From: Deltaproteobacteria bacterium
GTDB taxonomy: Bacteria; Desulfobacterota; GWC2-55-46
DNA: 64,000 nucleotides
Reading direction: 5' to 3'
Assembly: GCA_015075075.1 (NCBI GenBank)
Contig: JABTVA010000002.1
Span: forward strand, 65,985 to 129,984
Made by a program: the position numbers and the translations under genes. This document shows positions 1 through 64,000 of this stretch, one piece after another. Position 1 is the stretch's first letter. Every line of letters begins with the position of its first letter. The notes beneath the pieces were generated by a model. It searched no databases and was not told where the DNA came from. It saw nothing but the letters and a program-made list of their open reading frames with translations.

Positions 1-395
1 TTTACGGGAAGTTCAGGGAGACGCCAAAGCCGCTCTTTTTGAGGAGGAGCCATCCGCATGAATCGGTACGCCTTTTCCCTGACGCGAACCGGCGCTACGA
101 ATGGTTCGATCCTTCCCTGGCCGGAAGGTTAAATTTCACGCAATGGAGACTCCTGGCCGAATATGTGAGCTCCGTCAGCCGTGCCCCCATCCCGGCCGGA
201 GGCAAGGCGGAATGCTATCTCCTTATCAATAAATGGGCAGCCATGCACTGGAGGCACTTCGCGCATGACATGAAGACCGCCGGAAAAGACATGCTCCATA
301 TTGAGGGCATCTCGCGCCTCATGCAGAGCGGGCTGCGCGCCACAAGGCAGGGCGTGGTCTCTGTCTCGGGTATCCTGGGGATATACAGGAGGTAA
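1..395 (+). CDS. 3' end of a hypothetical protein (partial; frame open from window start)
   Basis: Frame 3 is open from nt 3 to the stop at 395. It is followed 30 nt later by a strong intrinsic terminator. No family recognised from the sequence. Confidence 0.3.
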   Translation, partial: YGKFRETPKPLFLRRSHPHESVRLFPDANRRYEWFDPSLAGRLNFTQWRLLAEYVSSVSRAPIPAGGKAECYLLINKWAAMHWRHFAHDMKTAGKDMLHIEGISRLMQSGLRATRQGVVSVSGILGIYRR

Positions 396-425
396 AAGAC
401 AGCTTTCCGAGAATCTCAGGCTGCA

Positions 426-461
426 AAAACAAAAACCCCTGAAAAGGGGTTTTTGTTTTTA
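426..461. terminator. bidirectional rho-independent terminator (AAAAACCCC-tgaaaa-GGGGTTTTTgTTTTT)
   Basis: A 9-bp stem with a GC core, flanked by an A-run upstream and a T-run downstream. It can terminate the + gene ending at 395 and the minus-strand lpx operon ending at 989. Confidence 0.6.
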
Positions 462-988
462 TAATTTCGAATGGAAAGACTGAAATCCGGAGGTATGCAA
501 AAAAGAAAAGGCGTTGTATGGACTGCTTTCAGCCAATCCGTAGGTTTCCTGAAGGAGATTGATCATTTTGCCGCTTGCCTTCAGGGCCTCTTTAGGTGGT
601 TTGCACGCACCTTGCGGATGGGGGTCCAAGGACCCTGGCTCCAGCCCATCAACGCCTGTCTCTCTGATTAAATTATATCAATTAGCGGGAACAACCGCAA
701 CTGCAATAAGGCCTCTATTTATGCAATCTTAAAAGGCGCATCCAACGGAGAAAAGACCAGACGAGCAAGTGGCAGTCCAAGGGAGCGGTTCAGGCTTCCC
801 TCCAAGGGAAATACTCGCGTATTCCCTTGAGGGCTTGCTCACCCCGCTCCTGCAGGACCCCTAGCGGGAACTGTAGCTCATCTCCATCAAATGCGCCTTT
901 TATCGCTAACGTCTTTTCTCGAGCCGTGTTATTTCTTTTTCTATTATTATATTATCCCCATTGAAAATACTTGTCAATTTTATCCGTT

Positions 989-1906
989 TCAGGAGGCAGG
1001 CTTGCCGGCCAGGCCTTCCTCCCTGCCCTCGACGGCGTCGCCCGGTCCGGGCCTGGTCTTCCACCTGTTATGTACCCAGAACCACTCCTCCGGATATTTT
1101 CTGACCATCTCCTCCACTACCCTGGCGAACCTGGCTGTATTTACGGCAGCGTCCTTTTCCCTGTCTCCGGTGGAAGCGACCTCGACCTCCCTTTGGACCT
1201 CTATGACATGGCAGGGGCCCTGTCTCCGTATGAAGACCGGCACAACGGGAGCGCCGCTTGCGAGCGCCAGGAGCGCGGGCCCCTTGTTCGAGCAGGCCGG
1301 AACGCCGAAGAAGTCCACGAAGAAGCCCTCGCTCCTCGTGACGTTCTGGTCGACGAGGGTGGCCACAATTGAGTTCCGGGCAAGCCTCTTCATCAACTTT
1401 CGCATCGCGCCCTTCTTGTATACTACCCTGTTACCCGACCGCGTCCTCACCCAAGTGACGAACCTCTCGAAGAGCCTGCTGTCGAGCTCCCGGACGACGA
1501 TCTCTGGCCTGTATCCCCTGAGGCCCAGGCACGCACCAAGGAGCTCCCAGTTCCCGAAATGCGCCGTGAGTATTATGACGCCCCTTCCCCCTGCCAGCGC
1601 CCTGTCCATGTTTTCGAGCCCGTTCCATTTAACGAGCCCCTCCATTTTCCTTCCGCTCAGCCAGGGAAGCCTCGTGAACTCGAATAGCATTATCGAAAGG
1701 TGCCTGAAAACATTTCTCGCTATCCTCTCCTTCTCGGCACGACCGAGCGCCGGGCCGAATGCCCGATCGAGGTTGTCGAGCGCGATATTGCGGTGCTTCT
1801 TAAGGACGCGGAAAGCAACGCTTCCGAGCGCGCCCCCGAGCAGGAATACGGCCCTGTAAGGCATGTGGCCGATGACAAACGAGACGGCCTTGAGGAAAAA
1901 GAGCAT
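989..1906 (-). CDS. lpxL: lipid A biosynthesis lauroyl/myristoyl acyltransferase (LpxL/HtrB family)
   Basis: 305 aa. Has the HX4D-type LPLAT motif region (ILTAHFGNWE) and ends WVHNRWKTRP as in LpxL. Last gene of the minus-strand lpx operon. Confidence 0.8.
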   Translation of the reverse strand: MLFFLKAVSFVIGHMPYRAVFLLGGALGSVAFRVLKKHRNIALDNLDRAFGPALGRAEKERIARNVFRHLSIMLFEFTRLPWLSGRKMEGLVKWNGLENMDRALAGGRGVIILTAHFGNWELLGACLGLRGYRPEIVVRELDSRLFERFVTWVRTRSGNRVVYKKGAMRKLMKRLARNSIVATLVDQNVTRSEGFFVDFFGVPACSNKGPALLALASGAPVVPVFIRRQGPCHVIEVQREVEVASTGDREKDAAVNTARFARVVEEMVRKYPEEWFWVHNRWKTRPGPGDAVEGREEGLAGKPAS

Positions 1907-2970
1907 CAGAGGACACCCCTCAGGACCGGGGCAAGCGAGGAATCAAGGAGGCTCTTCTCTATATCCACCCTGACCCTGAGCGCGAAGACCGGCGTCCGCC
2001 TTTCCATGCCCCTCAGCTTTACCCCGTCCTTTTCCGTGGTGACGACGAGGTCCGCGCCCCTGGCCCTCCCGGCTATGGCAGAGGAGTCCGCGTCCGTGTA
2101 AGAGTGGTGGTCCGGGAATTCGAGGGAGGAATATACGGTACAGCCCAGCTCTTCGAGGCTTTCATTGAACGAGGCGGGGCTTGCGATGCCCGAGACGGCC
2201 ACGACCTTTTGCCCCTGGAGCGATCCGAGAGGAAGCTCCCTGCCGGAATCGATATCATAGAGCGAGTCGGGCCTGTAGGAAAATGCGATATAGGGGACCG
2301 AGTGCTCCCTAAGGAGATCGAGCGTCCTGCCCTCGGGTTTTCCGCCTTTCACCAGCGCGAAATCCGCCCTCTTGAGCCCGGAGACCGGCTCGCGGAGCAC
2401 CCCCCTCGGAAGGAGATAGCCGTTCCCGAACCCCTCTTTTGAATCCATGAGGACTATGTTGATGTCCCGTTCAAGCCGCACGTGCTGGAAGGCGTCGTCG
2501 AGTATGATGACGTGCGGGGAAAACCTTTTGAGCGCGAAGAGCCCGGCCTTTACCCGGTCCGGGGAGACCACTACCGGCACGCCAGGAAGCCTCGTTGCCA
2601 TTAGGTACGGCTCGACCCCGGCCTCAGCCGGGCCCATGAGAAGGCCTTCCGTGTCCGAGACGACCGAAACGCCTTTGGCGCTCCCCCCGTAGCCGCGGCT
2701 CAGGACCGCGACCCTCTTGCCGTCCCTCCTGAAAAACTCGGCAAGGAATATGGTCACAGGCGTCTTCCCCGTGCCGCCGACCGTGAGGTTCCCGACGGAC
2801 ACCACTTTCGCGGGGATCCTGTGAGTGGGGAATATGCCCGACCTGTACGAGAAGAGCCTGGCCCGCACACCGAGGCCGTAGGCAACGGACGCGGCGTAAA
2901 GGAGCGCGCGGGGCCCGAACCCCAGCCTTTCCCCCCTCATGCCCGCCTCTATCTTCCTTGCTATGGACAC
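1906..2970 (-). CDS. lpxK: tetraacyldisaccharide 4'-kinase
   Basis: 354 aa. N-terminal Walker A VGNLTVGGTGKTP is typical of LpxK. Overlaps the lpxL start. Confidence 0.9.
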   Translation of the reverse strand: MSIARKIEAGMRGERLGFGPRALLYAASVAYGLGVRARLFSYRSGIFPTHRIPAKVVSVGNLTVGGTGKTPVTIFLAEFFRRDGKRVAVLSRGYGGSAKGVSVVSDTEGLLMGPAEAGVEPYLMATRLPGVPVVVSPDRVKAGLFALKRFSPHVIILDDAFQHVRLERDINIVLMDSKEGFGNGYLLPRGVLREPVSGLKRADFALVKGGKPEGRTLDLLREHSVPYIAFSYRPDSLYDIDSGRELPLGSLQGQKVVAVSGIASPASFNESLEELGCTVYSSLEFPDHHSYTDADSSAIAGRARGADLVVTTEKDGVKLRGMERRTPVFALRVRVDIEKSLLDSSLAPVLRGVL

Positions 2971-4265
2971 CCTAAGCTCCTGAGGAGCCTTTCGATTGCA
3001 GAGGCCGCGCGCTCGGAAGCGCCCCTGTTCTCCTCGACCACGCCCCGCGCCTTCCTGCCGGTCCTTTTCCGAAGGACCTCGTTGGAAAGGAGCCCTTCGA
3101 GCGCGGGACCAAGCCCGTTATCGCCTCCGGCCCGTATGCCTCCGCCCTCCTTTTCAAGGAGCTCGGCCATGCCGAGGTATGCGGCAAGGTGCGGGCCGTA
3201 TACCACCGGCACGCCGTAGTACGCGGGCTCGAGGAGGTTATGCCCGCCTATGCCGGGGACGAGCGAGCCCCCGACTATTGCGACGTCCGAGAGCGAGTAG
3301 ACGGTCATTAGCTCGCCGATGGTGTCGAGGAGGACGACCTCCGCGCCGCCTCCACCGGCTTTCCCGGACCGCCTCGCGTAAGCGAGGCCGCTCTTCCTGA
3401 TTATGGATTCGACCTCGTTGAACCTCTCGGGGTGCCTCGGGGCGAGCACAAGCCTGAGCCCCTGGAACTTCCCCTTGAGTTCCCTGAAAGCGGAAAGGAC
3501 CATCTCCTCCTCGCCCGGGTGGGTCGAGCCCGCGGTTATGACGAGCGTGCCCGGGCCTTTGCCCAGGGCCTCTTTTAATTCAGCCGGAAGACGGGGGGCA
3601 GTGCTCGGCGGCGAGAGGTCGAACTTGAGGTTCCCGGCAAGCTCGACCCGGTCTTCAGGTACGCCGATTGATACGGCCTTTTCCATGTCCTCGCCAGTCC
3701 TTGCAAGAAAGAGGCTCACCCCGCTGAATACGCCCCTGAAAAGGAAAGAGAGCCTCCTGAACCTTCCAGCCGATTTATCGGAGACGGTGCCGTTCACAAC
3801 GACGACCGGCGCTCCGGCCTTCCTCATGGCCCTGAACGCATTCGGCCATATCTCCTTTTCCACCACGATGAAAAGAGAGGGCTTTACGAGCGAAATGGCG
3901 CGCCGCACCGACCAGGAAAGGTCGAGCGGGTAGTATATGAGCGCGTCGATAAGCCCCTTCCCCTCCTTTTCAGCGGTCCTCTGGCCCGTGGCCGTCACAG
4001 TCGAGAAGAGTATCTTCATGTCCGGCCGCCTGCGCTTCAGGAGCCTGACGACCGGGAGCACGGCCTTGGTTTCACCGACCGATACGGCGTGCACCCACAC
4101 GACCCTCCCCTTTCCCAGGTTCCTCAACTTCCTTTTCCTTATGAACCCGAACCTCTCGGGGATGCCCTCCCTGTACTTGCGGGAGGTGAGCATTTTAAGG
4201 AGGAAATACGGTATCAAAAGAAGGATTGCCGCGTGCAGGAGTGTGTTATAGAGGAAATATGCCAT
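2961..4265 (-). CDS. waaA: 3-deoxy-D-manno-octulosonic acid (Kdo) transferase
   Basis: Start chosen at the internal Met MAYFLYNTLLHA, matching the WaaA N-terminus. The ORF-track start at 4319 is an upstream extension. GT30 fold motifs are present. Confidence 0.85.
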   Translation of the reverse strand: MAYFLYNTLLHAAILLLIPYFLLKMLTSRKYREGIPERFGFIRKRKLRNLGKGRVVWVHAVSVGETKAVLPVVRLLKRRRPDMKILFSTVTATGQRTAEKEGKGLIDALIYYPLDLSWSVRRAISLVKPSLFIVVEKEIWPNAFRAMRKAGAPVVVVNGTVSDKSAGRFRRLSFLFRGVFSGVSLFLARTGEDMEKAVSIGVPEDRVELAGNLKFDLSPPSTAPRLPAELKEALGKGPGTLVITAGSTHPGEEEMVLSAFRELKGKFQGLRLVLAPRHPERFNEVESIIRKSGLAYARRSGKAGGGGAEVVLLDTIGELMTVYSLSDVAIVGGSLVPGIGGHNLLEPAYYGVPVVYGPHLAAYLGMAELLEKEGGGIRAGGDNGLGPALEGLLSNEVLRKRTGRKARGVVEENRGASERAASAIERLLRSLGCP

Positions 4266-4278
4266 CGAGGACAGGGAA

Positions 4279-4937
4279 TTAATTCTTGAAGCGTTTGTCC
4301 GCGGCAGAGGTGATCTCAATCAGGGTCTTCTCCAGTCTGGCCCTTGCCTCTTCCATCTCCACGGGGCCCGCGTCATTTCCGACCTCTAAGGGTTCGCCGC
4401 AGATGAAGACACCCCTGGAGAACGGGTACGGGACTATGAAACCGTCCCAGCTGCCAAAGGTTTTTTTTTTGAGGCCCCGAAGGTAATGGGGAGTATGGGA
4501 AGGCCAGTGGCCTTGGCTATCTGTATGGCCCCCATCTGGGCCCTCATGGCAGGCCCCCTCGGGCCGTCCGGGGTGATGGCCAAGTCGCTACCCTCGCGGG
4601 CGGCCCTCAAAAGCCCCTTGATCCCGGCTACCCAGCCCCTTGTGGTGGACCCGCGGACCGAATCCATGCCGAAGCTGCGGACCGTGCGGGCTATAAGCTC
4701 GCCGTCCTTGCTCTGGCTGACCATTATCGATATCTTCTTCCCCAGGTAGCAGTAAGGCATCATGAGGAGCCTGCCGTGCCAGAAGGCGATCATGACCTGC
4801 GCTCCCCTGGACGCGTACTCCCGGTAGCGGTCATAGCCGACGTAGTCTATGCGCATGGTGGCCCGGATGAGCCTTATTACCCAGGCCGCCAGGAAGGGCA
4901 GCGCCCGCATTACGAATTTTTCGCTGAACCTGCTCAT
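4279..4937 (-). CDS. DUF374 lysophospholipid-acyltransferase-like protein (KdtA-associated), disrupted by -1 frameshift in an A10 tract
   Basis: The listed ORF ends ...GASKKKPLAAGTVS* at 4434. Reading with one extra A in the A10 run (plus-strand T10 at 4461-4470) restores the conserved DUF374 C-terminus SWDGFIVPYPFSRGVFICGEPLEV... The restored frame stops at 4279, 14 nt before the waaA start. Confidence 0.75.
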
Positions 4938-5031
4938 ATCCTTAAAGGCGCCCGCCTTGGACTTTCGGCTGTCCTGACCGGGGCGCTCTTAAATTAGCAC
5001 GGCCCGGGATTTTTCTCAATAGGCGCGCCAG

Positions 5032-6786
5032 TTAGCTTTCAAACTGCATGGCATAAAGGCGCGAATACTCCCCGCCTGATGAGACGAGCTCCTCGTGCCT
5101 GCCGGTCTCCTTTATGGAACCGCCCGAAAGCACGACTATCCTGTCAGCCCCCCTTATTGTCGAGAGCCTGTGGGCTATTACGAATGTGGTGCGGCCCGAT
5201 ATGAGGTTCGAGAGGGCCTTCTGCACCTCCATCTCGGACTCGGTATCGAGGGCAGAGGTGGCCTCGTCGAGTATGAGGATGGGGGCGTCCTTCAATATGG
5301 CCCTTGCTATCGATATCCGCTGCCTCTCCCCGCCGGAGAGCTTGAGGCCGCTGTCGCCGATAACCGTATCATAGCCCTGCGGGAGCCTCATTATGAAGTC
5401 GTGCGCGTTCGCCGCCTTTGCGGCGGCGGTTATCTCTTCGTCGCTCCTCTCAACCCCGTATGCGATGTTCCTTTTAACCGTATCGTTAAAGAGTATTACC
5501 TGTTGCGAGACTATCGCCACCATCGCCCGTAGGGACTTTAGCGACAGCTCCCGTATGTCCCTGCCGTCCATGAGTATGGCGCCCTCGGTAACGTCGTAGA
5601 ACCTCGGGATGAGGTTCACGAAGGTTGACTTGCCGGCGCCGGAGCTCCCTACTATGGCCACGACCTCTCCCCTCCTTACGCGGAGGTCGATGCCCTGCAG
5701 GACCGATTCGGCGCCGTACCTGAAGCCCACGCCCCTGAACGCGATGGAGTCCGGCGCGCCCGCCTGAACGCCGCTCTCCCCGACCTTCTCCCCAGGCCTG
5801 TCGATTATCTCGAAGACCCTGGCGGCGGCGGCAAGGCCCTGCTGTATATTGAGGTTCACGCCGTTAAGCGCCTTTATGGGCTGGTAGAACATTATGACCG
5901 CGGCAAAAAACGATATGAACGCCCTCGGCCTCGAGCGTGCCCTGGCTTATCCTGTAGGCCGCATACCATATGGTGACGGCAAAGGCGACGGCCCCGATGG
6001 TCTCCATGAGGGCGAGGAGAGGGAGCGCACCTTGGCGGTCTTTATCTGGTTACGGGTGTAGCTCTCGTTCTCGGCCTGGAACCGCGCTGACTCGTACCCC
6101 TCCATGCAGAAGGCCTTCACTATCCGTATCCCGGCTATGGCCTCGTGGAGGAGCGCCGTCATCGCGCCCATTGTTATCTGCCCCTGCGTCGAGACCTTCT
6201 TCATCCTCTTCCCGAGCTTCTGCATCGGGTATACCGAGAGGGGGAGCGCAACCCCGGCGGCCAGGGCGAGCTGCCAGTCGAGGCTTACGACCACCGCGCC
6301 GAGGACGATTATGGTGAGGCTCTGCTTAAGGACCTGCGTGACCGCCTCGGAGGTCGAGGTCTGTATCATGTTGACGTCATGGGTTATGCGGGAGGTGAGG
6401 ACCCCCGTGGAGGTGTCCGAAAAGAAGCCGAGCGGCTGGTCGAGTATGTGCGAGTAGAGCTTTTTTCTGAGGTCGCGGACGACCCCCTGCCCCACGTAAG
6501 CCATGAAGTAGGACTGGCCGTACGAGCTTACGCCCTTTACCGCGGCGACGAGAATTATCGCGAACGGTATGGCGAGCATCATCCTGTCCCTGGGGACGGT
6601 GAAGAGGTCGAAGGGGACGAGCTTCACATCGCCCCCGCCGCTCGAAAAGAGGAACTTCATCACCGGCCCGATGAGGTAGGCCATCGCGCCGTTCGAAAGG
6701 GCGAAGGCGACCATGCACACGAAGGCCATCATGAAATGGACCTTGTAGCGCGGCAGAAGCCTGAGTATGCGGATATACGTGTTCAT
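5032..6786 (-). CDS. msbA: lipid A export ABC transporter ATP-binding/permease MsbA (split by two compensating frameshifts)
   Basis: The TMD ORF (5947-6786) and NBD ORF (5032-5892) share a frame. The correct sequence LMETIGAVAFAVTIWYAAYRISQGTL is in another frame for about 95 nt between roughly 6020 and 5925. Walker A GSSGAGKST, the signature LSGGERQR and Walker B ILILDEATS are all present. Confidence 0.8.
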
Positions 6787-7967
6787 GTCCTGCGGACCAG
6801 GTCCGGGCTTACGTGATAATCGTGGTAGTCGAGGTTCGTGATGAGGTTGTATATGGCCCTGGCCGCCTTTTCCGCGGCCCCTCCCCTGCCGAGGCTTTTC
6901 CGTATCTGGTCGTAGCCTCTCAGCATCTCTTCCCTCCGCGGCCCTTCGAGCATGGAGAGTACCTCCCCGGCGATGTTCTCGGGGCTGGCCTCGTCCTGCA
7001 GGAGCTCGGGGACAACCTCGCGCTCCGCCACTATGTTCGGAAGGCCGGCATGGGGGATCTTTACAAGCGCCCTGGCTATGCCGTAGGAGACGGGCGCCAT
7101 CTTGTAGACGATGACCATCGGCGTGCCTATGAGCGCCGTCTCCAGGGTGGCCGTGCCCGAGGCGACCACCGCCGCGTCGGATGCCCTGAGGGCCTCGTAC
7201 ATCCGCCCCCGCACTATCCTTATGTCCGCCTTTCCGTCCTTGAGGGCCGCGTTGAAGAGCCCGTCCTCTATGCTACGGGCCGCGGGGAGTAGAAAAACGG
7301 CCTTTCCGTCAAGCTTCTCCGAGATTATGCGGGCCGCCCCGGCCATCGGGGAGATGAGCCTTTTGACCTCGCCCGTCCGGCTCCCCGGGAGAAGCGATAC
7401 TACCCGGTCGCGGTCTTCGAGCCCCAGGGTCGCCCTCGCCTCTTCCCTCGTAAGGTCGCATCTGACCGTATCGGCGAGCGGATGTCCCACGTACTCGACG
7501 TCGACCCCGGCCTCCCTGTATATATAGTACTCGAAGGGGAAGACGACCAGCATCTTGTTAACGAGGCGGGCGATCTTCTTAAGCCGCCCCTTTCTCCAGG
7601 CCCAGACCTGGGGGCTTATGTAGTAGATGACCGGGACCCCGAGCCTCCTTGCCTCTTTAGCTATCCTCAGGTTGAAATCAGGGAAGTCGATGAGGACGAC
7701 CGCGTCGAAGCGCTCGCCCCGGAGCTGGCGTTTCAGGGTACTCATGGATTTGAGTATCCTTGGCAGCCTGGACGCAACCTCCACGACCCCGACGACCGAG
7801 ACCTCGCGGGAGTCGAGGCCCACGAGCCCCTCTTCCTTCATGCGCCAGCCGCCCATGCCGGCCACGTTGAGCCCGCCCGGGACAAGCTTCTTCAACGCCC
7901 TTATGAGGGCCGCGCCGTGGAGGTCCCCGGACTCCTCCCCGCTTACCATCAGTATGCTTTTATCCAT
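6783..7967 (-). CDS. lpxB: lipid-A-disaccharide synthase
   Basis: 394 aa, GT19 family, with the N-terminal MVSGEESGDLHGA motif typical of LpxB. Confidence 0.9.
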   Translation of the reverse strand: MDKSILMVSGEESGDLHGAALIRALKKLVPGGLNVAGMGGWRMKEEGLVGLDSREVSVVGVVEVASRLPRILKSMSTLKRQLRGERFDAVVLIDFPDFNLRIAKEARRLGVPVIYYISPQVWAWRKGRLKKIARLVNKMLVVFPFEYYIYREAGVDVEYVGHPLADTVRCDLTREEARATLGLEDRDRVVSLLPGSRTGEVKRLISPMAGAARIISEKLDGKAVFLLPAARSIEDGLFNAALKDGKADIRIVRGRMYEALRASDAAVVASGTATLETALIGTPMVIVYKMAPVSYGIARALVKIPHAGLPNIVAEREVVPELLQDEASPENIAGEVLSMLEGPRREEMLRGYDQIRKSLGRGGAAEKAARAIYNLITNLDYHDYHVSPDLVRRT

Positions 7968-8102
7968 TAGGCACGAACGAACTCGCGAGCAAGCCGGAAA
8001 AAGACCGGTCCGGCGGGGTCAGTCTGAAATTTAATACAGGGGCGCTGGAGGACCCTGTATGAATATGCCACGGGCCTTGCGCAAAACCCGAGCTGCCGGT
8101 TT

Positions 8103-9068
8103 TCAAGACCGGCCAGGGCATACTGAACTGGATCCGGAGGCCTCCCGTATGCTTTCGGCAAGCTCAAGGGCCCTCATCCCGTCCATGCCCGAGACTACCG
8201 GGGGAACCCCGTCCCTCACTGAAATAATGAAGCTCCTGATCTCCTCGAGGAGCGAGTCCTTTTTTTCGACCTTTACGTCTTCAGCCGCCTGCGTAGCGAC
8301 CGGGCCGCTCCCCGGGACCGTCCTGTCTATATAGAGCGCCTGGGCCGCGTAGTCTATGGTGATTATGGCCCCGGGCTGGTAGACCGTTATCTTCCTTACC
8401 CGCTCCCTCGCGGCCCTGCTCGCGGTTATGGCGGCGACACACCCGTTACGGAAGGCGACCCTGGCGCTCGCGAAATCGGCCTTGCCCCGGGACACAACGG
8501 GCAGGGCCGTCGCCTCAACATGCTCCGGCTCCGACCCGGCCAGCGAGAGGACGAGGTCTATATCGTGTATCATCACGTCGAGGATGACGTCGACGTCGGT
8601 GCTCCTGTTCGGGTAGGGAGAGGTCCTGACGGCCTCTATGTAGAGCGGGTCTTTTATCGCGCCCCCAAGGGCCAGCATGGCCCCGTTGAACCTCTCGATG
8701 TGCCCGGCCTGCAAAACGACCCCGGCCCTTTCCGCCTCCCTTACGAGCTCCGCCGCCTCCCTCGAATCAGCGGCAAGGGGCTTCTCCATCATCACGTGGA
8801 CGCCCCTTGAGAGGAACTCCATCCCGATAAAGTGGTGGAATTCGGTGGGAGTGGCTATGCTTACCGCGTCCACGAGCCCTAAGAGCTCGCCGTAGTTCCT
8901 GAAGGCCTTTGTGCCGACCTCTTTCGCGACCGCCTCGGCGCGGAGAGGGTCGGCGTCCACGACCCCCACGAGCTCGGCGTCTTCGAGCGCGGCGTACTTC
9001 TGGGCGTGGAACCTGCCGAGGTACCCGACCCCTATTACGGCCGCCTTAATCCTCTTCCGGGAGATCAC
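8103..9068 (-). CDS. Gfo/Idh/MocA family NAD-dependent oxidoreductase (GnnA-like, candidate UDP-GlcNAc 3-dehydrogenase)
   Basis: 321 aa. N-terminal Rossmann motif AAVIGVGYLGRFHA and an EKPLA motif. Sits between lpxA and lpxB, the position where GnnA is found. Confidence 0.6.
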   Translation of the reverse strand: MISRKRIKAAVIGVGYLGRFHAQKYAALEDAELVGVVDADPLRAEAVAKEVGTKAFRNYGELLGLVDAVSIATPTEFHHFIGMEFLSRGVHVMMEKPLAADSREAAELVREAERAGVVLQAGHIERFNGAMLALGGAIKDPLYIEAVRTSPYPNRSTDVDVILDVMIHDIDLVLSLAGSEPEHVEATALPVVSRGKADFASARVAFRNGCVAAITASRAARERVRKITVYQPGAIITIDYAAQALYIDRTVPGSGPVATQAAEDVKVEKKDSLLEEIRSFIISVRDGVPPVVSGMDGMRALELAESIREASGSSSVCPGRS

Positions 9069-9888
9069 TTTTTCTCTTCGCCCTTTCGCGCGCTATGCCC
9101 CTCTTCGAGCCCTTTATGAAATCCGCGAACCGTTTCGCGTGGACCGAGTGCGGCATTTCGCTTAACAGCCTCTCACCGGCCTCGGCGGTCGATATGGCGG
9201 ACCTGAAGATTATGTCGTAGGACCTCTTTATCTCGTCTATGGCTTCCCTTGAGAAGCCCTGCCTTCTTATGCCCACGGCATTGAGCCTGTACACCCTGGC
9301 CCTGTTCCCCACGGCCATGACGTAAGGGGGGATGTCCTTGCTTACCGCCGAGGCGCCCCCTATTATGCAGTACGCGCCTATCCGGACGTGCTGGTGGACC
9401 GCCACCAGGCCGCCCACTATGGCGTTGTCGTCTATGGAGACGTGGCCGCCGAGGGTGGCCGAGTTCGCCATTATGACGTTATTTCCGATGCGGCAGTCGT
9501 GCGCTATGTGCACGTAGTTCATGAACAGGTTGTTGTTTCCGCACACGGTCATGAGCCTGTCCTTGGTGGTGGCCCTGTGTATCGTCACGAACTCCCTGAT
9601 GGTGTTCCCGTCTCCTATGACGGTCTCGGTCTTCTGCCCCTTGTAGCCGAGGTCCTGCGGGGCCGCGCCTATGGAGACGAACTGGAATATGTGGTTACCC
9701 CTGCCGATGGTCGTCCACTTGTCTATGACCACGTGGGCGCCTACCTTAGTGTCCTCGCCTATCCTCACCCCTTCGCCTATGACCGTGAACGGGCCTATCT
9801 CCACGCCCGGAGAGAGCTCCGCAGTGGGGTGGACGGACGCGGTCGGGTCGATACGGACTTTCTTTAGGGACGCAACTGACTCGCTCAT
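9046..9888 (-). CDS. lpxA: acyl-ACP--UDP-N-acetylglucosamine O-acyltransferase
   Basis: 280 aa with left-handed beta-helix hexapeptide repeats. Begins MSESVASLKKVRIDPTASVHPTAEL... and carries a C-terminal basic extension. Confidence 0.9.
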   Translation of the reverse strand: MSESVASLKKVRIDPTASVHPTAELSPGVEIGPFTVIGEGVRIGEDTKVGAHVVIDKWTTIGRGNHIFQFVSIGAAPQDLGYKGQKTETVIGDGNTIREFVTIHRATTKDRLMTVCGNNNLFMNYVHIAHDCRIGNNVIMANSATLGGHVSIDDNAIVGGLVAVHQHVRIGAYCIIGGASAVSKDIPPYVMAVGNRARVYRLNAVGIRRQGFSREAIDEIKRSYDIIFRSAISTAEAGERLLSEMPHSVHAKRFADFIKGSKRGIARERAKRKSDLPEED

Positions 9889-9920
9889 TTTATGAAGTAC
9901 GCCTTTCGTTGTTGGGGGTG

Positions 9921-10051
9921 CCTCTAAAAATTAAAAATTTTTTCTGAGGTCAAGGCAGAGGCGGAAATAAAAGCGGAGCATATATGTGAATATGTGAGCA
10001 TTTTATTTCCGCCTCAACGAAGAGATCAGGAAAAAGAGCAATTTTTAGAGG
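9921..10051. repeat. nested palindromic element: outer 12-bp IR (CCTCTAAAAATT / AATTTTTAGAGG) enclosing a perfect 15-bp IR (GAGGCGGAAATAAAA / TTTTATTTCCGCCTC) with an ATATGTGA tandem in the loop
   Basis: Inverted repeats read directly from the sequence. The element fills the fabZ-lpxA intergenic region inside one operon. Confidence 0.7.
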
Positions 10052-10061
10052 TAGCCCTGGA

Positions 10062-10535
10062 TTACTTTTCCATTATGGTGGCCATTAGCTCGGCCTCGGC
10101 CACCAGGTTCCCGTCCACGTACGCCTCTCCCTTGAAGACCCATATGACCCCCCTGCACTTGGTCACGGTGAGCGAGAACTCGAGGGAGTCACCCGGAAGG
10201 ACCGGCTTCCTGAACCTGGCCTTGTCTATGCCCATGAAGTAGACGACCTTGTTCTTGACGTCCGCCGACTTGAAGGCAAGCACCCCGCCGACCTGGGCCA
10301 TCGCCTCTATTATGAGTACGCCCGGCATTATGGGGTGCCCCGGGAAATGGCCGTTGAAGAAGGGCTCGTTTATCGTGACGTTCTTGAGCCCCCTTGCGGA
10401 TTTGCCCGGCTCGAGCTCGAGTATCCTGTCTATCAGGAGAAAGGGATAGCGGTGCGGCAGGATGCTCATTATCTCTTTCGTGTCCAGTAGCGCGGCCTTT
10501 GAGACCGGTGCCTCTGCCTGCAAAGTGTCGGTCAT
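10062..10535 (-). CDS. fabZ: 3-hydroxyacyl-ACP dehydratase
   Basis: 157 aa hot-dog fold protein with the [12 protein letters not shown] motif. Confidence 0.9.
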
Positions 10536-10544
10536 ATCTCCTCC

Positions 10545-11588
10545 TTATTCCTTTTCCGCCTTGTCGGCCTCGAGTTCGGCTATCCTTTTTTCGAGCTCCG
10601 CGATCTTCTTCTTGAGTTCCGGCAATTTTGAGTAGACGTTCTGGGCCCGGAGCCAGTCCGCGTGGGGAATGGCAGGGTAGCCCGTGTATATGCTACGCGG
10701 AGGCACGTCCTGGGCAACGCCTGACCTGGCGCCTATACCCACGTCGTCGCCTATCGATATGTGCCCGTTCACCCCTGACTGGCCGCCGACTTGTACGCGG
10801 CTCCCCACCCTGGCGGAGCCAGCTATAGCGGCCTGGGCGACCAAGACGGTGTCCTCGCCAACCTTGACGTTATGGGCGATCTGCACGAGGTTGTCTATCT
10901 TGGTCCCCCTGCCGACGACGGTCTCTCCCATGGTGGCCCGGTCTATGGTGACGCACGCGCCTATCTCTACGTCGTCCCCTATCCTTACTATCCCTGCCTG
11001 GGGCATCTTTATGTATTTTGCCCTGTCCCTGGCGTACCCGAACCCGTCGCTCCCGATTACGGAGTTGCAGTGTATGATGACGCGGGCGCCTATCCGGCAG
11101 CCCTCCCTGATTGCAACCCCCGGGTAGATTACGCAGTCCGGGCCTATTTCAGCGCCCCTGCCGACGTACGCTCCCGGGAAAAGGACGGTCCTGTCGCCAA
11201 CGCTCGCCCCGTCCTCAACGACCGCGAAGGCCTGGACAGAGACCCCTGCGCCGAGCTTCGCGCCCGGATGCACCTCGGCCCCCGGATGGACGCCCGGAGC
11301 AGGGAGGGTCTGGGGCCTCAGCACCCCGAGTATCCTGGCAAAGGCGATCTCGGGGTTTTCCACGAGGATGAGGTTGAGCCCATCAGGCGCCCCCCCCGCG
11401 TCCCTCACGACGACCGCCGCCGCGCGGGTCTTCGAGATGAGGCCCGCGTGTTTTTTCCCGGCCGCAAAAGACACGTCCCCGGGGCCGGCTTCGCCGAGGG
11501 GCGCGGCCCCGGTTATGGTCGCGCTCCCCTCGCCCCTGACCGTGCCGCCGACAAGCGCGGCGAGCTCTGAAAGGCGCTTCCCCGGCAT
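10545..11588 (-). CDS. lpxD: UDP-3-O-(3-hydroxyacyl)glucosamine N-acyltransferase
   Basis: 347 aa with hexapeptide repeats and a C-terminal coiled-coil tail. Confidence 0.9.
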   Translation of the reverse strand: MPGKRLSELAALVGGTVRGEGSATITGAAPLGEAGPGDVSFAAGKKHAGLISKTRAAAVVVRDAGGAPDGLNLILVENPEIAFARILGVLRPQTLPAPGVHPGAEVHPGAKLGAGVSVQAFAVVEDGASVGDRTVLFPGAYVGRGAEIGPDCVIYPGVAIREGCRIGARVIIHCNSVIGSDGFGYARDRAKYIKMPQAGIVRIGDDVEIGACVTIDRATMGETVVGRGTKIDNLVQIAHNVKVGEDTVLVAQAAIAGSARVGSRVQVGGQSGVNGHISIGDDVGIGARSGVAQDVPPRSIYTGYPAIPHADWLRAQNVYSKLPELKKKIAELEKRIAELEADKAEKE

Positions 11589-11601
11589 CTCCGTCCCCCT
11601 T

Positions 11602-12135
11602 TTACTTTTTCCCCTTCCGGCCGTTATGTATCTTTATGACCTCGTCCGTCAAGTCGAGGTCCTTCGGCGCGTAGAGTATGCCGCCCACCGACCTCTCAAA
11701 GACGAAGGTCATCCCTTTTTTCTTCGCGAGCTCCTCGACTATGCCGCGGAGCTCGTCGATTATCTTCGCCTCGGTATCCTGCTTTCTCTTATTCAACTCC
11801 TCGCCGTACTCCATGAACTTCTTCTGGAAGTCCGCCGACCTGGCCCTGAACTCCTTTTCCTTGGAGTCCCTGGTCTCCTTGTTCCAGACCGCCCCCTTGG
11901 TGTCAAGCTCGTCCTTGAGCTTCTTGAGAGACTCCTGCTCCTTGTTGAGCTCGGATTCGAGCTTCTCGGCCTCGTTCTTCAGGTCGTCCTTGGCCTTCAT
12001 GCCCGCGTCGCATTCGTTAAGCGCCCTCTGCAGGTTGGCGTAGCCTATCTTCTGCTCGGCGGCCAGTGCCTGGCCGGACACGAAAAGCGCAATTGCGATT
12101 ATAACCGCGCCCAGTACTTTTGTCATTCTCATCAT
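11602..12135 (-). CDS. skp: periplasmic chaperone Skp (OmpH)
   Basis: Start placed at the internal Met-Met before a signal peptide (MMRMTKVLGAVIIAIALFVSGQALA). Lys/Glu-rich coiled-coil body, located between bamA and lpxD. Confidence 0.8.
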   Translation of the reverse strand: MMRMTKVLGAVIIAIALFVSGQALAAEQKIGYANLQRALNECDAGMKAKDDLKNEAEKLESELNKEQESLKKLKDELDTKGAVWNKETRDSKEKEFRARSADFQKKFMEYGEELNKRKQDTEAKIIDELRGIVEELAKKKGMTFVFERSVGGILYAPKDLDLTDEVIKIHNGRKGKK

Positions 12136-12158
12136 CTTCTCCTTTTTAAATGAGGAAA

Positions 12159-14878
12159 TCAGAACAGGGTCCCGATTGCGAAATCCCATTCCGACCTGCT
12201 CTCGTCTTCATCGGGGTCGAGATTGAACCCCAGCTCTATCCTTATGGGCCCTATGGGGGAGAACCACCTGAGGCCCGCGCCCACGGATGTCTTCAAGTCG
12301 TCCAGGTCTATCGAGTCAAGGTACGCGTTCCCGGCGTCGAAAAACACGAGCCCCCTTATGCTCTGCTCGGCGAAGAGCGGGAAAAGGTACTCGGCGTTGA
12401 AGACCAGCATGGACCTTCCGCCGATGAGGTCTCCGGTCGCGGGGTCCCTGGGGCTTATGGACCTCGTCTGGAAGCCCCTTATCGTGTTTATTCCGCCGAG
12501 GAAATACCTCTCGTAGACCGGGGGCTCCCTGCCCTCGTAGCCCTGGACGTGGCCTGCCGAGCCGTGTAGCGAAAGAACCGTATTCCAGGGCAGGGGGAAG
12601 TACTTGACCGCGTCGGCCTCGTACTTGACGTAATAGCTCGTGCCGCCGAGCGGCCCTCCCGCGAACTCCGTCGTAAGCGTTACGACCGAGCCCTCGGACG
12701 GGAAAAAGGCGTCGTTCCTCGAATCCCTCCGGGCCTGGAGCCTTATGCTGCTCTCGGTGCTCGTGCCCTCCTGCTCCTGTATGAGCGTGGACGCGGTATC
12801 GGCGACGTCGGTTTGTGGACGTCCTCGAGCTTGTAAGTGATATAACCTCTCGTATACCGTTTCGTGAGCGGGAACCCGGCCCTGACGTTGAAACCCTGCT
12901 TCCTGAGGTCGAAGTCAGGGTACTCCCTTTCGGTATTGTAGATGTCGAAGCCCGCGGATATGGGCCTGTCGAAGAGCCACGGCTCGGTTATGCCGAAAAC
13001 GTACCGCGAGCTCGACGCGCTCACCGTGCCCGAGAGGTCGAGCTTCAACCCAGTGCCCATGAAGTTCGACTGCGAGATGGAGGCTGTGCCTATGACCTTG
13101 TCTACCGAGCTGTAGCCGAGGCCGAGCGAGATGGACCCCGTCGGCCTTTCCTTCACGCCCACGCCCAGGTTCATCCTGTCCGCCGCGCTCCCCCTGGTCT
13201 CGGTTATCTGAACGTCCTCGAAATACCCGAGCCTCCGGAGGTTCCCGCGCGCCCTCTTTAGCTCGGTCGAGGAATAGAGCTCGCCCTCGCCTATGGGGAC
13301 CTCCCTCCTTATGACCTTGTCCCTTGTGCGGGTATTGCCAGTGATGTCTATCTTCTCTATGTAGACCAGTTCGTTTTTCGCGATATTAAGGGTTATATCG
13401 ATTGTACGCGCCTCCTGGTCGGTCCTGGTTTGTGGCCTGACCTCCGCGTACGCGTAGCCCTTTTCGCCGTAGATGTCGGTAACCGCCTCTATGCCCCTGG
13501 CGAGCTTGCTCCTGCTGAATATCTGGCCGGTTTCGAGGCCGAGCTTTTTGAGCACCTCCTCCTTCGGGACCAGGAGGTCGCCGGCGGCGTCGAGCTTCCC
13601 TATGCTGAACCGCTCGCCTTCGGTTACGGCTATAGTGATATAGAACCAGCGCTTGTCCTCGCTGAGGAGCACCCTCGAATCGAGTATGTCCGCGTTAATA
13701 TAGCCGTTGTCGAAATACTGGTTTATTATGAGGGCCAGGTCGTTCTGGTAGATGAACTCGTTGAACTTCCCTGACTTTGTGAGGGCGGTAAAGAAGCCGA
13801 CCTCTTTGGTGTTCATCACCTTTTTAAGCCTGGAATCGCTGAACGCCTCGTTCCCGATGAAGGTTATCCTCTTTACCTTGACCTCAGGCCCCTCCTCTAT
13901 CCTGAAGGCCACGGTGGCATCGGTGCCGTCGCTCTCGACCAGGGGCGAGATTGTCGCGAGGTAGAAGCCCTCGTCCTCGTAAAGCTTCTTTATCCTCTCG
14001 GCGTCCGCGGCAAGGAGCACCCTGTCGAGCACCCTGTTCGTCCGGAGAGTCACCGTCTCCTCAAGCTGCTCGATCTTTATCTCCTTGTGCCCCCGGTACT
14101 CTATCCGCCTTACGAATGGCAGCTCCTTCACTATGAAGGCGAGGACCCTGCCGGATGCCGTCTCCGAAAGGACGGCCGATACGTCGTCGAAGTACCCGGT
14201 AGCGTATATGGCCCTTATGTCCTCCCTTACGGTGTCGTGTGAAAAGGGCTCGCCCTCCCTGCTCTTCACCTTCTGGAGGACCGCTTCGGCCTCGACCCTT
14301 CTATTTCCGGAGACGACGATCCTGTCTACTATGCCCTCTTTCTCCACGGGCCTCTCCCTGAGCGCCGATGCCATTGCCAGGGGCATCTCGGAGGCCTTGG
14401 CCCTTATCCTCCGAAGGAGCTCGGCCTCGGATACCGAGCTCTCGAAATAAAAGGCCTTGGGGGCGCCGTCCTTGAGGTCAAGGACCCTCCAGTCCGCGCT
14501 TGAGGTCCGCCCCACCCTGGTCACGGAGCCGAGCACAGCGAAGTCCGCGCCCACCCTGGATGCGATATCGAAGGCGGCCTCCTCGCCGAAGCGGGCCACC
14601 CCCTCTTCCAGCATGAGCCGCCTCGTCTCCTCGATCCCCACGACCTCTATCCCGGCGCTCCCGTCGAGCGTGGAGGCCAGGGCCTCCATGATGTTCCTCC
14701 TTAGAGCCGAGATATCCTCTTCGGCGTGCATCTCAAAGGGCAGCACCAGCACCCTCAGGCCCTCGGCAAAGGACAGGGAGGGGGTGAGGAGAAAGAGGAG
14801 CGTCAAAAAAAAACGGGAAAAGGCGGCCGGGAACCACGTTCCGGGCCGGGCCGGTCCCATTGAATTCCATAACGTCAT
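12159..14878 (-). CDS. bamA: outer membrane protein assembly factor BamA (one frameshift near 12790-12835)
   Basis: The N-terminal ORF carries the POTRA domains and stops at 12743 after a nonsense tail. The barrel continues in another frame (DTASTLIQEQEGTSTESSIRLQARRDSRNDAFFPSEGS...) through the 12159-12410 ORF and ends ...AIGTLF. Confidence 0.8.
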
Positions 14879-14941
14879 GCTTCGCGTGCCCCTGCCGATT
14901 ACTGAGGACAGCCGTACAGAGAAGGCGCCTCGATTCTTTAT

Positions 14942-14966
14942 GCCCCCTAAGCGGGGGTCTTTTTTG
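14942..14966 (+). terminator. orphan plus-strand hairpin plus T-run (CCCCC-taagc-GGGGG tc TTTTTT) between minus-strand bamA and lolD
   Basis: The sequence shows a 5-bp GC stem followed by T6. No plus-strand gene lies upstream. The stem is weak. Confidence 0.25.
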
Positions 14967-14986
14967 AATTATAAAAATTATTGCGG

Positions 14987-15658
14987 CTATTCCTCTATCC
15001 TGCCGTCGACCATCTTAAGCCGCCTGCCGAGCCGGGAGGCAAGGCCTTCGTTATGCGTCACTATGACCATGGCGGTGCCCATGCTCCGGTTGAGGTCAAA
15101 GAGAAGGCTGAATACCTCCTCCCCGGTCCGGGTGTCAAGGTTCCCGGTCGGCTCGTCCGCCAGGATGACCTCCGGTGACTGCATCAGCGCGCGCACTATG
15201 GCCGCCCGCTGCTGCTCCCCACCCGAGAGCTCCCCTGGCTTGTGGTCGAGCCTCGCCCCGAGTCCCACCTCGGAAAGGAGTTTTGTCGCCCGCTCCCTCG
15301 CGGCGTTAAGGCCGCCCCCTCCTATGAGCGCCGGGAGCATGACGTTCTCAAGCGCCGTGAACTCCGGCAGCAGGTGGTGGAACTGGAAGACGAACCCCAT
15401 GTGCCTGTTCCGGAAGGCCGCAAGCCTGCTGTCGTCATACCCGAATACGGGCTCGCCCTTGAAGGACACCTCCCCGGAGGTCGGCCTGTCCAGGGCGCCG
15501 AGGATGTTCAGTAGCGTCGACTTCCCCGCGCCTGAAGCGCCCACCACGGCGATGGTCTCGCCCTTCGCTATGGAAAGGTCGATGCCCTTAAGGACCTCGA
15601 CCGTCTTTCCAGAGCCCCCGTATGTCTTCCTGAGCCCTGCCGCCCTTATGAGTTCCAT
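14987..15658 (-). CDS. lolD: lipoprotein-releasing ABC transporter ATP-binding protein
   Basis: Start chosen at [15 protein letters not shown]. Walker [10 protein letters not shown], signature LSGGEQQR and Walker [12 protein letters not shown] are present. Adjacent to the FtsX-type permease. Confidence 0.75.
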
Positions 15659-15696
15659 GATACCGGTCCCTGAAGCGGAAAGCCCGTCCGGCCCGC

Positions 15697-16960
15697 TCAT
15701 TCGTATCTCAGCCCCTCGACGGGGTCGAACCTCGACGCCTGCCACGAGGGATAGAGCGTTGCGAGAAAGCTAATGCCTATGGAGATGGCGGCTATGGCCG
15801 CCACGACCAGCGGCTCGACCTTCGAGGGAAAGTTGTCGATGTAGTATATGGACGGGGGCAGCACCTGGAACTGGAAGACCCTCTCGACGAACTGTATTAC
15901 CATTTCGAGATTGAGGGCCGCCGCGACCCCCAGGGCCGTGCCTAAAGCCGTGCCCGTGACCCCGATGACTATGCCCTCCACCATGAATATCCGCATGATG
16001 CCGCCCGATGTGGCGCCGAGGCTCTTGAGTATGGCTATGTCCTTGCCCTTTTCCATGACGACCATTATGAGGGTGCTTATGATGTTCATGGCCGCGACCA
16101 GTATGATGAGCGTGAGTATTATGAACATGGCCGCCTTCTCGAGCTTCAGGGCAGAGAAGAGGTTCCTGTTCATCTCCATCCATGTGCGCGTCCAGTAGGG
16201 CCCGCGCAGCTCCATCATTATGAGGTCGGCTGTCTCCTCGGCCTTGTATATGTCCCGTATCTTGACCTCCACCCCGGAGACGGCGTCCCCCATCCTGAAA
16301 AAACCCTGGGCGTTCTCGATGGATATGAAGGCCAGGGACGAGTCGTACTCGTACATGCCGAGCTCGAAAACGCCGGCCACCCTGAAGGCCGCCATCCTGG
16401 GTACCGGGCCGGCAGGCGTCATTGTGCCCATCGGCGATATCACGCTTATGTCGTCGCCCACGGAGACGCCAAGGTTCCTCGCGAGCTCGCTGCCGATGAG
16501 TATGCCCGGCGCGCCGGGCCCTCCGCCGAGAGAGGTCCTCAAGCTTGCCCTCCATAGAGCCTTCCTTGACCTTGTCCGAAGGACCGCGACCTCGCCTATC
16601 GTCTCAATCTCGGAGCCCCCTTATGACGGCGCTGACGACCCCTCCGGGCGCGGATATCATGGCCTGGTTGTAGGTAAACGGGGTCGCGCCCACCACGCCG
16701 TTCACCTTGCGCACCTTTTCGGCGACCTCCGCGTATCCCTCCATGGGCGAGCCGAGCTCGGTCACGACCACGTTGGCGTTTATCCCCAATATCTTTTCCC
16801 TCAGGTCCTCCTCGAAGCCGGTCATTACGGAGAGGACGATTATGAGGGCGGTCACGCCGACGGTTATGCCGGCTATGGAGATGAAGGTTATGACCGAGAT
16901 GAAGGTCTGCTTCCTCTTGGCCTTGAGGTAGCGGAGCCCTATGAAAAGCTCGTATGACAT
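15697..16960 (-). CDS. lolE: lipoprotein-releasing system permease LolC/E (FtsX/MacB-like; clustered frameshifts 16540-16610)
   Basis: The N-terminal ORF (16604-16960, [13 protein letters not shown]...) and C-terminal ORF (15697-16542, ending ...[16 protein letters not shown]) belong to one protein of about 410 aa. The junction contains the expected segments [16 protein letters not shown] and [16 protein letters not shown] in alternating frames. Confidence 0.75.
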
Positions 16961-17028
16961 TGGTGTTCCGTCTCTCCGGATGTTAGCCCGGCTGCATTAA
17001 AAAATCCGCGGAAAAATGGTTAAAAGGC

Positions 17029-18537
<1,509 letters not shown>

Positions 18538-18713
18538 GCGCCAGCAGGGGACCTTCCGGGAAAAACCCAGCCGGAAGGCGGACTTCCCCAATCAGGACAG
18601 GCCTGAAGATTAATGATAAAAGTTATCTCATTTAATGGTGTGAGTCAAGGTAAAACCGCGGATTTTCAGGCGGTTATTGGGGTGTGCCGGCCTTTTTGAA
18701 GCTATTGAGGCGG

Positions 18714-19847
18714 TCAGGCCGAGAGCCCGTTGCCGGCCTTGAGAGGCAGCTCTTCATATGGTCTTCCGAGCGAGGAGGCCACGTTCCGGTGCACGACCTT
18801 CCCGTCGAGCACATTGGCTCCGCGCCTGAGGGGCTCTGAAGAGGCGAGGGCCCTTTTTACACCCTGGCTGGACAAAGCCAGGACATATGGGAGGGTAGCG
18901 TTCGTGAGGGCGAAGGTAGAGGTCCTCGGGACGGCCCCCGGCATGTTGGCAACCCCGTAATGGAGCACACCCTCCTCCATATAGACCGGGTCGGAATGGG
19001 TGGTGGGCCTTATGGACTCTACACAGCCGCCCTGGTCAACGGAAACGTCGACTATGACCGAGCCCTTTTTCATGAGCCGGAGCATGTCCCTCGTTACGAG
19101 CCTCGGGGTCCTTGAGCCGGGTATGTGGACCGCGCCTATCAAGAGGTCAGAGCGGCTTAGGCACATCTCGATATTGTGTGAATTGGAATGGAGCGTCTCC
19201 ACCTTTACCCCGAAGAGGTCGTCGAGGTATCTCAGGCGCGCCGCGTTCGTATCGAGAATGGTTACGCGCGCGCCCAGGCCCACCGCCATCTTCGCGGCGT
19301 TCACGCCCGCTACCCCGGCGCCTATAATGGTGACCGCCCCGGACTCTACTCCGGGTACCCCGCTCAGGAGCACGCCCCTTCCGCCCTGCGCCTTCGTAAG
19401 GTAATGCGCGCCCGCAAGCACAGCGAGCCTCCCGGCCACCTCGCTCATGGGCGCGAGGACCGGGAGCGTATGGTCCGGAAGCTCTATCGTCTCATAGGCT
19501 ATCGCGGCTACGCCCCTTTCTATGAGCTCCCCGGCAAGGCGGTGGTCTGCGGCAAGGTGGAAGAACGTGAATACGGCAAGACCGGGCCTGAGATAGGCGT
19601 ACTCCTCCGGCCTCGGCTCCTTTACCTTGACGACAAGCTCCGAGCGCGACCAGACTTCGGAGGCGGACTGGACCATTTCCGCGCCCGCGCCCCTGTATTC
19701 GTCGTCCGTTATGGAGCTTCCGAGTCCCGCCCCTTTTTCGACCAGGACTGTGTGGCCGGCCTCCCTGAGGGCCCTTGCGCCCGCAGGCACAAGCCCCACA
19801 CGGAACTCGTTGTCCTTTATCTCCCTGGATACTCCGATTATCATCAC
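18714..19847 (-). CDS. ald: alanine dehydrogenase
   Basis: 377 aa. Begins [20 protein letters not shown] and has the NAD-binding motif [12 protein letters not shown]. Confidence 0.85.
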
Positions 19848-19936
19848 TACCTTACCGAAAGGCTTTGATTTTCAATAACTTGAAACGCCCCGCAAGGGAC
19901 AGGCTATCAGTTTTGCGCCGGGTAGTCAAGGCCGAC

Positions 19937-21104
19937 TCAAACCTGCTTTTCCCTTGCTTCCCTCATGAGCGGGAAGACGGTGTGCTTGAGGTAATAGAGG
20001 TCGGCCTCCACGGTCTTCATCTCCTCGTCCCGGAGCGTGAAGGGCGTAAGGGGGGTGTCCCGGAGATAGGCGCTCCGGAAGATATCGCCGTTCCTTTTAA
20101 GGAAAGCCTCTGGGATGACGTCGCGGGCGCTGAGCCCGTTCATCCTGCCCCAGGCGAGCGTCCACGCCCTCGCTACATTCGAGAGGTCGTAGCCGCCTCC
20201 GCCCAGGGCGACCCAGGGGAGACTGAAGGAACGGAAACGCTCGACCATCTTCTCGAAACTGTTTGTCGTAAGGCTTAAGTGCGTAAGGGGGTCCGTCTCG
20301 AATGAATCCACCCCGAGCTGGGTTACCAGCACGTCCGGCTGGAACTCCTCTATGAAGGGCGGGACCACCTCCTCGAATACCTTAAGGTAAAGCTCGTCGC
20401 CCGTCGAAGGCGGTAGCGGCATATTGACGGAAAAGCCCCTGCCTCTGCCCACCCCAATGTCGGTCACGAATCCCGTGCCGAAAGAGCCATTGCCCGCTCT
20501 CGTGGATGGAGATCGTGAGCACCCTGTCGGTATCGTAGAAGGCGTACTCGACCCCGTCGCCGTGATGGGCGTCTATATCCACATAGGCCACGCGCTTTCC
20601 GAGGTTTACGAGGTATTTTATGGCTATCGCGGCGTCGTTTATGTAGCAGAACCCCGAGGCCCTGCCTGGCATGGCGTGATGGAGCCCGCCCGCGATGTTG
20701 AAGGCAGTCTCGGCCCTGCCCTCTGCCACGAGTTCCGCGGCCTGAATGGATGCGCCTGTAGAGAGGGCCGACCACTCGTACATCCCGTTGAAGACCGGGT
20801 TGTCCGCGAACCCGAGGCCGTGTAGCGACCCTCCCACGGGTATTATCCCGGTGTTCGCCTCCTTCAGGACCCTCACGTAATCCGGGGTGTGGAAGAGGAG
20901 GAGGTCGGATTCGCTTGCATGCGCGGCCTCGACAACGACCGACGAGTTGAGGCCCAGGAGGCCCATCTCCCTGATGAGCTCATAGGTTAAGCGGAGCCTC
21001 ACGGGCTTCATCGGATGGTCTATGCCGTAGTAAAAGGAGCCGAACCTGTCGGAGTAAACAAAGGCGGTCCTGGCCTTCCCGCCCCTTGCCCGCTGCCTAC
21101 TCAT
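19937..21104 (-). CDS. histone deacetylase-family amidohydrolase (AcuC/acetylpolyamine amidohydrolase-like; frameshift near 20455-20475)
   Basis: The N-terminal ORF ends ISIHESGQWLF followed by nonsense. The next frame continues FGTGFVTDIGVGRGRGFSVNMPLPP. Together they form the HDAC motif ...HE...FPGTG...G.G.G...N.PL. Confidence 0.7.
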
Positions 21105-22305
21105 ACCTTAGCGCCTCTATGGGGTCCATGAGCGAGGCCTTCCGCGCAGGATAGATGCCGAACACAAGCCCCACCAGCGCGGAAAAAAGGAAGCCCAGCC
21201 CGACGGACCAGAATGTAATCACCGTCTCCCACTCGCCGAACTTCGAAAGGAGTACCGCCATCGACGAGCCCGCGGCAACCCCTATGAGCCCGCCCGATAT
21301 GGTTATTACAAGCGCCTCTATGAGGAACTGCCTCAGGATATCGCTCCTCCTTGCGCCGACCGCCATCCTCACTCCTATTTCCCTCGTCCGCTCGGTCACG
21401 GATACGAGCATTATGTTCATGACGCCTATGCCGCCCACGAGGAGCGATACCGCCGCTATGCCGGATAGGAGGACGGTAAAGGTGCGCGAGGTCTCCTCCA
21501 GCGTCCTTACCATCTCGGTAAAGTCCCTTATGGTGAAGTCCGAGACGGCCCCGGGCGCTATCCTGTGCCTCTCGCGGAGAAGACGCTCGAGGTCCTCCTT
21601 GACCCCGGGTATCAGGGACGCGTCCTCGACCTGGATATTTATGTCGTTCAGGTAGACCTGGCTGAATAACCGCCTCTGTGCGGTCGATATGGGGATGAAG
21701 ACCTGGTCGTCCGGGTCCGACCAGGAGCTCTGCCCCTTTGGGAGCATTATTCCGATTACCGTGAACGTCTGGCCCTGGATCTTTATCTCCTCTCCGAGGG
21801 CCGGACTGTCCCCGAAAAGGTCCTGCCTGCCGGTGTTGCCGAGCACCGCTACCCTTCTCATCACGTTTATATCAGGTTCGTCCAGGAAATGCCCTTCCTC
21901 AACCTGAAAATTATTTATGCCGGGATATTCGGCGGTTGTGCCGGTTATCGTCGTGTTCGTGTTCCTGCTCCCGTACTTTACCTGGCTTGAGCGGCCCGCC
22001 ACAGGCGCAAGCGCCCGTATGCCGGGCACCTCCCTCGCTATGGCCTCGGCGTCCTTCAGGGTGAGCGTCTCGACCGCCCCTGTCCTTATGTGCCCCATCC
22101 TTGCCGAGCCGGGGCGGACGCGAAGGAGGTTGGTGCCGAACCTGGAGATGGACTCAATGACCTGCTGCTTCGCTCCCTCGCCGATGGAAAGCATCGAGAT
22201 TATCGAGGCGACGCCGATTATTATGCCGAGCATGGTGAGCGCGGTGCGCATCTTGTTGGCCAGGATGCCCCTCCACGCCACCTTTATGACCTGTGCGAAT
22301 ACCAT
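21097..22305 (-). CDS. ABC transporter permease, MacB/FtsX family
   Basis: 402 aa. N-terminal TM segment, a large periplasmic domain and a C-terminal three-TM FtsX domain ending IEALRYE. Confidence 0.8.
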   Translation of the reverse strand: MVFAQVIKVAWRGILANKMRTALTMLGIIIGVASIISMLSIGEGAKQQVIESISRFGTNLLRVRPGSARMGHIRTGAVETLTLKDAEAIAREVPGIRALAPVAGRSSQVKYGSRNTNTTITGTTAEYPGINNFQVEEGHFLDEPDINVMRRVAVLGNTGRQDLFGDSPALGEEIKIQGQTFTVIGIMLPKGQSSWSDPDDQVFIPISTAQRRLFSQVYLNDINIQVEDASLIPGVKEDLERLLRERHRIAPGAVSDFTIRDFTEMVRTLEETSRTFTVLLSGIAAVSLLVGGIGVMNIMLVSVTERTREIGVRMAVGARRSDILRQFLIEALVITISGGLIGVAAGSSMAVLLSKFGEWETVITFWSVGLGFLFSALVGLVFGIYPARKASLMDPIEALRYE

Positions 22306-22332
22306 ATGTCTACCGGACCCCGGCTCACGGGC

Positions 22333-22998
22333 TTATGCCGACCCGGAGAGCACCTTTCCGTCCTTGAGGGTTATTACCCTCTCTGAATGCGCCGCGATTT
22401 CGTTATCATGCGTCACTACCACGAGGGTCGAGCCCTTCACGTGAAGGTCCTTGAAGAGCTCCATGACCTCTCTGCCCGTGCGCGAGTCGAGGTTGCCCGT
22501 CGGCTCGTCGCAGAGTATGATGGGCGGCTTCATTACGATCGCCCGGGCTATCGCCACTCTCTGCCTCTGCCCGCCCGAGAGCTCGTTGGGCCTGTGCCCC
22601 ATCCTGTTCAGAAGGCCGACTTCCCTCAAGGCCTCTGCCGCTATCCGGGCCGTCCCCTCCACCCCGGCGTAGAGGAGCGGAAGCTCGACGTTCTCAAGCG
22701 CGGTCTGCCTGGCAAGGAGGTTGAAGCTCTGGAACACGAAACCGATGTTCCTGTTCCTCACGGCCGCGAGGCCGTTGTCGTCCATCTCCTCGACCCTTAT
22801 CCCGTTAAGCATATAGGCGCCGCCCGTCGGCCTGTCAAGGCACCCTATTATGTTCATTAGAGTGGACTTGCCGCTCCCGGAAGGGCCCATTATTGAGACG
22901 AACTCGCCCTTTTCTATGCGGAGGTCGACAGACGAGAGGGCCTCCACCTGCTGGCCGCCCAGAAAATAGGTCTTTGTTATTCCCTTAAGCTCTATCAT
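22333..22998 (-). CDS. ABC transporter ATP-binding protein (MacB-type NBD)
   Basis: 221 aa. Walker [10 protein letters not shown], signature LSGGQRQR and Walker [12 protein letters not shown]. Confidence 0.85.
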
Positions 22999-23026
22999 GG
23001 TCAGAAGAGGCTTGTATCCGGACGCC

Positions 23027-24169
23027 TCAGATGAGGAACCTTCTCCTCCGGTTGTCCTTCCTGTCGGGGCTAACGGGCGACGTTACGACCTCGGCCCCCT
23101 CGCCGATGCCGCCCCTTATCTCGATCAGGGTCCCGTCGGTCTCGCCCGTCTCTACCGGCACGAACTCCTGTTCCTTGCCCTTTACAACGTAGACCCCGGT
23201 CTTTCTGTCAAGCGTCTTTATGGCCTCCCTCGGGACGAGGACAACGCCGTTTTTCGTGCTCGTTACTATCTTTACGTCAGCGGTCATGCCGGGCTTGAGG
23301 AGCGCCTTGTCCCTGTCCGTGACCCTCACTACCACGTCGAAGACCGTTACCGCCATCTCGGTCCTCCCCTTGGGCGCGACCCGCTCGACAGCCCCCTGGA
23401 ACTTCCTTCCCGGAAGGGAATCGGCCCTCACTTCCACGTCCTGCCCGGGCCGTATCTTCGAGATGTCCACCTCGTCTATGTGCGCTGTGACGAAAATGTC
23501 GTCAAGGTTGGCGATGCTGAATATCTGCGTGCCGTCAGAGGCGGATGAGATGGTCGAGGATATGACCTGCCCCCTGTCCACGAACTTTTTGAGTATCGTC
23601 CCTGTAAATGGCGACTTTATCTTCGTGTCCGCGAGCCTGTCCCTGGCCTCTTTAAGCGCCTCCACGGACTGCAGGAGCTCGGCCTCCGAGAGCTTCACGT
23701 CGGCCCCGGCCTTCTCGAAAGCTATCTCGGAATCATCGAGCTCCTGCCGCGAGATGATGCCATCACCATAGAGCGTACCCTGCCTTTTAAGCCTCACCCC
23801 GGCGTCCTTGAGGGCTATCCTGGCCTTCTCAAGCCTGGCCTCGGCCATGAGGAGCACCGCCTCGGCCTGCTTTGCCCTGGCCTCCTCGGTTGCCGGGTCG
23901 AGGCTTACGACCACATCGCCTTTTTCCACCAGGTCGCCCTCGTTGAACGGAAAATCTATTATCTCGCCGCCCGCCTTGCTCTTTACTATGACCTCGACCT
24001 CGGGGTTTATTATCCCGTTGGCGGCTGCCTCTATCTTAAGGTCTCCCATGCCGGCCTTTGCGGTCTTCCTCTCTTCGGCGCCGGGTCCTTGCCCGGCGGT
24101 CAGCCAGAATGCCGCGACGGCCGCCAGGATAACGGCCGCTCCGAGCCCGTACAGTATCCTCTTTTTCAT
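23027..24169 (-). CDS. efflux RND-type periplasmic adaptor (membrane fusion protein, MacA/HlyD family)
   Basis: 380 aa. Has an N-terminal TM segment plus lipoyl, coiled-coil hairpin and beta-barrel architecture. Confidence 0.8.
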   Translation of the reverse strand: MKKRILYGLGAAVILAAVAAFWLTAGQGPGAEERKTAKAGMGDLKIEAAANGIINPEVEVIVKSKAGGEIIDFPFNEGDLVEKGDVVVSLDPATEEARAKQAEAVLLMAEARLEKARIALKDAGVRLKRQGTLYGDGIISRQELDDSEIAFEKAGADVKLSEAELLQSVEALKEARDRLADTKIKSPFTGTILKKFVDRGQVISSTISSASDGTQIFSIANLDDIFVTAHIDEVDISKIRPGQDVEVRADSLPGRKFQGAVERVAPKGRTEMAVTVFDVVVRVTDRDKALLKPGMTADVKIVTSTKNGVVLVPREAIKTLDRKTGVYVVKGKEQEFVPVETGETDGTLIEIRGGIGEGAEVVTSPVSPDRKDNRRRRFLI

Positions 24170-25659
24170 CTCACCTCTGAAGCGTCTTTTATGTTGATGC
24201 CAAGCTCCTCAAGGAGGGTCCCCTTTTCCCGGTAGAACCTGAGAAGCGTTAGATTATACCCCGATACGGCGTCAAGCCGCTTAAGTCTCGACTGGAGGAG
24301 GTCGTCCTGGATCCTCAGCACGTTGAAGGTAGTCGACCTCCCTGCCTGGAGCTTCCTCTCCTCCGCCGCGAGCGTTTCTTCCGCGAGAGCCACCGATTCA
24401 TCCGCCGCCTCAAGCCTCTTTTTGTCCGTGTCTATCGCCTTTATGGCCTCGTCGAGCCCGAAGACGATGTCCTGCTCGATTCGCTTAAGGAGCATCTTAA
24501 GCTGCATGGCTTCAACGCCCGCGGCCTCCTGCGAGCCCCTGGCTGTCCTATTCCCGAGCGGGTAGCTGAAGGCGAGGCCCACGAGCCATTGGGGGTTGGA
24601 ATCAATCCCGCTGAACGAGTCGGAAAAGGACTCGCCGAGGCCGCTATAACCGAACCTGGCCTCGACGTCCACGGCAGGATAGCCGAGGTCCTTCGCGTAC
24701 CGCGCCTGTATTCTATTTCTTTCGAGGGCGGCCCTGGCCTGAAGGTACTCGGGCCTGGCCTCGAGCGCCCTTGCTGCCGATGCTTCGAGACCCTCCCCCG
24801 AAGGCTTTAGCGTCCCGTCCCCTGCCGGGACGAGCTCGGTGCCGGCCATCGCATACGGGTCGCCCGCGATGAGCGACTTAAGCGAGCGCTCGGCGGACTG
24901 GACCGCCTTCCTTGATATGAGCACGTCCTCTTTCCTTGACGCAACGGCCGCCTCGGCCTGCACAAGCTCGAGCCTGGAAATAACGCCGGCCTGCAGGCGC
25001 TTCCTGCTCGCTTCGAGAAGGGTCTCGGCCAACTTCAGGGATTCCGTCCGCACGTCCAGCGCGCCCCGGGCGTTCATGAGCCCCCACCACGCCTCGCCGT
25101 AAAGGGTAATCGCGTCCAGAAGGGCGCGCTTAAGCTCTTCTGCGGATATCTGCCTGTCCTTTTTTAAAAGGTTTATCTCGATAAGGTTCGAGTCGCCGTA
25201 GCCCCGGAGGAGCGGCTGGCGGAGAGAGACCCCTGTGAAGGACTCGTATTCGAACTCCTGGCCGCTCAACGTGTCCGCTGTCCAGGCGGATGTCGCCTCG
25301 AGCGTGTACTGGGTGCCGAGGCCGGTCCGCCCTGTAACGCCCGCGTTGAGGTAATAGGACTCGGACTCTATGGAGCGGAGCCCGCCCGCGGCAACGCTTG
25401 AACGCGAGCTCAATGGCGTGGTTGTGTCCTGCCTTGAGAGCGTGCCGAAGGCGACCGGGTCGAATGAGCCGTGGGCGCCGAGGACCCTTGCGTCGATCAA
25501 TTTCGGCTCAAGCCGCCTTACGCCAAGGTCGAGGTTATTGTCAAGGAGCATGAGTATGCCGCTTCTGAAGCCAAGATGAAGGGTCTCTGCAGAGGCTTGC
25601 GCGCCTGAAAGGAGTGCCAGTAACGAGGCAAGTACGGTAAGTATCCGGATGTTAGGCAT
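24166..25659 (-). CDS. TolC-family outer membrane efflux protein
   Basis: 497 aa with a signal peptide and two-repeat OEP architecture. Overlaps the start of the downstream adaptor gene by four nucleotides (ATGA). Confidence 0.8.
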   Translation of the reverse strand: MPNIRILTVLASLLALLSGAQASAETLHLGFRSGILMLLDNNLDLGVRRLEPKLIDARVLGAHGSFDPVAFGTLSRQDTTTPLSSRSSVAAGGLRSIESESYYLNAGVTGRTGLGTQYTLEATSAWTADTLSGQEFEYESFTGVSLRQPLLRGYGDSNLIEINLLKKDRQISAEELKRALLDAITLYGEAWWGLMNARGALDVRTESLKLAETLLEASRKRLQAGVISRLELVQAEAAVASRKEDVLISRKAVQSAERSLKSLIAGDPYAMAGTELVPAGDGTLKPSGEGLEASAARALEARPEYLQARAALERNRIQARYAKDLGYPAVDVEARFGYSGLGESFSDSFSGIDSNPQWLVGLAFSYPLGNRTARGSQEAAGVEAMQLKMLLKRIEQDIVFGLDEAIKAIDTDKKRLEAADESVALAEETLAAEERKLQAGRSTTFNVLRIQDDLLQSRLKRLDAVSGYNLTLLRFYREKGTLLEELGINIKDASEVR

Positions 25660-25755
25660 CGGAAATAAAACGTAAATAGCGGGGGAAAGGTTCCGTCAAG
25701 CGCCCGGCGGACGCGAAGTCTTGACCTGCAATACCGCAAAAACAGCGGCGGCTTG

Positions 25756-25782
25756 CCTGAAAGGGCTCAGGTCGTTTTTTTT
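25756..25782 (+). terminator. hairpin (CCTGA-aagggc-TCAGG) followed by T8, overlapping the stop codon of the minus-strand gene at 25767
   Basis: Sequence shows a canonical plus-strand intrinsic terminator with no plus-strand gene upstream. On the minus strand the T-run sits 13 nt from the stem. Confidence 0.3.
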
Positions 25783-26447
25783 CCCGCGGGCCTCGCGGGC
25801 TCCCTCAAAAGGGTCTTCCTCGGCCTTATGCCGACGGAATGGTCCTTGGGAGGGGCCGTTTTTCTGAGGAGGTCGAGCCGCCCCTGCCTCTCAAGCCTCC
25901 TGTATATGCGCACCCAGGCGCACTCGCATTCAATGTTGACCTCGCACATGCCGTCCGCAACGCCGCCGCACGGGCCGTTAAGGAGGCCCTTGGGGCATTC
26001 GGTGTGCGGGCATATGCCGCCGGTCGCCGCGAGCACGCACTCGCCGCATAGAGAGCACCCCTCGAAGAACCTGCCGACCCGCTCGACGGTAGCGAGAAAG
26101 GTCGAGTCCAGGGCCGGGAGAACGGGCTGGGACTCTTCGGCCGCGTCCGCGACCGTCCTGACGCCCGCGCCGCAGGCGAGCACAAGCACCGCCTCGGCTT
26201 CCCTGAGGGCCTCGTTCTCCCTGTAGGCCTTCAGGACCAGCTGCCTGTAGCAGGTCTCTTCCGGGAGCGAGCTCCCCAGTACCCTTATGCCGTTCTCCTC
26301 GAGGACCCGGGCCATCTCTTCGAGCTCCTTTTTCCCGCCGGTCGAGCACTGCTCGGCGCAGGAGTCGCAGCCGAAGAGGTATACGGTCTTTTTACCCTCG
26401 AGAGACCCGAGTATCTCCTGTATGTCTTTCTTTTCGGTGATTATCAT
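25767..26447 (-). CDS. methylenetetrahydrofolate reductase C-terminal domain-like zinc protein (MetV-like)
   Basis: 226 aa. Cys-rich motifs CDSCAEQC, CSLCGEC and LNGPCGG match the MTHFR_C family. Adjacent to folD. Confidence 0.6.
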   Translation of the reverse strand: MIITEKKDIQEILGSLEGKKTVYLFGCDSCAEQCSTGGKKELEEMARVLEENGIRVLGSSLPEETCYRQLVLKAYRENEALREAEAVLVLACGAGVRTVADAAEESQPVLPALDSTFLATVERVGRFFEGCSLCGECVLAATGGICPHTECPKGLLNGPCGGVADGMCEVNIECECAWVRIYRRLERQGRLDLLRKTAPPKDHSVGIRPRKTLLREPARPAGKKTT

Positions 26448-26550
26448 TTTAAAGGGAAAGAGCGCAAGGTTTTGTGCAACGTCCGAACTAAGGCACGATT
26501 GCGAGCGAAAAGAAAGAATATTTGATTTTCGTTAATGCCCGGAGCCTGCC

Positions 26551-27408
26551 TTATGAGGCGCTTCGCTTGGCGGCTTCCACCGTGTTCTTAAGGAGCATGG
26601 CTATGGTCATGGGGCCCACCCCGCCCGGGACCGGAGTTATGAAGCCGGCCCGCCTGGATGCGCCCTCGAAATCAACGTCGCCCACGAGCTTGCCCTCGGA
26701 AGTCCGGTTTATGCCCACGTCGACGACAACGGCCCCTTCCTTTATCCAGTCGCCGCGCACGAACTCGGCCCTGCCCACGGCCGCGACGACCACGTCCGCG
26801 CTGCGGACCCTCTCCGGAAGGTCCCTTGTCTTGGAATGGCAGATGGTAACTGTAGCGTTTCTCCTCAAGAGCATCATGGACATGGGCTTCCCGACAATGT
26901 TACTCCTGCCGATGACGACCGCGTCCTTGCCCGAGAGCTCCATACCGGTCGAGTCTATGAGGTGCATCACGCCATACGGGGTGCAAGGCTGGAGCACCGG
27001 GTTTCCGATCATGAGCCGCCCGATATTGTATGGATGGAAGCCGTCGACGTCCTTCCGGGGAGATATCTCCTCGAGGATGGTCTCCTCGTTAATCTGTTTG
27101 GGGAGCGGGAGCTGGACGAGTATGCCGTGCACGTCCCTCGATGAGTTCAGGTCCCTTATGAGGCGAAGGAGCTCTTCCTGGGTGGTGGACTCGGGGAGGG
27201 CGTGCCTATCCGACCTTATGCCGACCTCCCCGCAGGCCTTGACCTTGTTCCGCACATAGAGCTGGGAGGCCTGGTTTTCTCCCACCACGACCACGGTGAG
27301 GCCCGGGACTATGCCGGACTCCTCCTTCAAGGCAAGTATCTCGGATTTGAGCTCCGCCCTTACCCTGGCGGCGATTTCCTTCCCGTCTATTATCGCGGCT
27401 GTCTTCAT
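26551..27408 (-). CDS. folD: bifunctional methylenetetrahydrofolate dehydrogenase/cyclohydrolase
   Basis: Start placed at the internal [13 protein letters not shown] with a GGAGA RBS; the ORF-track start at 27678 is an extension. 286 aa, typical FolD. Confidence 0.9.
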
Positions 27409-27695
27409 CTTCTCCAAGGCGCTCTGTTTTTTTCCAAACGAGTATACTTTAATACACCCTGTAATGCAAAGAAAATTGAAGACTTCTGCAACCGTGCCTT
27501 TTTCGGCGACAGAGTGGAGATTGGCGGCTGAATGGGGCAATTCGTCTTGACACCGCGTGAGGAACGGTGATTTATTATCGGGGCTTTCGCATGACCCCTG
27601 GGCCAAGTCCGGGGTTGCCTGGGGAGATCCGCAGCCCTGTTGCCGGGCCGCAAAACCCGTTTTTTCGCTGGAAGGCACGAAGGAAAGGAGGGATA

Positions 27696-28007
27696 ATGAA
27701 TTTTCTGGATAGCGTTAACGAGGAGCTTAAAAAGGCGGTCGAGGAAGGCTGGGCTGCCTTAAAGGAAAGCGCCCAATCAGGAAGGCTCCGCCTTAAGCTC
27801 CACAACCTCAACAGGGAGGCAGAGAAACGCTTCAGGGAGATAGGCGGGATAGTTTACGAATCGGAGAGGCTCCACAGGGAAGACCCGCTCAAAAGCCCGG
27901 AATTGCAGAGGCTTGTTGCCGAGATCAGGCAGATAGAGGCGGAAACGGAGGCCCTCAGGGAAGAGTTGAAGAAACTCAAGGGCAAGGAGCCGTCCGTACC
28001 TAAATAG
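27696..28007 (+). CDS. hypothetical coiled-coil protein (103 aa)
   Basis: ATG preceded by AAGGAAAGGAGGG RBS. Lys/Glu-rich helical sequence. Internal start chosen over the ORF-track start at 27567. Confidence 0.5.
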
Positions 28008-28072
28008 CACGTTTCCATCTCCATGCAGCCCGCCTTTGCATCGGCCCTAAAAATAAGCCTTTTTAAGCCCAT

Positions 28073-30058
28073 ATGGAAAACATACCTCTTCTAAGGGACA
28101 TAGTAATCCTGCTTGCGGTCTCGGTGCCGCTAAGCATGCTCCTTTCGAGGCTCGGCCTGCCTACGGTTGTGGGGTTCCTCATAACCGGCATCGTCATCGG
28201 CCCCTACGGGTTCGGGCTCGTTAGGGACGTGCACACAGTGGAACTCCTTGCACAGGTCGGCGTGGTGCTCCTCCTTTTCACCATCGGCCTCGAGTTCTCT
28301 ATTTCCAAGCTCCTTAATATCAGGCGCGAGGGACTTATCGGCGGCGGCCTCCAGGTGGGGCTCACGGTGCTTTGCGTCGCGGTCCTCTCCCTTGTCCTCG
28401 GGTATGACCTTAAGGTCGCCGTGCTCCTGGGCTTCGTCGTGTCCCTCTCATCTACCGCCATAGTCCTTAAGCTCCTGGCCGACAGGGGTGACGTGAATAC
28501 GCCCCACGGCAACTTCTCGGTCGGGGTGCTCATATTCCAGGACCTTGCCGTGGTCCTCATGGTCATGGTCCTGCAGTCCATAGGGCTTAACGGAGGGGCC
28601 TCACCGCTCGATATCTCCAAGAAGCTCGGGGTCTCGTTCGCGGCGTTCGCGATAATCGTCGCCGGAGTCGTGTGGCTCATTCCCAGGCTCTTCGACCAGG
28701 TAGTGAAGCTCCGCAATAGAGAGGTCTTCATCCTCACCATCGTCCTCGTCTGCCTGGGCACGGCCTGGTTCACGTCCCTTTTCGGCCTCTCGCTCGCGCT
28801 CGGGGCCTTCATAGCCGGGCTCGCCATCTCGGAATCCGAGTACAGCAACCAGATAGTGGCGGAGGTCATCCCGTTCAGGGATACCTTCTCAAGCCTCTTT
28901 TTCATATCCATCGGCATGCTCCTCGACCTGAGCTTCTTTATCGGCCACATAGGGTGGGTGGCGCTCCTGGTGGCGGCCATCATAGCGACAAAGGCGCTGG
29001 TCGTAATCGGCATCGGGCGGGTATTGAAGTACCCGTTCAGGCTTTCGGTCATAGTGGGCCTGAACCTCGCGCAGATAGGCGAGTTCTCCTTCATCCTCAT
29101 AAAGATGGGACAGGACTATAACCTCTTGAACGAGGTCCTTTACCAGTCCTTCCTGGCCTCGGCCATCATAACGATGGCCCTTACGCCATTCATATACCAG
29201 AGGTCGGCGAGGCTCGCCTTTGACCTCGGGAAGCTCCTCGGCATGGGCGGCGGGCACCCGGGCCAGAAAAAGACCCATCTCTCGAACCACGTCATAATAG
29301 TCGGCTACGGACTTAACGGACGGAACCTCGCGCGGGTATTGAAGGAGACGGGCATCCCCCACGCTATAATGGAAATGAACATGGAGCGGGTAAAGGCGGC
29401 CAAGGCCGAGGGGCACAGCGCCTATTTCGGCGACGCGAGCCACCCGGAGGTCTTCAAGAAACTGGGGGTCGAGAAGGCGAAGATGGTGGTGACCGCCATA
29501 TCAGACCCCATAAGCACGAGGGCGATCGTAAAGACGGCGCGCGAGATAAGCCCGACCGTCTCCATAATAGTGAGGACCAGGTTCGTTAAGGAGGTGGAGG
29601 ACCTTTACAGGCTCGGAGCCAACCAGGTCATACCAGAGGAGTTCGAGACCTCGGTAGAGATATTCGCGCGCGTGCTCAAGGACTACCGGATACCCACGAA
29701 CATCATCCAGAACCAGATAGACCTTATCCGGGAGGAAGGCTACGCGATGCTGCGGAACCCGGCGCTCTCGACCGACAGGCTCTCAAGGCTCTCGGCCATA
29801 CTGGAAAAGACGGTCATGGACACCTTCTATGTGGACGATGCCTGTTCGGTTGCGGGGTCTACGTTAAGGGACCTTGATTTCAGGAAGAGGACCGGCGCGA
29901 CGGTCATAGCCATAGCAAGGGGGAACGTGGCAAATACGAACCCCGGGCCGGATTTCAGTATAGAGAAGGGGGACATACTGGTGCTTTTAGGGAGCCACGC
30001 CCAGCTTGCCGCGGCATTTCAGATACTGAACGAGAAGTGCCCTATTACAAAGGCATGA
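28073..30058 (+). CDS. monovalent cation:proton antiporter-2 (CPA2) family K+/H+ antiporter with C-terminal RCK (TrkA-N/TrkA-C) domains
   Basis: 661 aa. About 12 TM helices of the Na_H_exchanger type, then a Rossmann segment IIVGYGLNGRNLA and a TrkA-C domain. Confidence 0.85.
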   Translation: MENIPLLRDIVILLAVSVPLSMLLSRLGLPTVVGFLITGIVIGPYGFGLVRDVHTVELLAQVGVVLLLFTIGLEFSISKLLNIRREGLIGGGLQVGLTVLCVAVLSLVLGYDLKVAVLLGFVVSLSSTAIVLKLLADRGDVNTPHGNFSVGVLIFQDLAVVLMVMVLQSIGLNGGASPLDISKKLGVSFAAFAIIVAGVVWLIPRLFDQVVKLRNREVFILTIVLVCLGTAWFTSLFGLSLALGAFIAGLAISESEYSNQIVAEVIPFRDTFSSLFFISIGMLLDLSFFIGHIGWVALLVAAIIATKALVVIGIGRVLKYPFRLSVIVGLNLAQIGEFSFILIKMGQDYNLLNEVLYQSFLASAIITMALTPFIYQRSARLAFDLGKLLGMGGGHPGQKKTHLSNHVIIVGYGLNGRNLARVLKETGIPHAIMEMNMERVKAAKAEGHSAYFGDASHPEVFKKLGVEKAKMVVTAISDPISTRAIVKTAREISPTVSIIVRTRFVKEVEDLYRLGANQVIPEEFETSVEIFARVLKDYRIPTNIIQNQIDLIREEGYAMLRNPALSTDRLSRLSAILEKTVMDTFYVDDACSVAGSTLRDLDFRKRTGATVIAIARGNVANTNPGPDFSIEKGDILVLLGSHAQLAAAFQILNEKCPITKA

Positions 30059-30131
30059 ACCCTTGCCGGGAGCAAATACCCAGGCAGACCTTTCGCTCGA
30101 CTCCCAGCCAGAGTTCCTGAATGTATAAATG

Positions 30132-30159
30132 AAAAAGGGAGCTAAAAGCTCCCTTTTCT
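30132..30159. terminator. bidirectional rho-independent terminator (AAAAAGGGAGCT-aaa-AGCTCCCTTTT)
   Basis: 7-bp GC-rich stem with A and T runs on both sides. Positioned after the antiporter (+) and after the small ORF (-). Confidence 0.7.
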
Positions 30160-30181
30160 CTGGTTAAAAAACCTCCGTCTC

Positions 30182-30385
30182 TCAATCCCTTTTTTCGCTT
30201 TCAGGCATATCTCTACCCGCCTCTTCCGGCTCGGGCGGGAAAGGGCCGTTGGAATACCTGCACGGGCCGGTCTTAAGGAAACACGACTGGATGAGCTTCC
30301 TCTTCTCGTACTGGTTGTAGCAGAACCAGCTCTCTTTTCCGTTCTCGTTCTTGATTATGGTAAGGAACCTGCAACGGCTGTCCAT
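30182..30385 (-). CDS. hypothetical small protein (67 aa, 4 Cys)
   Basis: ORF with a weak GGGG RBS. Its 3' end abuts the bidirectional terminator. No recognisable family. Confidence 0.3.
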   Translation of the reverse strand: MDSRCRFLTIIKNENGKESWFCYNQYEKRKLIQSCFLKTGPCRYSNGPFPPEPEEAGRDMPESEKRD

Positions 30386-30492
30386 GTAAAAACCCCTGAT
30401 TTGATGGTAACATTTATGGGGACAGGGGTCAATGGAGCAGCACCAGGGGATAAGGGAAACAGGATGAGGGGAGCGAGTTTTATTGTGGAAAA

Positions 30493-30569
30493 TTGGCGCG
30501 CCCGGAGGGATTCGAACCCCCGACCCTCTGATTCGTAGTCAGATGCTCTGTCCAGCTGAGCCACGGGCG
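30493..30569 (-). tRNA. tRNA-Arg (anticodon ACG), CCA encoded
   Basis: Reverse complement GCGCCCGTGGCTCAGCTGGACAGAGCATCTGACTACGAATCAGAGGGTCGGGGGTTCGAATCCCTCCGGGCGCGCCA folds as a cloverleaf. Anticodon loop is CTACGAA, the T-loop GGTTCGAATCC, and the 3' end is CCA. Confidence 0.9.
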
Positions 30570-30767
30570 CTTATGCTTGCTTTTTCCCGGAAATGCCCTG
30601 AGAGGCCTGAAAGAAAAACTGTTTGCAACCAAAGGCGGGCCCAAAATAACGGCCCGGCCTTGTTCGCCAAAAGATTTTAACATCTGGGGATTTTCAGTCA
30701 AGAGATTAGTAGAGGCGCTCTCAGCGAATAAGAACCCGGGGACCCTGCGGGCAGCCACCGGGCAAGT

Positions 30768-30802
30768 GTCTTTTTATTTTATGCGGAAAAAAATAAAAAG
30801 AC
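30768..30802. repeat. AT-rich 13-bp inverted repeat (GTCTTTTTATTTT / AAAATAAAAAGAC) upstream of tRNA-Arg
   Basis: The sequence shows a perfect palindrome with a 9-nt loop. Function unknown. Confidence 0.5.
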
Positions 30803-31065
30803 AGGGAGCTTCGCTCGCCTGCCTTTCCCTTGAAAGGCGTCCGGGCCTGAGCCCATCCCCAGCCCCGCTCCGGGCCCGGGCGCCTTGTAAGGCATGATAT
30901 AGGATTGGTTTAAACTTACGGGACGAAACACACGCATTATATACTGAGGGCATGGTTCCTGGAACTGTACCCAAGTACAGTCCGCCTCCTCCGCTTATTA
31001 ACCTTTGCAACTCTCTGAATAATCAAATAGAATGGAAAGACGGCTGCGATTTTCAGGAGGCTTGG

Positions 31066-31320
31066 ATGGACTCGATAACATTCCTGGGGCTTCTGGGCGG
31101 GACCCTTACTACCGCCTCATTTTTCCCCCAGGTGGTCAAAACGATAAAGACCCGCTCGACAAAAGACGTTTCGTTCGCGATGTTCCTGCTCCTGTCCATC
31201 GGGATAACCATCTGGATAATATACGGTATCAAGATAGGCTCCATCCCGGTGGTGATAGCGAATTCCGTCTCGCTCGTCTTCTCGCTTATCATCCTGATAC
31301 TCAAGCTGGTATATAAATAG
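31066..31320 (+). CDS. SemiSWEET / PQ-loop (MtN3-like) three-TM sugar transporter
   Basis: 84 aa. AGGAGG RBS 6 nt upstream. Contains the PQ motif (FFPQVVKTIKTRSTKDVS) and three hydrophobic helices. Confidence 0.7.
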   Translation: MDSITFLGLLGGTLTTASFFPQVVKTIKTRSTKDVSFAMFLLLSIGITIWIIYGIKIGSIPVVIANSVSLVFSLIILILKLVYK

Positions 31321-31372
31321 GAGGGCTGCGGAAACCCTTTTCTGCATGGACCCGGGGACAGGGCTTCGTTCT

Positions 31373-31404
31373 ATTTGCCATGCCGGCATTATATGATATA
31401 ATCG
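31373..31404 (+). promoter_or_regulatory. sigma70-type promoter TTGCCA-N16-TATAAT
   Basis: Near-consensus hexamers with correct spacing, about 60 nt upstream of the acpS start. Confidence 0.5.
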
Positions 31405-31464
31405 CGGTCAAACATCCCCCCTCAAACAGTAACATTGCAAGAAGGCAGGCAACGGAGCCGGTCT

Positions 31465-31827
31465 GTGGGCAACTTTTCTTCAGGAATAGACGTGGTTTCC
31501 CTTGAAAGGGCCGAAAGGTCTTTTTCAAACGCCCGTTTCCTTAGCTCGGTTTTTACAGACCGGGAGATCGAACTGGCGTACTCCATGAGGGAGCCGGGAA
31601 GGCACCTGGCCGGCAGGTTCGCTGCCAAGGAGGCCTTTGTAAAGGCCCTCTCAAAAGGCATCCTATCAGGCATAAGGCTTAAGGACATAGAGATCACTGC
31701 AACGCCAGGCGGCCCTCCGGCTTTCAAGCTCGGCAAAAAGCCCGAAGGCCTTGTGGCCGGCAGGAGCGTACACTTAAGCCTTTCATATACAAGTCATTTC
31801 GCATTCGCTCTCGTCGTAATAGGCTGA
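31465..31827 (+). CDS. acpS: holo-[acyl-carrier-protein] synthase (4'-phosphopantetheinyl transferase)
   Basis: GIDVVSLERAE...FLSSVFTDREIE...AKEAFVKAL...SLSYTSHFAFALVVI matches AcpS. The start (GTG at 31465) is uncertain. Confidence 0.7.
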   Translation: MGNFSSGIDVVSLERAERSFSNARFLSSVFTDREIELAYSMREPGRHLAGRFAAKEAFVKALSKGILSGIRLKDIEITATPGGPPAFKLGKKPEGLVAGRSVHLSLSYTSHFAFALVVIG

Positions 31828-32005
31828 GCTGCCCGGCCTTAAACGATGGATTTGGCGCTCAAAATATTTAATAATTCTACTTTTCTTCCGAAATATACGA
31901 TATGCTTGCCGCTCCTTATTTTCCATTTGAAAAATTGTGATATACTGTTTTAGAATGCTCGCAAGAACACGGAACGTTTAAAGCCGTAACCAAACTGGGT
32001 TTCAG

Positions 32006-32673
32006 GTGAATCCGCACCGGAGGATGGAGTTGGCACAGGTAGTAATAGCGATGAGCAATATCCTTCTATCAGAGGGTATTGACACGCTCATAGGGTCTGA
32101 AAAGGAACTCTCCGTTTCCAGGATACTCACGCCGGGGAAGGAATATTCGAACGAGGATCCCAGTCTTTGGGTTCTTCCGTCGTCATAACGGATTTCATGA
32201 CCCTGCATAATGCGTTCCCCGGCCTCGATGAAGCCGTAAAGAAGCCCCCTTTCATTCTCATTGATACGGACTGCGGCAGGGAAAACCTCGTATCAGCGGT
32301 CCTCAGGAAGAAGATAAACGGGGTACTTCTCGGGGATTCGAGTCCTGAGCTCCTTATAAAGGCGATAAAGGCAGTCGCGAAAGGCGACATCTGGCTCGAC
32401 AAGCAGACCTTCAAGAACATACTCCACGGCATTAACGCGCTGGGGAGCGAAAAGAACTCCCTGTCTCCCAGGGAAAAGGAAATCGTACAGCTTACGGGAA
32501 AGGGGCTCAGGAACAAGGAGATAGCCCAGAAGCTCAATATAAGCGAGACGACGGTAAAGACGCACCTTAACAGGATTTTCCAGAAGCTCAACATAAAAGC
32601 CCGTTCCGAGCTCATAAGTTACGCGATAAAGAACCATGCCATGAACAACCACAGCCTGAGAAATACGATATAA
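32006..32673 (+). CDS. LuxR-family response regulator (atypical receiver plus HTH; probable frameshift near 32160-32190)
   Basis: Two overlapping ORFs. The first (MELAQVVIAMSNILLSEGID...) looks like a REC N-terminus. The second has the DTD phospho-acceptor region FILIDTDCG and a C-terminal LuxR HTH (LSPREKEIVQLTGKGLRNKEIAQKLNISETTVKTHLNRIFQKL). Confidence 0.55.
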
Positions 32674-32852
32674 GCCCTCCGATTTTCCTATTCGCCGTAA
32701 CCCCCGATAAAAAAACACTTCTTTAAAGACCTGCCGCATGGGAAACAGCCATTTGCACCCGTTCCTCAACCCCTGTCAATACAACCAAAGTACTACTCCA
32801 GCCTGAAAAGGTTGTACTACCTCTTTCATGATTTTGTATACCTTTGAAGGAT

Positions 32853-32880
32853 TGCCAATTCCCCGGACCGCGACTATCAT
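32853..32880 (+). promoter_or_regulatory. candidate sigma70 promoter TTGCCA-N16-TATCAT upstream of the PilZ/EPS-export operon
   Basis: Hexamers read from the sequence, about 37 nt upstream of the PilZ TTG start. Confidence 0.35.
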
Positions 32881-32916
32881 GGGCCGTCCAAAATAAGTTT
32901 CAGGGGCAAGGGCCTG

Positions 32917-33279
32917 TTGAAAAAATCCAAGGACATCACCAGCACTCGCGTCTGCCCGTCTTGCGGGAAGGCCTTCATCTGGTTCGTCGAGACCCCGCTT
33001 TCATGCCCTTACTGCGGCTATCTGCCTCGCGACCAAAGGGGTGAAATGAGGACCTCCCTGGAGAGGACGTTCGAGCTCAAACTTGGCAAAAAAACCCTCA
33101 CGGCGGACCTCCTTGATTATTCGGCGTCCGGGGTGAGGCTTTCCTGCCCGGAGCGCATAGGCACGGACACGCTCGTGTCCATAGACATAACTGAATTGGG
33201 CATTCACAGGTCCGCAAGGGCCGTCTGGACCATGCCGCTATTGCCGGGGGTGGCGATGGCGGGGTTCAAGTTCATCTGA
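32917..33279 (+). CDS. PilZ-domain c-di-GMP-binding protein with N-terminal C4 zinc ribbon
   Basis: CPSC-x14-CPYC zinc ribbon. PilZ motifs RGEMR (RxxxR) and DYSASG (DxSxxG). TTG start immediately after an in-frame stop. Confidence 0.6.
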   Translation: MKKSKDITSTRVCPSCGKAFIWFVETPLSCPYCGYLPRDQRGEMRTSLERTFELKLGKKTLTADLLDYSASGVRLSCPERIGTDTLVSIDITELGIHRSARAVWTMPLLPGVAMAGFKFI

Positions 33280-33289
33280 GGGGAAATCC

Positions 33290-33874
33290 ATGTTCTCAAG
33301 GCACCTGGTTAAGATGCTCACGTGCGCGCTTTTTGCGCTCTTTCTGGCCGGCGCGCCCGCCAACGCCGCCAATGAGGCGGGCGGGTCCGAATACCTGATA
33401 GGCCCGGAGGACGTGCTCGAAATAGTGGTCTGGAGGAATACCGAATTATCAAGACAGGTCACGGTGAGGCCCGACGGCCGGATAACGCTGCCGCTCATAG
33501 GCGAACTCCCCGCCGCAGGCCTCACGCCCGAGAAGCTCAGGGCGGAGATAGTCGAGCGCCTCAAGGAGTACCAGCAGAGCGCGGTCGTAGCCTCCGTAAT
33601 AGTGCAGAGCGTCAACAGCTACAGGGTGTACGTCCTCGGGCAGGTGCAGGTGCCCGGGAGCTACACCCTTAAGTCCAGGACCACGGTCCTGCAGGCATTG
33701 TCGCTCGCCGGTGGTTTCAGCCAGTTCGCGTCCAAGAACAAGATAGTGCTGATAAGAAAACGGGCCGACGGACTCGATGACAAGATCCAGGTAAAGTTCA
33801 ACGACCTGGTATACGACGAAGAGAGCCGCGCGAACGAGTACCTTTTGCCGGGAGACACGATTTTTGTTCCGTAG
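33290..33874 (+). CDS. polysaccharide export outer-membrane/periplasmic protein (Wza/Poly_export family, PEP-CTERM-locus type)
   Basis: Signal peptide, Poly_export motif (IGPEDVLEIVVW...DGRITLPLIGEL) and an SLBB domain. Confidence 0.8.
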   Translation: MFSRHLVKMLTCALFALFLAGAPANAANEAGGSEYLIGPEDVLEIVVWRNTELSRQVTVRPDGRITLPLIGELPAAGLTPEKLRAEIVERLKEYQQSAVVASVIVQSVNSYRVYVLGQVQVPGSYTLKSRTTVLQALSLAGGFSQFASKNKIVLIRKRADGLDDKIQVKFNDLVYDEESRANEYLLPGDTIFVP

Positions 33875-34994
33875 GATGCTCCTTACCGCTCTTTTATTGT
33901 CGGTCCCGGCCGGGGAGGCATGGGCATGGGTCGCAAGGCCGTCGCTATCGACCGAGTTCCGCTTCGAGAAGAACTCCGGCCCCGCATCGGACGGAAGCGG
34001 CTCAGGGGACGACAGTATTCTGAGGGCGTCTCCCAGGCTCGACCTGGAAAATAGCGGCATGAACATCGGCTTCAACGCCGGGTACGCGTTTACCTGGAAT
34101 CAATACCTCGGCGACCACGACAGGGACTGGACAGCCCATAATGCCGTCGCTGGACTTGACATGAGGATATCACCTTTGACCGAGCTGCAGGCAGGATACG
34201 ACTTCACCTACACGAGGGAGCCGAGGGAGGCGACCACGACGGGCATCGAGGCCTTCCGGGCCGCCGATATCCGCTCGCATAACGCCAATGTAAGCGGCTC
34301 TCGCCTGATAAGTCCCAGGCTCACGGGCAGGCTTTCGCTTTCCGGCGAGGTCCTCGAGTTCGAGGACCCCTCTGCAGTGGACAGCAGGACGCTCTCGGCT
34401 GGCGCGGCCGGAGAGTTCCGCTGGACTGAAAGGACGAGCTTCACCCCGGCTTATGAGTACACGAACCTCGATTACGACTCCGGCCCGTCGACGGAGATAC
34501 AGAGCCATTCGCTTAACGCCGGCTTTTCAACCCGGCACTCGGAGAGCCTTGCCTATAACATTTCCGCGGGCCTGGCCTATTCGACCGGCCTAAGCGACCG
34601 GGTAGACTGGACTGCCGGGGCCGGCCTTTCAAAGTCGTTCCAGCGGGGCTCCGTTTCGGCCTCCTACTCGAGAGGCGTATCGGACAGCTCCGGGCTGGCC
34701 GATGAGCTCAACATAAGCGAGACCGTCACGGCGGGCCTCTCCAGGAACCTGAGCGATTCCGCCTCTTTCTCCTTGACCGCAGGCTATGCCAGGAACAGGA
34801 CAAGACCGGCAGGCGCAGTGGACCTTCGGTCATATTCAGCGGACATGGGCGTAAGGTGGCAACTGCTACGCTGGGCGACAATCGGCGCCGGCATAAGCCA
34901 CTTTAACCAGCTCTCCTACGGGACTACCGGCTCTGACGTGGAGAGGAACGCCTTTTACCTCAACCTGACACTGCAGAGCGAATACAGGCCCTAA
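33864..34994 (+). CDS. predicted outer-membrane beta-barrel protein, EPS-locus associated
   Basis: Signal peptide, alternating amphipathic strands rich in Gly/Ser/Tyr, and an aromatic C-terminus. Confidence 0.5.
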   Translation: MFRRMLLTALLLSVPAGEAWAWVARPSLSTEFRFEKNSGPASDGSGSGDDSILRASPRLDLENSGMNIGFNAGYAFTWNQYLGDHDRDWTAHNAVAGLDMRISPLTELQAGYDFTYTREPREATTTGIEAFRAADIRSHNANVSGSRLISPRLTGRLSLSGEVLEFEDPSAVDSRTLSAGAAGEFRWTERTSFTPAYEYTNLDYDSGPSTEIQSHSLNAGFSTRHSESLAYNISAGLAYSTGLSDRVDWTAGAGLSKSFQRGSVSASYSRGVSDSSGLADELNISETVTAGLSRNLSDSASFSLTAGYARNRTRPAGAVDLRSYSADMGVRWQLLRWATIGAGISHFNQLSYGTTGSDVERNAFYLNLTLQSEYRP

Positions 34995-34995
34995 A

Positions 34996-36504
34996 ATGGA
35001 AAACTTCAACATCATATCTTTTCTTGAGGCGGCATACAGGCGCAAGTGGCTCGTCATCGCGCCTGCCGCGCTGGGCACCGCCGTAGCCGCCGTAGTGGCC
35101 TGGCTCATGCCCTCGTATTACCTCTCTGCGACGCTGATACTCGTCGAGCAGCAGCAGGTGCCTGCGTCCTACGTGACCCCTACGGATGTCACTCCCTTCA
35201 ACCAGCGCCTCAATACCATCCGCCAGCAGATACTCAGCAGGCCGAACCTCGAGCGCATCATAAGCGAGTTCAACCTCCACCAGACGAGCGGCGGCCTCCT
35301 TGAGCGGGCGGCTTCAAAGGCGGGTATCGACATGAGCAGGCCGCTAAGCCGCGAGAGCGCCCTTAACCGGCTTGTATCGAGCATCGAGATACGGCTCGTG
35401 GGAGAGAGGAGGGCGGAGGACGCGTTCAGCATAAGCTACTCGGGCACCGACCCCTACACGACCATGCAGGTCACGAGCGCCCTCGCGTCGATGTTCATAA
35501 ACGAGAACCTTAAGCGGAGAGAAATGTACGCAGAGGGGACCTCGGAGTTCCTGTCGGACGAGCTGGCGCGGGCCAAGAGCGAGCTCGAGACCCAGGAGCG
35601 CGCGGTGAGGGACTTCAAGGAAAGATACATGGGAGGGCTCCCTGAGCAGCTTGACGCGAACCTCCGGACGCTCGACAGGCTTCAGCTGGACCTCCAGGCG
35701 GTGCGGCTCGAGATAAAAAGCGCGGAGGACAGGAAGGTCCAGCTCGAAACCCAGCTTAGTTCGGCCGTGGGCGCAGTATCAGGCACCCAGGTCAACCCAC
35801 TGGTGGTGGAGATGGAGAGCCTGCAAAGGGAGCTTACGCAGCTCCTTTCGCAGTATAACGAGAACTACCCTGACGTGATCATCATAAGGAACCGGCTCAA
35901 GGAGCTCGGGAGCCTCCTTGCTTCGAACAGGACCGGGGCTGCCGAAGCCCAGGCCGTGGCACTCCCCGGGCCTGAGATACGGAACCCCGAGGCCTATAAC
36001 AACCTCGTCTCGGTCGAATCGCAGCTGCGCTCCCTGAGGACAAGGGAGCGCGAACTGAACGAGAACATCCGCGCCCTTGAGAAGCGGGTCGAGGAGACCC
36101 CTGCCAATGAGCAGCGGTACACGGACCTTAACAGGAATTACCAGATATCCTTCGCCAACTACCAGAACCTCCTTGAAAAGAGCCTGAACGCGCGCCTTGC
36201 CGAGAACCTCGAGAAGAGGCAAAAAGGCGAAAGGTTCAGGATAATCGACCCGGCAAACCTGCCGGAGGGGCCGTACAAGCCGAAACGAAGCCTCATCGCG
36301 CTGGCCGGCACGGTCATCGGGGCCGGTCTCGGGTTTGGCATCATATTCCTCCTTGAGTTCACGAGCCCGGCGTTCAGGAAACCGGAGGAGTTCGAGGGCC
36401 TCCTGGACTTCCAGGTCATTGCCTCGATCCCGGCTTTTGAGCCGGACCCGCATGCGAAAAAGGGCAGGTTCGGTAGGATACGCGGAGGGAGCGGAGATAG
36501 ATGA
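34996..36504 (+). CDS. polysaccharide chain-length determinant protein (Wzz/GumC-like, PEP-CTERM-locus type)
   Basis: 502 aa. N-terminal TM helix, long periplasmic coiled-coil region and a C-terminal TM helix (LIALAGTVIGAGLGFGIIFLLEF). Confidence 0.8.
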   Translation: MENFNIISFLEAAYRRKWLVIAPAALGTAVAAVVAWLMPSYYLSATLILVEQQQVPASYVTPTDVTPFNQRLNTIRQQILSRPNLERIISEFNLHQTSGGLLERAASKAGIDMSRPLSRESALNRLVSSIEIRLVGERRAEDAFSISYSGTDPYTTMQVTSALASMFINENLKRREMYAEGTSEFLSDELARAKSELETQERAVRDFKERYMGGLPEQLDANLRTLDRLQLDLQAVRLEIKSAEDRKVQLETQLSSAVGAVSGTQVNPLVVEMESLQRELTQLLSQYNENYPDVIIIRNRLKELGSLLASNRTGAAEAQAVALPGPEIRNPEAYNNLVSVESQLRSLRTRERELNENIRALEKRVEETPANEQRYTDLNRNYQISFANYQNLLEKSLNARLAENLEKRQKGERFRIIDPANLPEGPYKPKRSLIALAGTVIGAGLGFGIIFLLEFTSPAFRKPEEFEGLLDFQVIASIPAFEPDPHAKKGRFGRIRGGSGDR

Positions 36505-37983
36505 GCTTTCTTTCGAGATTCCTCGGCAAGAATAAAAAGGCCGAGCCCGAAAAAGCCCCGCCTTCCGGCCGTCTTTCCATAGTCGGGAAAAGGTCCCGGC
36601 CCCTTTCCCGCATATGGACGGTCGGCGGGGGCAAGGGCGGGGTGGGCAAAAGCGTCGTCGCCGCGAACTTCGCGACACTCCTTGCCGGCTCCGGACGTAG
36701 GACGCTCATCGTTGACGCGGACTTCGGCGCGGCCAACCTGCATACCCTTTTCGGGATACAGGGCTCCAACCCGTCCCTTTCGAGCTTTCTTAAGTCGGAG
36801 GTCGCGGATATCAGGAGGCTCATAACCGGGACAGGAATCCAGAAACTCGATATAATTACCGGTGCGATGGACTCGCTCAATATCGCGGACGTGGACGCAT
36901 CGTCGCTTATGCGCCTGCAGCGGGCCATCTCGGAGCTCGACTACGACCATGTCGTCCTCGACCTCTCGCCCGGCACATCATCCGACGTGCTCGACTGCTT
37001 TTTGATGTCCGACGAAGGGATACTCGTGACCACACCTGAGCCCACCTCGATAGAGAACACCTACAGGTTCATGAAGTGCCTGTTCCTCCGGAGGATACGG
37101 GCGATCATAAACTCCGGCGAGCCGGGGCGCCTGAAGGAGACGCTCAAGGCGGCCCTGGAGCGCGACCCGAGGATAGGGACCGTCTCGGAGTTCATGAAGA
37201 ACTTCAAGCTCAGCGCCGGAAGCGGATCGGCCCCTGAGGAGATCCTGGGAGGCATGGGGGGCCACCTCGTCGTAAACAGGACCAGGCTCCCGGAGGACCG
37301 CGCAATCGGGCCGCATATGCAGCGTGCCTGCATGAGCTACTTCGGCGTGCGCTTCAACCACCTCGGAGACATCGGCCAGGACACCTCCATAGAAGATTCC
37401 GTCCGGGCGAGAAGGCCTCTCGTCAGGGACTATCCGGGGAGCCCCGCCGCGCTCTCGCTCGTCTCCTGTTTCAGGAAGCTCTCATCCATCGAGGCGGGAA
37501 AAGGCCGGCAGGAGGCCGATAAAGGGGCTTATGCAGATATGAACCAGCGAGTGAACATCGACTATTACGAGCTCTTGGATATCGCCCGGGGCGGCTCCCT
37601 CCGAGGTGGAAGAGGCTTACAGGAAGGCAATATCCGACCTGGGCGGCGACTCCGTGGCCATCTACTCGCTCTACACCCCGGAGGAGAAGGAAGAGCTTAT
37701 CTCCCGGCTTAACGAGGCATACGAGGTCTTGAGCGACCCTGAGAGGAGGGCCGCGTATGACGCCAGGGCCGCCAGCAGGCTGGAGCCAGCCGTAACGCGC
37801 GATTCGAGCTGGGCGACCTGGGCCCCAGCGGTCGACGCCCGCCACTTTAAAAGGTGCGGAAGACCACGGGCTTCGCCAGGCGCCGGTCTCCGCCTCCGGC
37901 GAAAACTCCATCATAACGGAACAGTACCGGATCCTGTATTCAAGGATACACTGGATAGCCGAGGAGGCAGCTCAAGGTCATAG
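36501..37983 (+). CDS. MinD/ParA-family P-loop ATPase with C-terminal degenerate J-like domain (frameshift near 37590; C-terminal boundary uncertain)
   Basis: Deviant Walker A GGGKGGVGKS and the IVDADFGAANL motif. The C-terminus reads IDYYELLDIARG then, in a shifted frame, EVEEAYRKAISDLGGDSVAIYSLYTPEEKEELISRLNEAYEVLSDPERRAAYD. This is J-domain-like but lacks HPD. Sequence after about 37800 is probably not part of the protein. Confidence 0.55.
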
Positions 37984-38516
37984 CCGTGACCAGCGCCGTA
38001 AAGGGAGAGGGCAAATCGGTCACCTCGCTCAACCTGGCGTACGTCACGGCATGCGAGTTCAAGAAAGGGTGCTCCTTGTAGAGTGCGATTTGCGGAAACC
38101 TCTACCCTTCGAGGATGATGAAGAACGCGAGGAAGAGTGCGGCCTCGCGGAGGTACTCGAGCAGGGGCGGACATACGGGACGCCATCTGCCGCGTGGACG
38201 GGACAAGCCCATCTCTCTTACCTCCGGCACGTGCACGAGGAGCTCATCCGAGCTCATAGACTCGCCGTATCTCAAGTCCATACTCAAGGGGTTCAGGGAC
38301 GAATTCGACTATGTATTCGTGGACACCCCGCCGATACTGCCCCTGGCTGACATGAACATCATATCGAGGATTGTGGACGGGACGATACTGGTAGTGAGGG
38401 CCGGGGCCACCCCGAAGAAGGTGGTCCTGAAGGCGGCCCAATCCCTTTCAGAGGGGCGTTTCATAGGCATAGTGCTTAACGGGGCCGATACCGCGCTGGC
38501 CAGCTACTATTATTAG
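37850..38516 (+). CDS. BY-kinase (CpsD/Wzc-type protein-tyrosine autokinase), fragmented by several frameshifts; boundaries approximate
   Basis: Pieces in three frames: SIITEQYRILYSRIHWIAEEAAQ, KVIAVTSAVKGEGKSVTSLNLA (Walker A), RVLLVECDLRKP (Walker A'), GLAEVLEQG..ADIRDAICRVDG, ISLTSGTCTRSSSELIDSPYLKSIL, FDYVFVDTPP (Walker B), and the Tyr cluster ASYYY at the C-terminus. Confidence 0.65.
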
Positions 38517-38524
38517 GGGGACAC

Positions 38525-39913
38525 ATGCTCTTCAACAGGCACCCTTCCAAGCGACTGCTGTACATAGCCCTCATCGAGGGCCTTCTCATATTCCTTGCCG
38601 CGCTCGTGTCGGTTGCGATACGCCTCTCTTTCGAAGGCGGCGCAATGGTCAAATACGACCCCAGCTATCTCAAGAGCCTGGTGCTGACCGCGACTTACCT
38701 CGTCACCTTCTACTACTTCGACCTCTACACGCCCGACATGTACAGGCCGAGCCGCTATATGTTCTCAAGGCTCATAAAAGGCATGATAGTGGCGGCCATA
38801 ATACAGTTCAGCATCTTCTACATCATCCCGTCCCTCAAGATATGGCGGGGCATACTGCTCATCAACATGCTCATAATGCCCTCGGCCATCATATTCTTCA
38901 GGCTCGTATTCTCCAAGATACTGAAGATAAAGCTCCCCGGGAAGCGCGTCCTCATCATCGGCGCCGGCGACCTCGCGAAAAGGATCGGGAGCGAGATATA
39001 CACCAAGCCCGAGCACGGCCTCAATCTCGTGGGCTTCATCGACGACGACCCGACCAAATACGGGGTATCCATCGTAAACCCGGGCGTCATCGGCGGGTAC
39101 GGCGACATCTCGAGGCTCGCGGACGAGCAGAATATCGACCTCATAATAGTCGCTCTCCCGGACAGGAGGGCCAAGCTCCCCATGTCGGCACTCCTCGACT
39201 GCAAGCTCAAGGGCATATCAGTCGAGGAAAGCGAGACCTTCAAGGAGCGGCTCACCGGCAAGATACCTCTCGACCACCTGAAACCGAGCTGGATGGTCTT
39301 CTCTGACGGCTTCAGGTCGCTCAGGTCCAGGAAGTTCGTAAAGAGGTCCCTCGACATCGTCTTCGCGGCCCTCTGGCTCGTGGTGGCTGCGCCGGTAATG
39401 CTCCTTACCTCGATGATAATCAAGCTCGAATCAAAGGGGCCTGTCATATTCAAGCAGGTCAGGGTTGGAGAGCACGGCAAGGAGTTCAACATCTACAAAT
39501 TCCGCTCGATGCGCCAGGACGCGGAGGCCAAGACCGGGCCGGTGTGGGCGGTGGCCAACGACGACAGGGTCACCCTGGTGGGGCGCATAATAAGGAAGCT
39601 CCGCATAGACGAACTCCCGCAGCTCGTAAACGTCCTTAAGGGAGATATGAGCTTCGTCGGCCCGAGGCCCGAGCGCCCGTATTTCGTCAACAAGCTCAGG
39701 GAGGAGATCCCGTACTACAATATCAGGACGGTGGTGAAGCCGGGCCTGACCGGGTGGGCGCAGATAAAATATCCATACGGCGCGAACATGGAGGACGCGG
39801 TCGAGAAGCTCCAGTATGAGATATTTTATATCAAGAACATGTCCCCTCTCCTCGACTTCATGATAATGTTCTGGACCATAAAAGTCGTGCTCACCGGCAA
39901 GGGGGCGAGATAG
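38525..39913 (+). CDS. exopolysaccharide polyprenyl glycosylphosphotransferase (WbaP/EpsB-type priming sugar transferase)
   Basis: 462 aa. Four or five N-terminal TM helices. C-terminal bacterial sugar transferase domain (KFRSM...DELPQLVNVLKGDMSFVGPRPERP). Confidence 0.85.
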   Translation: MLFNRHPSKRLLYIALIEGLLIFLAALVSVAIRLSFEGGAMVKYDPSYLKSLVLTATYLVTFYYFDLYTPDMYRPSRYMFSRLIKGMIVAAIIQFSIFYIIPSLKIWRGILLINMLIMPSAIIFFRLVFSKILKIKLPGKRVLIIGAGDLAKRIGSEIYTKPEHGLNLVGFIDDDPTKYGVSIVNPGVIGGYGDISRLADEQNIDLIIVALPDRRAKLPMSALLDCKLKGISVEESETFKERLTGKIPLDHLKPSWMVFSDGFRSLRSRKFVKRSLDIVFAALWLVVAAPVMLLTSMIIKLESKGPVIFKQVRVGEHGKEFNIYKFRSMRQDAEAKTGPVWAVANDDRVTLVGRIIRKLRIDELPQLVNVLKGDMSFVGPRPERPYFVNKLREEIPYYNIRTVVKPGLTGWAQIKYPYGANMEDAVEKLQYEIFYIKNMSPLLDFMIMFWTIKVVLTGKGAR

Positions 39914-39958
39914 GGCTACGGAACCTCCTCCTTTCTGCCGATATGGAAAGATAGAAAA

Positions 39959-40447
39959 ATGATGAACTGGTACGCCATATACACGAAATCAGGCTGCGAG
40001 GAGAGAGTGTCCTCCCGGCTTAACGGAGCCGGCTTCAGCGTCCTGAACCCGCTCCTGAAGGAGAGGAGACTCTACCGGAGGAAGCTCCAGGAGGTGGTCT
40101 CGCCGCTTTTCCCCTGCTACATATTCGCCGAGCTCAATATGCCTGCCCATTACCGCCTCATAAGGTACACGCGGGGGGTAAGGCAGATAGTCGGCAACGA
40201 GGCCGCACCCCTGCCTGTACCGGATGCCGTCATAGGCTCGATACTTGGCAGGATGGAAAACGGCCTGGTCGCGGTAAGGCGCGACGAGTTCAGCCCCGGC
40301 GAGAGCGTGGCCATAAAGGGCGGGGCCTTCGAGGGTTTCGAGGCCCTGTTCGAGCGGGAGATGAGCGGCTCCGAGAAGGTGAGCATACTCCTCAAGGCCC
40401 TGAACGCCCGGATAATACTGGACAGGGCCCTTCTGGCAAGGCTTTAA
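39959..40447 (+). CDS. rfaH: RfaH-type NusG paralog (operon-specific transcription antiterminator)
   Basis: NGN domain WYAIYTKSGCEERV...PLFPCYIFAE and a KOW-like C-terminus (GAFEGFEALFE...ILLKALN). Aligns with E. coli RfaH along its full length. Confidence 0.75.
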   Translation: MMNWYAIYTKSGCEERVSSRLNGAGFSVLNPLLKERRLYRRKLQEVVSPLFPCYIFAELNMPAHYRLIRYTRGVRQIVGNEAAPLPVPDAVIGSILGRMENGLVAVRRDEFSPGESVAIKGGAFEGFEALFEREMSGSEKVSILLKALNARIILDRALLARL

Positions 40448-40463
40448 ATGCGTGGAGCACCAG

Positions 40464-40488
40464 GGCAGCGTAACCGAGCTGCCTTTTT
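40464..40488 (+). terminator. intrinsic terminator after rfaH (GGCAGC-gtaaccga-GCTGCC TTTTT)
   Basis: 6-bp stem followed by T5, 17 nt after the rfaH stop. Confidence 0.45.
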
Positions 40489-40499
40489 GAAGAAGCACC

Positions 40500-40529
40500 T
40501 TGTACTGCCATTCGGAAATAGCCTATTTA
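40500..40529 (+). promoter_or_regulatory. candidate promoter TTGTAC-N18-TATTTA for the downstream long operon
   Basis: Weak hexamer matches. Would place the TSS about 25 nt upstream of the ops-like element. Confidence 0.25.
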
Positions 40530-40561
40530 ACGGGTGCAAAAAATCCTAAGTGCACCTGAAC

Positions 40562-40573
40562 GGCGGTAGCCTG
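40562..40573 (+). promoter_or_regulatory. ops-like RfaH recruitment element GGCGGTAGCCTG (consensus GGCGGTAGnnTG) in the leader of the asnB-like operon
   Basis: Matches the 8-bp core plus TG on the non-template strand. Lies 14 nt upstream of the first ATG of a roughly 24 kb co-directional operon and right after a rfaH-like gene. Confidence 0.65.
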
Positions 40574-40586
40574 CCCGGAATCTGAC

Positions 40587-42563
40587 ATGTGCGGAATAGC
40601 TGGAATAACCGGAGGGGACCTGGCTGTCTGCCAGGAGGCCTTGAAGTCGATGCTCTCGATGCTCCGCCACCGGGGACCGGACGACTTCGGCCTCTACAAC
40701 GACGGACGCGCGGCCCTGGGGCACACGAGGCTCAGCATAATAGACCTCGCGGGCGGGCGCCAGCCCATGTCCAACGAGGACGGGAGCGTCTGGATAACCT
40801 TCAACGGCGAGATATTCAACTACATAGAACTCAAGGACGAACTGTCAAGAAAGGGGCACCGCTTTTCAACAAACTCCGATACCGAGGTAATTGTCCACCT
40901 CTATGAGGAACTCGGAGACGGGTGCGTTACGCGCCTTAACGGCCAGTTCGCCTTCGCGATATGGGACAAAAACCGCTCCGAGCTTTTTATCGCGCGCGAC
41001 AGGCTCGGGATACGGCCACTTTTTTACTCTTCGCACGCGGGCCGCTTCTATTTCCCCACCGAGATAAAGGCGCTCTTCGCCGGGGGGCCTCTCCCGAGGG
41101 AGATAGACCCGGCCGCGCTTGACGAGATATTCACCCTGTGGTGCAGCGTGCCGCCGAGGACCGCCTTCAAGGGAATAAACGAGCTTCCTCCCGCGCACTG
41201 GATGAAAATAAGGGACGGGGCAGTCTCGTCGGTCAAGCGCTACTGGGACGTGCCGCTCGGCGAAGAGCCCCTCGATATAAGCATCGAAGAGGCGGCGGAC
41301 GGGCTTTTTGATATCCTTTCGGATGCGACGCGCCTGCAGCTGCGGGCCGACGTGCCGGTCGGGGCCTACTTGAGCGGCGGGCTCGACTCCTCCATAACCG
41401 CCGCGCTGATAACTAAGATAACCGGAGCCGGCCCGCATACCTTTTCCGTGGCGTTCGAGGACGGGGCATACGACGAAAGCGGGTTCCAGCACGAGATGGC
41501 CCGCCACCTCGGGACCGAGCACCACGAGGTACGGTGTTCGTACTCCGACATAAGCGGGGTATTCCCGGAGGTCGTCTGGTACGCCGAGAAGCCGGTCCTA
41601 CGGACCGCGCCCGCCCCGCTCTTCATCCTCTCGCGCCTTGTGAGGGAGACCGGGCTCAAGGTGGTCCTTACGGGCGAGGGCGCGGACGAGGCGGCCGGCG
41701 GCTACGATATTTTCAAGGAGGCGAAGATACGGGAGTTCTGGGCGCGCGAGCCGGAATCCAGGCTCCGTCCCCTGCTACTTAAGAAACTTTATCCATACCT
41801 GAGCGCGTTCCAGGGCCAGTCCGACGCGTACAGGGAGGCCTTCTTTAACGGCGGCCTCTCCGACGTCTCAGACCCCCTCTTCTCCCACCGTCCAAGGTGG
41901 CAGACCACTTCAAGGCTCAAGGCCTTTTTCTCGAAGGACCTCCTGGCCGAAAACACTTCCGGCCCGGAGGAGCGGCTTAAGTCGCTTATGCCCCGGGGGT
42001 TCGGAGGCTGGAGGGCGCTCGCCAGGGCGCAGTACATAGAAACGGCGGGTCTCCTGCCGGGCTACATACTCTCTTCCCAGGGCGACAGGGTGCTCATGGG
42101 TAACTCGGTGGAAGGGCGGTACCCTTTCCTCGACCACAGGGTCGTCGAGTACTGCGCCCGCTTGCCGCTTCGGCATAAGATGCGCGGCCTCGACGAAAAG
42201 CACGTGCTCAAGCGGATGGCGCGCGGCATGCTGCCCGCCTCGATCCTCAAAAGGACAAAGCAGCCCTATCTGGCGCCTGACAGCAAGAGCTTTTTTGCCG
42301 GCGGCAAGGCGCCCGATTACGTGGAGGAGCTTCTCTCCGAGGGGTCGCTCAAGGACTACGGCTACTTCGATCCCGGGTCCGTGGGGCTCCTCGTCAAGAA
42401 ATGCCGGAGGGGCGCAGCGAGCGGCTTCAGGGACAACATGGCCCTTGTAGGCATACTCTCAACGCAGCTACTGCATAACATGTTCATAGCCGGGTTCGAG
42501 GGCAGGGCCGCGAGAGGGCGCGATGCGGCGGGCCTCCGGGCGCCGGCTACCGCGGCTTCATAA
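40587..42563 (+). CDS. asparagine synthetase (glutamine-hydrolysing)-family amidotransferase, exosortase-A-locus type
   Basis: N-terminal MCGIAG Ntn glutaminase domain and a PP-loop SGGLDSS. Confidence 0.85.
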   Translation: MCGIAGITGGDLAVCQEALKSMLSMLRHRGPDDFGLYNDGRAALGHTRLSIIDLAGGRQPMSNEDGSVWITFNGEIFNYIELKDELSRKGHRFSTNSDTEVIVHLYEELGDGCVTRLNGQFAFAIWDKNRSELFIARDRLGIRPLFYSSHAGRFYFPTEIKALFAGGPLPREIDPAALDEIFTLWCSVPPRTAFKGINELPPAHWMKIRDGAVSSVKRYWDVPLGEEPLDISIEEAADGLFDILSDATRLQLRADVPVGAYLSGGLDSSITAALITKITGAGPHTFSVAFEDGAYDESGFQHEMARHLGTEHHEVRCSYSDISGVFPEVVWYAEKPVLRTAPAPLFILSRLVRETGLKVVLTGEGADEAAGGYDIFKEAKIREFWAREPESRLRPLLLKKLYPYLSAFQGQSDAYREAFFNGGLSDVSDPLFSHRPRWQTTSRLKAFFSKDLLAENTSGPEERLKSLMPRGFGGWRALARAQYIETAGLLPGYILSSQGDRVLMGNSVEGRYPFLDHRVVEYCARLPLRHKMRGLDEKHVLKRMARGMLPASILKRTKQPYLAPDSKSFFAGGKAPDYVEELLSEGSLKDYGYFDPGSVGLLVKKCRRGAASGFRDNMALVGILSTQLLHNMFIAGFEGRAARGRDAAGLRAPATAAS

Positions 42564-42588
42564 GCAATTTCAAGGAGGGATTCAGCAA

Positions 42589-42849
42589 ATGCATGATAAG
42601 ATAAGAGAGTTCATCTTCGAGAACTTCCTTTTCAATGCCGAGGGGAGCGCGCTCGACAACGACGCCTCGTTCCTCGAGACCGGCATAATAGACTCGACCG
42701 GCATGCTCGAGCTCGTGAACTGGATACAGGAGACCTACGGCTTCGAGGTCGACGATACCGAGCTCGTCCCGGAGAACCTCGACAGCGTAAACCGGCTCGC
42801 CATATACATAGACAGGAAGACGCAGGCAGCGACCCGGGTATCCGGATAA
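42589..42849 (+). CDS. acyl carrier protein
   Basis: AGGAGG RBS. Phosphopantetheine attachment motif GIIDSTGMLELV. Confidence 0.75.
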   Translation: MHDKIREFIFENFLFNAEGSALDNDASFLETGIIDSTGMLELVNWIQETYGFEVDDTELVPENLDSVNRLAIYIDRKTQAATRVSG

Positions 42850-42945
42850 GCCCTTAGAGGATATGCCTCCACTCGCCGGCAGGAAGACGGGTGAAGGGTC
42901 GCTCCTCCAGCTGGGAGCCAGGTAAAACCAAACTGACTTTATAGA

Positions 42946-44523
42946 ATGCTCGTACACGACTATCTCATACGCTCGGCCGAACGCTTCCCCGAGAAGACCG
43001 CCCTGGTCCACGGCGGCAGGCGGACCTCGTACTCCGAGCTCCTTTCGCTGGCCTCGTCCGTCTCATCATGGCTGAGGCACGCGGGCGTGGAAAAGGGCGA
43101 CCGGGTCGCGATACTGAACGACGACCCGAGGGAATACATAAGCTCCTATTTCGGCATACTCATGGCCGGCGGGATAGTCGTCGCGCTTAATACCGACACT
43201 TCGGCCAGGACCCTCGGCGCGCAGATAAGCGGGTGCGGCGTTTCCGCAGCCATAACCCAGGCGAAGTTCATGGGCTACTTGAGGGACCTCGGAAAGGGAG
43301 TCACTTCGCTTAAGTCGGTCGCGGCATCCGGGCTCAAGCCCTCGGACGCCGGGGACGAGGGATATGCCCTCTCTGACCTCAAGGACGCCTTCGTATTTCC
43401 GCCCGGCACCCCGGCCCGATCAGCGCGAGCGGACCTCGCGCAGGTCATCTATACGTCCGGCACGACCGGCGGCTCGAGCGCGGTGACGCTCAGGCATTCC
43501 AACCTCGCGGCCAACACGGCTTCGATAATCGAGTACCTAAAGCTCGGAGAGGGCGACAGCGTAATGGCGGTGCTGCCTTTTTTCTATTCCTACGGCAACT
43601 CGGTCATGCTTACCCATATCGCGGCGGGCGGCAGGCTCGTCGTAAACCAGAATTTCCTGTATCCGAACCTCATACTCGACCAGATGGCCGCCGAGGAGGT
43701 GACGGGCTTCTCCGGCGTGCCTTCGACCTATGCGATACTCCTCAACCGCTCCGCCCTCAGGCGCTACAAGTTCCCGGCCTTGAGGTACATGACACAGGCT
43801 GGCGGGGCAATGCCGCCCAGGCTCGCGCGCGAGATGAAGTCCGTATTCCCGGATGTGGACTTCTACGTAATGTACGGCCAGACAGAGGCCTCGGCCAGGC
43901 TCTCCTATCTTGAGCCCCATGAGCTCCTTAGGAAGGCGGGCTCGGTCGGGAAGGCCATACCCGGCGTCCTGCTTGAGGTGCTCGACGAAGGCGGCGGGCC
44001 GGTCGGGCCGGGCGAGACCGGCGAAATAGTCGCGAGCGGCGAGAACATCATGGCCGGGTACTGGAGAGAGCCCGAGAAGACCGCGAGGGTGCTTAAAAAC
44101 GGGAAACTCTGGACGGGCGACCTCGCCAGGGTCGACGAGGAGGGGTTCATCTACATAGTCAGCCGGAAAAGCGATATCATTAAATGCGGCTCCCACAGGA
44201 TCCACCCGGCTGAAATAGAGGAGGTTCTGGCCGAGCATGCCGCCGTCCACGAGTCCGCTGTAATAGGCGTGGAGGACGAGATACTCGGCGAGGCGCTGAA
44301 GGCCCTTGTAGTATTGAAGACCGGATACCAGTGCTCCCGGAACGAGCTCCTGCAGCACTTGAAGGCGCTGCTTCCGTCGTACAAGGTCCCGCAGCACATC
44401 GATTTCATCCCGGAGCTCCCGAAGACATCGAGCGGCAAGATAAAACGAGCGCTTCTAAAGACCCCTTCCGCGCCGGGGTCGCCTGGGTCAATCGGCCAGC
44501 GAAGCCAAAAGGAGGCCGGATGA
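42946..44523 (+). CDS. acyl-CoA ligase (AMP-forming), exosortase-A-locus type
   Basis: AMP-binding motifs YTSGTTGGSS and GYWREPEKTA plus the adenylation core. Confidence 0.85.
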   Translation: MLVHDYLIRSAERFPEKTALVHGGRRTSYSELLSLASSVSSWLRHAGVEKGDRVAILNDDPREYISSYFGILMAGGIVVALNTDTSARTLGAQISGCGVSAAITQAKFMGYLRDLGKGVTSLKSVAASGLKPSDAGDEGYALSDLKDAFVFPPGTPARSARADLAQVIYTSGTTGGSSAVTLRHSNLAANTASIIEYLKLGEGDSVMAVLPFFYSYGNSVMLTHIAAGGRLVVNQNFLYPNLILDQMAAEEVTGFSGVPSTYAILLNRSALRRYKFPALRYMTQAGGAMPPRLAREMKSVFPDVDFYVMYGQTEASARLSYLEPHELLRKAGSVGKAIPGVLLEVLDEGGGPVGPGETGEIVASGENIMAGYWREPEKTARVLKNGKLWTGDLARVDEEGFIYIVSRKSDIIKCGSHRIHPAEIEEVLAEHAAVHESAVIGVEDEILGEALKALVVLKTGYQCSRNELLQHLKALLPSYKVPQHIDFIPELPKTSSGKIKRALLKTPSAPGSPGSIGQRSQKEAG

Positions 44524-45515
44524 CACTCTGCGGGAATTGCGTGCTCCCTTCTACCTTCCCGGGCATAAGCTTCGACGACTCGGGCGTCTGCTGCTTCTGC
44601 CGGAACCACAAGCCGGAAAGCGCAGGCGAAAGCGCCATGAGGAAGTTCGAAGAGAAGTTCCTCAAGCTCGCGGCCGAGAACGGCGGCAAGGGCAACTACG
44701 ACGTGCTCATGGCCTACAGCGGCGGCAAGGACAGCACCTATACAATGGACCTCTTCGTGAGGAAATACGGCTTGAGGGTGCTCGCCTTCACCTTCGACAA
44801 CACATTCGTATCGGAGAAGGCGTTCTCGAACATGAGAAAGGTATGCGAAAGCCTCGGTGCCGACCACATCGTGTACAGGCCGGACCCGAAGATGCTCCGC
44901 GCGATCTTCAGCGCCGCTTCGGAGCGGGAGCTCTACCCGGCCAAGACCCTTGAGCGCGCGAGCACCATCTGCACGAGCTGCATAGGCCTCGTTAAGGCCC
45001 TGATACTCAGGACCGCAATCGAGCGCGGGATAGCCGTCGTCGGCTTCGGCTGGTCCCCCGGGCAGGCGCCCATACAGTCCTCTGTCATGAGGACGAACCC
45101 GTCGCTTATGCGACTTACGCAGAAGGCCATACACGAGCCCCTGAGGTCCATAGCAGGCGACCGGGTCGACCCTTTCTTCCTTGCCGAGGAGCACTACGGA
45201 ATGCCCGAGCGGTTCCCGTGGAACGTGCACCCCCTCGCCTTCAACCACTATGACGAGGACATGATAATAGAGAGGAACTCTGAGCTGGGCTGGGAGAAGC
45301 CCGACGACACGGACGCAAACTCCACGAACTGCCTCCTTAACGCGTACGCGAACCAGCTCCACAAGGAACGGTACGGGTTCCACCCGTATGTCTGGGAAAT
45401 AGCGAACATGGTGCGTTCCGGCGCGATGACGCGCGAAAAGGGCCTTGAAAAGATTGACGCGATGGAAGACCCCCGGATGGTCGAACGCGCCCGCAAGGAA
45501 TTAGGCCGGGTATAA
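44520..45515 (+). CDS. N-acetyl sugar amidotransferase (WbuX-like PP-loop ATPase) with N-terminal zinc ribbon
   Basis: Start overlaps the upstream stop (ATGA). CGNC...CCFC ribbon and PP-loop SGGKDS. The ORF-track start at 44331 is an upstream extension. Confidence 0.7.
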   Translation: MTLCGNCVLPSTFPGISFDDSGVCCFCRNHKPESAGESAMRKFEEKFLKLAAENGGKGNYDVLMAYSGGKDSTYTMDLFVRKYGLRVLAFTFDNTFVSEKAFSNMRKVCESLGADHIVYRPDPKMLRAIFSAASERELYPAKTLERASTICTSCIGLVKALILRTAIERGIAVVGFGWSPGQAPIQSSVMRTNPSLMRLTQKAIHEPLRSIAGDRVDPFFLAEEHYGMPERFPWNVHPLAFNHYDEDMIIERNSELGWEKPDDTDANSTNCLLNAYANQLHKERYGFHPYVWEIANMVRSGAMTREKGLEKIDAMEDPRMVERARKELGRV

Positions 45516-45606
45516 CCAAGCTTTTTGCTTCCCGGCGTGAAGTTGCCCGCCTGCGCCCGCAGTAGCTTACTGCAGCAGCAACCGCCCCCCCCCTGATATA
45601 ACCGTT

Positions 45607-47166
45607 ATGACCGTTATGACCATTGACAGATTCCTCCATGATAGCGCCCGGACGCACCCGGACAGGGAGGCCCTCGTGACAAAGGAGGGCCGCTTCACCT
45701 ACGGACGTCTCGGCGCGATGGCAGCCGCCTTCTCTTCAGCCCTGGTCTCCGGGGGCCTTAAGAAGGGCGACCGCGTATGCATCCTCCTGGAAAACTCGGC
45801 GGAGCTCGTGGCGGCGGTTTTCGGGGTGCTCAGGGCAGGAGGGGCTTTCGTGCTCCTTAATCCCACGACCAAGGCGCGCAAATGCGGGTACATTTTTAAC
45901 GACTGCCGGGCCTCCGCGCTTGTGACTACCTATGAAAAGGCCCAGCTCATAGCTGAAGCCGCGGCATCGGCGCCCTCGCTCAAAAGCATATGGCTTTCCG
46001 GGCAGGCAACAGAGCTGCCTTCCTCCATATCGGGAATAAGCGCGAGCCTACGCGAGGCGTTCATGCCCATGAGCGCCCCGGGGCCGTCGAGCGGGCCCGA
46101 GGCAACGGACCTCGCTTCCATCATATACACCTCGGGTTCGACCGGCGCGCCCAAAGGGGTCACAATGGCCCATTCGAACATGGCTGCCGCAGCGGACTCA
46201 ATCATCAGCTACCTCGGCATTACCCGTGACGACGTCATCCTCAACACCCTGCCCATGTCCTTCGATTACGGCCTTTACCAGGTCCTCATGGGCTTCAGGG
46301 CCGGGGCCAGGGTCGTCCTCGAGAAGTTCCTTTACTCCTGGGACATACTGAAGACCATAGAAAAGGAGCGGGTTACCGGGTTCCCGGTCGTGCCGACCAT
46401 ATCCTCCATACTCCTAAAGACCGAGGACTTCAAGGGCTTGAGCTTTGACGGGCTGAGATACATCACCAACACCGGAGCGGCCCTCCCTGTCCAGCACATA
46501 AAAAGGCTTCGCGAGATATTCCCGAAGACGAAGATATTCTCGATGTACGGCCTTACGGAATGCAAGAGGGTGTCTTATCTTCCGCCTGAAGAGCTCGACA
46601 GGCGCCCGACGTCCGTCGGGAAGCCGATGCCGAACACCGAGGCATACGTGGTCGATTCCGACGGGAAGCGGGTGGGACCCGGAGTAACCGGCGAGCTCGT
46701 GGTAAAGGGGCCCAACGTGATGGCAGGGTACTGGGGTTTGCCCGAGGAGACGGCGAAAGCGCTCCGGCCCGACGCCGGCGGCGAAACGGTCCTTTATACA
46801 GGCGACCTTTTCAGGACCGACGAGGACGGCTTTCTCTATTTCGTGGGCCGGAAGGACGAGATCCTGAAATGCCGGGGCGAGAAGGTGAGCCCCAGGGAGG
46901 TGGAAGAGGTCATCCACGGGCATGAAGGGGTGGCCCAGGCCGCGGTCGCGGGGGTCCCTGACGCGGTCCTCGGGACTGCGCTCAAGGCCTTCGTGGTCCC
47001 CAAAAAGGGCTTCGAGCTTACGCAGAGGGAGCTCATGCAGCACTGTTCAAGGCACCTCGAGGACTTTATGGTCCCGAAGTACATCGTATTCATGGAGGAC
47101 CTGCCTAAAAACGAAAACGGGAAGGTGGACAGGCCGCTCCTTGCCGAAGGCGGGGCCGCAAGGTGA
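45607..47166 (+). CDS. second acyl-CoA ligase (AMP-forming) paralog
   Basis: Motifs YTSGSTGAPKG and GYWGLPEETAKAL. A 9-bp tandem duplication (ACCGTTATG x2) spans the start codon. Confidence 0.85.
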   Translation: MTVMTIDRFLHDSARTHPDREALVTKEGRFTYGRLGAMAAAFSSALVSGGLKKGDRVCILLENSAELVAAVFGVLRAGGAFVLLNPTTKARKCGYIFNDCRASALVTTYEKAQLIAEAAASAPSLKSIWLSGQATELPSSISGISASLREAFMPMSAPGPSSGPEATDLASIIYTSGSTGAPKGVTMAHSNMAAAADSIISYLGITRDDVILNTLPMSFDYGLYQVLMGFRAGARVVLEKFLYSWDILKTIEKERVTGFPVVPTISSILLKTEDFKGLSFDGLRYITNTGAALPVQHIKRLREIFPKTKIFSMYGLTECKRVSYLPPEELDRRPTSVGKPMPNTEAYVVDSDGKRVGPGVTGELVVKGPNVMAGYWGLPEETAKALRPDAGGETVLYTGDLFRTDEDGFLYFVGRKDEILKCRGEKVSPREVEEVIHGHEGVAQAAVAGVPDAVLGTALKAFVVPKKGFELTQRELMQHCSRHLEDFMVPKYIVFMEDLPKNENGKVDRPLLAEGGAAR

Positions 47167-48002
47167 ATATCCGGAACGCATTGACGATCGACGTCGAGGA
47201 CTACTACATGGTGACCGGCTTCGCCGGCAGGGTCAGGTTCGAGGACTGGCCGAAGTTCGAAAGCAGGGTGGCCATGAGCACGAGAAGGGTCCTCGCCCTC
47301 CTCTCCGAATACGGGGTCAAGGCCACCTTCTTCGTCCTCGGCTGGGTGGCTGAAAACGACCCGCGCCTCGTAAGGGAGATACATTCCGAGGGGCACGAGG
47401 TGGCCTGCCACGGCTACAACCACCGCCTTATATATGACACGACCCCTGACGAGTTCAGGGAGGACATCAGGAAATCGAAGCGCATCCTCGAGGACATCTC
47501 AGGGGGGGCGGTTTCAGGATACAGGGCCGCCAGCTACTCGGTCACAAGGAAAACGCTATGGGCCCTCGACATACTGATGGAGGAGGGCTTCCTTTACGAC
47601 TCGAGCATATTCCCCATACACCACGACAGGTACGGCATACCGGACGCCTGCCGGTTCCCCTACGAGATAAAAAGGAACGGCGGCACACTGATGGAGTTCC
47701 CGCCGTCCACGCTCCGCCTCCTTGGCCAGAACCTTCCGATCGCGGGAGGCGGCTACCTCAGGCTTCTACCCTCATGGCTTACAAGGGCGGCAGCGAAAAG
47801 GATAAACTCCAAAGAGCGGAAACCGGTAATCTTCTACATACACCCCTGGGAGGTCGACGAGGGGCAGCCGAGGCTCGAGGTCGGCTCTCTTTCCGCGTTC
47901 AGGCATTACACGAACATAAAGAGCACGTCAGCCAAGCTCGAAGGGCTCATGAGGGAGTTCCGCTTCAGGCCCCTATCAGCGTTCCTGGATGGAAATGCAT
48001 AG
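47163..48002 (+). CDS. polysaccharide deacetylase family protein (XrtA/PEP-CTERM locus subtype, DUF3473)
   Basis: LTIDVEDYY...FFVLGWVAE...HGYNH NodB-type motifs. Confidence 0.8.
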   Translation: MNIRNALTIDVEDYYMVTGFAGRVRFEDWPKFESRVAMSTRRVLALLSEYGVKATFFVLGWVAENDPRLVREIHSEGHEVACHGYNHRLIYDTTPDEFREDIRKSKRILEDISGGAVSGYRAASYSVTRKTLWALDILMEEGFLYDSSIFPIHHDRYGIPDACRFPYEIKRNGGTLMEFPPSTLRLLGQNLPIAGGGYLRLLPSWLTRAAAKRINSKERKPVIFYIHPWEVDEGQPRLEVGSLSAFRHYTNIKSTSAKLEGLMREFRFRPLSAFLDGNA

Positions 48003-49524
48003 CGAAAGGAGTATCCTCCCCTCGCCCTTCCAGCTCAAGCTGGGCGCGCTCATCGTCCTTTTCGCGCTCGCGTACAGCGGAGCGATCTCGCACATGGTGC
48101 GGACATGGAGCACGAGCAACACCTACTCCCACGGCTTCCTTGTCCCCCTGATAAGCATTTATTTCATATGGATGAAAAGGGGCGCCCTGAGCTCGCTTTC
48201 CTCAAAGCCGAGCCTCGCGGCCGGTCCTGTCGCGGTTGCGGCGACATCAATGCTCCTGGCCGCCGGACACGTGAGCAGCCTTGTGATCGTCCAGCAGATT
48301 TCCCTTGTGCTGGCCCTTCCGGCCCTTGTACTCATGCTCATGGGCTGGGGCTTTTTGCGGGCCCTGGCGCTGCCTCTATCGTATCTCCTCCTCATGGTCC
48401 CGGCGCTCGACATCCTTATCGAGCGCATCCAGTTCCCTTTCCAGCTCATTACGGCGAAGATGGCGGCCGGGTTTCTGCAGCTCTTCAATGTTCCCGTTTT
48501 TCTCAACAGGCAGTTCATCGAGATGCCGAATATAACCATCGAGGTCGCCAGGGCCTGCAGCGGCGTTCAGTACCTCGTCGCCATAATAGCGCTTGCGATA
48601 CCGCTCGCCTACCTGAACCATACCGGCCGCACGAGGCTCGTCATACTCGCCCTGGCCGTCGCGATAGGGGTCGTGACAAACTGGCTCCGGGTCATATTCA
48701 TAGCGCTCTGGAGCTACGCGGGAGGCGAGGTCCTGCACGGCCCCATGCACGTATTCCAGGGGCTCTTCGTGGCAGTAGCCGGGTTTTTCATACTCTTCAT
48801 CATCTCCATGGTCCTGACCAGGTCCGAAAGACGGTCCGGCAAATCCGGCCCTGAGGCGAAGACGGCCTCGTCATACGGGGCCTTTTCCATGTCGAATGCC
48901 GCTTTCGCAGCCGGAGCGCTTCTATTAGCGGCGACTGCGGCGTACATACACCTCCACAAGACGGAGCCCGTCCCCCTTGCCGAGCCGCTAAGGAGGCTTC
49001 CCCTGCAGATAGCCGAATGGAAGGGCGCGGACAGGGCTTCGCGCGGCGAGCTCCCTTTCCTCATGAAGGGCGCGGACTCCGAGCTCTACAGGACGTACAC
49101 TGGCCCGTCGGGCAGGGAGGTCCGGGTCTATGTGGCATATTTCACGGCGCAGACCCAGGGACGGGAGCTGGTCCGGCACGAGCACGCGGCCATGTTCGGC
49201 TCGGAACGGACAATCGAGCTCCCGTACGGCGAAGGGTCCGTCATGGCCAACCTGGCCGCGTACTCAGGCCCCAGGGACTACCGGATACTCTACTGGTACA
49301 GCATAAACGGAAGGCACGTAACCGGGAGGGTCAAAGCCAAGCTCATGACCCTCGTGGACGGGGTCTTTCGGAAGCGGACCAACGGAGCTGTGGTAATGAT
49401 ATTCTGGGACGCCACGGACGAAGTCGAAGCTGGGCTTGACCTTGAGCGGGCTGGCTTTATAGAGGCCCTGCTCCCGGCCATAGAATCAAGGATCAGCAAA
49501 TTCGAAACAGAGGAGATCGCATGA
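47989..49524 (+). CDS. xrtA: exosortase A (XrtA) fused to EpsI-family domain
   Basis: 511 aa. N-terminal eight-TM exosortase region (active-site region ...ITIEVARACSGVQYL...) and a C-terminal periplasmic EpsI-like domain of about 200 aa. Confidence 0.8.
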   Translation: MEMHSERSILPSPFQLKLGALIVLFALAYSGAISHMVRTWSTSNTYSHGFLVPLISIYFIWMKRGALSSLSSKPSLAAGPVAVAATSMLLAAGHVSSLVIVQQISLVLALPALVLMLMGWGFLRALALPLSYLLLMVPALDILIERIQFPFQLITAKMAAGFLQLFNVPVFLNRQFIEMPNITIEVARACSGVQYLVAIIALAIPLAYLNHTGRTRLVILALAVAIGVVTNWLRVIFIALWSYAGGEVLHGPMHVFQGLFVAVAGFFILFIISMVLTRSERRSGKSGPEAKTASSYGAFSMSNAAFAAGALLLAATAAYIHLHKTEPVPLAEPLRRLPLQIAEWKGADRASRGELPFLMKGADSELYRTYTGPSGREVRVYVAYFTAQTQGRELVRHEHAAMFGSERTIELPYGEGSVMANLAAYSGPRDYRILYWYSINGRHVTGRVKAKLMTLVDGVFRKRTNGAVVMIFWDATDEVEAGLDLERAGFIEALLPAIESRISKFETEEIA

Positions 49525-50360
49525 AGAAAATAATCCTGGCAACGGCGCTCTCCCTCATGGCCGTCTTTGCCGTCTCACACGGAGGATATGTAATGGCTGA
49601 AGGAGCCAAGACCGGAAACATAGATGCAGTCACTGAGAAAGGCTGGTCGAGCCTTGCAAGGAGCAGGATATACTTCGGGCACCAGTCCGTGGGGAACAAC
49701 ATCCTGGACGGTATATCCGACGTCATGAAGGAGCGCCCTTCAGTAAGGCTCACGGTCTCCCAGACGAGCGACCCGCGCGCCTTCGCGGGCCCGGTCTTCG
49801 CGCACTCTGGTATCGGGAAGAACCAGGACCCGCTCTCAAAGAACCTGGAGTTCGCCAGGTTCGTCGAGGCAGGCATAGGCGGGAAGGCCGATTTCGCATT
49901 CTTCAAATACTGCTATATCGACATAAATTCGGGCACGGACGCGAAAACGCTCTTCAACGAGTACAGGAAAACGCTCGCGTCGCTCAAGGCGAAATATCCG
50001 GAGACAACGTTTGTCCACGTCACGGTCCCCCTGACCGTCGTCCAGACGGGATGGAAGGTCGCGGTCAAGAAAGTAATCGGGCGGCCCATAGGCGGATACG
50101 CGGACAATATCAGGCGTAATGAATTCAACGAGCTTCTCTTGAAGGAATACTCCGGGAAAGAGCCTGTATTCGACCTTGCGGCCGTTGAATCCTTTGCCCG
50201 GGGCGGCGAAAAGACAGGCTTCACCGCGAATGGGCGGCAATACCTTTCCATGAAGCCGGAATACGCCAGCGACGGCAGGCACCTGAACGAAAGGGGGAGG
50301 AAGATTGTGGCAGAAGAGCTGCTCGCGTTCCTCGCGAACCTTGCCGCCGGAAAGAAATAA
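49521..50360 (+). CDS. secreted SGNH/GDSL-like hydrolase-fold protein (possible polysaccharide O-acyl esterase/transferase)
   Basis: Signal peptide. Blocks FGHQSVGN (GxS), GTDA and DGRHLN (DxxH) resemble the SGNH catalytic blocks. Weak. Confidence 0.4.
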   Translation: MKKIILATALSLMAVFAVSHGGYVMAEGAKTGNIDAVTEKGWSSLARSRIYFGHQSVGNNILDGISDVMKERPSVRLTVSQTSDPRAFAGPVFAHSGIGKNQDPLSKNLEFARFVEAGIGGKADFAFFKYCYIDINSGTDAKTLFNEYRKTLASLKAKYPETTFVHVTVPLTVVQTGWKVAVKKVIGRPIGGYADNIRRNEFNELLLKEYSGKEPVFDLAAVESFARGGEKTGFTANGRQYLSMKPEYASDGRHLNERGRKIVAEELLAFLANLAAGKK

Positions 50361-50363
50361 GGA

Positions 50364-51404
50364 ATGAGTGGGCCTGAGGTCATAGTCTGCGGCCCGGAGA
50401 AGGCACGCGAATGGGACTCTTTCCTTGCGGGGAGGAGCGACTCGTCCTTCTACCACCTTTTCGGCTGGAAGGCCGTTAACGAGGAGAGCTTCGGCCACGG
50501 CACATTTTTCCTGGCCGCCATGCGGGACGGCGGGATAACAGGGGTATTCCCCCTCGTTTACATCAAGAGCCGCGTTTTCGGGCGGATCCTCTGCTCCATG
50601 CCCTTTGTAAACTACGGCGGCCCGTCTGCCGCTGACGGCGAATCCGAGGCCGCCCTCCTTGAACGGGCCGTTTCCATTGCCGGCGAGCTCAAGGCCGACT
50701 ACATGGAGATACGGTGCATGAGGAGGCTCCCGGGGGACCTGCCCGCAGGAGAGCACAAGGTGAGCCTCACGATAGACCTCTCCCCTGGCGCGGACGCGAT
50801 ATGGAACGGGCTCAGCACCAAGCAGCGCACGAACGTAAGAAGGGCCTATAAGAACGGGCTCGAATCACGCGCAGGCGGGGCAGACCTGCTGGACGGCTTT
50901 TACGCGCTCTTTACCGAGAGCTGGAGGGACCTCGGCACTCCGGTCTACAATATCGGCTACTTCAGGCGCATCCTCCGAGAGTTCCCGGACAAGACCCGCG
51001 TATTCCTCGCGTGCATGAAGGACGGCACGCCTGTTGCCGGCGCGTTCAACGGGCATTTCAACGGCACGGTCGAGGGGATGTGGGCGGCTTCGCCGGCCCG
51101 TTACCGCCAGCTTCAGGCCAATTACGTCCTGTACTGGGAGATGATAAAAGACGCCTGCGAGATGGGCTTCACCAAATACCACCTCGGGAGGTCCACCGCG
51201 GACTCCGGCGGAGAGGCCTTCAAATCCAAGTGGAACGCCTCTCCCGCCCAGCTCTACTGGCACTACCACACGAAAAACGGCGGCCCGATGCCGGGCCTTA
51301 ATACCGGGAACCCCAGATACCGCATGGCGATAAACGCGTGGAAGCGCCTGCCGGTCAGCTTCGCGAACCTCATAGGCCCGCTCTTCGCGGGGCAGATACC
51401 CTGA
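50364..51404 (+). CDS. FemAB-related protein, PEP-CTERM system-associated
   Basis: 346 aa. Begins MSGPEVIVCGPEKAREWDSFL...FYHLFGWK and has a tandem GNAT-like fold typical of FemAB/CelD. Confidence 0.7.
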   Translation: MSGPEVIVCGPEKAREWDSFLAGRSDSSFYHLFGWKAVNEESFGHGTFFLAAMRDGGITGVFPLVYIKSRVFGRILCSMPFVNYGGPSAADGESEAALLERAVSIAGELKADYMEIRCMRRLPGDLPAGEHKVSLTIDLSPGADAIWNGLSTKQRTNVRRAYKNGLESRAGGADLLDGFYALFTESWRDLGTPVYNIGYFRRILREFPDKTRVFLACMKDGTPVAGAFNGHFNGTVEGMWAASPARYRQLQANYVLYWEMIKDACEMGFTKYHLGRSTADSGGEAFKSKWNASPAQLYWHYHTKNGGPMPGLNTGNPRYRMAINAWKRLPVSFANLIGPLFAGQIP

Positions 51405-51408
51405 GCCG

Positions 51409-52611
51409 ATGAGACGTCTTGCACCTTCCGGAACGCCTGTAAATATGCGGGACATAGCCGCCTGCATAGGCGGAGCCGCAACGCCAAAGAGGACGCTCGA
51501 GGATTTCAGGGCCGCCGTATGCTCGAAGTTCAATGTAAGGCACTGTTTTTTTACCTCGTCGGGCCGCGCCGCGCTCTGCGTCCTCCTTGAGGTCTTCAGG
51601 GAGCTCGCACCCGGCAACAGGGACGAGGTCGTCATACCCTCGTACACCTGCTATTCCGTGCCCTCTACCATCGCAAAGAGCGGCCTCAGGGTGCTTGTGC
51701 GCGACATAGACCCGGAGACCCTCGATTACGGCATGCCCGGGCTCAAGGAGACAGACTGGAGGAGGGTCCTTTGCGTGATGACCGCGAACCTCTACGGCAT
51801 CCCGAACGACCTGCCTGAGATAAGCCGCGTCGCGAAGGAGAACGGGGCCTTCCTTATCGACGACGCCTCGCAGTGCATGGGAGGCATGGTCGGGAGCCGT
51901 TTCTCAGGCACATTCGGGGACGCCGGGGTCTTCAGCCTCGACAAGGGAAAGAACATCACCTCCATGCAGGGGGGCATCATAGTCACTGATTCCGATGAAA
52001 TAGCCTCGCTCGCAGGGAAGCGAGTCGCCGCCCTCCCCTCGCCTCCGCTTTCGAGCGTCATTGCCTCTTCCATGAAGCTCATGGCATATGCCGCGTTCCT
52101 CAACCCGAGGATGTACTGGCTACCTGAAAGCCTGCCATTTCTCAACCTCGGCACGACGATATATACGACCGAGTATCCGGTAGAGGCCTACAGCGCGCTC
52201 CTGGGCGGGTTCGGGGCCTCGCTTTTCAGGAGGTTCGACGAGATAACCGCGGCGCGGGTGGGGAACGGGCTCGCTTATGACAAGGCCCTCGCGGGAGTGA
52301 AAGGGCTTGAGCGGATTTCAATCGGAAAAAGCTCCAGACCGGTCTACCTCCGCTACCCGGCGCTGGTAAGGGACAAGGGCAGGCGCGACTCCGTCCTCGC
52401 GAGGCTCAAGGAGAACGGCATAGGCGCCACGGCCTCCTTCCCCCGCTCCGTAATCGACCTCGAAGAGATAGGCGGCATACTCAATAGGGCCGGGAGCTCG
52501 GGAAGGAACGGACGGGGCGTGGCCGAAAGGATAATAACGCTCCCGACGCACCCGTTCGTCACCGGAAGAGACATAGAGAAGGCCGTTTCGGTAATTAAAG
52601 AGACAGCATAG
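51409..52611 (+). CDS. DegT/DnrJ/EryC1/StrS family PLP-dependent aminotransferase
   Basis: 400 aa, fold-type I aminotransferase of the sugar-modifying class. Confidence 0.75.
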   Translation: MRRLAPSGTPVNMRDIAACIGGAATPKRTLEDFRAAVCSKFNVRHCFFTSSGRAALCVLLEVFRELAPGNRDEVVIPSYTCYSVPSTIAKSGLRVLVRDIDPETLDYGMPGLKETDWRRVLCVMTANLYGIPNDLPEISRVAKENGAFLIDDASQCMGGMVGSRFSGTFGDAGVFSLDKGKNITSMQGGIIVTDSDEIASLAGKRVAALPSPPLSSVIASSMKLMAYAAFLNPRMYWLPESLPFLNLGTTIYTTEYPVEAYSALLGGFGASLFRRFDEITAARVGNGLAYDKALAGVKGLERISIGKSSRPVYLRYPALVRDKGRRDSVLARLKENGIGATASFPRSVIDLEEIGGILNRAGSSGRNGRGVAERIITLPTHPFVTGRDIEKAVSVIKETA

Positions 52612-52613
52612 CA

Positions 52614-53678
52614 ATGGATATACGCATCGCGACCCGCATCGAGGACATCGGCATCTCCCCCGAAGAGTGGAACAGGCTTCTCTCCGGGAGCGAGACCAAT
52701 ACCGTCTTCCAGACCTATGAATGGTTCAGGTCGTGGTGGGATGTTTTCGGCAGGGAAAACCGGCTCTTCCTCGTATCCGTCCTCGGCCCTGACGGCGGCT
52801 TGATGGGGATAGCGCCGCTCATGATATCGAGGGAGCGGACCCTAAGGTTCGCCGGGGACGAGAAGGCGGACTACTGCGACATAATATGCGAGAAGGGAAA
52901 AAAGCCCGAGATCGCGAGAGTCATTATGCGGGAGCTCGTCGGTCAAAAACCGGCGTGGGAGAGCGCGTGCCTTAAGAACATACCCGAGGGCTCGAGCACA
53001 TGCGGCCTGCTGGACGGAATATGCGCCGAAAGCGGCCTGAAGGTGATTACCGACCGGATACCGTGCCCAACCCTCGTCATAGCAGGGAGGGAGGAGGCCG
53101 GCAATATACTCAGGAAAAAGACCCTCAGGCGCCGCTACAACTACCTCAACAGGAACGGGAAGCTGGACTTCAGGAACATACTCGACGATGGCGAGGCGCT
53201 CCGGTGCCTGGACATCTTTTTCGACCAGCATATGAGGAGAAGAGAGAAGGCAGGCGACGAGAGCCTTTTTGCGGACGAGCGGAACAGGGAGTTCTACAGG
53301 AAACTCGCGATGGGGCTCCTCCGAAAGGGCTGGCTCCTTTTCTCTGTCCTCGAGTTCAACGGAAGGCCGATAGCCTTCCATTTCGGCTTCGATTACGGCT
53401 CCAGGGTCATCTGGTACAAGCCCTCGTTCGACGTGGACTACTCCCGCAACTCCCCGGGCCAGGTAATGCTCATGCACCTTATCAGGTATTCCATTGAAAA
53501 CGGCAGGGCCGAATTCGACTTCACGCTCGGGGACGAGCCGTTCAAGAGCCAATTCACGAACCTCGTCCGCATGAACACGCAGGTATGCATCTACAGACGG
53601 AGCTCGGACTACCTCTTCGACCTCTCGAAGCAATACATACTGAGGGCGGTCAAGAAGACCCGGGCCGCCGCCAAATAG
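52614..53678 (+). CDS. CelD/FemAB-like GNAT acetyltransferase-fold protein (Acetyltransf_6-like)
   Basis: 354 aa. Begins ...EWNRLLSGSETNTVFQTYEWFRSWW and resembles the cellulose-biosynthesis CelD-like family. Confidence 0.6.
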   Translation: MDIRIATRIEDIGISPEEWNRLLSGSETNTVFQTYEWFRSWWDVFGRENRLFLVSVLGPDGGLMGIAPLMISRERTLRFAGDEKADYCDIICEKGKKPEIARVIMRELVGQKPAWESACLKNIPEGSSTCGLLDGICAESGLKVITDRIPCPTLVIAGREEAGNILRKKTLRRRYNYLNRNGKLDFRNILDDGEALRCLDIFFDQHMRRREKAGDESLFADERNREFYRKLAMGLLRKGWLLFSVLEFNGRPIAFHFGFDYGSRVIWYKPSFDVDYSRNSPGQVMLMHLIRYSIENGRAEFDFTLGDEPFKSQFTNLVRMNTQVCIYRRSSDYLFDLSKQYILRAVKKTRAAAK

Positions 53679-53681
53679 GCC

Positions 53682-55814
53682 GTGAAGGTAAGCATAATCA
53701 TACCGACCTACAACAGGGCCCGCCTGGTCTGCCTTGCCATAGACAGCATACTGGCGCAGGACTACACGGACTACGAGATAATCGTGGTCGACGACGGCTC
53801 GACCGACGGGACCTCAAAGGCTCTCGAAAGATATTCCGGGTCCATACGATACATAAGGCAGGAGAACAGGGGCTTCGGCGCGGCAAGGAACCGCGGTCTT
53901 GACGAGGCCAATGGCGAATACCTGGCCTTCCTGGACTCCGACGACCTCTGGGCCGCCGGAAAGCTCTCGACCCAGGTGGAGATAATGGACCGCCTGCCGG
54001 AGGCGGCCTTCGCCTTCTCGGATTTCACGATATTGAAGCAGTCCGGCGACCTTATCAGCGAAGGGCTCCGGACGTGGCACAGGAGGAGGACTCCCTGGGA
54101 GGAAATCTACTCCAGGAAAATACACTCCTCCGCGCTCCTGACCCGGCCTGAGGGATTCGACATCTATACTGGGAACATATACAAAGAGCTCCTGGAGGAG
54201 CCTCACGTATTGCCGAGCAGCGCGATCGTCCGTCGGAGCATGCTCAAGCCCGGGATAGTCTTCACGGTCGGCGACCCGCTTTACGCGGACTGGGATTTTT
54301 TCGCCAGGCTGGCCAGGGACCAAGTAGCCTGCTTCCTCGACACCGCCACGGCCATAAACAGGAGCCATGACGACGCCGTAAGGCTCACCACGAACTGCAG
54401 CACGCTCAAGGCCGCCCGATGCAGGCTGTCCCTCATAGACCGGGTATGGAAACAGGATGCCGAGTTCATGCTAACGCACCGGGAGCTGGTGGAAAAGATC
54501 GAGGCGGAACAGCTTTCAATTGTCGCCACCCAGCTTCTTTTCGAGGGAAAGGCACCAGAGGCGAGGGCCGCGCTTAAGAGGATTTCGGCTATGGGCAGGG
54601 GTTCGGCCAGCGCAAGGCTCCTCAAGCTTTTCGCATACAGCCCGGGAGGACCGGCGGCGCTTACCGCGGCAAGGGACCTGAGAAGGCGGCTTCGCGGAGG
54701 CGCTTCTGCCGTGTCGCGCGGTAGCGACGCCTCCTTCGAGGCCGAGGTCATAACCGGGGCGGACGGCTTGCGCGCTCTCGCAACTGAATGGGATTCACTG
54801 GCGGCCAGGCAGAAAAACCCCCTTGCAAGCCATGATTGGGTTCTTTCATGCGTTGAGGCCTTCGGCGACGCGATGCCGCCAAGGGTGCTCGTTATACGGA
54901 AGGGCGGCATGGCGGCGGCAATAGCGCCGCTGGGAGTTACCGGCAAGAAACTAAAGAGGCTCGAGGTCCTGGGCGCCCCGTTCCTCTTCGAGCCCGGGGC
55001 GCTCCTTCTGGACGGGAGCGACGGTTCCCCTGCCGCGCTCCTCAAGGCGCTCTCAAGAGCGGGATATCCCTCTCTTCTCAGGCGGCTTCCGGCCTCGGAG
55101 GCGCTCAAGGCCTTCAGGGAAAAATATAACGCGGGCTGCATGTGCGAAGAGCCCCGCGCCTCCGCGCCTTTTGCCGCGATCGGCAAGGACTGGGACGGGT
55201 TCCAGGGCGGACTCTCCCCGAAGCGCAGGTACGACCTCAGGAGGGCGAAAAAAAGGGCTGAGGAGCACGGCAGGGTTTCGGCGAACATATTCTGCCCCGA
55301 GCCCTCCGGGCTCGAACGCGACCTCGACAAGGTATTCCGGGTTGAAGCGGCGGGCTGGAAGGGACGGAACGGCTCCTCCATGCTGCACAATAAAAGGCTC
55401 GGCAGTTTTTTCCGCGCCTACTCGGGGCGGGCCTGCAGGGCCGGCATACTGAGGGTATGCACGCTCGATATCGGCGGGCATACGGCCGCGGCGCAGCTTG
55501 CGATCGAATCCGGCGGAAGCTTCTGGGTCCTCAAGATAGGATACGACGAGAAATGGGCCCGGTGCTCGCCGGGGATCCAGCTCACCTTCGAGTGCATGAA
55601 ATACGCCTGCATGAGGAAGCTCGGCTTTTATGAGTTCCTGGGCACAGCCGAGCCGTGGCTTGAGCCGTTTGAGAGCGGCAGGCGGGAATACGTCGACCTC
55701 TTCATCTACCCGCGCTCCCTCCCCGGCATTCTGGCCCTGGGCGCGGACGCGCCGCGCCGCATGGCCAGGGGGATACTGGGCCGTCGTCGCGCGCATGGCG
55801 CGGACCTATCATAG
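53682..55814 (+). CDS. family 2 glycosyltransferase fused to C-terminal CelD/FemAB-like GNAT domain
   Basis: N-terminus IIIPTYNRARLV...DYEIIVVDDGSTDGT...DSDDLW is GT2. From about residue 360, ALATEWDSLAARQKNPLASHDWV... is CelD-like. Confidence 0.75.
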   Translation: MKVSIIIPTYNRARLVCLAIDSILAQDYTDYEIIVVDDGSTDGTSKALERYSGSIRYIRQENRGFGAARNRGLDEANGEYLAFLDSDDLWAAGKLSTQVEIMDRLPEAAFAFSDFTILKQSGDLISEGLRTWHRRRTPWEEIYSRKIHSSALLTRPEGFDIYTGNIYKELLEEPHVLPSSAIVRRSMLKPGIVFTVGDPLYADWDFFARLARDQVACFLDTATAINRSHDDAVRLTTNCSTLKAARCRLSLIDRVWKQDAEFMLTHRELVEKIEAEQLSIVATQLLFEGKAPEARAALKRISAMGRGSASARLLKLFAYSPGGPAALTAARDLRRRLRGGASAVSRGSDASFEAEVITGADGLRALATEWDSLAARQKNPLASHDWVLSCVEAFGDAMPPRVLVIRKGGMAAAIAPLGVTGKKLKRLEVLGAPFLFEPGALLLDGSDGSPAALLKALSRAGYPSLLRRLPASEALKAFREKYNAGCMCEEPRASAPFAAIGKDWDGFQGGLSPKRRYDLRRAKKRAEEHGRVSANIFCPEPSGLERDLDKVFRVEAAGWKGRNGSSMLHNKRLGSFFRAYSGRACRAGILRVCTLDIGGHTAAAQLAIESGGSFWVLKIGYDEKWARCSPGIQLTFECMKYACMRKLGFYEFLGTAEPWLEPFESGRREYVDLFIYPRSLPGILALGADAPRRMARGILGRRRAHGADLS

Positions 55815-55931
55815 GTTTCGGAAACGATGACAGCCCGATTGAAACTGGTGCTAAAGAGGACGCTCTCCGCGGTCCTCTACTAATCCGGCGCGCTCCGGGT
55901 CCTTAAGCTCGTACTTCTTAAGGACAAGGCC

Positions 55932-56840
55932 GTGGTGCTCATGTACCACCGGGTCCTCACGAAGGAGGAGCGGGACGGGTCGTTTTCTCACTCCGGCATA
56001 GTTGTGGAACGGGAAGTATTCGAGAAGCAGATGCGGTTCCTCGGGAAGGAGTTCACGATAATCGGAGAATCCGAGTTCAATCTGCGTCTCAAGGAAAAGA
56101 GGCCTTTTGAGACGGCCAGCTGCCTCGTGACCTTCGACGACGGCTGGCTGGACAACGCGACGAACGCGCTGCCGGCGCTCAAGAAAAACGGCATACCAGC
56201 CCTGGTCTTTCTCGCCCACGGCTACATAGGCACGGGAAAGATGTTCTGGCAGGAGCGGATGACCGCGCTCCTCTCTGCCGCTTTCGACGACCGCGCCGGG
56301 AATAGCGCGCTCCTTGCAGGCTATGGCCTGAAGGCCGGAGATGCAGCCGGACGGCTCCCGGCCATAAGGCGCTTTATCGAGTCGCAGAAGAAACGCACGC
56401 ACTCGGAGATAGAGGAGACCCTCAGGGAGCTGTCGGATTCCATACCCGTCCGGCCCGGGCCGGGCCGCGACCGGTTCCTCGGCGCACCTGATATAGCCGA
56501 GATGCTCTCAGGCGGCGTCTCCTTCGGCTCGCACGGGGTCTCCCACAGGATACTTACGATGCTCCCGCGCCCTGAGGCCGAGTCCGAGATCAGGGAATCA
56601 AGGAGCGGGGTGGCGCTCCTGACCGGCAGGACGCCTTCCTCTTTCAGCTATCCTAACGGCGACCATGACGATTACACGGCTGCCCTGGTTGAGAAGCACG
56701 GGTATGATGCGGCATTCACCACCAGGGAGGGGTTCGTAAGGCACACGGACGACCCCTTCAGGCTGAAGAGGGTCAACATACATAACGACGCCACGATGAC
56801 CGTCCCCATGTTCTTCTGCAGGATACTCGGGGTCTTCTGA
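55932..56840 (+). CDS. polysaccharide deacetylase (NodB-type; LMYHRV family)
   Basis: 302 aa. An in-frame TAA at 55881 separates a plausible N-terminal membrane segment (MTARLKLVLKRTLSAVLY, ATG 55827) from the catalytic domain. Confidence 0.75.
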   Translation: MVLMYHRVLTKEERDGSFSHSGIVVEREVFEKQMRFLGKEFTIIGESEFNLRLKEKRPFETASCLVTFDDGWLDNATNALPALKKNGIPALVFLAHGYIGTGKMFWQERMTALLSAAFDDRAGNSALLAGYGLKAGDAAGRLPAIRRFIESQKKRTHSEIEETLRELSDSIPVRPGPGRDRFLGAPDIAEMLSGGVSFGSHGVSHRILTMLPRPEAESEIRESRSGVALLTGRTPSSFSYPNGDHDDYTAALVEKHGYDAAFTTREGFVRHTDDPFRLKRVNIHNDATMTVPMFFCRILGVF

Positions 56841-56846
56841 GAACAC

Positions 56847-58037
56847 ATGAAGGTACTTGTAACGGACGGGGATAACAGGGCCGCCCTGGCAATTACGCGC
56901 TCGCTGGGCAAAGCCGGCCACCACGTGATTGTGGGCGAAAAGAAGGAGACCTCCCTCTCATCGGTTTCATCCTATTGCCGCGCAAGGTTCGCATACCCGG
57001 ACCCTGCCTTCGACCCGCGCGGGTTCATAGAGGCCATCCTCGGGCAGGCGTCAAGGGAGGGGATCGACGTCATAATGCCCGTATCCGACATCTCGACCTT
57101 TCTCGTTACAGCCAACAGGCATGTGTTCGCCGCAAGCAAGGTCCCGTTCGCGCCCTTCGAGACGCTGGACCTGGCTGCGCGGAAGGACCGCCTCTTCGAG
57201 GCCGCCGGCAGGCTCAATATACCGGCGCCCAGGACGGTCGTCTTAAGGCAAAAGGGCGACGGCTCCAAAAAAATGGATATCGATTTCCCGGTCGTGGTAA
57301 AGCCCCACAGGTCCAGGATACAGGGCCCGGACGGGAAGTGGCTTTCGGCCTCTGTAAGCTACGCCTCCGACCCGAAGGAGCTTCAGCAGGTGCTCGGGAT
57401 GAAAAAAGACGAGTACCCGCTTCTCCTGCAGGAAAGGATAAACGGACCAGGCATAGGGGTCTTCGCCTGCTATGACCGGGGCGAGCTCAAGGCCATATTC
57501 AGCCACAGGAGGCTCAGGGAGAAGCCTCCTTCAGGCGGGGTAAGCGTCCTTTGCGAGAGCGTCCCCGTGCCGGCCCTTGCGAGGGAGTATACCGAGGCCC
57601 TCCTCGGGAGCCTCGGCTGGCACGGCGTTGCCATGGTGGAGTTCAAGCTGGACGAACGCGACGGGCTCCCGAAGCTCATGGAGATAAACGGGCGCTTCTG
57701 GGGCTCGCTCCAGCTGGCAATCGACGCGGGCGTCGACTTCCCGTCCATGCTGATGGATATCGCGATGGAGAAGGACGTCCGGCCATGTTTCGAGTACAGG
57801 ACCGGGAGGAGGACGCGCTGGTTCTGGGGAGACGTGGATTCGCTCCTCATGGTGCTCCTTAAAAAAGGACGGTCGCTCAAGCTCCCGCCGGGCCACCCGG
57901 GGAAACTCGGGTCCATATTGAGGTTCCTCAAGCCGTCGCTCGGCGGCACTCGCTTTGACGTATTGAGGCTCGACGACCCGCGGCCCTGGCTGTACGAGAC
58001 CTCCATGTGGTTCAGGAACCAGCTGGGCAAGGGGTAA
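56847..58037 (+). CDS. ATP-grasp domain protein (carboxylate-amine ligase)
   Basis: 396 aa with pre-ATP-grasp and ATP-grasp motifs (EYPLLLQERINGPGIGVF...MEINGRFWGS). Confidence 0.7.
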   Translation: MKVLVTDGDNRAALAITRSLGKAGHHVIVGEKKETSLSSVSSYCRARFAYPDPAFDPRGFIEAILGQASREGIDVIMPVSDISTFLVTANRHVFAASKVPFAPFETLDLAARKDRLFEAAGRLNIPAPRTVVLRQKGDGSKKMDIDFPVVVKPHRSRIQGPDGKWLSASVSYASDPKELQQVLGMKKDEYPLLLQERINGPGIGVFACYDRGELKAIFSHRRLREKPPSGGVSVLCESVPVPALAREYTEALLGSLGWHGVAMVEFKLDERDGLPKLMEINGRFWGSLQLAIDAGVDFPSMLMDIAMEKDVRPCFEYRTGRRTRWFWGDVDSLLMVLLKKGRSLKLPPGHPGKLGSILRFLKPSLGGTRFDVLRLDDPRPWLYETSMWFRNQLGKG

Positions 58038-58040
58038 CCA

Positions 58041-58784
58041 ATGCGGGGCATATTTCACGCGCATTCCACCTATTCGCATGACGGCAGATGCACCCTCCCG
58101 GAGCTCGTCTCGCTCTGCAAGGCGCAGGGGCTCGGGTTCGTAGCGCTTTCGGAACACGCGGAGGACATGGATTCCGCCAGGATGGACGCCTTTACCTCTG
58201 AGTGCAAAGAGCTCTCAAAAAGGGGCGTAATACTTATGCCCGGGCTCGAGTTCGGGTTCAGCGAATATCCCAAGCTGCACCTCCTGGGCATAGGCGTAAC
58301 CCGCTTTATCCCGCCGGGAGACATCTCGCGGACCATAGACGCCATACGGGAGCAGGGCGGGCTTTCGGTAATAGCCCATCCGGCCAGGAACGGGCACTTC
58401 GTCCCGGAGCACATTAAAGGGAAGCTCGACGGGCTCGAGGTCTGGAACGCCTCGTATGACAGCCGCTACCTGCCGCACCACAGGTCAGTGGCGCTATACC
58501 GTTCGCTAAGGAGAATGAACGGTTCACTGCTGGCTTTCGGGGGGCTCGATTTCCATACGGCCCGGAACTTCAGGGAACTGGACCTGGTAGTCGAGGGCAG
58601 TCCAGCGGATGCCGAGGAGCTTCTTCTTCTCCTCAGGAATGGAAGCTACACAAACAAGGGAAAGCTCTTTACCATAGGCTCCAGGCAGGAATTCGGATAT
58701 ATTACGGTGGGCGGGATACGGCTTGGCAGGGTGTTCCTCGAGGGGGCGGACACACTTGCATCCCTTACGCGGGGGAACAGGTGA
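58041..58784 (+). CDS. PHP-domain metal-dependent phosphoesterase (possible CpsB-like protein-tyrosine phosphatase)
   Basis: Begins HAHSTYSHDG, typical of the PHP superfamily. 247 aa, similar in size to CpsB. Confidence 0.6.
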   Translation: MRGIFHAHSTYSHDGRCTLPELVSLCKAQGLGFVALSEHAEDMDSARMDAFTSECKELSKRGVILMPGLEFGFSEYPKLHLLGIGVTRFIPPGDISRTIDAIREQGGLSVIAHPARNGHFVPEHIKGKLDGLEVWNASYDSRYLPHHRSVALYRSLRRMNGSLLAFGGLDFHTARNFRELDLVVEGSPADAEELLLLLRNGSYTNKGKLFTIGSRQEFGYITVGGIRLGRVFLEGADTLASLTRGNR

Positions 58785-59938
58785 CGGAAGCGCTGCATGC
58801 CATCGGGATCGCCGAGCTCATTTTCTGGCTTTCCCTCGCGGCCGTTTTCTACGCTTATTTCGGATATCCCGCACTGCTTTTCCTCCTCTCAGGCCTTATG
58901 CGGAGAAAAATCCGCGCTGGGAACAGGGACTATACGCCAACGGTTTCGCTCCTCATACCGGTCCATAACGAGGAGGCCGTAATCGAACGGAAGCTCAGGA
59001 ATACCCTCTCAATCGATTATCCCGCCGACAGGCTCGAAATCATCATAGTATCCGACGGCTCCACGGACCGGACCGGCGAGATAGTCGGGCGTAACATCTC
59101 CGGAAGGATGCGCTTTCTCAAGCTCCCGATGAGAAGCGGCAAGGCCGCTGCGCTAAATTACGGCCACAAGTCCGCAACGGGCGAAATAGTCGTATTCTCG
59201 GACAGCTCCATAATGCTCGATAAAAACGCCATCAGGAGCATAGTATTGAAATTCCAGGACCCGGCAGTCGGGTGCGTATCGGGCGAGGACCACATAGAGG
59301 GGCCCGGCGGAGAGGGGCTCTACGGGAGATACGAGCTCTTCCTCAGGAACCTCGAATCGAGGGTGCATTCCATAGTCGGCGCGAGCGGTTCTTTTTACGC
59401 CGAAAGAAGGGAGGCCTGCGAGCCTTTCAGGGAGGGGCTTGCCCCGGACTTCCTCTCGGTCCTTAATATAGTCGACAAGGGCTACAGGGCGGTAACGGAG
59501 CCCGCGGCTTTTGGGACCATGACGAGCGTAAAAGGCGTTAAAGACGAGTTCAGGCGGAAGGCCAGGACGCTCGTGAGGGGCATGGCGGCGCTTTTCAGCA
59601 ATGCCCGCCTTATGAACCCATTAAGGACCGGCGTCTTCTCGCTGGAGCTCCTGTCGCACAAGGTCGCGCGCTGGCTGGTCCCGTTCTTTATGATTTCGCT
59701 CCTCGTATCTAACGCATTTTCCTCCGGAGCCCGCCCTATGCGGTCTTCGCGCCCAGGCCTCTTTTCTGACGCCCTTGCAGGCCTCGCATTTTTCCGTATC
59801 GGCGGCCTGCATGAAAGGACCCTCGGCAGGGTCCCGCTTTATTTCACGGCCGTGAACGCGGCCATCCTTTACGCCTGGTTCCTTTACGCGACAGGCATCC
59901 GCATGGAGATATGGAACCCCTCCAAAAGGCAGGCCTGA
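58781..59938 (+). CDS. family 2 glycosyltransferase, membrane-anchored
   Basis: 385 aa. N-terminal TM helix, GT2 motifs (LIPVHNEE...IIVSDGSTD) and C-terminal TM helices. Confidence 0.8.
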   Translation: MTEALHAIGIAELIFWLSLAAVFYAYFGYPALLFLLSGLMRRKIRAGNRDYTPTVSLLIPVHNEEAVIERKLRNTLSIDYPADRLEIIIVSDGSTDRTGEIVGRNISGRMRFLKLPMRSGKAAALNYGHKSATGEIVVFSDSSIMLDKNAIRSIVLKFQDPAVGCVSGEDHIEGPGGEGLYGRYELFLRNLESRVHSIVGASGSFYAERREACEPFREGLAPDFLSVLNIVDKGYRAVTEPAAFGTMTSVKGVKDEFRRKARTLVRGMAALFSNARLMNPLRTGVFSLELLSHKVARWLVPFFMISLLVSNAFSSGARPMRSSRPGLFSDALAGLAFFRIGGLHERTLGRVPLYFTAVNAAILYAWFLYATGIRMEIWNPSKRQA

Positions 59939-59939
59939 G

Positions 59940-60752
59940 ATGAGCGAAAGACCTCTTTTTTTCAGAAACGGCGCCAGCAGCCTCTTCGGGGTCCTGCACG
60001 AGCCGGGAATCAGAAAAGGCCCGGCCTTCGTCTTCTGCTCTCCTTTTGCCGAGGAGAAGCTCTGGGCGCACAGGGTCTTCGTCAACTTCGCGCGCGAGCT
60101 CTCAGGCCGCGGCCACGCCGTCCTCAGGTTCGACTACATGGGTAACGGCGATAGCGACGGCGACTTCGAGGAGACGACCCTCCAGACATATATCTCTGAT
60201 GTAAGGGCCGCGGCCGATTTCACCCTGAACTCCGCGGGAGAAAAGGACGGGCTCTGCCTGCTGGGCCTGGGCCTCGGCGCTACCTTTGCCGCGCTCGCGG
60301 CCGAGGAGATGCCCGGGACCTCGGGTCTCGTTCTGTGGAACCCGATCGTAAACGGGGCAGCCTACATGCAGGAGATGCTCAAAATAAACCTGACGACCCA
60401 GATGTCCGTGTACAAGGAGATACGCCGGACAAGGGCGGAGCTTGCGCGCTTGATGTCCGAGGGCGCGACAGTCAACGTTGACGGCTACGAGATGTCGAAC
60501 GCGCTCTACGAGCAGGTCTCCGCGATAAGCCTCGCCGGTGAAAAGAAACGGTTCTCCGGGCGGACTCTTGTTGTCGAGATCAACCGCAAGGAGAAGGAGC
60601 CAGGGAAGGATATGGCACAGCTTGCCTCGGCGTACGAGAGCGCGGGCCTGTCTATGGTAATCGAAGAGCCTTTCTGGAAAGAGATAAAGGCATATTCGGC
60701 TAAAGCCGAAAACCTCTTCAGCGCGACACTCGAATGGCTGGAACAGCGATAA
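59940..60752 (+). CDS. alpha/beta hydrolase, exosortase-A-system-associated (hydrolase 1)
   Basis: 270 aa with a nucleophile-elbow-like GLGLG motif. Confidence 0.65.
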   Translation: MSERPLFFRNGASSLFGVLHEPGIRKGPAFVFCSPFAEEKLWAHRVFVNFARELSGRGHAVLRFDYMGNGDSDGDFEETTLQTYISDVRAAADFTLNSAGEKDGLCLLGLGLGATFAALAAEEMPGTSGLVLWNPIVNGAAYMQEMLKINLTTQMSVYKEIRRTRAELARLMSEGATVNVDGYEMSNALYEQVSAISLAGEKKRFSGRTLVVEINRKEKEPGKDMAQLASAYESAGLSMVIEEPFWKEIKAYSAKAENLFSATLEWLEQR

Positions 60753-61678
60753 CAGAGATGCGCCCTGTCGTATTCAGGAACAGGGATGGGCTTGCCCTCC
60801 ACGGGATTCTACACATGCCCGCCGGAAAGCCCCGGCAGCAGGGCATAATCATCTTGAGCCCGGGGATAAAGAGCAGGGTCGCGCCGCACAGGCTTTATGT
60901 AAAGATGTCCCGGCGCTTCGTGGAGCTCGGATACGCCGTTCTGAGGTTCGACCCGGCCGGCATGGGCGACTCGGAGGGAGAGATTGACGAAAGGTTCGCA
61001 GCCGACGTCTACGGCTCCATCCAGGTGGGCCGGTTCGTGGGCGACACCGTGGCGGCAATGGACTGGATGCAAAAGGAGCTCGGCATAAAGAGCTTCATCC
61101 TTTCAGGCCTCTGCGGCGGGGCGATAACGGGGCTCCTGGCCGGCGCGGGCGATAACAGGGTGGATTCTCTCCTGGGGCTCGGCATCCCGGTGATACTTGA
61201 CGGCTCGAAGGTGGACAAGTCCAAGTTCCTTACGAAAAGCCAGACCCAGAGCATAAAAAGAGACTACCTGCGGAAGGTCTTCGACTTGAGGGCCTGGGGC
61301 CGCCTCCTTTCGTTCAGGAGCGACTACAAGCTCCTTTTCAGGGTCTTTGCCGGGGGCAAGGGCAAGGGTGCCGCGGAAGGACAGCCGCCTTCCGCAGCCG
61401 GCTCCGGCGAGCAGGGCAACTTCAATTCCCTCTTCCCCGGGGCCTTCGAGGGCATGTCCCGCTCAAGGAGGATATGCCTCATATTCAGCGAGGCCGACAG
61501 GCTTTACTGGGAGTTCGAGGAGAAATTCGCGAACAACCACAAGGACGCCGTCGCAAGGGCCGGCAAAAACCTCGAGATACATATAACCAGGAACGCTAAC
61601 CACGTCTTCACCTTCAAAGAGTGGCAGGATAGCGCCTTTGATACAATGTGCGGCTGGCTTTCGAGGAACTACAGATGA
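60734..61678 (+). CDS. alpha/beta hydrolase, exosortase-A-system-associated (hydrolase 2, paralog)
   Basis: 314 aa with a GLCGG elbow. Paralogous to the preceding gene. Confidence 0.65.
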   Translation: MAGTAITEMRPVVFRNRDGLALHGILHMPAGKPRQQGIIILSPGIKSRVAPHRLYVKMSRRFVELGYAVLRFDPAGMGDSEGEIDERFAADVYGSIQVGRFVGDTVAAMDWMQKELGIKSFILSGLCGGAITGLLAGAGDNRVDSLLGLGIPVILDGSKVDKSKFLTKSQTQSIKRDYLRKVFDLRAWGRLLSFRSDYKLLFRVFAGGKGKGAAEGQPPSAAGSGEQGNFNSLFPGAFEGMSRSRRICLIFSEADRLYWEFEEKFANNHKDAVARAGKNLEIHITRNANHVFTFKEWQDSAFDTMCGWLSRNYR

Positions 61679-61706
61679 ACGGTTCAGCGGCTGGGGCGCA
61701 TAAGGT

Positions 61707-62545
61707 TTGGCAGTCCGGGCACGCGCCAGAGACCGGGACCCGGAGAAGGGAGCTTTTTTCTTGAAACAATTGCTCAAATCGGTGCTTAAGGCACTGGGCC
61801 TGCTTGAATTCGCCAAAGCGGCCTATTACCGCAGGAAGAAGACCGCAAGAGAGGTACTGGGCATAAGGAGGCGCTTCTGGACCACCTCTCCTTCACTTTA
61901 CAGGAGGGTCGTGAAGTCGGGAGGCGAACAGTATCAGCTCGAGCGCTTCCTGCAGAACGTGAAGGCAGGAGACACCGTGTGGGATGTCGGCTCGTACGTC
62001 GGCATATATTCCATATTCTCGAGCCACCCCGCGGGCCGCGACGGGGCTGTCTACGCATTCGAGCCGGAGCCGGCAGCGCATGCGCTGCTTAACGGGAACA
62101 TCGCGCTTAACGGGATAGGGAACGTCAAACCGATGCGAATGGCCCTGAGCGACAGTAACGGAAAGGGCAGGATATACTCCGCGCTCACGGACGCCGTTGC
62201 GATCCACAGCTTGAGGCACTACGCAAGCCTTTCCGAATCAGGCTTCGAGATAGACCTCGCGACCGGCGACAGCCTTGTTCAAGAGGGCCGCGTCCCCCCG
62301 CCTGACGTCGTGAAAGTGGATGTCGAAGGGGCGGATTACCATGTCCTCAAGGGGATGCGCAGTGCGCTTTCCAGGCCGGAATGCAGGTTCCTGCTGATAG
62401 AGGTGCACCTAAGCTGCTACCCGGCTTCGGAGCAAGCGAGCGGGATGTCAGGCAGGCAATAAGGGAGGCCGGCTTCACGGTCGACGAGGAACTGCAAAGG
62501 GGCGATGAAATCCACCTGATCTGCTCCAAACACCCGGGGCAATGA
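61707..62545 (+). CDS. FkbM-family methyltransferase (frameshift near 62430-62460)
   Basis: Motifs VWDVGSYVGIYS and AFEPEP. The C-terminus continues in another frame as ...DVRQAIREAGFTVDEELQRGDEIHLICSKHPGQ. Confidence 0.65.
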
Positions 62546-64000
62546 CCGGTTCGACGGAATTTAAGAAGCGGGCAGCCGGGTTCCTCTACGGCACCGGGGG
62601 GTCTTTGAAGACCCAGATGCTCCGCTCTGGTTTCTGGGTGGGCCTCTCAAGCCTTGGCAGCAACCTCCTGGTCCTTGCGCGCTCCATAGTGCTGGCGCGC
62701 ATACTTGCGCCGGAGGTCTTCGGCCTCATGGCCATATGCCTCGTGATCATCAGGAGCCTCGACCTTTTTACGGAGACCGGCTACGGCGCCGCGCTCATAC
62801 ACAGGCAGAAGGGGTTTGAAGAGGCCAAGGACACGGCGTTCACTCTTTTGGTCCTACGCGGCCTTGCGCTGACCGCTATAACGGTGCTCATCGCCCCCGT
62901 CGCCGCGTCTTACTACGAAATACCCCTCCTCGATGTGCTCGTCAAGGTGATAGCCCTGAGCTTCATAATAGGTGGGTTCTACAACATAAACGCCGTCAGC
63001 TACCAGAAGAACCTCGACTTCAGGAGGCTCACCTACCTCGAGCTCCTTCAAAACGCCGCCAACACGGCGGCGGTGGTCGCAATGGCCTTCTATTTCAGGA
63101 GCGTATGGGCGCTGGTCATCGGGCACGTCACTGCGTCGGTCCTCGGCGTCGTAATCAGCTATATGCTCATACCTGGCAGGCCCAGGTTCAGGCTGGACCT
63201 CAATATCGCGAAGGAGCTCTTCGCCTACGGGAAGTTCATAACCGGCCTGACCATAGTCGTCTTTTTCACCATAGAGATGGGGACGTTCGTCATCGGCAAG
63301 GTCTCCGGGATGGAGGCACTCGGTTACTACGTCATCGCCTTCACGCTCGCGAACCTGCCCACCTCCCATTTCTCGAAAATAGTGTCCAGGATAGTCTTCC
63401 CCGTGTACAGCAAGCTCCAGGGCGACATGGCGCTTTTGAGGGAGACGTACTTCAAGGTGCTGAGGGTCGTAAGCATGGTCGCCATACCGGCGTCCGCCGG
63501 ACTGGCCGTGCTTTCGACCGAAATAATCGAGGTGGTTTACGGGAAAAACTGGCTCCCCGCGGCTGACGCGCTAAGGGTGCTCGCCCTGTTCGGCTGCATC
63601 AGGGCCATATCGTCGCTGAACGGGTACGTCTACAACGCCATAGGGAAGCCCGGCATAAGCTTCTACATCAACGCGATAAGGTTCGCGGTCTCCGCCGTGA
63701 TGATATACCCCATGACGCTCTGGTACGGCATAACTGGCGCGGCCCTGACCCTTACCTCGGCTATCGCGCTCGAATTCCTTATCGGCTCGGCCTACCTTTC
63801 ACGCACGATAGGCCTGCCGCTCCGAAAGGCCGGGGCCGGGCTGCTGAGGGCCACCCTTCTGAGCACCGGCATGGCCGCGGCCCTCTTCCATATCAAGGAC
63901 TACATGGACGTGAACGTCTATTCCCTCGTTGCGCTGGTCGCGGCCGGAGCGGGCATGTACATACTTTTCAACATCAGGGAGCTTTTCTCGATCTTCAGGG
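62543..64000 (+). CDS. Wzx-like polysaccharide flippase / MOP-superfamily protein (3'-partial, runs off window)
   Basis: ATG at 62543 overlaps the previous stop. At least 12 predicted TM helices, no stop before the window end. Confidence 0.7.

Follow-up and report, generated by a model that had tools for sequence, protein, structure and literature searches.

The window, a 64,000-nt stretch of DNA from a 'Deltaproteobacteria'/Thermodesulfobacteriota MAG, carries a one-strand gene island for the synthesis, chemical decoration and export of a surface polysaccharide, centred on an exosortase of the XrtW type, which has been little studied. Two-thirds of a ~50-kb XrtW-type exosortase/PEP-CTERM exopolysaccharide island fall within this region. 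In the ORF listing, forward-strand genes follow one another without a break from 32917 up to the window end, their junctions short or overlapping; 32917 and 64000 are not the ends of the island itself. A further ~17 kb, recovered from another assembly, contains four GT4 glycosyltransferases, a Wzy-like gene, a CapK-like ligase, a second AsnB and a dehydrogenase/epimerase fusion. A preliminary description had credited the region with a "complete set" of accessory genes, which was an overstatement with a third of the island lying beyond 64000. Every gene class that it listed was nevertheless found in place and co-directional on the forward strand (ORF listing, NCBIfam and Pfam), the AsnB, ACP, ligase, FemAB, ATP-grasp and deacetylase accessory genes among them, and the locus is indeed an exosortase-centred EPS island rather than an ordinary O-antigen cluster. 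Families were assigned by NCBIfam and Pfam scans, with bit scores judged against curated cutoffs (Table 1).

Table 1. Features of the island and its left flank. Scores are in bits.
Feature	Coordinates	Strand	Basis
tRNA-Arg(ACG)	30494..30570	-	ARAGORN; Rfam tRNA, 67.6
AcpS-type 4'-phosphopantetheinyl transferase	31465..31827	+	TIGR00516, 79.7 vs 59.8 cutoff
LuxR/CsgD-type regulator	32030..32673	+	214 aa in intact assemblies
Small zinc-ribbon + PilZ protein	32917..33279	+	Pfam PilZ PF07238, 24.6 vs 22.5 (weak)
Wza/OPX-type polysaccharide export protein	33290..33874	+	TIGR03027, 152.9 (cutoff 180); Poly_export + SLBB domains
Putative outer-membrane beta-barrel	33864..34994	+	TIGR03016, 38, N-terminus only; OMP_b-brl, 22.7 (both weak)
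Polysaccharide co-polymerase (chain-length determinant)	34996..36504	+	TIGR03007, 257.8 (cutoff 278.85)
MinD/ParA-like ATPase	36501..37542	+	346 aa in intact assemblies
J-like domain + BY-type tyrosine autokinase fusion	37539..38516	+	328 aa in intact assemblies
Priming polyprenyl-phosphate glycosylphosphotransferase	38525..39913	+	TIGR03013, 485.8 vs 393.35
RfaH-like NusG paralogue	39959..40447	+	TIGR01955, 95.6 (below cutoff 144.5)
Leader hairpin, then ops element	40528..40573	+	ops GGCGGTAGCCTG at 40562-40573
AsnB-type glutamine amidotransferase 1	40587..42563	+	TIGR01536, 509 vs 267; TIGR03108, 427.7 (cutoff 816.9)
Acyl/aminoacyl carrier protein, 86 aa	42589..42849	+	Weak ACP family matches; PP-binding domain; IDSTG motif
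Adenylate-forming ligase 1, acyl-CoA-synthetase type	42946..44523	+	TIGR03098, 361 (cutoff 592)
WbuX-like PP-loop N-acetyl-sugar amidotransferase homologue	44520..45515	+	TIGR03573, 141.2 (cutoff 203.2); Zn-ribbon + SGGKDS motifs
Adenylate-forming ligase 2	45607..47166	+	TIGR03098, 495.7 (cutoff 592); TIGR01733, 285.9
Polysaccharide deacetylase 1	47163..48002	+	TIGR03006, 383.9 vs 276.2
Exosortase W + fused C-terminal EpsI domain	47989..49524	+	NF038142, 521.7 vs 425; TIGR02914, 76.1 vs 42.8
Exported SGNH-fold esterase/acyltransferase, 279 aa	49521..50360	+	No family match; fold from predicted structure
FemAB-family protein	50364..51404	+	TIGR03019, 317.7 vs 260.35; FemX in PDB
DegT-type sugar aminotransferase	51409..52611	+	PF01041, 136.5
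Acetyltransf_6 (FemAB/CelD-like GNAT) protein	52614..53678	+	PF13480, 120.8
GT2 glycosyltransferase + Acetyltransf_6 fusion	53682..55814	+	PF00535, 124.4; PF13480, 87.2
Polysaccharide deacetylase 2	55827..56840	+	337 aa in Logan assemblies; 333 aa as called in NCBI MAG
ATP-grasp ligase	56847..58037	+	PF15632, 38.5; PDB entry 2pn1
PHP-family metal-dependent phosphoesterase	58041..58784	+	NF038032, 65.7 (cutoff 80); PF02811
GT2 glycosyltransferase, membrane-spanning segments	58781..59938	+	
Alpha/beta hydrolase, hydr2-like	59940..60752	+	TIGR03101, 122.5 (cutoff 202.75)
Alpha/beta hydrolase, hydr1-like	60734..61678	+	TIGR03100, 91.6 (cutoff 168.45)
FkbM-family methyltransferase	61707..62545	+	TIGR01444, 100.5 vs 37.7
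MOP-family Wzx flippase	62542..64000	+	~7 codons lost at window end

The island encodes a Wzx/Wzy-dependent heteropolysaccharide pathway, comprising a priming transferase, GT2 and GT4 glycosyltransferases, a flippase, a Wzy-like polymerase/ligase, a co-polymerase, a BY-kinase, a Wza-like exporter and an outer-membrane barrel. The counterpart of the flippase in locus L085 (gene 11810-13288) has a Polysacc_synt domain and scores 225 bits with NF007773. Alongside this pathway, the island has a dense complement of sugar-tailoring genes and the gene for the XrtW-family exosortase fused to EpsI. A UDP-GlcNAc 6-dehydrogenase (WbpA-like) gene was not seen in the island, and the WbpB-like assignment was weak (60.8 bits); both points weigh against the explanation that we prefer below. 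The tRNA-Arg(ACG) gene marks the left edge of a low-GC junction preceding the island, where GC falls to 0.506 at 30-32 kb. The AcpS-type transferase, called as a 120-aa ACPS in L088, may activate the carrier protein of the island, to which it is tied only by adjacency; no AcpS-type gene was found in 80 of 80 related loci. Homologues of the LuxR/CsgD-type regulator occupy the equivalent position in L019, L028, L055 and L059.

The genes form two operons. Operon 1 runs from the PilZ gene, whose product is a candidate c-di-GMP receptor, to the rfaH-like gene, and its products serve in export, chain-length control and priming. It is preceded by a promoter-like site (32852-32880), and the rfaH-like gene is followed by the sequence GGCAGC-N8-GCTGCC-TTTTT. 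The presence of a hairpin and an ops element between the rfaH-like gene and AsnB splits the island in two; operon 2 begins at this leader and extends from AsnB onward for at least ~40 kb. The element GGCGGTAGCCTG is the 12-nt ops sequence conserved in RfaH operons of E. coli, and an exact copy precedes the AsnB start by 14 nt. The rfaH-AsnB gap contained the 12-mer GGCGGTAGC[CT]T[GA] in 13 of the 14 related loci having that adjacency. Exact GGCGGTAG occurred 49 times in 1.28 Mb of loci, with ~20 of the 49 in the context TGCACCnGAAn-ops. The hairpin ended 3 nt upstream of ops in most of 20 folded loci, and the stem sequences in L006 and L055 were unrelated. For operon 2, no sigma-70 promoter of convincing quality was found. 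The leader is predicted to act like JUMPstart, recruiting the RfaH-like factor where operon 2 begins. JUMPstart was the top Rfam family at the ops site with a score of 15.9, below the gathering score of 35; this shortfall, that of the RfaH-like protein against the RfaH equivalog cutoff, and the negative promoter result for operon 2 count against the explanation of the island that we prefer.

Five genes of the island are broken in the window by indels or a stop codon. The LuxR/CsgD-type gene is frameshifted near 32160, and the end of the MinD gene is frameshifted such that it reads through into the BY-kinase gene. The latter is split across several frames, with ~30 differences over 37493-38217, the first three of which fall in the MinD gene end. 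The FkbM C-terminus is frameshifted at 62410-62411, and deacetylase 2 has TAA at 55881-55883 where other assemblies have TAC. Five interrupted genes in one island could mean real pseudogenisation, but decay is very improbable, as four other assemblies with >99.6% identical DNA keep all five genes intact. Furthermore, the differences fall in tight clusters in which indels are mixed with substitutions, and similar damage affects bamA, an essential gene located elsewhere in the window. The clustering and the broken bamA point to local assembly or consensus errors. The BY-kinase of the preliminary description is present, with the correction that it is a fusion to a J-like domain, which lacks the HPD motif, and that such error clusters disrupt it here. 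In the intact copy, which scored 143.4 bits with TIGR01007 (cutoff 108.05), Walker motifs and a C-terminal YYY are present.

The exosortase had been described as an XrtA-EpsI fusion. The EpsI fusion was borne out, but the XrtA identity was not; the protein exceeded the cutoff of NF038142, the exception-level NCBIfam model for exosortase W. An XrtA system would account for the homology of the exosortase core to XrtA (184.9 bits) and for XrtA-system families being the best or near-best matches of many genes. However, the XrtA score is under the cutoff of 208, the XrtW score is 337 bits higher, and XrtD also scores above XrtA. Relative to XrtA systems, only the priming glycosyltransferase, deacetylase and FemAB protein pass equivalog cutoffs (TIGR03013, TIGR03006 and TIGR03019). 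The remaining accessory genes are best matches below cutoff, with at least nine XrtA-system marker families falling short, and no TIGR03099 decarboxylase, TIGR03015 ATPase or PrsK/PrsR/PrsT gene is in view. As far as curated family membership goes, an XrtA system is already refuted, and we regard it as extremely improbable overall. Membership of three families had been singled out for checking; TIGR03019 was confirmed, while TIGR03098 (361 and 496 bits against 592) and TIGR03108 (428 bits, and 510 for the second AsnB copy outside the window, against 817) were not. The latter proteins are thus homologous to the XrtA-system families without being equivalogs. With accessory scores mostly below these cutoffs, function is not transferable from those families, which are themselves uncharacterised; the searchable literature likewise holds no account of the accessory-gene chemistry, as previously stated.

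Relatives are encoded in 471 stretches of GTDB species representatives. XrtW was the top family in all 10 relatives scanned and exceeded its cutoff in nine, including Nitrospira defluvii. The catalytic residues Cys190, Arg234, His250 and His254 do not vary among 15 homologues. The core genes are arranged collinearly in Nitrospira, Acidobacteriota and 'Deltaproteobacteria' MAGs, and distant lineages share the order primGT-RfaH-AsnB-ACP-ligase-(WbuX)-ligase-deacetylase-XrtW-SGNH-FemAB-DegT-GNAT6. In agreement with the preliminary description, two heuristic scans of all six frames detected no PEP-CTERM-like C terminus in the window. The second scan detected none in the ~17 kb downstream either (~81 kb in total), and the use of XrtW by this organism is therefore inferred from its relatives. 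In 8 related loci, canonical PEP-CTERM tails were found no more than 10 kb from XrtW, and 7 of 8 proteins tested passed TIGR02595.

The reading that we consider somewhat probable is that of an XrtW EPS island with an ops-led operon 2, in which an aminoacylated sugar is the acceptor for PEP-CTERM proteins. The RfaH-like factor from operon 1 would be recruited at ops and carry RNA polymerase through operon 2. Amino sugars would be made by DegT and a GFO-type dehydrogenase encoded downstream, and the two deacetylases would remove N-acetyl groups. The freed amines could be re-acylated with amino acids or acyl groups by two routes, one through the three FemAB/Acetyltransf_6 enzymes and the other through the carrier protein, presumably loaded by ligases 1 and 2. 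The carrier protein has the Ser attachment motif (DS motif). Ligase 2 resembles a stand-alone NRPS adenylation domain (331 bits with NRPS adenylation domains versus 217 with acyl-CoA ligases). The 331 bits are the overall score with LgrA, in which the best stretch is the second adenylation domain with the FD motif aligned; ligase 2 retains the FD-motif Asp that binds the alpha-amino group. Carboxylates may be amidated by the two AsnB proteins, the WbuX-like enzyme and the ATP-grasp ligase. XrtW, with its Cys-Arg-His active site, would cleave PEP-CTERM proteins encoded elsewhere in the genome and most likely join them to the free amine of the aminoacylated sugar. The SGNH-like protein noted earlier has an SGNH-hydrolase fold in its AlphaFold model (pLDDT 89.4), and Foldseek matched that model to PatB, sialate O-acetylesterases and PAF-AH with E down to 4e-7.

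The accessory enzymes might instead only decorate an EPS or capsule, altering charge, hydrophobicity, or phage or immune evasion, while XrtW would work apart from that chemistry, for instance as a maturation protease releasing PEP-CTERM proteins that are not attached to the glycan. O-antigens and capsules without any sorting enzyme commonly contain N-acyl, aminoacyl and amidated sugars, which speaks for decoration alone, as does the lack of experimental support for a glycan acceptor. We nevertheless judge this unlikely, because the deacetylase, FemAB and AsnB genes are tightly and collinearly linked to XrtW across phyla, and the TIGR03006, TIGR03019 and TIGR03108 families were defined through co-distribution with exosortases. 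The FemAB/sortase and VimA/PorU precedents also point the opposite way (PMC7468200). The acceptor for any exosortase is experimentally unknown (PMC9850573).

A different acceptor is conceivable if the AsnB-ACP-ligase-ligase-hydrolase module does not decorate the polysaccharide but builds a separate lipid-like or small molecule, such as an N-acyl amino acid or aminolipid, to which XrtW would attach the cleaved PEP-CTERM proteins. The best, though weak, NCBIfam match of the carrier protein is the ornithine-lipid ACP (45 bits), the best PDB match of ligase 1 is a feruloyl/fatty-acyl-CoA synthetase (225 bits), and the two alpha/beta hydrolases could serve as thioesterases or acyltransferases. The cassette also behaves as a separable module, since some XrtW loci (L019 and L055) lack it yet retain the deacetylase and FemAB genes, and rhombosortase offers a precedent in attachment to a glycerophosphoethanolamine-containing moiety (cited in PMC7468200). 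Even so, the cassette lies within the ops-led operon, between priming/export genes and glycosyltransferases, with sugar-acting neighbours on both sides (WbuX-like, deacetylase and DegT), and no acyltransferase of the lipid-synthesis type (OlsA/OlsB or PlsC) was found. We therefore regard a separate acceptor as distinctly unlikely.

The island is not a novel kind of system but a well-preserved example of one that is recognised and experimentally unexplored. The aminoacylated-sugar acceptor that we favour has a parallel in the T9SS, for which Veith et al. 2020 (PMC7468200) demonstrated linkage of the cargo to a 2-N-seryl or 2-N-glycyl diamino-uronic sugar. Those authors drew on gene context and mutant data to infer that Wbp and Vim enzymes, possibly with an AsnB homologue, make the sugar, and they proposed an equivalent logic for exosortase loci (PMC7468200). 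VimA and the FemAB protein of the island both match TIGR03019.

From position 32917 to the end of the window the forward strand carries a single unbroken chain of open reading frames with short or overlapping junctions. NCBIfam and Pfam scans confirmed at this locus each of the gene classes named in the preliminary description, and these are collected with other features in the table. All the parts of a Wzx/Wzy-dependent polysaccharide system are present: a priming glycosyltransferase, a PCP and a Wza-like exporter in the window, a flippase at its end and, in near-identical contigs (GCA_023384475.1 and several public sequencing runs), a Wzy_C protein 3 kb further on. In those contigs the island extends ~17 kb beyond position 64000, so that about two-thirds of its ~50 kb fall inside the window. 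The accessory set had been called complete, but the window does not cover the whole island, and the second AsnB, the GT4 transferases and the Wzy_C protein lie beyond 64000. Among the downstream products, the secreted He_PIG/pectate-lyase-like beta-helix protein is a possible EPS depolymerase.

Features of the XrtW island and of its continuation past the window. Scores are bit scores, with the cutoff of the model in brackets.
Feature	Position	Strand	Evidence or remark
PilZ protein		+	24.6 bits (22.5), weak
Wza-like exporter		+	TIGR03027, 152.9 bits (180)
Putative outer-membrane barrel		+	TIGR03016, 38.2 bits (90.85)
Chain-length determinant		+	TIGR03007, 257.8 bits (278.85)
MinD/ParA-like ATPase and J-like-BY-kinase	36501-38516 (intact copy: contig L088, 7506-9529)	+	NCBIfam/Pfam; ATGA overlap
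Priming transferase		+	TIGR03013, 485.8 bits (393.35)
RfaH-like NusG paralogue		+	TIGR01955, 95.6 bits (144.5)
Hairpin-ops leader	40528-40573	+	also in related loci L005, L006, L007, L014, L017, L018, L019, L021, L030, L031, L034-L036, L041, L044, L050, L055, L075, L079
AsnB (in window)	40587-42563	+	TIGR03108, 427.7 bits (816.9)
Carrier protein, 86 aa	42589-42849	+	IDSTG attachment motif
Two adenylate-forming ligases	42946-44523; 45607-47166	+	TIGR03098, 361 and 496 bits (592)
WbuX-like PP-loop protein		+	NCBIfam/Pfam
Two polysaccharide deacetylases		+	one with TIGR03006, 383.9 bits (276.2)
Exosortase fused to EpsI	47989-49524	+	XrtW
SGNH-fold protein	49521-50360	+	AlphaFold, Foldseek
FemAB protein		+	TIGR03019, 317.7 bits (260.35); two more Acetyltransf_6 domains in the island
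DegT, ATP-grasp and PHP proteins	PHP: 58041-58784	+	NCBIfam/Pfam
Two GT2 transferases, FkbM		+	NCBIfam/Pfam
Two alpha/beta hydrolases		+	hydr2 (TIGR03101), 122.5 bits (203); hydr1 (TIGR03100), 91.6 bits (168)
MOP flippase	runs off window end	+
Flippase end, two GT4, Wzy_C/PEP_O_lig_1-like protein	past window end
Two further GT4 (one stp1-like), CapK/PaaK-like ligase, second AsnB	next downstream
GFO_IDH_MocA-epimerase fusion, more glycosyltransferases	next downstream
Secreted He_PIG/beta-helix protein, fn3 lipoprotein	downstream	opposite
ElyC-like DUF218 protein, then histidine kinase	end of downstream stretch
Second AsnB through histidine kinase	contig L092, 11408-21404		past window end
Second AsnB, score			TIGR03108, 510 bits (816.9)
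PEP_O_lig_1 match			TIGR03097, 186.7 bits (188.1)
stp1 match			TIGR03087, 227 bits (317)
TIGR03018 match			141.5 bits (230.65)
TIGR03088 match			166 bits (409)

Upstream of ~30.5 kb lie housekeeping genes (bamA, lysS, ald, macAB-tolC, folD and a K+/H+ antiporter gene). After tRNA-Arg come, in order, a SemiSWEET-like gene, a gene for an AcpS-type phosphopantetheinyl transferase, a LuxR/CsgD-type regulator gene and the PilZ gene. The first two, encoding a small membrane protein of the MtN3/PQ-loop type and the transferase, occupy 30952-31827, between tRNA-Arg and the island regulator; AcpS adjoins XrtW in none of the 80 related loci. Recent horizontal transfer of the island is without support, because its GC content (~0.60) equals that of the flanks and is lower only at the 30-32 kb junction. 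No riboswitch or other known RNA was detected in the leaders, with only tRNA reaching the Rfam gathering threshold.

The exosortase belongs to the exosortase W family (XrtW). It scored 521.7 bits against NF038142 (cutoff 425), residues 16-500 aligning to positions 3-492 of the 494 in the model. The eight-transmembrane exosortase core was recognized by TIGR02602 (174.5 bits against 105.55), residues Cys-190, Arg-234, His-250 and His-254 do not vary among 15 aligned homologues, and PF11984 was found in all close homologues. An EpsI domain is fused at the C terminus (residues 337-500; TIGR02914, 76.1 bits against 42.8). The preliminary description of an XrtA-EpsI fusion was therefore right as to the fusion and wrong as to the family: the XrtA model TIGR03109 gave 184.9 bits, under its cutoff of 208 and lower than both XrtW and XrtD (212.3 bits), and the curated cutoffs rule out exosortase A. 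A scan of GTDB species representatives revealed 471 stretches encoding relatives, the best 55% identical, mainly in Nitrospira, Vicinamibacterales and other Acidobacteriota, Thermodesulfovibrionia and "Deltaproteobacteria" MAGs. XrtW was the top family in all ten relatives scanned (from Nitrospira, Thermodesulfovibrionia and "Delta" MAGs), nine of which, including that of Nitrospira defluvii, were above the cutoff. Our literature search found no published study on XrtW, for which a curated model exists, and nothing specific on the combination of accessory genes.

The XrtA/PEP-CTERM EPS system was reportedly described by Haft et al. in 2006 (BMC Biol 4:29), with families TIGR03006-03019 and 03087-03109. 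Three accessory genes of the island pass the cutoffs of that system (TIGR03013, TIGR03006 and TIGR03019); for the remainder, an XrtA-system family is the best or near-best match yet scores below its cutoff. Placement in the exosortase-associated families thus held for TIGR03019 and failed for TIGR03098 (both ligases) and TIGR03108 (both AsnB proteins). With most accessory genes below these cutoffs and three above, the locus is, as judged by its sequence, a diverged sister of the XrtA system, outside its membership.

The window comes from a MAG that bears the label Deltaproteobacteria bacterium (locus-tag prefix HS130) and is 99.6-99.9% identical to four other assemblies. Its differences from them, indels mixed with substitutions, fall into tight clusters (32082-32160, 37493-38217, 55140-55162, 59720-59768 and 62410-62411), and it has TAA at 55881-55883 where the others have TAC. 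The genes for LuxR, MinD, the BY-kinase, deacetylase 2 and FkbM are broken in the window only. Such interruptions could mark real pseudogenes, but we reject this reading because the essential bamA gene (12.2-14.9 kb) is likewise split across frames, at ~12400-12800, and because these genes are unbroken in the four other assemblies; the interruptions most likely stem from errors in assembly or consensus. In its intact form, taken from near-identical contig L088, the BY-kinase is a 328-residue fusion of a J-like domain lacking the HPD motif with a BY-kinase domain (TIGR01007, 143.4 bits against 108.05). It has the Walker A, A' and B motifs GEGKS, VECDLRKP and VFVDTPP and a C-terminal SYYY. The pair formed by this fusion and the MinD-like ATPase is kept in nine "Delta"-type XrtW loci and is not found in the Nitrospira and Acidobacteriota loci.

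Comparison of the window proteins with the 80 related loci by tblastn revealed a collinear core on one strand. Its order is primGT - RfaH - AsnB - ACP - ligase - (WbuX) - ligase - deacetylase - XrtW, continuing as SGNH - FemAB - DegT - GNAT6 - (GT2-GNAT6) - deacetylase 2 - (ATP-grasp). One related locus (L044) has a gene order identical to that of the window, and the Nitrospira loci are nearly so. The AsnB-ACP-ligase cassette is missing from a subset of "Delta" loci (L019, L055), in which deacetylase-XrtW-FemAB is kept. The collinear core is common to Nitrospira, Acidobacteriota and Thermodesulfobacteriota and belongs to a compact, testable parts list for the XrtW variant.

The gap of 139 nt between the rfaH-like gene and AsnB holds a terminator-like hairpin with a T-run and a second hairpin (GGGTGCA...TGCACC). 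Three nucleotides beyond the latter, at 40562-40573, stands GGCGGTAGCCTG, an exact match, on the non-template strand of an operon leader, to the E. coli ops consensus GGCGGTAGnnTG. The identical 12-mer is present in this gap in 13 of the 14 related loci having the same adjacency, and in loci devoid of the AsnB-ACP-ligase cassette it lies directly upstream of deacetylase-XrtW. Exact GGCGGTAG occurs 49 times in 1.28 Mb of loci, about 20 of these occurrences being the leader site in the context TGCACCnGAAn; minimum-free-energy folds placed a hairpin ending 3 nt before ops in most of 20 loci. In two of these (L006 and L055) the stems are unrelated in sequence while the hairpin is kept, which amounts to covariation. 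The hairpin-ops leader spans loci from Nitrospira, Acidobacteriota-related and "Delta" MAG genomes.

The best Rfam match to the ops site, JUMPstart (RF01707), is below threshold (15.9 against 35 bits, E 0.42), and the RfaH-like protein falls under the TIGR01955 equivalog cutoff. The resemblance to RfaH/ops would accordingly be a functional one, membership of the RfaH and JUMPstart families not being established. A consensus scan of 40490-40560 flagged no sigma-70 promoter for the genes from AsnB onward. We infer two operons, the first ending with the rfaH-like gene and the second of at least ~40 kb. The RfaH-like product of the first would be recruited at ops and keep RNA polymerase processive through the second. 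The island presents an E. coli-type ops/JUMPstart leader together with an RfaH-like gene in phyla where RfaH control is seldom considered.

The second ligase, although matched as an "exosortase-associated acyl-CoA ligase", is much nearer to the amino-acid adenylation domains of NRPS enzymes. Its overall match to LgrA was 331 bits, the top-scoring acyl-CoA ligase reaching 217 bits, and its best stretch aligned to the second adenylation domain of LgrA. It retains the FD-motif Asp, which binds the alpha-amino group, whereas the first ligase resembles acyl-CoA/feruloyl-CoA synthetases and does not have this residue. The NRPS-like character and the FD-motif Asp suggest that enzymes of the TIGR03098 type charge the neighboring carrier protein with an amino acid. 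Together, the ligases and the adjacent carrier protein look like an aminoacyl/acyl-carrier module, and an "acyl-CoA ligase" resembling an amino-acid adenylation domain, beside a carrier protein, belongs on the XrtW parts list.

The protein directly after the exosortase gave no Pfam or NCBIfam match and belongs to a family of more than 1,000 homologues. Its AlphaFold model (pLDDT 89.4) has the SGNH-hydrolase fold, Foldseek matched it with probability 1.0 to PatB, sialate O-acetylesterase and PAF-AH, and residues Ser-56, Gly-99, Asn-101, Asp-251 and His-254 are invariant; its earlier designation as SGNH-like is therefore correct. PDB matches obtained for it from sequence alone were spurious designer proteins. 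The same type of search gave weak matches for the PHP phosphoesterase, which also has weak NCBIfam matches, and a weak match for the ATP-grasp protein. The CpsB/YwqE phosphotyrosine phosphatases of Gram-positive bacteria are PHP-family enzymes, and the PHP protein of the island is of about the same size. It could act with the BY-kinase as its phosphatase, a role that is a guess given its weak PDB matches.

No PEP-CTERM-like tail was found in the window by two six-frame heuristic scans, which bears out the earlier statement that a substrate is absent from it, or in the ~17 kb downstream; the secreted beta-helix protein and the fn3 lipoprotein encoded there have no sorting tail. Eight related loci have canonical tails ([VA]PEP..LL.GSG...RR) no more than 10 kb from XrtW, and seven of eight tested proteins near relatives' XrtW passed TIGR02595, one being a "choice-of-anchor N" protein. 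From these neighbors, XrtW appears to use the ordinary PEP-CTERM signal. It is reasonable to expect the cargo genes elsewhere in the genome. In a Rokubacteria MAG (locus L075, 1393-2256) a "choice-of-anchor N" protein with a PEP-CTERM tail is encoded ~8 kb upstream of the XrtW homologue. The model for such proteins, NF038141, has the accession neighboring that of XrtW, and they are a candidate dedicated substrate family.

The two deacetylases, three FemAB/Acetyltransf_6 domains, DegT, two AsnB proteins, WbuX-like protein and ATP-grasp protein, taken with the carrier module, would make an amino-sugar polysaccharide. Aminoacyl or acyl groups would take the place of its N-acetyl groups once these are stripped off, and its carboxylates would be amidated. 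Bacteria of the environment and of wastewater widely possess exosortase/PEP-CTERM systems, which genetics links to the formation of flocs and biofilms (PMC9850573, PMC7468200). The acceptor of exosortases is experimentally unknown (PMC9850573), and so is the part played by the AsnB, ligase, ACP, FemAB and hydrolase genes inherited with them (PMC9850573, PMC7468200). We tentatively raise the idea, which we consider rather unlikely as it stands, that the conserved XrtW core builds an aminoacyl-sugar acceptor used for the exosortase joining of PEP-CTERM proteins to EPS. The A-domain-like ligase and carrier protein, deacetylase, FemAB/GNAT6 and AsnB would then form a self-contained machine under the ops leader, attaching an amino acid with a free amine to a sugar within the lipid-linked repeat unit. 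XrtW would take that sugar-borne amine as its nucleophile, and PEP-CTERM proteins would become covalently joined to the exopolysaccharide. If this were true, the XrtW locus type, which also occurs in culturable Nitrospira, would be where the question of the exosortase acceptor, open since 2006, could be answered.

Among known systems, exosortase W (NF038142) is matched over the full length, core and fused EpsI alike, and nothing disqualifying was found. An island of the XrtW type is of a kind already present in curated models and anticipated in the literature; the locus is ordinary in kind, and this comparison by itself leaves current understanding unchanged. With the XrtA system the island shares the priming GT, PCP, BY-kinase, Wza-like exporter, outer-membrane protein, deacetylase, FemAB, AsnB, ligase, two hydrolases, stp-type GT4s and O-antigen-ligase-like protein. 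It differs in having an exosortase of another family, fused to EpsI, and in its additional second ligase, WbuX-like, SGNH, ATP-grasp and PHP proteins, GT2-GNAT fusion, MinD-like ATPase and J-like-BY-kinase fusion. The TIGR03099 decarboxylase, TIGR03015 ATPase and PrsKRT regulators of the XrtA system were not in view at the locus.

For the polysaccharide operons of enterobacteria, RfaH/ops and the JUMPstart leader were reportedly described by Bailey et al. in 1997. As there, a long polysaccharide operon of the island has the identical 12-nt element in its untranslated leader, with a (C)AGYGCA block upstream and an RfaH-like NusG paralogue encoded nearby. However, its lineages are far from the Gammaproteobacteria, and its hairpin lies upstream of ops and takes in the GTGCAC block. 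By analogy only, the stand-alone adenylation enzyme beside a small carrier protein recalls DltA/DltC of D-alanylation, and the exported SGNH-fold protein recalls DltD, which is SGNH-like; unlike in the Dlt system, no MBOAT (DltB) homologue was found.

In type IX secretion (T9SS), an amide bond joins cargo to a 2-N-seryl or 2-N-glycyl diamino-uronic sugar (Veith et al. 2020, PMC7468200). The same paper inferred that this linking sugar is made by Wbp enzymes, VimA (a TIGR03019 match), VimE (a deacetylase) and possibly an AsnB homologue, and proposed the same logic for exosortase loci. By analogy, the island fits that proposal. It has a VimA-like FemAB/TIGR03019 protein, a VimE-like deacetylase, an AsnB-type amidotransferase, a WbpE-like DegT protein and a Wzx flippase, and the set adjoins a transpeptidase-type sorting enzyme. 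That enzyme is an exosortase, unrelated to the PorU cysteine protease, and the Wbp/Vim pathway has nothing that corresponds to the carrier-protein and adenylation module. No WbpA (6-dehydrogenase) or WbpD (3-N-acetyltransferase) homologue was seen in the ~50-kb island; a weak UDP-GlcNAc 3-dehydrogenase-like domain of WbpB type (60.8 bits against 450) lies outside the window. In the sortase A system a FemAB-family enzyme equips a lipid-linked glycan precursor with an amino-acid nucleophile, by way of which a Cys transpeptidase anchors C-terminally tagged proteins. The logic of the island is, by analogy only, that of sortase A with the FemXAB peptidoglycan cross-bridge, with a transpeptidase of different fold, in a Gram-negative envelope, and with exopolysaccharide rather than peptidoglycan as the target.

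Follow-up and report, generated by a model that had tools for sequence, protein, structure and literature searches.

The window, by which we mean the whole 64,000-nucleotide stretch of DNA analysed here, carries a polysaccharide locus in which, as the earlier note had recognised, the gene for a MinD/ParA-like ATPase lies between those for a chain-length determinant and a BY-kinase. The ATPase gene runs from 36501 to 37542 and is followed from 37539, on the same strand, by a gene whose product starts with a J-like domain and continues, after a linker, as the cytoplasmic kinase. The features on which the analysis rests are as follows.

34996-36504, + strand: Wzz/GNVR polysaccharide co-polymerase, 502 aa (TIGR03007 257.8 bits, under the 278.85 cut-off)
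36501-37542, + strand: FlhG/FleN/MinD-like deviant-Walker-A ATPase, 346 aa, stop codon TGA at 37540-37542 (family HMM, orthologues, AF2)
36501-36539, + strand: N-terminal motif MSFLSRFLGKNKK of the ATPase, a candidate amphipathic helix of the polysaccharide-linked subfamily only
36624-36653, + strand: deviant Walker A GGGKGGVGKS of the ATPase, read from the sequence, with signature Lys45 and catalytic Lys50
37493-38216, no strand: defective-sequence patch specific to the window (alignment to contigs L002, L003 and L004)
37539-38516, + strand: gene for the BY-kinase with J-like domain (the intact orthologue P0121 has 328 aa); start codon ATG at 37539-37541, sharing bases with the stop codon of the ATPase (ATGA)
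37560-37761, + strand: HPD-less J-like domain, kinase residues 8-75 (PF00226, AF2, family HMM)
37642-37677, + strand: loop between helices II and III of the J-like domain, GGDSVAIYSLYT, with GGD at the HPD position and then A.YSL(Y/F); YSLY at 37663-37674
37983-38018, + strand: Walker A of the BY-kinase, AVTSAVKGEGKS; S154, G160 and K161 invariant, T153, K157, G158 and E159 at least 90% conserved
38316-38513, + strand: BY-kinase from Walker B (FVDTPP) to the C-terminal tyrosine cluster (SYYY, 38502-38513)
38525-39913, + strand: priming polyprenyl glycosylphosphotransferase (TIGR03013 485.8 bits, above the 393.35 cut-off)
47989-49524, + strand: exosortase XrtW with a C-terminal EpsI domain (NF038142 521.7 bits, above the 425 cut-off)

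The Wzz-like protein and the kinase are the two halves of a split Wzc, with two insertions where it is divided, the ATPase gene and the J-like domain. The C-terminal part of the Wzz protein, which is 100% identical to its L002 orthologue, retains the second transmembrane helix and the juxtamembrane segment 'PEEFEGLLDFQVIASIP', and an alignment of its final 103 residues to Wzc 404-477 takes in 'PEQLEE-IGINVYASIP'. The kinase half is matched on the window at 37539-38513 by tblastn of an orthologue; the corresponding gene in L002 (4001-4987) carries both PF00226 and PF13614, as do more than 110 clusters of 303-361 aa. Its L001 orthologue passes the TIGR01007 cut-off (131.4 vs 108.05 bits), and the modelled core (AF2) matches CapB, BceF, VpsO, Etk and Wzc with E-values of about 1e-14 to 1e-13. 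The motifs TSAVKGEGKS, ECDLRKP, FVDTPP and YYY are present in the intact orthologue, and the window has them in a disrupted frame. Across 103 members D265 and P268 are invariant and Y326-Y328 at least 90% conserved; with most Walker residues invariant and the others at least 90% conserved, the kinase is predicted to be catalytically competent. The glycosylphosphotransferase is the next gene in L001, L002, L085 and L087-L092, while in L086 a NusG-like gene intervenes. The earlier note had proposed a comparison with XrtA loci. The exosortase is instead XrtW, which defines the type of polysaccharide/protein-sorting locus; it misses the XrtA cut-off (TIGR03109, 184.9 vs 208 bits), and the kinase likewise misses that of the XrtA-associated tyrosine autokinase (TIGR03018, 136.8 vs 230.65).

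The earlier note had also described the ATPase as fused to the J-domain in a single chain. As written, the window does contain a continuous reading frame of 403 aa (36501-37712) in which the ATPase runs into IDYYELLDIA. The end of this frame, however, together with a frameshift near 37590 and the supposed C-terminus at 37983, falls inside the patch that sets the window apart from L002, L003 and L004, contigs from three other samples that are near-identical to it everywhere else. Within these 724 bp the window departs from the three contigs by 16 indel events (20 alignment columns) and 12 substitutions, many of the indels being one-base length changes at short runs of the same base, whereas outside the patch it differs from L002 by four substitutions and no indels over an overlap of about 8.2 kb. 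Identity to L002 is 99.6% overall with every indel within the patch, and divergence from the L002-type sequence is about 3.9% inside it and about 0.05% elsewhere. Because of a net +1 shift at 37493-37521, the ATPase stop is hidden and the frame extended to 37712; the 75 residues leading up to 37983 are an out-of-frame reading. Further on, the patch breaks the kinase gene into at least four reading-frame pieces, the disruption extending from 37587 to 38216.

In L001-L004 the ATPase and the J-like kinase are adjacent genes with an ATGA overlap: the ATPase of the near-identical contigs ends at residue 346 (...GLMQI), its TGA overlapping the ATG of the gene that follows. L085, L086 and L088 likewise have two separate genes. 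Each of the orthologues P0001-P0003 (identity 95, 83 and 80%) has 346 aa, finishes with ...MQI or a similar sequence and stops short of the J-like part, and a DnaJ match is absent from all 120 nearest ATPase homologues listed (311-371 aa). The locus thus almost certainly encodes two separate proteins, the apparent fusion being an artefact of the window-specific patch; after correction the J-like segment belongs to the next gene, an outcome that the earlier note itself had named as refuting the fusion, and the single-chain candidate was rejected because the genes are separate in all seven contigs and their continuity in the window rests on the patch. That the sequence is correct and the organism truly makes an ATPase::J-like protein, as the uninterrupted frame and the natural ATPase::J-like::HTH fusions of a sister module might encourage one to think, is very improbable. 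A second repair would be needed, since the frame as written exits that of the J-like domain after helix I, and the repaired reading then strays out of frame and would deprive the kinase of its head; the near-identical contigs, the homologues and the confinement of indels to the patch all weigh against it as well.

The patch could alternatively be real biology, the kinase gene, along with the 3' end of that for the ATPase, decaying as a pseudogene or having been overwritten by recombination with a degraded copy. The kinase gene is indeed unreadable in the window, eight of the 12 substitutions are nonsynonymous, one of them (L227P) at a residue that at least 90% of members conserve, and loss of the ATPase or of the J-like domain has occurred in related lineages. 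Were the sequence correct, the window copy of the kinase would be untranslatable as written and the strain would be without a working kinase. Against this stand the abrupt rise in divergence within the patch and the one-base changes in same-base runs, of the kind that read errors or an unpolished gap fill typically leave. Nor are the patch boundaries gene-shaped, because it starts inside the ATPase gene and ends 300 bp before the kinase stop, with those final 300 bp identical to L002. We regard this alternative as improbable and take the patch to be an artefact.

Freed from the ATPase, the J-like segment is a genuine J-domain relative that has lost the HPD tripeptide and gained a conserved 'DS.A.YSL' loop; the earlier description of a degenerate J-domain was right about its kinship and wrong in making it the tail of the ATPase. 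A 2-base deletion at 37587 divides the domain between two frames in the window, so that IDYYELLDIA (37560-37586) and EVEEAYRKA...RRAAYD (37603-37761) are both present in different reading frames. After a one-base repair, the Pfam search that the earlier note had proposed finds PF00226 over the whole 63-position model, scoring 40.7 bits for the domain alone (E = 2.5e-10) and 35.0 within the full protein, where the cut-off is 27.8 bits; the family J-like HMM gives 94.0 bits. The model (AF2) places helices at 9-12, 21-36, 48-66 and 68-79. BLASTP against the J-domain of E. coli DnaJ gives 35% identity, with G36-G37-D38 aligned to H33-P34-D35 and followed by a 5-residue insertion. In 103 aligned homologues, all with the domain N-terminal to the kinase, Y43, S44 and L45 of this loop are invariant and S39, A41 and Y46 at least 90% conserved; the AF2 confidence of the loop is moderate (66-73). 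HPD is absent from the first 110 residues of all 120 homologues listed. As in DnaJ, CbpA, DjlA and HscB, the four-helix J fold and the residues of helices I, II and III/IV (YY.LL, AYR, EAY..L.D...R..YD) are kept, and unlike in these proteins HPD has given way to a variable 'xxD' with a 5-residue insertion bearing the invariant Y-S-L. HPD-less J-like proteins also include the mitochondrial Pam16/Tim16.

The ATPase scores 446.6 bits with its family HMM and is confidently modelled (AF2; pLDDT 88.1, pTM 0.86). Its closest solved folds by Foldseek are FlhG (4rz2/4rz3), FleN (5j1j) and MinD (1hyq), with target-normalised TM-scores of 0.80-0.88 and E-values of 1e-16 to 1e-15, and it has in common with them the signature lysine of a deviant Walker A motif and the aspartates of Walker A' and B. 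Among 91 homologues there is no variation at K45, G46, G47, G49 or K50, at the Walker A' residues D72 and D74, or at D154 of Walker B; all Walker residues being so preserved, the enzyme is predicted to be catalytically competent. It differs from FlhG, FleN and MinD in having some 65 additional residues, helical and inserted at roughly 195-260, and a C-terminal helix at 315-345 that is long and charged (AF2), and falls short of the MinD equivalog cut-offs (TIGR01969 83.3 vs 201.75, TIGR01968 61.2 vs 212.9), with only residues 37-194 matching. The earlier note had likened the protein to BcsQ, and of that likeness family membership does not hold, since the BcsQ cut-offs are missed (PF06564 14.7 vs 21.3, TIGR03371 30.5 vs 157.85); in the fold search the BcsRQ structure 6yb5 comes at rank 48, a distant match. 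Since BcsQ too is a MinD/ParA-family ATPase encoded within a locus for polysaccharide secretion, it is nevertheless plausible that the protein plays a similar organising part. The partners of BcsQ are BcsR and BcsE, whereas the ATPase here adjoins a J-like gene.

That neighbourhood is kept across lineages. In all five lineages checked whose kinase keeps the YSL loop (L001, L002, L085, L086 and L088) the ATPase, at 444-480 bits, is encoded directly upstream of the kinase gene, and 36 of the 120 listed ATPases share the exact length of their longest contig with one of the 120 listed J-like kinases. In five loci (L087, L089, L090, L091 and L092, from three clades) the YSL loop or the whole J-like domain has been lost; the ATPase is absent from every one of these, and the Wzz gene there adjoins the kinase gene. 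These kinase-side counts are small, five against five, with the losses reducing to three clades. Eighty ordinary BY-kinase loci contain neither part (best ATPase score 59 bits), which bears out the earlier remark that the arrangement is not standard in polysaccharide-export cassettes. The genes for the ATPase and the J-like kinase are nonetheless a widely conserved pair, of which no published description was found.

The association also reaches beyond kinases. A profile of the J-like domain matches 1620 proteins at E <= 1e-10, and of the 140 sequences newly returned among the best 150 matches, 129 show the loop motif without HPD. Most of the newly returned J-like proteins are not kinases; eight of ten tested carry a C-terminal HTH_25, and the YSL loop is kept in hundreds of kinase-free proteins (HTH_25, SH3 or short forms) that still adjoin the ATPase. 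The same ATPase family (189-337 bits) is encoded immediately upstream of the J-like+HTH_25 gene in 21 of 21 metagenome loci with enough upstream DNA, and in none of the five loci with only a generic J-domain match; L093 has the same order of ATPase and J-like+HTH_25. Two rare single-chain fusions, P0387 and P0388, combine ATPase, J-like domain and HTH_25 in the order of the genes, although, as read from protein records, they could be gene-calling or frameshift artefacts.

We therefore favour, at a probability of roughly 0.6 and by the pattern of conservation and gene neighbourhood, the reading that the J-like domain is a partner module, docking or regulatory, that would couple the kinase to the ATPase. 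The gene adjacency itself is a functional linkage, which is distinct from direct contact through the J-like domain; the natural fusions and the joint losses would be indirect support for such contact. The earlier note had suggested that the J-like segment might instead recruit DnaK, in which case the domain would bring Hsp70 to the kinase or the export machinery while the ATPase acts independently, for instance as a BcsQ-like positioning factor. Cellulose secretion is indeed organised by BcsQ-type ATPases, and the domain is a true J-domain homologue. The HPD tripeptide is, however, required for stimulation of the Hsp70 ATPase, and recruitment of DnaK is unlikely because no member has it and the domain tracks the ATPase: the replacement loop is strongly conserved and lost together with the ATPase, and the ATPase neighbour is constant whatever the output domain. 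The missed BcsQ cut-offs count against the positioning factor. A point in favour of a link to DnaK is that the B. subtilis BY-kinase PtkA phosphorylates DnaK at Tyr601 (PMC4835898). Taken as a whole, this explanation seems to us a poor prospect.

The domain might also serve the kinase alone, as an internal regulatory or oligomerisation domain in which, for example, Tyr43 and Tyr46 are phospho-acceptors, with the ATPase linked in some other way. Two conserved tyrosines in an exposed loop of a tyrosine kinase lend this some appeal, and BY-kinases are regulated by autophosphorylation and ring assembly (Wzc structures). Because the loop is conserved in hundreds of kinase-free proteins adjoining the ATPase, it is not primarily a self-target of the kinase, and we give this explanation little credence, though phosphorylation could be an added layer in the kinase subfamily. 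A partner module for the ATPase thus remains our preferred reading.

How such a module might work is suggested by Bacillus subtilis, where the MinD/Mrp-family ATPases MinD and SalA bind and activate PtkA, modulating its autophosphorylation in competition with the transmembrane activator TkmA, and MinD also localises the kinase (PMC4205851, PMC5035731). This is the nearest functional precedent for a partnership of ATPase and BY-kinase. By analogy, an ATP-bound ATPase dimer, perhaps anchored to the membrane through the amphipathic motif at its N-terminus, would bind the J-like domain and control where and when the kinase comes into contact with the co-polymerase's activating tail, and polymer length and export would be gated thereby; the YSL loop might in return stimulate ATP hydrolysis, as J-domains do for Hsp70 or MinE for MinD. 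Gating of the kinase by this specific route is possible and rather doubtful. In B. subtilis MinD and SalA are housekeeping proteins encoded elsewhere and no J-like domain takes part, whereas the ATPase here is a dedicated, co-inherited neighbour; the kinase, unlike PtkA, has a dedicated domain that tracks it. If the mechanism holds, polysaccharide chain-length control at this locus would depend on a MinD-like spatial or temporal switch.

Among characterised polysaccharide kinases, the arrangement is most like CapA/CapB of S. aureus and TkmA/PtkA of B. subtilis, in which a membrane co-polymerase or modulator bears the activating juxtamembrane tail and the cytoplasmic P-loop kinase, a protein of its own, combines the Walker motifs A, A' and B with a cluster of tyrosines at its C-terminus; the core of the present kinase can be both aligned with and superposed on CapB, Etk and Wzc. 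The present locus differs from both in the extra N-terminal HPD-less J-like domain of the kinase and in the dedicated MinD-like ATPase gene between modulator and kinase, within an XrtW locus. A wider parallel is the two-gene logic of ParB, MinE, McdB and PomX, each a partner that links a deviant-Walker-A ATPase to a cargo or output. What known ParA/MinD partners usually employ is a short N-terminal peptide, often a basic one, whereas the conserved element here is a folded J-like domain, and the output domain of the partner is variable (BY-kinase, HTH_25 or SH3). In place of MinE/MinC or FlhF/FleQ, the partner gene encodes a J-like domain, and in contrast to DnaJ-type proteins the conserved genomic partner of that domain is a MinD-like ATPase and not Hsp70. 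The YSL J-like domain may accordingly be a previously unrecognised dedicated partner or regulator for a distinct MinD/FlhG-like ATPase family, reused with different outputs, a generalisation to which we give slightly less than even odds. Were it true, the J fold would have a second ATPase pairing beside Hsp70, and the module would couple BY-kinases of exosortase-type polysaccharide loci, RodZ-type HTH_25 proteins or SH3 proteins to ATP-dependent switching or positioning.

The N-terminal motif of the ATPase is not visible in the ATPases that adjoin J-like+HTH_25 genes; AF2 models it with low confidence (pLDDT about 44) and its hydrophobic moment of 0.39 is unremarkable. Two hydrophobic pairs nonetheless recur in the first 12 residues of 95 of the 113 full-length family members, and this conserved hydrophobic/basic motif is possibly an amphipathic helix for binding membrane or partner, placed, unlike that of MinD, at the N-terminus and not the C-terminus.

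The open reading frames listed for this region begin with one of 403 amino acids (36501-37712) that starts as a MinD/ParA-like P-loop protein and then runs into NIDYYELLDIARGGSLRGG, followed by a second, at 37606-37983 in the +1 frame, that reads EEAYRKAISDLGGDSVAIYSLYTPEEKEELISRLNEAYEVLSDPERRAAYD. One motif of the first frame was read directly from the sequence:

36624-36653: Walker A of the ATPase, GGGKGGVGKS

An earlier note had proposed that this ATPase is fused to a J-domain lacking the HPD tripeptide, and the J-like peptides it quoted are present in the window, though split over two frames. Joining the frames by deletion of one G gave a repaired protein that was used for a Pfam search, where it covered the entire DnaJ model PF00226 (gathering score 27.8) with 35.0 bits as a full protein and 40.7 bits for the domain on its own (E = 2.5e-10). 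By BLASTP the domain is 35% identical to the J-domain of E. coli DnaJ, with G36-G37-D38 lying opposite H33-P34-D35 and followed by a five-residue insertion. With GGD in place of HPD, a J-domain relationship without HPD is therefore confirmed, far beyond chance.

The fusion fared differently. The 120 nearest homologues listed for the repaired protein are 311-371 amino acids long, with coverage of only 55-75%, and none of the 120 carries a DnaJ domain; at 95, 83 and 80% identity, the three closest have 346 residues each and end in '...GLMQI', '...ELSQI' and '...GLQQT'. A relative's contig, L001, which shares 92% DNA identity with 30511-43525 of the window, has two adjoining genes:

L001 6001-7041: ATPase gene
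L001 7038-8024: gene for the J-like domain and BY-kinase, 328 amino acids (PF00226 and PF13614), directly after the ATPase gene

They are likewise two genes in L002, L003 and L004, near-identical contigs that three further sequencing runs yielded. Over window 33538-42516 the identity to L002 is 99.6%, and outside 37493-38216 the two differ by four substitutions and no indels over about 8.2 kb. The 724-bp patch at 37493-38216 itself shows 12 substitutions against L002, L003 and L004, along with 16 indel events that take up 20 alignment columns. Many of the indels lengthen or shorten a short base run by a single base. Of the 12 substitutions eight are nonsynonymous; one of these, L227P, hits a residue that at least 90% of members share. 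The patch is sharply bounded, beginning within one gene, 16 codons upstream of the ATPase stop, and stopping within the next, 300 bp upstream of the kinase stop, those final 300 bp being identical to L002. Indels at 37493, 37506 and 37521 produce a net +1 shift that masks the ATPase stop (TGA, 37540-42, overlapping the kinase ATG at 37539-41). The loss of two bases at 37587 is the source of the frameshift previously placed near 37590, and further indels scatter the kinase over four or more frame fragments. The claimed C-terminus up to 37983 is an out-of-frame reading, and the continuity between ATPase and J-like domain arises from the patch itself. Programmed frameshifting was ruled out by the presence of 16 scattered indels rather than a single site, and a diversity-generating mechanism by changes that are indels at base runs rather than targeted substitutions. 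The patch is very probably a local sequence-quality defect; an odd tract of local decay or recombination is improbable. Whichever explanation holds, an ATPase::J-like fusion is not a trait of this gene family, and as first stated it is an artefact. The patch points to a fault of assembly or polishing at this place, similar patches may occur elsewhere in the source assembly, and the practical lesson is to check domain fusions that span frameshifts against near-identical contigs.

What the artefact concealed is a split BY-kinase system in a conserved variant form, of which no prior description was found and which points to a wider ATPase/J-like module. The two proteins are products of separate genes, and it is the kinase that carries the HPD-less J-like domain: residues 1-79 are predicted by AF2 to form a four-helix J domain with a lengthened II-III loop, the kinase core superposes on CapB, BceF, VpsO, Etk and Wzc, the protein scores 131.4 bits against TIGR01007 (cut-off 108.05), and its C-terminus is YYY. 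The C-terminal part of the Wzz-like protein aligns to Wzc 404-477, a stretch that takes in the second transmembrane helix as well as the segment 'PEQLEE-IGINVYASIP', and the kinase's own match to Wzc starts at about residue 503, so that the pair makes up a split Wzc. In fused Wzc the juxtamembrane segment leads on into the kinase domain, whereas here the two are divided between proteins; the co-polymerase (34996-36504) keeps a Wzc-like juxtamembrane segment, PEEFEGLLDFQVIASIP, at residues ~410-485. Since this is the segment that precedes the Wzc kinase domain, the ATPase gene and J-like domain are inserted exactly at the split.

Catalytic residues are intact in both families. In the 346-residue ATPase the signature and catalytic lysines of Walker A and the Walker A' and B aspartates are all invariant across the homologue alignment. 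Its AF2 model is confident (pLDDT 88.1) and finds its best solved folds in FlhG, FleN and MinD (target-normalised TM-scores of 0.80-0.88); the curated cut-offs for MinD and BcsQ are not reached, and compared with FleN the protein has an additional helical insertion of ~65 residues and a long C-terminal helix. A hydrophobic and basic N-terminal motif, MSFLSRFLGKNKK (36501-36539), is shared by 95 of 113 polysaccharide-linked members of the family and resembles KKGFLKRLFGG, the sequence by which the C-terminus of E. coli MinD is targeted to the membrane. The hydrophobic moment of this N-terminus is an unremarkable 0.39, and membrane targeting through it would be a guess from motif conservation.

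The J-like kinase family is large: it spans over 110 clusters (36-92% identity), PF00226 and PF13614 occur together in nearly all of them, and HPD is absent from every homologue listed. Across 103 aligned members the helix II-III loop (the YSL loop) never varies at Y43-S44-L45, and conservation reaches 90% or more at S39, A41 and Y46. In five lineages with this loop (L001, L002, L085, L086 and L088) the ATPase lies between the Wzz and kinase genes and scores 444-480 bits with a profile of its family. At three relatives with a loop-less J-like domain (L087, L089 and L090), and at two where the domain is truncated or absent (L091 and L092), the Wzz gene directly adjoins the kinase gene and there is no ATPase. 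The kinase relatives at these five loss loci are:

L087 6001-6912
L089 6001-6999
L090 979-1977
L091 5001-5852
L092 2135-2941

On a kinase-domain tree they fall into three separate clades, one of them nested within YSL-bearing clades. Among the loss kinases the YSL loop is lost from P0218, P0165 and P0216, a helix-IV remnant persists in P0231 and the J-like domain is gone from P0239, which looks like stepwise decay once the partner had gone. The kinase domains of P0199 and P0216 hardly differ, with YSL kept in P0199 only. For 36 of the 120 listed ATPases the longest contig is exactly as long as that of one of 120 listed J-like kinases, and no kinase without loop or domain gives such a match to the listed ATPases. 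A genome-contig scan with the J-like kinase alignment used patterns derived from the kinase core, and the matches listed were ordinary BY-kinases only (27-39% identity); in these 80 control loci neither the ATPase (0/80; maximum 59 bits, from kinase cross-hits) nor the J-like domain (0/80) was found. The J-like domain thus strictly co-occurs with, and is co-lost with, a distinct MinD/FlhG-like ATPase family.

This pairing is independent of the output domain. A J-like domain profile run against 1.84 billion representatives retrieved 1620 proteins at E <= 1e-10, and most of the best-scoring proteins examined carry the J-like domain, on kinase, HTH_25 or SH3 scaffolds. The best 150 of the 1620 included 140 new sequences, 129 with the loop motif and without HPD and none with a MinD-type Walker A; most are 80-460 amino acids long, lack a kinase motif and carry the J-like domain in residues 1-76. 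Eight of ten J-like proteins tested have a C-terminal HTH_25 (RodZ-type) domain and one has SH3. At one J-like+HTH_25 locus (L093, 3674-6668) a 345-residue ATPase lies directly upstream of the J-like gene and aligns with the ATPase of the window over its full length, insertion included (30% identity, 163 bits). A metagenome scan with the J-like+HTH_25 alignment yielded 31 loci. A true YSL-type match (58 bits or more) together with sufficient upstream DNA was present at 21 of them, and all 21 have a family ATPase (189-337 bits) immediately upstream on the same strand; none was found in the 4 kb upstream of five loci with a generic J-domain match only (26-37 bits). The N-terminal motif is not visible in these sister-subfamily ATPases. 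Homology search of protein sequences also recovered two single chains ordered ATPase, J-like, HTH_25, namely P0387 (678 amino acids) and P0388 (517 amino acids), possible Rosetta-stone fusions; because of them, an ATPase::J-like architecture would seem to occur in nature, though rarely, in the sister module and not at this locus.

We infer, with a probability of about 0.6, that the J-like domain is the module by which a partner protein engages the ATPase. The experimental precedent found in the literature is confined to B. subtilis, where PtkA is bound and activated by MinD and SalA in competition with TkmA, and is localised by MinD (PMC4205851, PMC5035731). Recruitment of DnaK by the J-like domain is a minor and disfavoured rival, one to which the PtkA-DnaK Tyr601 link (PMC4835898) lends something, against the universal loss of HPD and a J-like conservation tied to the ATPase. 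One speculative and rather doubtful scheme is that an ATP-bound ATPase dimer, possibly membrane-held by its N-terminal motif, would hold or release the kinase relative to the activating tail of the co-polymerase, while the YSL loop would stimulate ATP hydrolysis.

Both proteins already have public database entries, with unspecific labels ('polysaccharide biosynthesis tyrosine autokinase', 'P-loop NTPase', 'MinD/ParA family protein'); neither family has a curated NCBIfam model, only the generic BY-kinase domain being passed. No description of the ATPase/J-like pairing was found in a literature coverage that leaves out many subscription-journal papers, the only related cases being PtkA-MinD, PtkA-SalA and PtkA-DnaK, and no name or function was found for the J-like+HTH_25/ATPase pair. 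BY-kinases control the length of capsule and exopolysaccharide, and a co-inherited MinD-like ATPase with a kinase domain that tracks it offers a concrete, testable regulatory layer for them. In the prevailing view short partner peptides drive ParA/MinD ATPases; were the conserved partner a folded J-like domain, the pairing would be new and the J fold would gain a new role beyond Hsp70 systems.

The surrounding polysaccharide cluster comprises:

export protein
outer-membrane barrel
TIGR03013 priming transferase
39959-40447: RfaH-like factor (RfaH/NusG-family paralogue; TIGR01955, 95.6 bits, below cut-off)
asparagine-synthase-like amidotransferase
42946-44523 and 45607-47166: two paralogous acyl-CoA ligases (TIGR03098, 361 and 496 bits, neither reaching the cut-off of 592)
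TIGR03006 deacetylase
47989-49524: XrtW exosortase with fused EpsI domain (NF038142, 521.7 against a cut-off of 425)
FemAB-like protein

The exosortase scores as XrtW, not XrtA, and XrtA/PEP-CTERM-associated models still match several of its neighbours, TIGR03013, TIGR03006 and TIGR03019 above cut-off and TIGR03007, TIGR03027 and TIGR03108 below it. The RfaH/NusG-family paralogue, which may be an operon-specific antiterminator, occupies the same place in the related loci L001, L002, L087, L089, L090 and L091. TIGR03098, matched by the two ligases, is an exosortase-A-associated model. In L001 a small PP-binding carrier protein is encoded just upstream of the first acyl-CoA ligase, and ligases and carrier together suggest an acyl or aminoacyl modification branch in the polysaccharide pathway.

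Follow-up and report, generated by a model that had tools for sequence, protein, structure and literature searches.

RfaH and its ops element are the textbook example of how a DNA signal loads a transcription elongation factor. The locus described here raises the question of whether a NusG paralog encoded between two polysaccharide operons, and an exact match to the ops consensus in the leader just downstream, constitute such a factor and its loading site. The analysis covered a window of 64,000 nucleotides, by which we mean the whole stretch of DNA studied; the coordinates of the features are collected in Table 1. Our best explanation is that the 162-residue protein is probably an RfaH-like specialised NusG paralog and that GGCGGTAGCCTG, which begins 115 nt past its stop codon, is its cognate ops-type loading site. 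The RfaH-like/ops system at this locus is a distant example of a known mechanism rather than a new one.

Table 1. Features of the RfaH-like/ops locus, in window coordinates
Feature	Position	Strand	Basis
Priming polyprenyl glycosyl-phosphotransferase	38525..39913	+	TIGR03013, Pfam Bac_transf
RfaH-like specialised NusG paralog, 162 aa, NGN and KOW domains	39959..40447	+	Pfam, NCBIfam, PDB match, AF2
Intrinsic-terminator-like hairpin, AGGGCAGC / GCUGCCUU and U5 run, directly 3' of the paralog gene	40462..40488	+	RNA fold
Weak candidate promoter, TTGTAC, 17-18 nt, CTATTT/TATTTA	40500..40529	+	Read from sequence
Leader hairpin, CGGGUGCA, 12-nt loop, UGCACCUG; ends 3 nt before the ops-like element	40531..40558	+	Fold of 40526-40575
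Ops-like element GGCGGTAGCCTG (40562-40573) with conserved extension CCC	40562..40576	+	Exact match, leader conservation
Target operon, ~21 same-strand genes, AsnB-like to Wzx flippase	40587..64000	+	NCBIfam, Pfam scans

The paralog gene is separated by 45 nt from the priming transferase gene upstream and by 139 nt from the AsnB-like gene of the presumed target operon downstream. The priming transferase, the last enzyme gene of an upstream export/priming operon (33290-40447), scored 485.8 bits on TIGR03013, 'XrtA/PEP-CTERM system glycosyltransferase' (cut-off 393.35). The initial annotation's placement of the paralog between a priming glycosyltransferase and a long operon running from an AsnB-like gene to a flippase was correct. 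The target operon encodes the AsnB-like amidotransferase (658 aa), an acyl carrier protein, two AMP-dependent ligases, a WbuX-like amidotransferase, polysaccharide deacetylases, an exosortase XrtW fused to EpsI, FemAB-family and GNAT proteins, an aminotransferase, GT2 glycosyltransferases, an ATP-grasp protein, two hydrolases, an FkbM methyltransferase, and the Wzx-type flippase, whose gene exits the window at 64000. The listed genes are mostly separated by -19 to +28 nt. Apparent gaps of 382 and 1083 nt hold the open reading frames of the acyl carrier protein (42523-42849) and the WbuX-like protein (44331-45515), and the largest gap elsewhere is 117 nt. Because closely spaced genes on the same strand reach the end of the window, the operon spans at least 23.4 kb. 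Long, tightly packed polysaccharide operons are the classic target class of RfaH.

The exosortase had initially been taken to belong to an XrtA system. It was assigned to XrtW, for which it scored 521.7 bits (NF038142, cut-off 425), and XrtA was rejected (TIGR03109, 184.9 bits, cut-off 208). Accessory genes pass the XrtA-system models TIGR03013, TIGR03006, and TIGR03019.

The RfaH-like NusG paralog

The paralog scored 68.9 bits on the Pfam NusG NGN model. Its top-scoring NCBIfam models were those for RfaH, TIGR01955 (95.6 bits) and NF006534 (87.1 bits), though both scores are below the respective cut-offs of 144.5 and 124. Residues 1-152 align with residues 1-150 of E. coli RfaH, the best match in the PDB (phmmer, E = 4e-18), at 35% identity (BLASTP), which bears out the end-to-end alignment proposed in the initial annotation. 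The corresponding E-values were 8e-6 for E. coli NusG (2jvv) and 2.4e-6 for the best NusG chain (8f5g). The NGN and KOW architecture is colinear with that of E. coli RfaH, and the paralog is nearer to RfaH than to NusG.

Three other identities were considered and rejected: housekeeping NusG, on a score of 49.6 bits (TIGR00922, cut-off 135.7) and on a Rho-binding loop that reads A-L-N instead of the I-F-G of NusG (L-I-N in RfaH); UpxY, on 64.3 bits (NF033644, cut-off 100) and on the position of the gene as the last of the preceding operon and not the first of its own; and LoaP, on 43.7 bits (NF033641, cut-off 125), the lowest score among the models for specialised paralogs. A UpxY- or LoaP-type factor had initially been named as the alternative to RfaH. 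Like the paralog itself, all 73 aligned relatives scored best on the RfaH model, their E-values there preceding those for UpxY, LoaP, and NusG.

At the level of single residues (E. coli RfaH numbering), the paralog retains K10, R16, F56, T72-R73, I93, and F130. Across the family, K10, F56, T72-R73-G74-V75, I93, F130, and R138 are invariant or nearly so, with K10 and R73 present in all 73 relatives and F56 in 72 of them. The side chains through which RfaH contacts ops are K10, H20, R23, and R73, together with R16 (PMC5995543); F56 serves tight polymerase binding and I-F-G is the Rho-binding loop of NusG (PMC7593976). Part of the ops pocket is changed. In the window paralog, H20 is replaced by R, R23 by G, and Q24 by A; family-wide, these positions hold K, L, or R; N, D, or G; and A, respectively, and a Tyr is invariant at the position of E. 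coli A71. With these three residues replaced, recognition of ops cannot be identical to that by E. coli RfaH. For this reason and because of the sub-cut-off NCBIfam scores, 'RfaH-like' is a safer name than 'RfaH'. E48, which forms the autoinhibitory salt bridge, is Ser in the paralog, and the interface residues I93, F130, and R138 are conserved.

An AF2 model based on 73 homologs (pLDDT 91.6) has a beta-barrel C-terminal domain. Over its full length it matches only structures of active RfaH on RNA polymerase (8phk_P and 6c6s_D), and its NGN domain superposes at 2.1 Å on ops-bound RfaH (5ond). AF2 did not predict the autoinhibited helical hairpin for the C-terminal domain, a kind of prediction that cannot settle a fold switch. 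If the beta form is the true one, the factor would not need ops for activation.

The ops-like element and its leader

The sequence GGCGGTAGCCTG matches the ops consensus GGCGGTAGnnTG exactly and is the single such match in the 64 kb on either strand. It lies on the sense (non-template) strand of the 139-nt leader, 13 nt before the ATG of the AsnB-like gene (40587). The predicted pause is at T11 (40572), which places G2 (40563) at -10 and G12 (40573) at +1 of the consensus pause.

In dinucleotide-shuffled windows an exact match occurred 0.16 times on average, and 16 of the 100 shuffles held at least one. The exact match is thus weak by itself, and its significance rests on position and conservation. 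An exact match is expected by chance at approximately 1.25e-6 per position, or roughly 1 per 800,000, which gives approximately 2e-4 for the sense strand of the leader; the chance of finding GGCGGTAG within any 300-nt stretch is approximately 0.005. One-mismatch matches, of which the window holds four (three of them additional sites) against 4.9 expected, occur at chance level. The initial annotation had thus located the exact match correctly and was somewhat optimistic in putting its chance at well under one in a million. Its distance of 14 nt from the ATG applies if counted to the A; 13 nt actually separate the two. It had also described a terminator and a possible promoter upstream. The terminator-like hairpin folds with its U5 run at -14.6 kcal/mol (z = -2.91), and a simple terminator scan did not flag it. 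For the promoter there is a weak candidate, TTGTAC-N17-CTATTT (40500-40528), and a sigma-70 scan flagged no promoter on the + strand, including the interval from terminator to ops.

Related leaders have similar features at the equivalent places. GC-rich inverted repeats with T-rich tracts, whose stems differ, occur in four of them (L001, L006, L008, and L010; judged by eye from unfolded sequence). Four Nitrospirae relatives (L003, L004, L014, and L020) carry, again as judged by eye, TTGAC, TTGAT, or TTGAA followed after ~17 nt by TATATT, TATTAT, TATCAT, or TATTCT. These sigma-70-like hexamers make an internal promoter plausible. In 15 of 21 distinct leaders, a hairpin with 4 bp or more ends 2-4 nt ahead of G1 of the element; shuffling gave 3.4 such leaders on average and 9 at most over 300 trials, and sliding the anchor gave 1-3 of 23. 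Its stems vary between lineages, with changes on both arms.

Conservation of the gene and element was evaluated at 17 loci from Deltaproteobacteria and Nitrospirae MAGs, fetched by means of homologous proteins alone (39-82% identity to the window paralog). The pattern GGCGGTAGC[C/T][T/C]G[C/T][C/T]C was found 65-226 nt past the paralog stop, on the same strand, at 12 of these loci. The other five lack it beside the gene: L002 is partial, L016 has a distal copy, and L005, L018, and L095 have none. The columns GGCGGTAGCC.G.CC are invariant across 10 aligned leaders that average 34% identity per column. The ops-like element is thus an invariant island in leaders that are otherwise unalignable, and has a fixed extension, C-Y-Y-G-Y-Y-C at positions 9-15. 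The gene order after the paralog is the same in L006, L008, and L010.

In the reverse direction, metagenome contigs were searched with the 18-mer AACGGCGGTAGCCTGCCC, and 12 of the 73 exact hits have a paralog of the family ending 59-584 nt upstream. Taken with the 12 homolog loci, this ties the motif to leaders and to the paralog, a point on which the initial annotation's proposal depended. Other intergenic hits precede genes for a Wzx flippase, MarR/HTH_24-type proteins, a sugar epimerase, and a PIG-L deacetylase; in L014 and L020, genes of the MarR/HTH_24 type come first in the polysaccharide operon that follows the paralog. The 18-mer also occurs within coding regions, where it is read as D-T-N-G-G-S-L-P (L037, L041, L077, and L091). 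Since the pair of paralog and ops is found as well at polysaccharide loci with no exosortase gene called in the fetched stretch, it is not specific to exosortase systems.

Readings of the element

By homology to E. coli RfaH, the system would operate as follows. The paralog would be produced from the final gene of the export/priming operon, whose transcription would stop at the hairpin-U5 terminator. Transcription of the next operon, initiated at an internal promoter or arising from terminator readthrough, would pass the leader hairpin and then the ops-like element. The element has the three bases of the consensus pause, a G at -10, a pyrimidine at -1, and a G at +1, so RNA polymerase should pause at T11. 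During the pause, non-template GGCGGTAG would be exposed on the polymerase surface and bound by the NGN domain of the paralog through the invariant K10, T-R-G-V (E. coli T72-V75), and family-specific residues. Once loaded, the factor would remain with the polymerase, keep NusG and Rho away, and suppress pausing, so that the operon of at least 23 kb could be transcribed to its end, through the polysaccharide-modification, exosortase, and flippase genes. The analysis establishes the element, where it lies, its conservation beside the paralog in distant lineages, the RfaH-like sequence and fold, and the hairpin upstream. That the polymerase pauses, that the factor recognises non-template DNA and persists on the polymerase, and that it antiterminates are predictions from homology with E. 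coli RfaH, and dependence of the whole target operon on the factor is likewise inferred.

The same signal might be read as nascent RNA, the upstream hairpin and that of the element recruiting the paralog or stabilising a pause. LoaP, for comparison, binds RNA and is recruited by a leader RNA hairpin. Conservation extends past the 12-nt ops of E. coli, and 14 nt of the element can fold as a 5-bp RNA hairpin, GGCGG-UAGC-CUGCC, so that a signal at the RNA level is conceivable. In the leader-proximal copies, positions 10, 11, 13, and 14 change only between C and T opposite G, which keeps G-C or G-U pairs; the separate hairpin 2-4 nt upstream, present in the 15 leaders noted above, has covarying arms; and three DNA-pocket residues of E. 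coli RfaH are replaced in the family. However, the invariant part is exactly GGCGGTAG, which E. coli RfaH reads in DNA, and the DNA-contacting K10 and T72-R73-G74-V75 are invariant. Pairing within the element is not demonstrated because its 5' arm never varies, leaving no two-sided pair changes, and the distal L016 copy, GGCGGTAGCATGCC, breaks one pair. LoaP, moreover, is the specialised paralog whose model fits least. We therefore regard reading as RNA as quite unlikely. It is similarly improbable that the paralog is constitutively active and acts only in cis, captured by polymerase just past its own gene, with the element serving as a mere pause devoid of base-specific recognition. Such a factor would suit the high-confidence beta barrel, the structural matches solely to active RfaH, the Ser in place of E48, and the short distance of 65-226 nt from gene to element in most loci. 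In addition, a 2026 preprint (PMC13015549) reports constitutive activity in vivo for predicted monomorphic homologs of RfaH, which lie in or beside long operons. The central GGTAG is invariant here, however, although pausing does not need it and the consensus pause varies at these bases (PMC5995543); for a pure pause, the G at -10, the pyrimidine at -1, and the G at +1 on its flanks are enough. The terminator hairpin in the window and promoter-like sites in several relatives lie between gene and element and argue for a separate transcript, and the element also precedes polysaccharide genes in fetched stretches that yielded no paralog, which suggests action in trans. Conservation of the autoinhibitory-interface residues I93, F130, and R138 also speaks against this reading.

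Coincidence is disfavoured and in our estimate very improbable, as is a role that has nothing to do with the paralog, for instance in binding the LuxR-type or MarR-type regulators of these loci or in forming a segment of a promoter. Such readings would accommodate the exact matches in 16 of 100 shuffled windows and the 18-mers inside coding regions. They do not account for the recurrence of the element beside the paralog, on the same strand and at a constrained spacing, in 12 of 17 independent loci whose leaders otherwise cannot be aligned, or for a sequence identical to the ops defined by experiment. In the Nitrospirae leaders the promoter-like hexamers lie upstream of the element, which indicates that it is transcribed and is not a promoter part. 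A fourth possibility, which we consider rather unlikely, is that the family reads canonical ops through a rebuilt surface, with the invariant Tyr at the A71 position replacing the H20/R23/Q24 pocket, or that, being constitutively in the active beta state, it reads nascent-RNA hairpins combined with ops across a fixed 3-nt spacer. If so, the ops signal would be older and more widespread than the autoinhibition and pocket of RfaH, which are taken to define its use, and the family would represent a natural intermediate in the evolution of RfaH from NusG.

Together with its relatives, the locus provides comparative evidence that GGCGGTAG is kept beside RfaH-like genes in Deltaproteobacteria and Nitrospirae MAGs despite the replacement of half of the E. 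coli pocket and a C-terminal domain for which the prediction shows no autoinhibition. The pair offers an easily cloned test system for the evolution of ops recognition and for the need for autoinhibition in specificity. It also suggests an annotation rule: a hairpin, 3 nt, and GGCGGTAGCYYGYYC mark where long polysaccharide operons begin in these uncultured lineages, exosortase (XrtW) loci among them.

Comparison with known systems

Wang et al. 2020 (PMC7593976) describe RfaH-like clusters CL2-CL8 from 23 phyla, encoded beside glycosyltransferase, epimerase, and exopolysaccharide genes, and give the recruitment mode as known solely for E. coli RfaH. The 2026 preprint (PMC13015549) describes a subset of 'monomorphic' RfaH homologs with an AF2-predicted active-state C-terminal domain, in or beside long operons. 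The window locus fits both descriptions. The arrangement is consequently less novel than the initial annotation implied, RfaH-like genes beside exopolysaccharide operons in many phyla having already been described (PMC7593976). No report of RfaH together with an exosortase was found in the literature searched, and the available text of PMC7593976 and PMC13015549 contains neither a conserved ops element in these lineages nor an association with exosortase loci.

JUMPstart (Rfam RF01707), a motif of 39 bp found in the leaders of enterobacterial polysaccharide operons, includes ops. The window element resembles it as a leader motif that lies just before polysaccharide gene starts and ends in ops. 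The Rfam consensus consists of a 5' block CAGCGcA, a variable 19-nt segment, and GGCGGUAGCGUG; the match in the window (40548-40573) reads AAGUGCA, 7 nt, and GGCGGUAGCCUG, with 15.9 bits and E = 0.58 against a gathering score of 35. The whole window gave no JUMPstart hit at the gathering threshold. Since its score is far under gathering and the spacing and hairpin differ, the window element is not a member of JUMPstart.

UpxY (Bacteroides capsule), LoaP (Bacillus polyketide), and TaA (Myxococcus) are likewise specialised NusG paralogs encoded at the operons that they activate, which are often polysaccharide operons. The window gene differs in that it ends the preceding operon rather than starting its target, and no UpxZ-like partner is evident. 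None of the three is known to use GGCGGTAG.

In E. coli, RfaH and ops serve the waa, rfb, kps, hly, and tra operons. The E. coli and window systems share the NGN-KOW architecture with 35% end-to-end identity, the residues K10, R16, F56, T72-R73, I93, and F130, and an RfaH-like loop, as well as a 12-nt element identical to GGCGGTAGnnTG on the sense strand in the leader of a long polysaccharide operon. They differ in that the paralog falls below the curated cut-offs, with H20, R23, and Q24 replaced and an invariant Tyr at A71. The E. coli rfaH gene is monocistronic and its product acts in trans, whereas the window paralog gene immediately precedes the operon presumed to be its target. The C-terminal domain of E. 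coli RfaH is an autoinhibitory helical hairpin; that of the window paralog is predicted to be a beta barrel. Finally, the element described here has the fixed extension C-Y-Y-G-Y-Y-C and a hairpin 3 nt upstream, and its hosts are Deltaproteobacteria and Nitrospirae MAGs.

Gene order and the exact ops match

The gap between the paralog ORF and the AsnB-type ORF is 139 nt and houses the ops-like element, GGCGGTAGCCTG, the only exact match within the window to the E. coli ops consensus, GGCGGTAGnnTG. Upstream lies a same-strand operon encoding a PilZ protein, an export protein, an outer-membrane protein, a chain-length determinant and a ParA-like protein, and closed by the priming transferase gene. 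Downstream of the element, approximately 21 same-strand genes with minimal gaps extend to that of a Wzx-type flippase. As the latter gene leaves the window, the downstream unit spans at least 23.4 kb. Searching the whole window with Rfam at gathering thresholds returned a single kind of hit, a tRNA; under a permissive threshold, the only addition was a sub-threshold match to the enterobacterial JUMPstart model (15.9 bits vs 35).

Features of the locus and one-mismatch ops sites, in window coordinates
Feature	Position	Strand	Remark
One-mismatch ops site	19538	+	
One-mismatch ops site, GGCGGTAGTAAG	31105-31116	-	core GGCGGTAG kept, TG absent
Fragment ORF	37606-37983		DnaJ match
Fragment ORF	38051-38350		
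Fragment ORF	38115-38516		tyrosine-autokinase 'eps_fam' match
Priming glycosyl-phosphotransferase	directly 5' of paralog gene	+	TIGR03013, score over cut-off
NusG-family paralog ORF	39959-40447	+	162 aa
Hairpin and U5	40462-40488		folding
Leader hairpin	40531-40558		ends 3 nt before element; folding
Ops-like element	40562-40573	+	
AsnB-type amidotransferase	ATG 40587	+	658 aa; 13 nt past element
Exosortase	47989-49524		fused C-terminal EpsI domain
One-mismatch ops site	57878	-	

The exosortase had been assigned to XrtA. Its scores contradict this: 521.7 bits for the NCBIfam type XrtW (cut-off, 425) and 184.9 bits for the XrtA model (cut-off, 208). Three neighbours nonetheless passed 'XrtA system' models, namely the priming transferase, a deacetylase (TIGR03006) and a FemAB-family protein (TIGR03019). 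A gene at 37606-38516, located between those for the ParA-like ATPase and the priming transferase, is split into at least three overlapping ORFs. Close relatives (loci L006, L008 and L010) have at this position a single intact gene of 319-335 aa with DnaJ and AAA_31 matches, and the split likely represents a frameshift, a pseudogene or an assembly error. The first operon gene has no Shine-Dalgarno sequence; this was weighed as an RfaH-like sign and dropped, as many genes in the window also lack one.

The exact match alone is only modestly significant. Shuffled windows contained a mean of 0.16 exact ops matches, with at least one in 16 of 100, and the rate was approximately 1.25e-6 per position. 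Thus, the value of well under one in a million in the initial annotation was slightly optimistic. One-mismatch matches occurred at chance level in the window (4 found vs 4.9 expected), and on this basis the three such sites in the table were set aside. The site at 31105 lies among short overlapping ORFs between tRNA-Arg (30494-30570, - strand) and a LuxR-type regulator, is not followed by a convincing operon leader, and was attributed to chance. The question of significance is decided by related loci rather than by the match alone.

Conservation of the element in related loci

Many relatives of the paralog occur in MAGs labelled Deltaproteobacteria and Nitrospirae. Using protein homology alone, we retrieved 17 distinct loci whose paralogs have 39-82% identity. 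Twelve of these carry GGCGGTAGC[C/T][T/C]G[C/T][C/T]C on the same strand, 65-226 nt past the paralog stop; the corresponding distance in the window is 115 nt. Conservation exceeds the 12 nt of E. coli ops, extending over GGCGGTAGC-Y-Y-G-Y-Y-C. In an alignment of ten leaders with a mean column identity of 34%, the columns GGCGGTAGCC.G.CC were invariant. The close relatives L006, L008 and L010 keep the gene order of the window throughout, including the AsnB, acyl carrier protein, ligase and exosortase genes. In distant loci, the paralog and element stand ahead of ordinary polysaccharide operons (MarR-type, epimerase, Wzy, Wzx or UDP-glucose dehydrogenase genes); the stretches fetched there revealed no exosortase gene. 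The pairing is therefore tied to long polysaccharide operons generally and not to exosortase systems specifically.

At five of the 17 loci (L002, L005, L016/17, L018/19 and L095), the element is absent beside the paralog gene, so the pairing is frequent, not universal. L002 has a partial match, and in L016/17 a copy lies in a different intergenic gap, 7.8 kb downstream. The other three have no element; the paralog adjoins a molybdopterin oxidoreductase in L018/19 and PilY1 in L095.

Two further observations concern the sequence just past the element. In L094 (1885-2250), L097 (6667-7038) and L069, the first gene encodes a 23S-rRNA-intervening-sequence protein (PF05635 four-helix bundle), and toxin-antitoxin and Peptidase_S74 genes follow before the sugar genes, an odd yet recurrent operon start. 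In L004 (~6700-6940), degenerate tandem repeats, GCCCTTAGCC / GCCTTTTGCC, begin right after the element and continue to the end of the fetched stretch.

In the reverse direction, the 18-mer AACGGCGGTAGCCTGCCC was found in 73 metagenome contig stretches. The hits were called intergenic or coding by greedy ORF tiling, a coarse method for GC-rich DNA with its many spurious antisense ORFs, and only clear cases were used. A paralog of the family ends 59-584 nt 5' of the 18-mer, on the same strand, in 12 of the 73. Where an intergenic hit showed no paralog within the stretch fetched, the gene that follows encodes a Wzx flippase, a MarR/HTH_24 protein of the type heading Nitrospirae polysaccharide operons, a sugar epimerase, a PIG-L deacetylase or a 23S-rRNA-IVP protein. 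One intergenic hit, ahead of GlnE, is probably due to chance. The motif, which the initial annotation put forward as GGCGGTAGCYYG for genome-wide scanning, might have been common and not associated with leaders. Among these contigs it was not, as 12 of the 73 hits have the paralog upstream and others precede polysaccharide genes.

In one contig stretch, L036, the 18-mer (34-51) lies 39 nt 5' of a more distant NusG-family ORF (73-615; 71 bits with the family HMM). Here the element comes first and the factor gene second, the order also seen with UpxY or plasmid PrfaH. Six other stretches (L037, L041, L058, L077, L084 and L091) have the 18-mer within long ORFs, in the shared context CGACACCAACGGCGGTAGCCTGCCC and in frame as D-T-N-G-G-S-L-P. 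Here the 18-mer encodes a conserved motif of an enzyme family and has nothing to do with ops; such copies give false positives in motif scans.

The paralog, its leader and a proposed mechanism

The window protein is on record as a hypothetical protein of a Deltaproteobacteria MAG (locus tag HS130_02135). Its NusG NGN domain scored 68.9 bits in Pfam. NCBIfam models ranked RfaH highest (TIGR01955, 95.6 bits; NF006534, 87.1 bits), followed by UpxY (64.3 bits), NusG (49.6 bits) and LoaP (43.7 bits), all scores being under the curated cut-offs. As first annotated, the paralog aligns with E. coli RfaH end to end; this was the best match among solved structures (E 4e-18; 35% identity), compared with E 8e-6 for E. 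coli NusG.

Residue roles in RfaH were taken from PMC5995543 and PMC7593976. Using E. coli numbering, the paralog retains K10, R16, F56, T72-R73-G74-V75, I93 and F130; K10, T72, R73, G74 and F130 do not vary across 73 relatives. Position R138 is Lys in the window paralog and Arg in 72 of the 73. At the Rho-binding loop position, the paralog has A-L-N, vs L-I-N in RfaH and I-F-G in NusG. In E. coli RfaH, the flipped-out T6 of ops occupies a pocket lined by H20, R23, Q24 and R73, and an aromatic residue is absent near the flipped bases (PMC5995543). The first three are replaced by R, G and A in the window paralog, and by K/L/R, N/D/G and A in the family. Position 70 of the window paralog (A71 of E. 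coli RfaH) is Tyr in 71 and Phe in 2 of the 73 sequences in alignment A1, and precedes the invariant T-R-G-V, which contacts ops in E. coli RfaH. This Tyr could compensate for the missing H20, R23 and Q24.

The autoinhibitory salt-bridge residue E48 is replaced by Ser in the window paralog and is Glu in 38 of the 73 relatives. An AlphaFold2 model built using the 73-sequence alignment (pLDDT 91.6) has a beta-barrel C-terminal domain. Its full-length structural matches are active RfaH on RNA polymerase (8phk_P, 6c6s_D); autoinhibited RfaH matches via the N-terminal domain only, superposing at ~2 Å. In a 2026 preprint (PMC13015549), predicted 'monomorphic' RfaH homologs located in or beside long operons are reported to be constitutively active in a reporter assay. 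The modelled fold fits placement of the paralog with such homologs.

Folding of the leader agreed with the terminator noted initially: the hairpin followed by U5 (-14.6 kcal/mol, z -2.9) resembles an intrinsic terminator. On the + strand from 39800 to 40700, a simple scan for promoters and terminators flagged nothing, not even the best promoter candidate in the window, the weak TTGTAC-N17-CTATTT. In four Nitrospirae leaders (L003, L004, L014 and L020), sigma-70-like hexamers are readable by eye between the paralog gene and the element (TTGAC/TTGAT/TTGAA, ~17 nt, TATATT/TATTAT/TATCAT/TATTCT). After these hexamers, the four leaders share TAGTTCAGTGNCTGAACGC, a 5-bp hairpin (TTCAG/CTGAA) at approximately the expected transcript start and 40-60 nt before the element (L003 ~1215-1235, L004 ~6625-6645, L014, L020; columns 190-212 of alignment A2). 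Deltaproteobacterial leaders, in contrast, have CCTGAAC abutting the element.

The hairpin next to the element recurs. Of 21 distinct leaders, 15 contain a hairpin with 4 bp or more that stops 2-4 nt short of G1, in most cases at exactly 3 nt (equivalent places in L001, L003, L006, L008, L010, L011, L014, L020, L033, L057, L068, L079 and others). Dinucleotide shuffles averaged 3.4 (maximum 9 in 300 trials), and anchors slid upstream gave 1-3 of 23. The stems are lineage-specific and covary (GGGTGCA/TGCACC, CCTGTC/GACAGG, GGCCTTT/AAAGGCC); because both arms differ between lineages, it is the structure that is conserved, not the sequence. The element also fits the consensus pause, with G2 at -10, T11 at -1 and G12 at +1, and a pyrimidine still occupies -1 in both variants that have C at position 11. 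Hairpin-stabilised pauses have a spacing of ~11 nt. Here, the last paired base lies ~14 nt from the predicted pause position, which is close but longer.

The analysis shows the anatomy and conservation of the locus and the RfaH-like sequence and fold of the paralog. We consider it likely that the paralog loads at the ops-like element for full-length operon transcription. By analogy with E. coli RfaH, from which pausing, DNA recognition, persistence and antitermination are extrapolated, the paralog would be made from the final gene of the export/priming operon, and RNA polymerase starting in, or continuing into, the next unit would pause at the element. The exposed non-template GGCGGTAG would then be bound by the NGN domain, and the factor would ride with the polymerase, exclude NusG and Rho and suppress pauses, carrying transcription through the full length of the operon, at least 23 kb.

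The recurrent hairpin at a fixed distance suggests another reading, in which hairpin and element form a composite that is read at the RNA level. Indeed, the first 14 nt of the element (40562-40575) can themselves fold into 5 bp, GGCGG-UAGC-CUGCC, and in leader-proximal copies positions 10, 11, 13 and 14 vary only between C and T, opposite G. As the 5' arm never varies, this pairing is putative. We regard an RNA-level composite as unlikely. Slightly less favoured still is a factor that is constitutively active and acts in cis only, with the element serving just as a pause site; the reported activity of 'monomorphic' homologs is consistent with it, but the central bases are invariant here even though pausing needs none of them (PMC5995543). 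Coincidence or an unrelated site is very improbable.

Comparison with known systems

The arrangement had been presented as outside the classical cases, but RfaH-like genes beside exopolysaccharide loci have already been reported. Wang et al. 2020 (PMC7593976) describe RfaH-like proteins in 23 phyla, with clusters CL2-CL8 beside exopolysaccharide genes, and give the recruitment mode as known for E. coli only. An EPS locus of Pseudomonas stutzeri combines an RfaH-domain gene with a PEP-CTERM-type chain-length determinant (PMC5532660). Our literature search found no RfaH-exosortase link; queries by motif string returned mainly primer noise, and those for JUMPstart hairpin descriptions were unproductive. 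To these reports, the present loci add canonical ops beside RfaH-like genes conserved across phyla, an extended ops consensus with a hairpin at fixed spacing, and divergent pocket residues. The locus is of moderate interest, chiefly as a ready test case for the evolution of ops recognition and autoinhibition.

By analogy, the locus is functionally an RfaH/ops system. The paralog shares with RfaH its architecture, a cognate element and the loss of the Rho loop. It differs in falling below the curated HMM cut-offs, in lacking part of the ops-pocket signature and in not conforming to the description of RfaH as monocistronic and acting in trans. Based on this mixed membership, 'RfaH-like specialised NusG paralog' is the defensible name.
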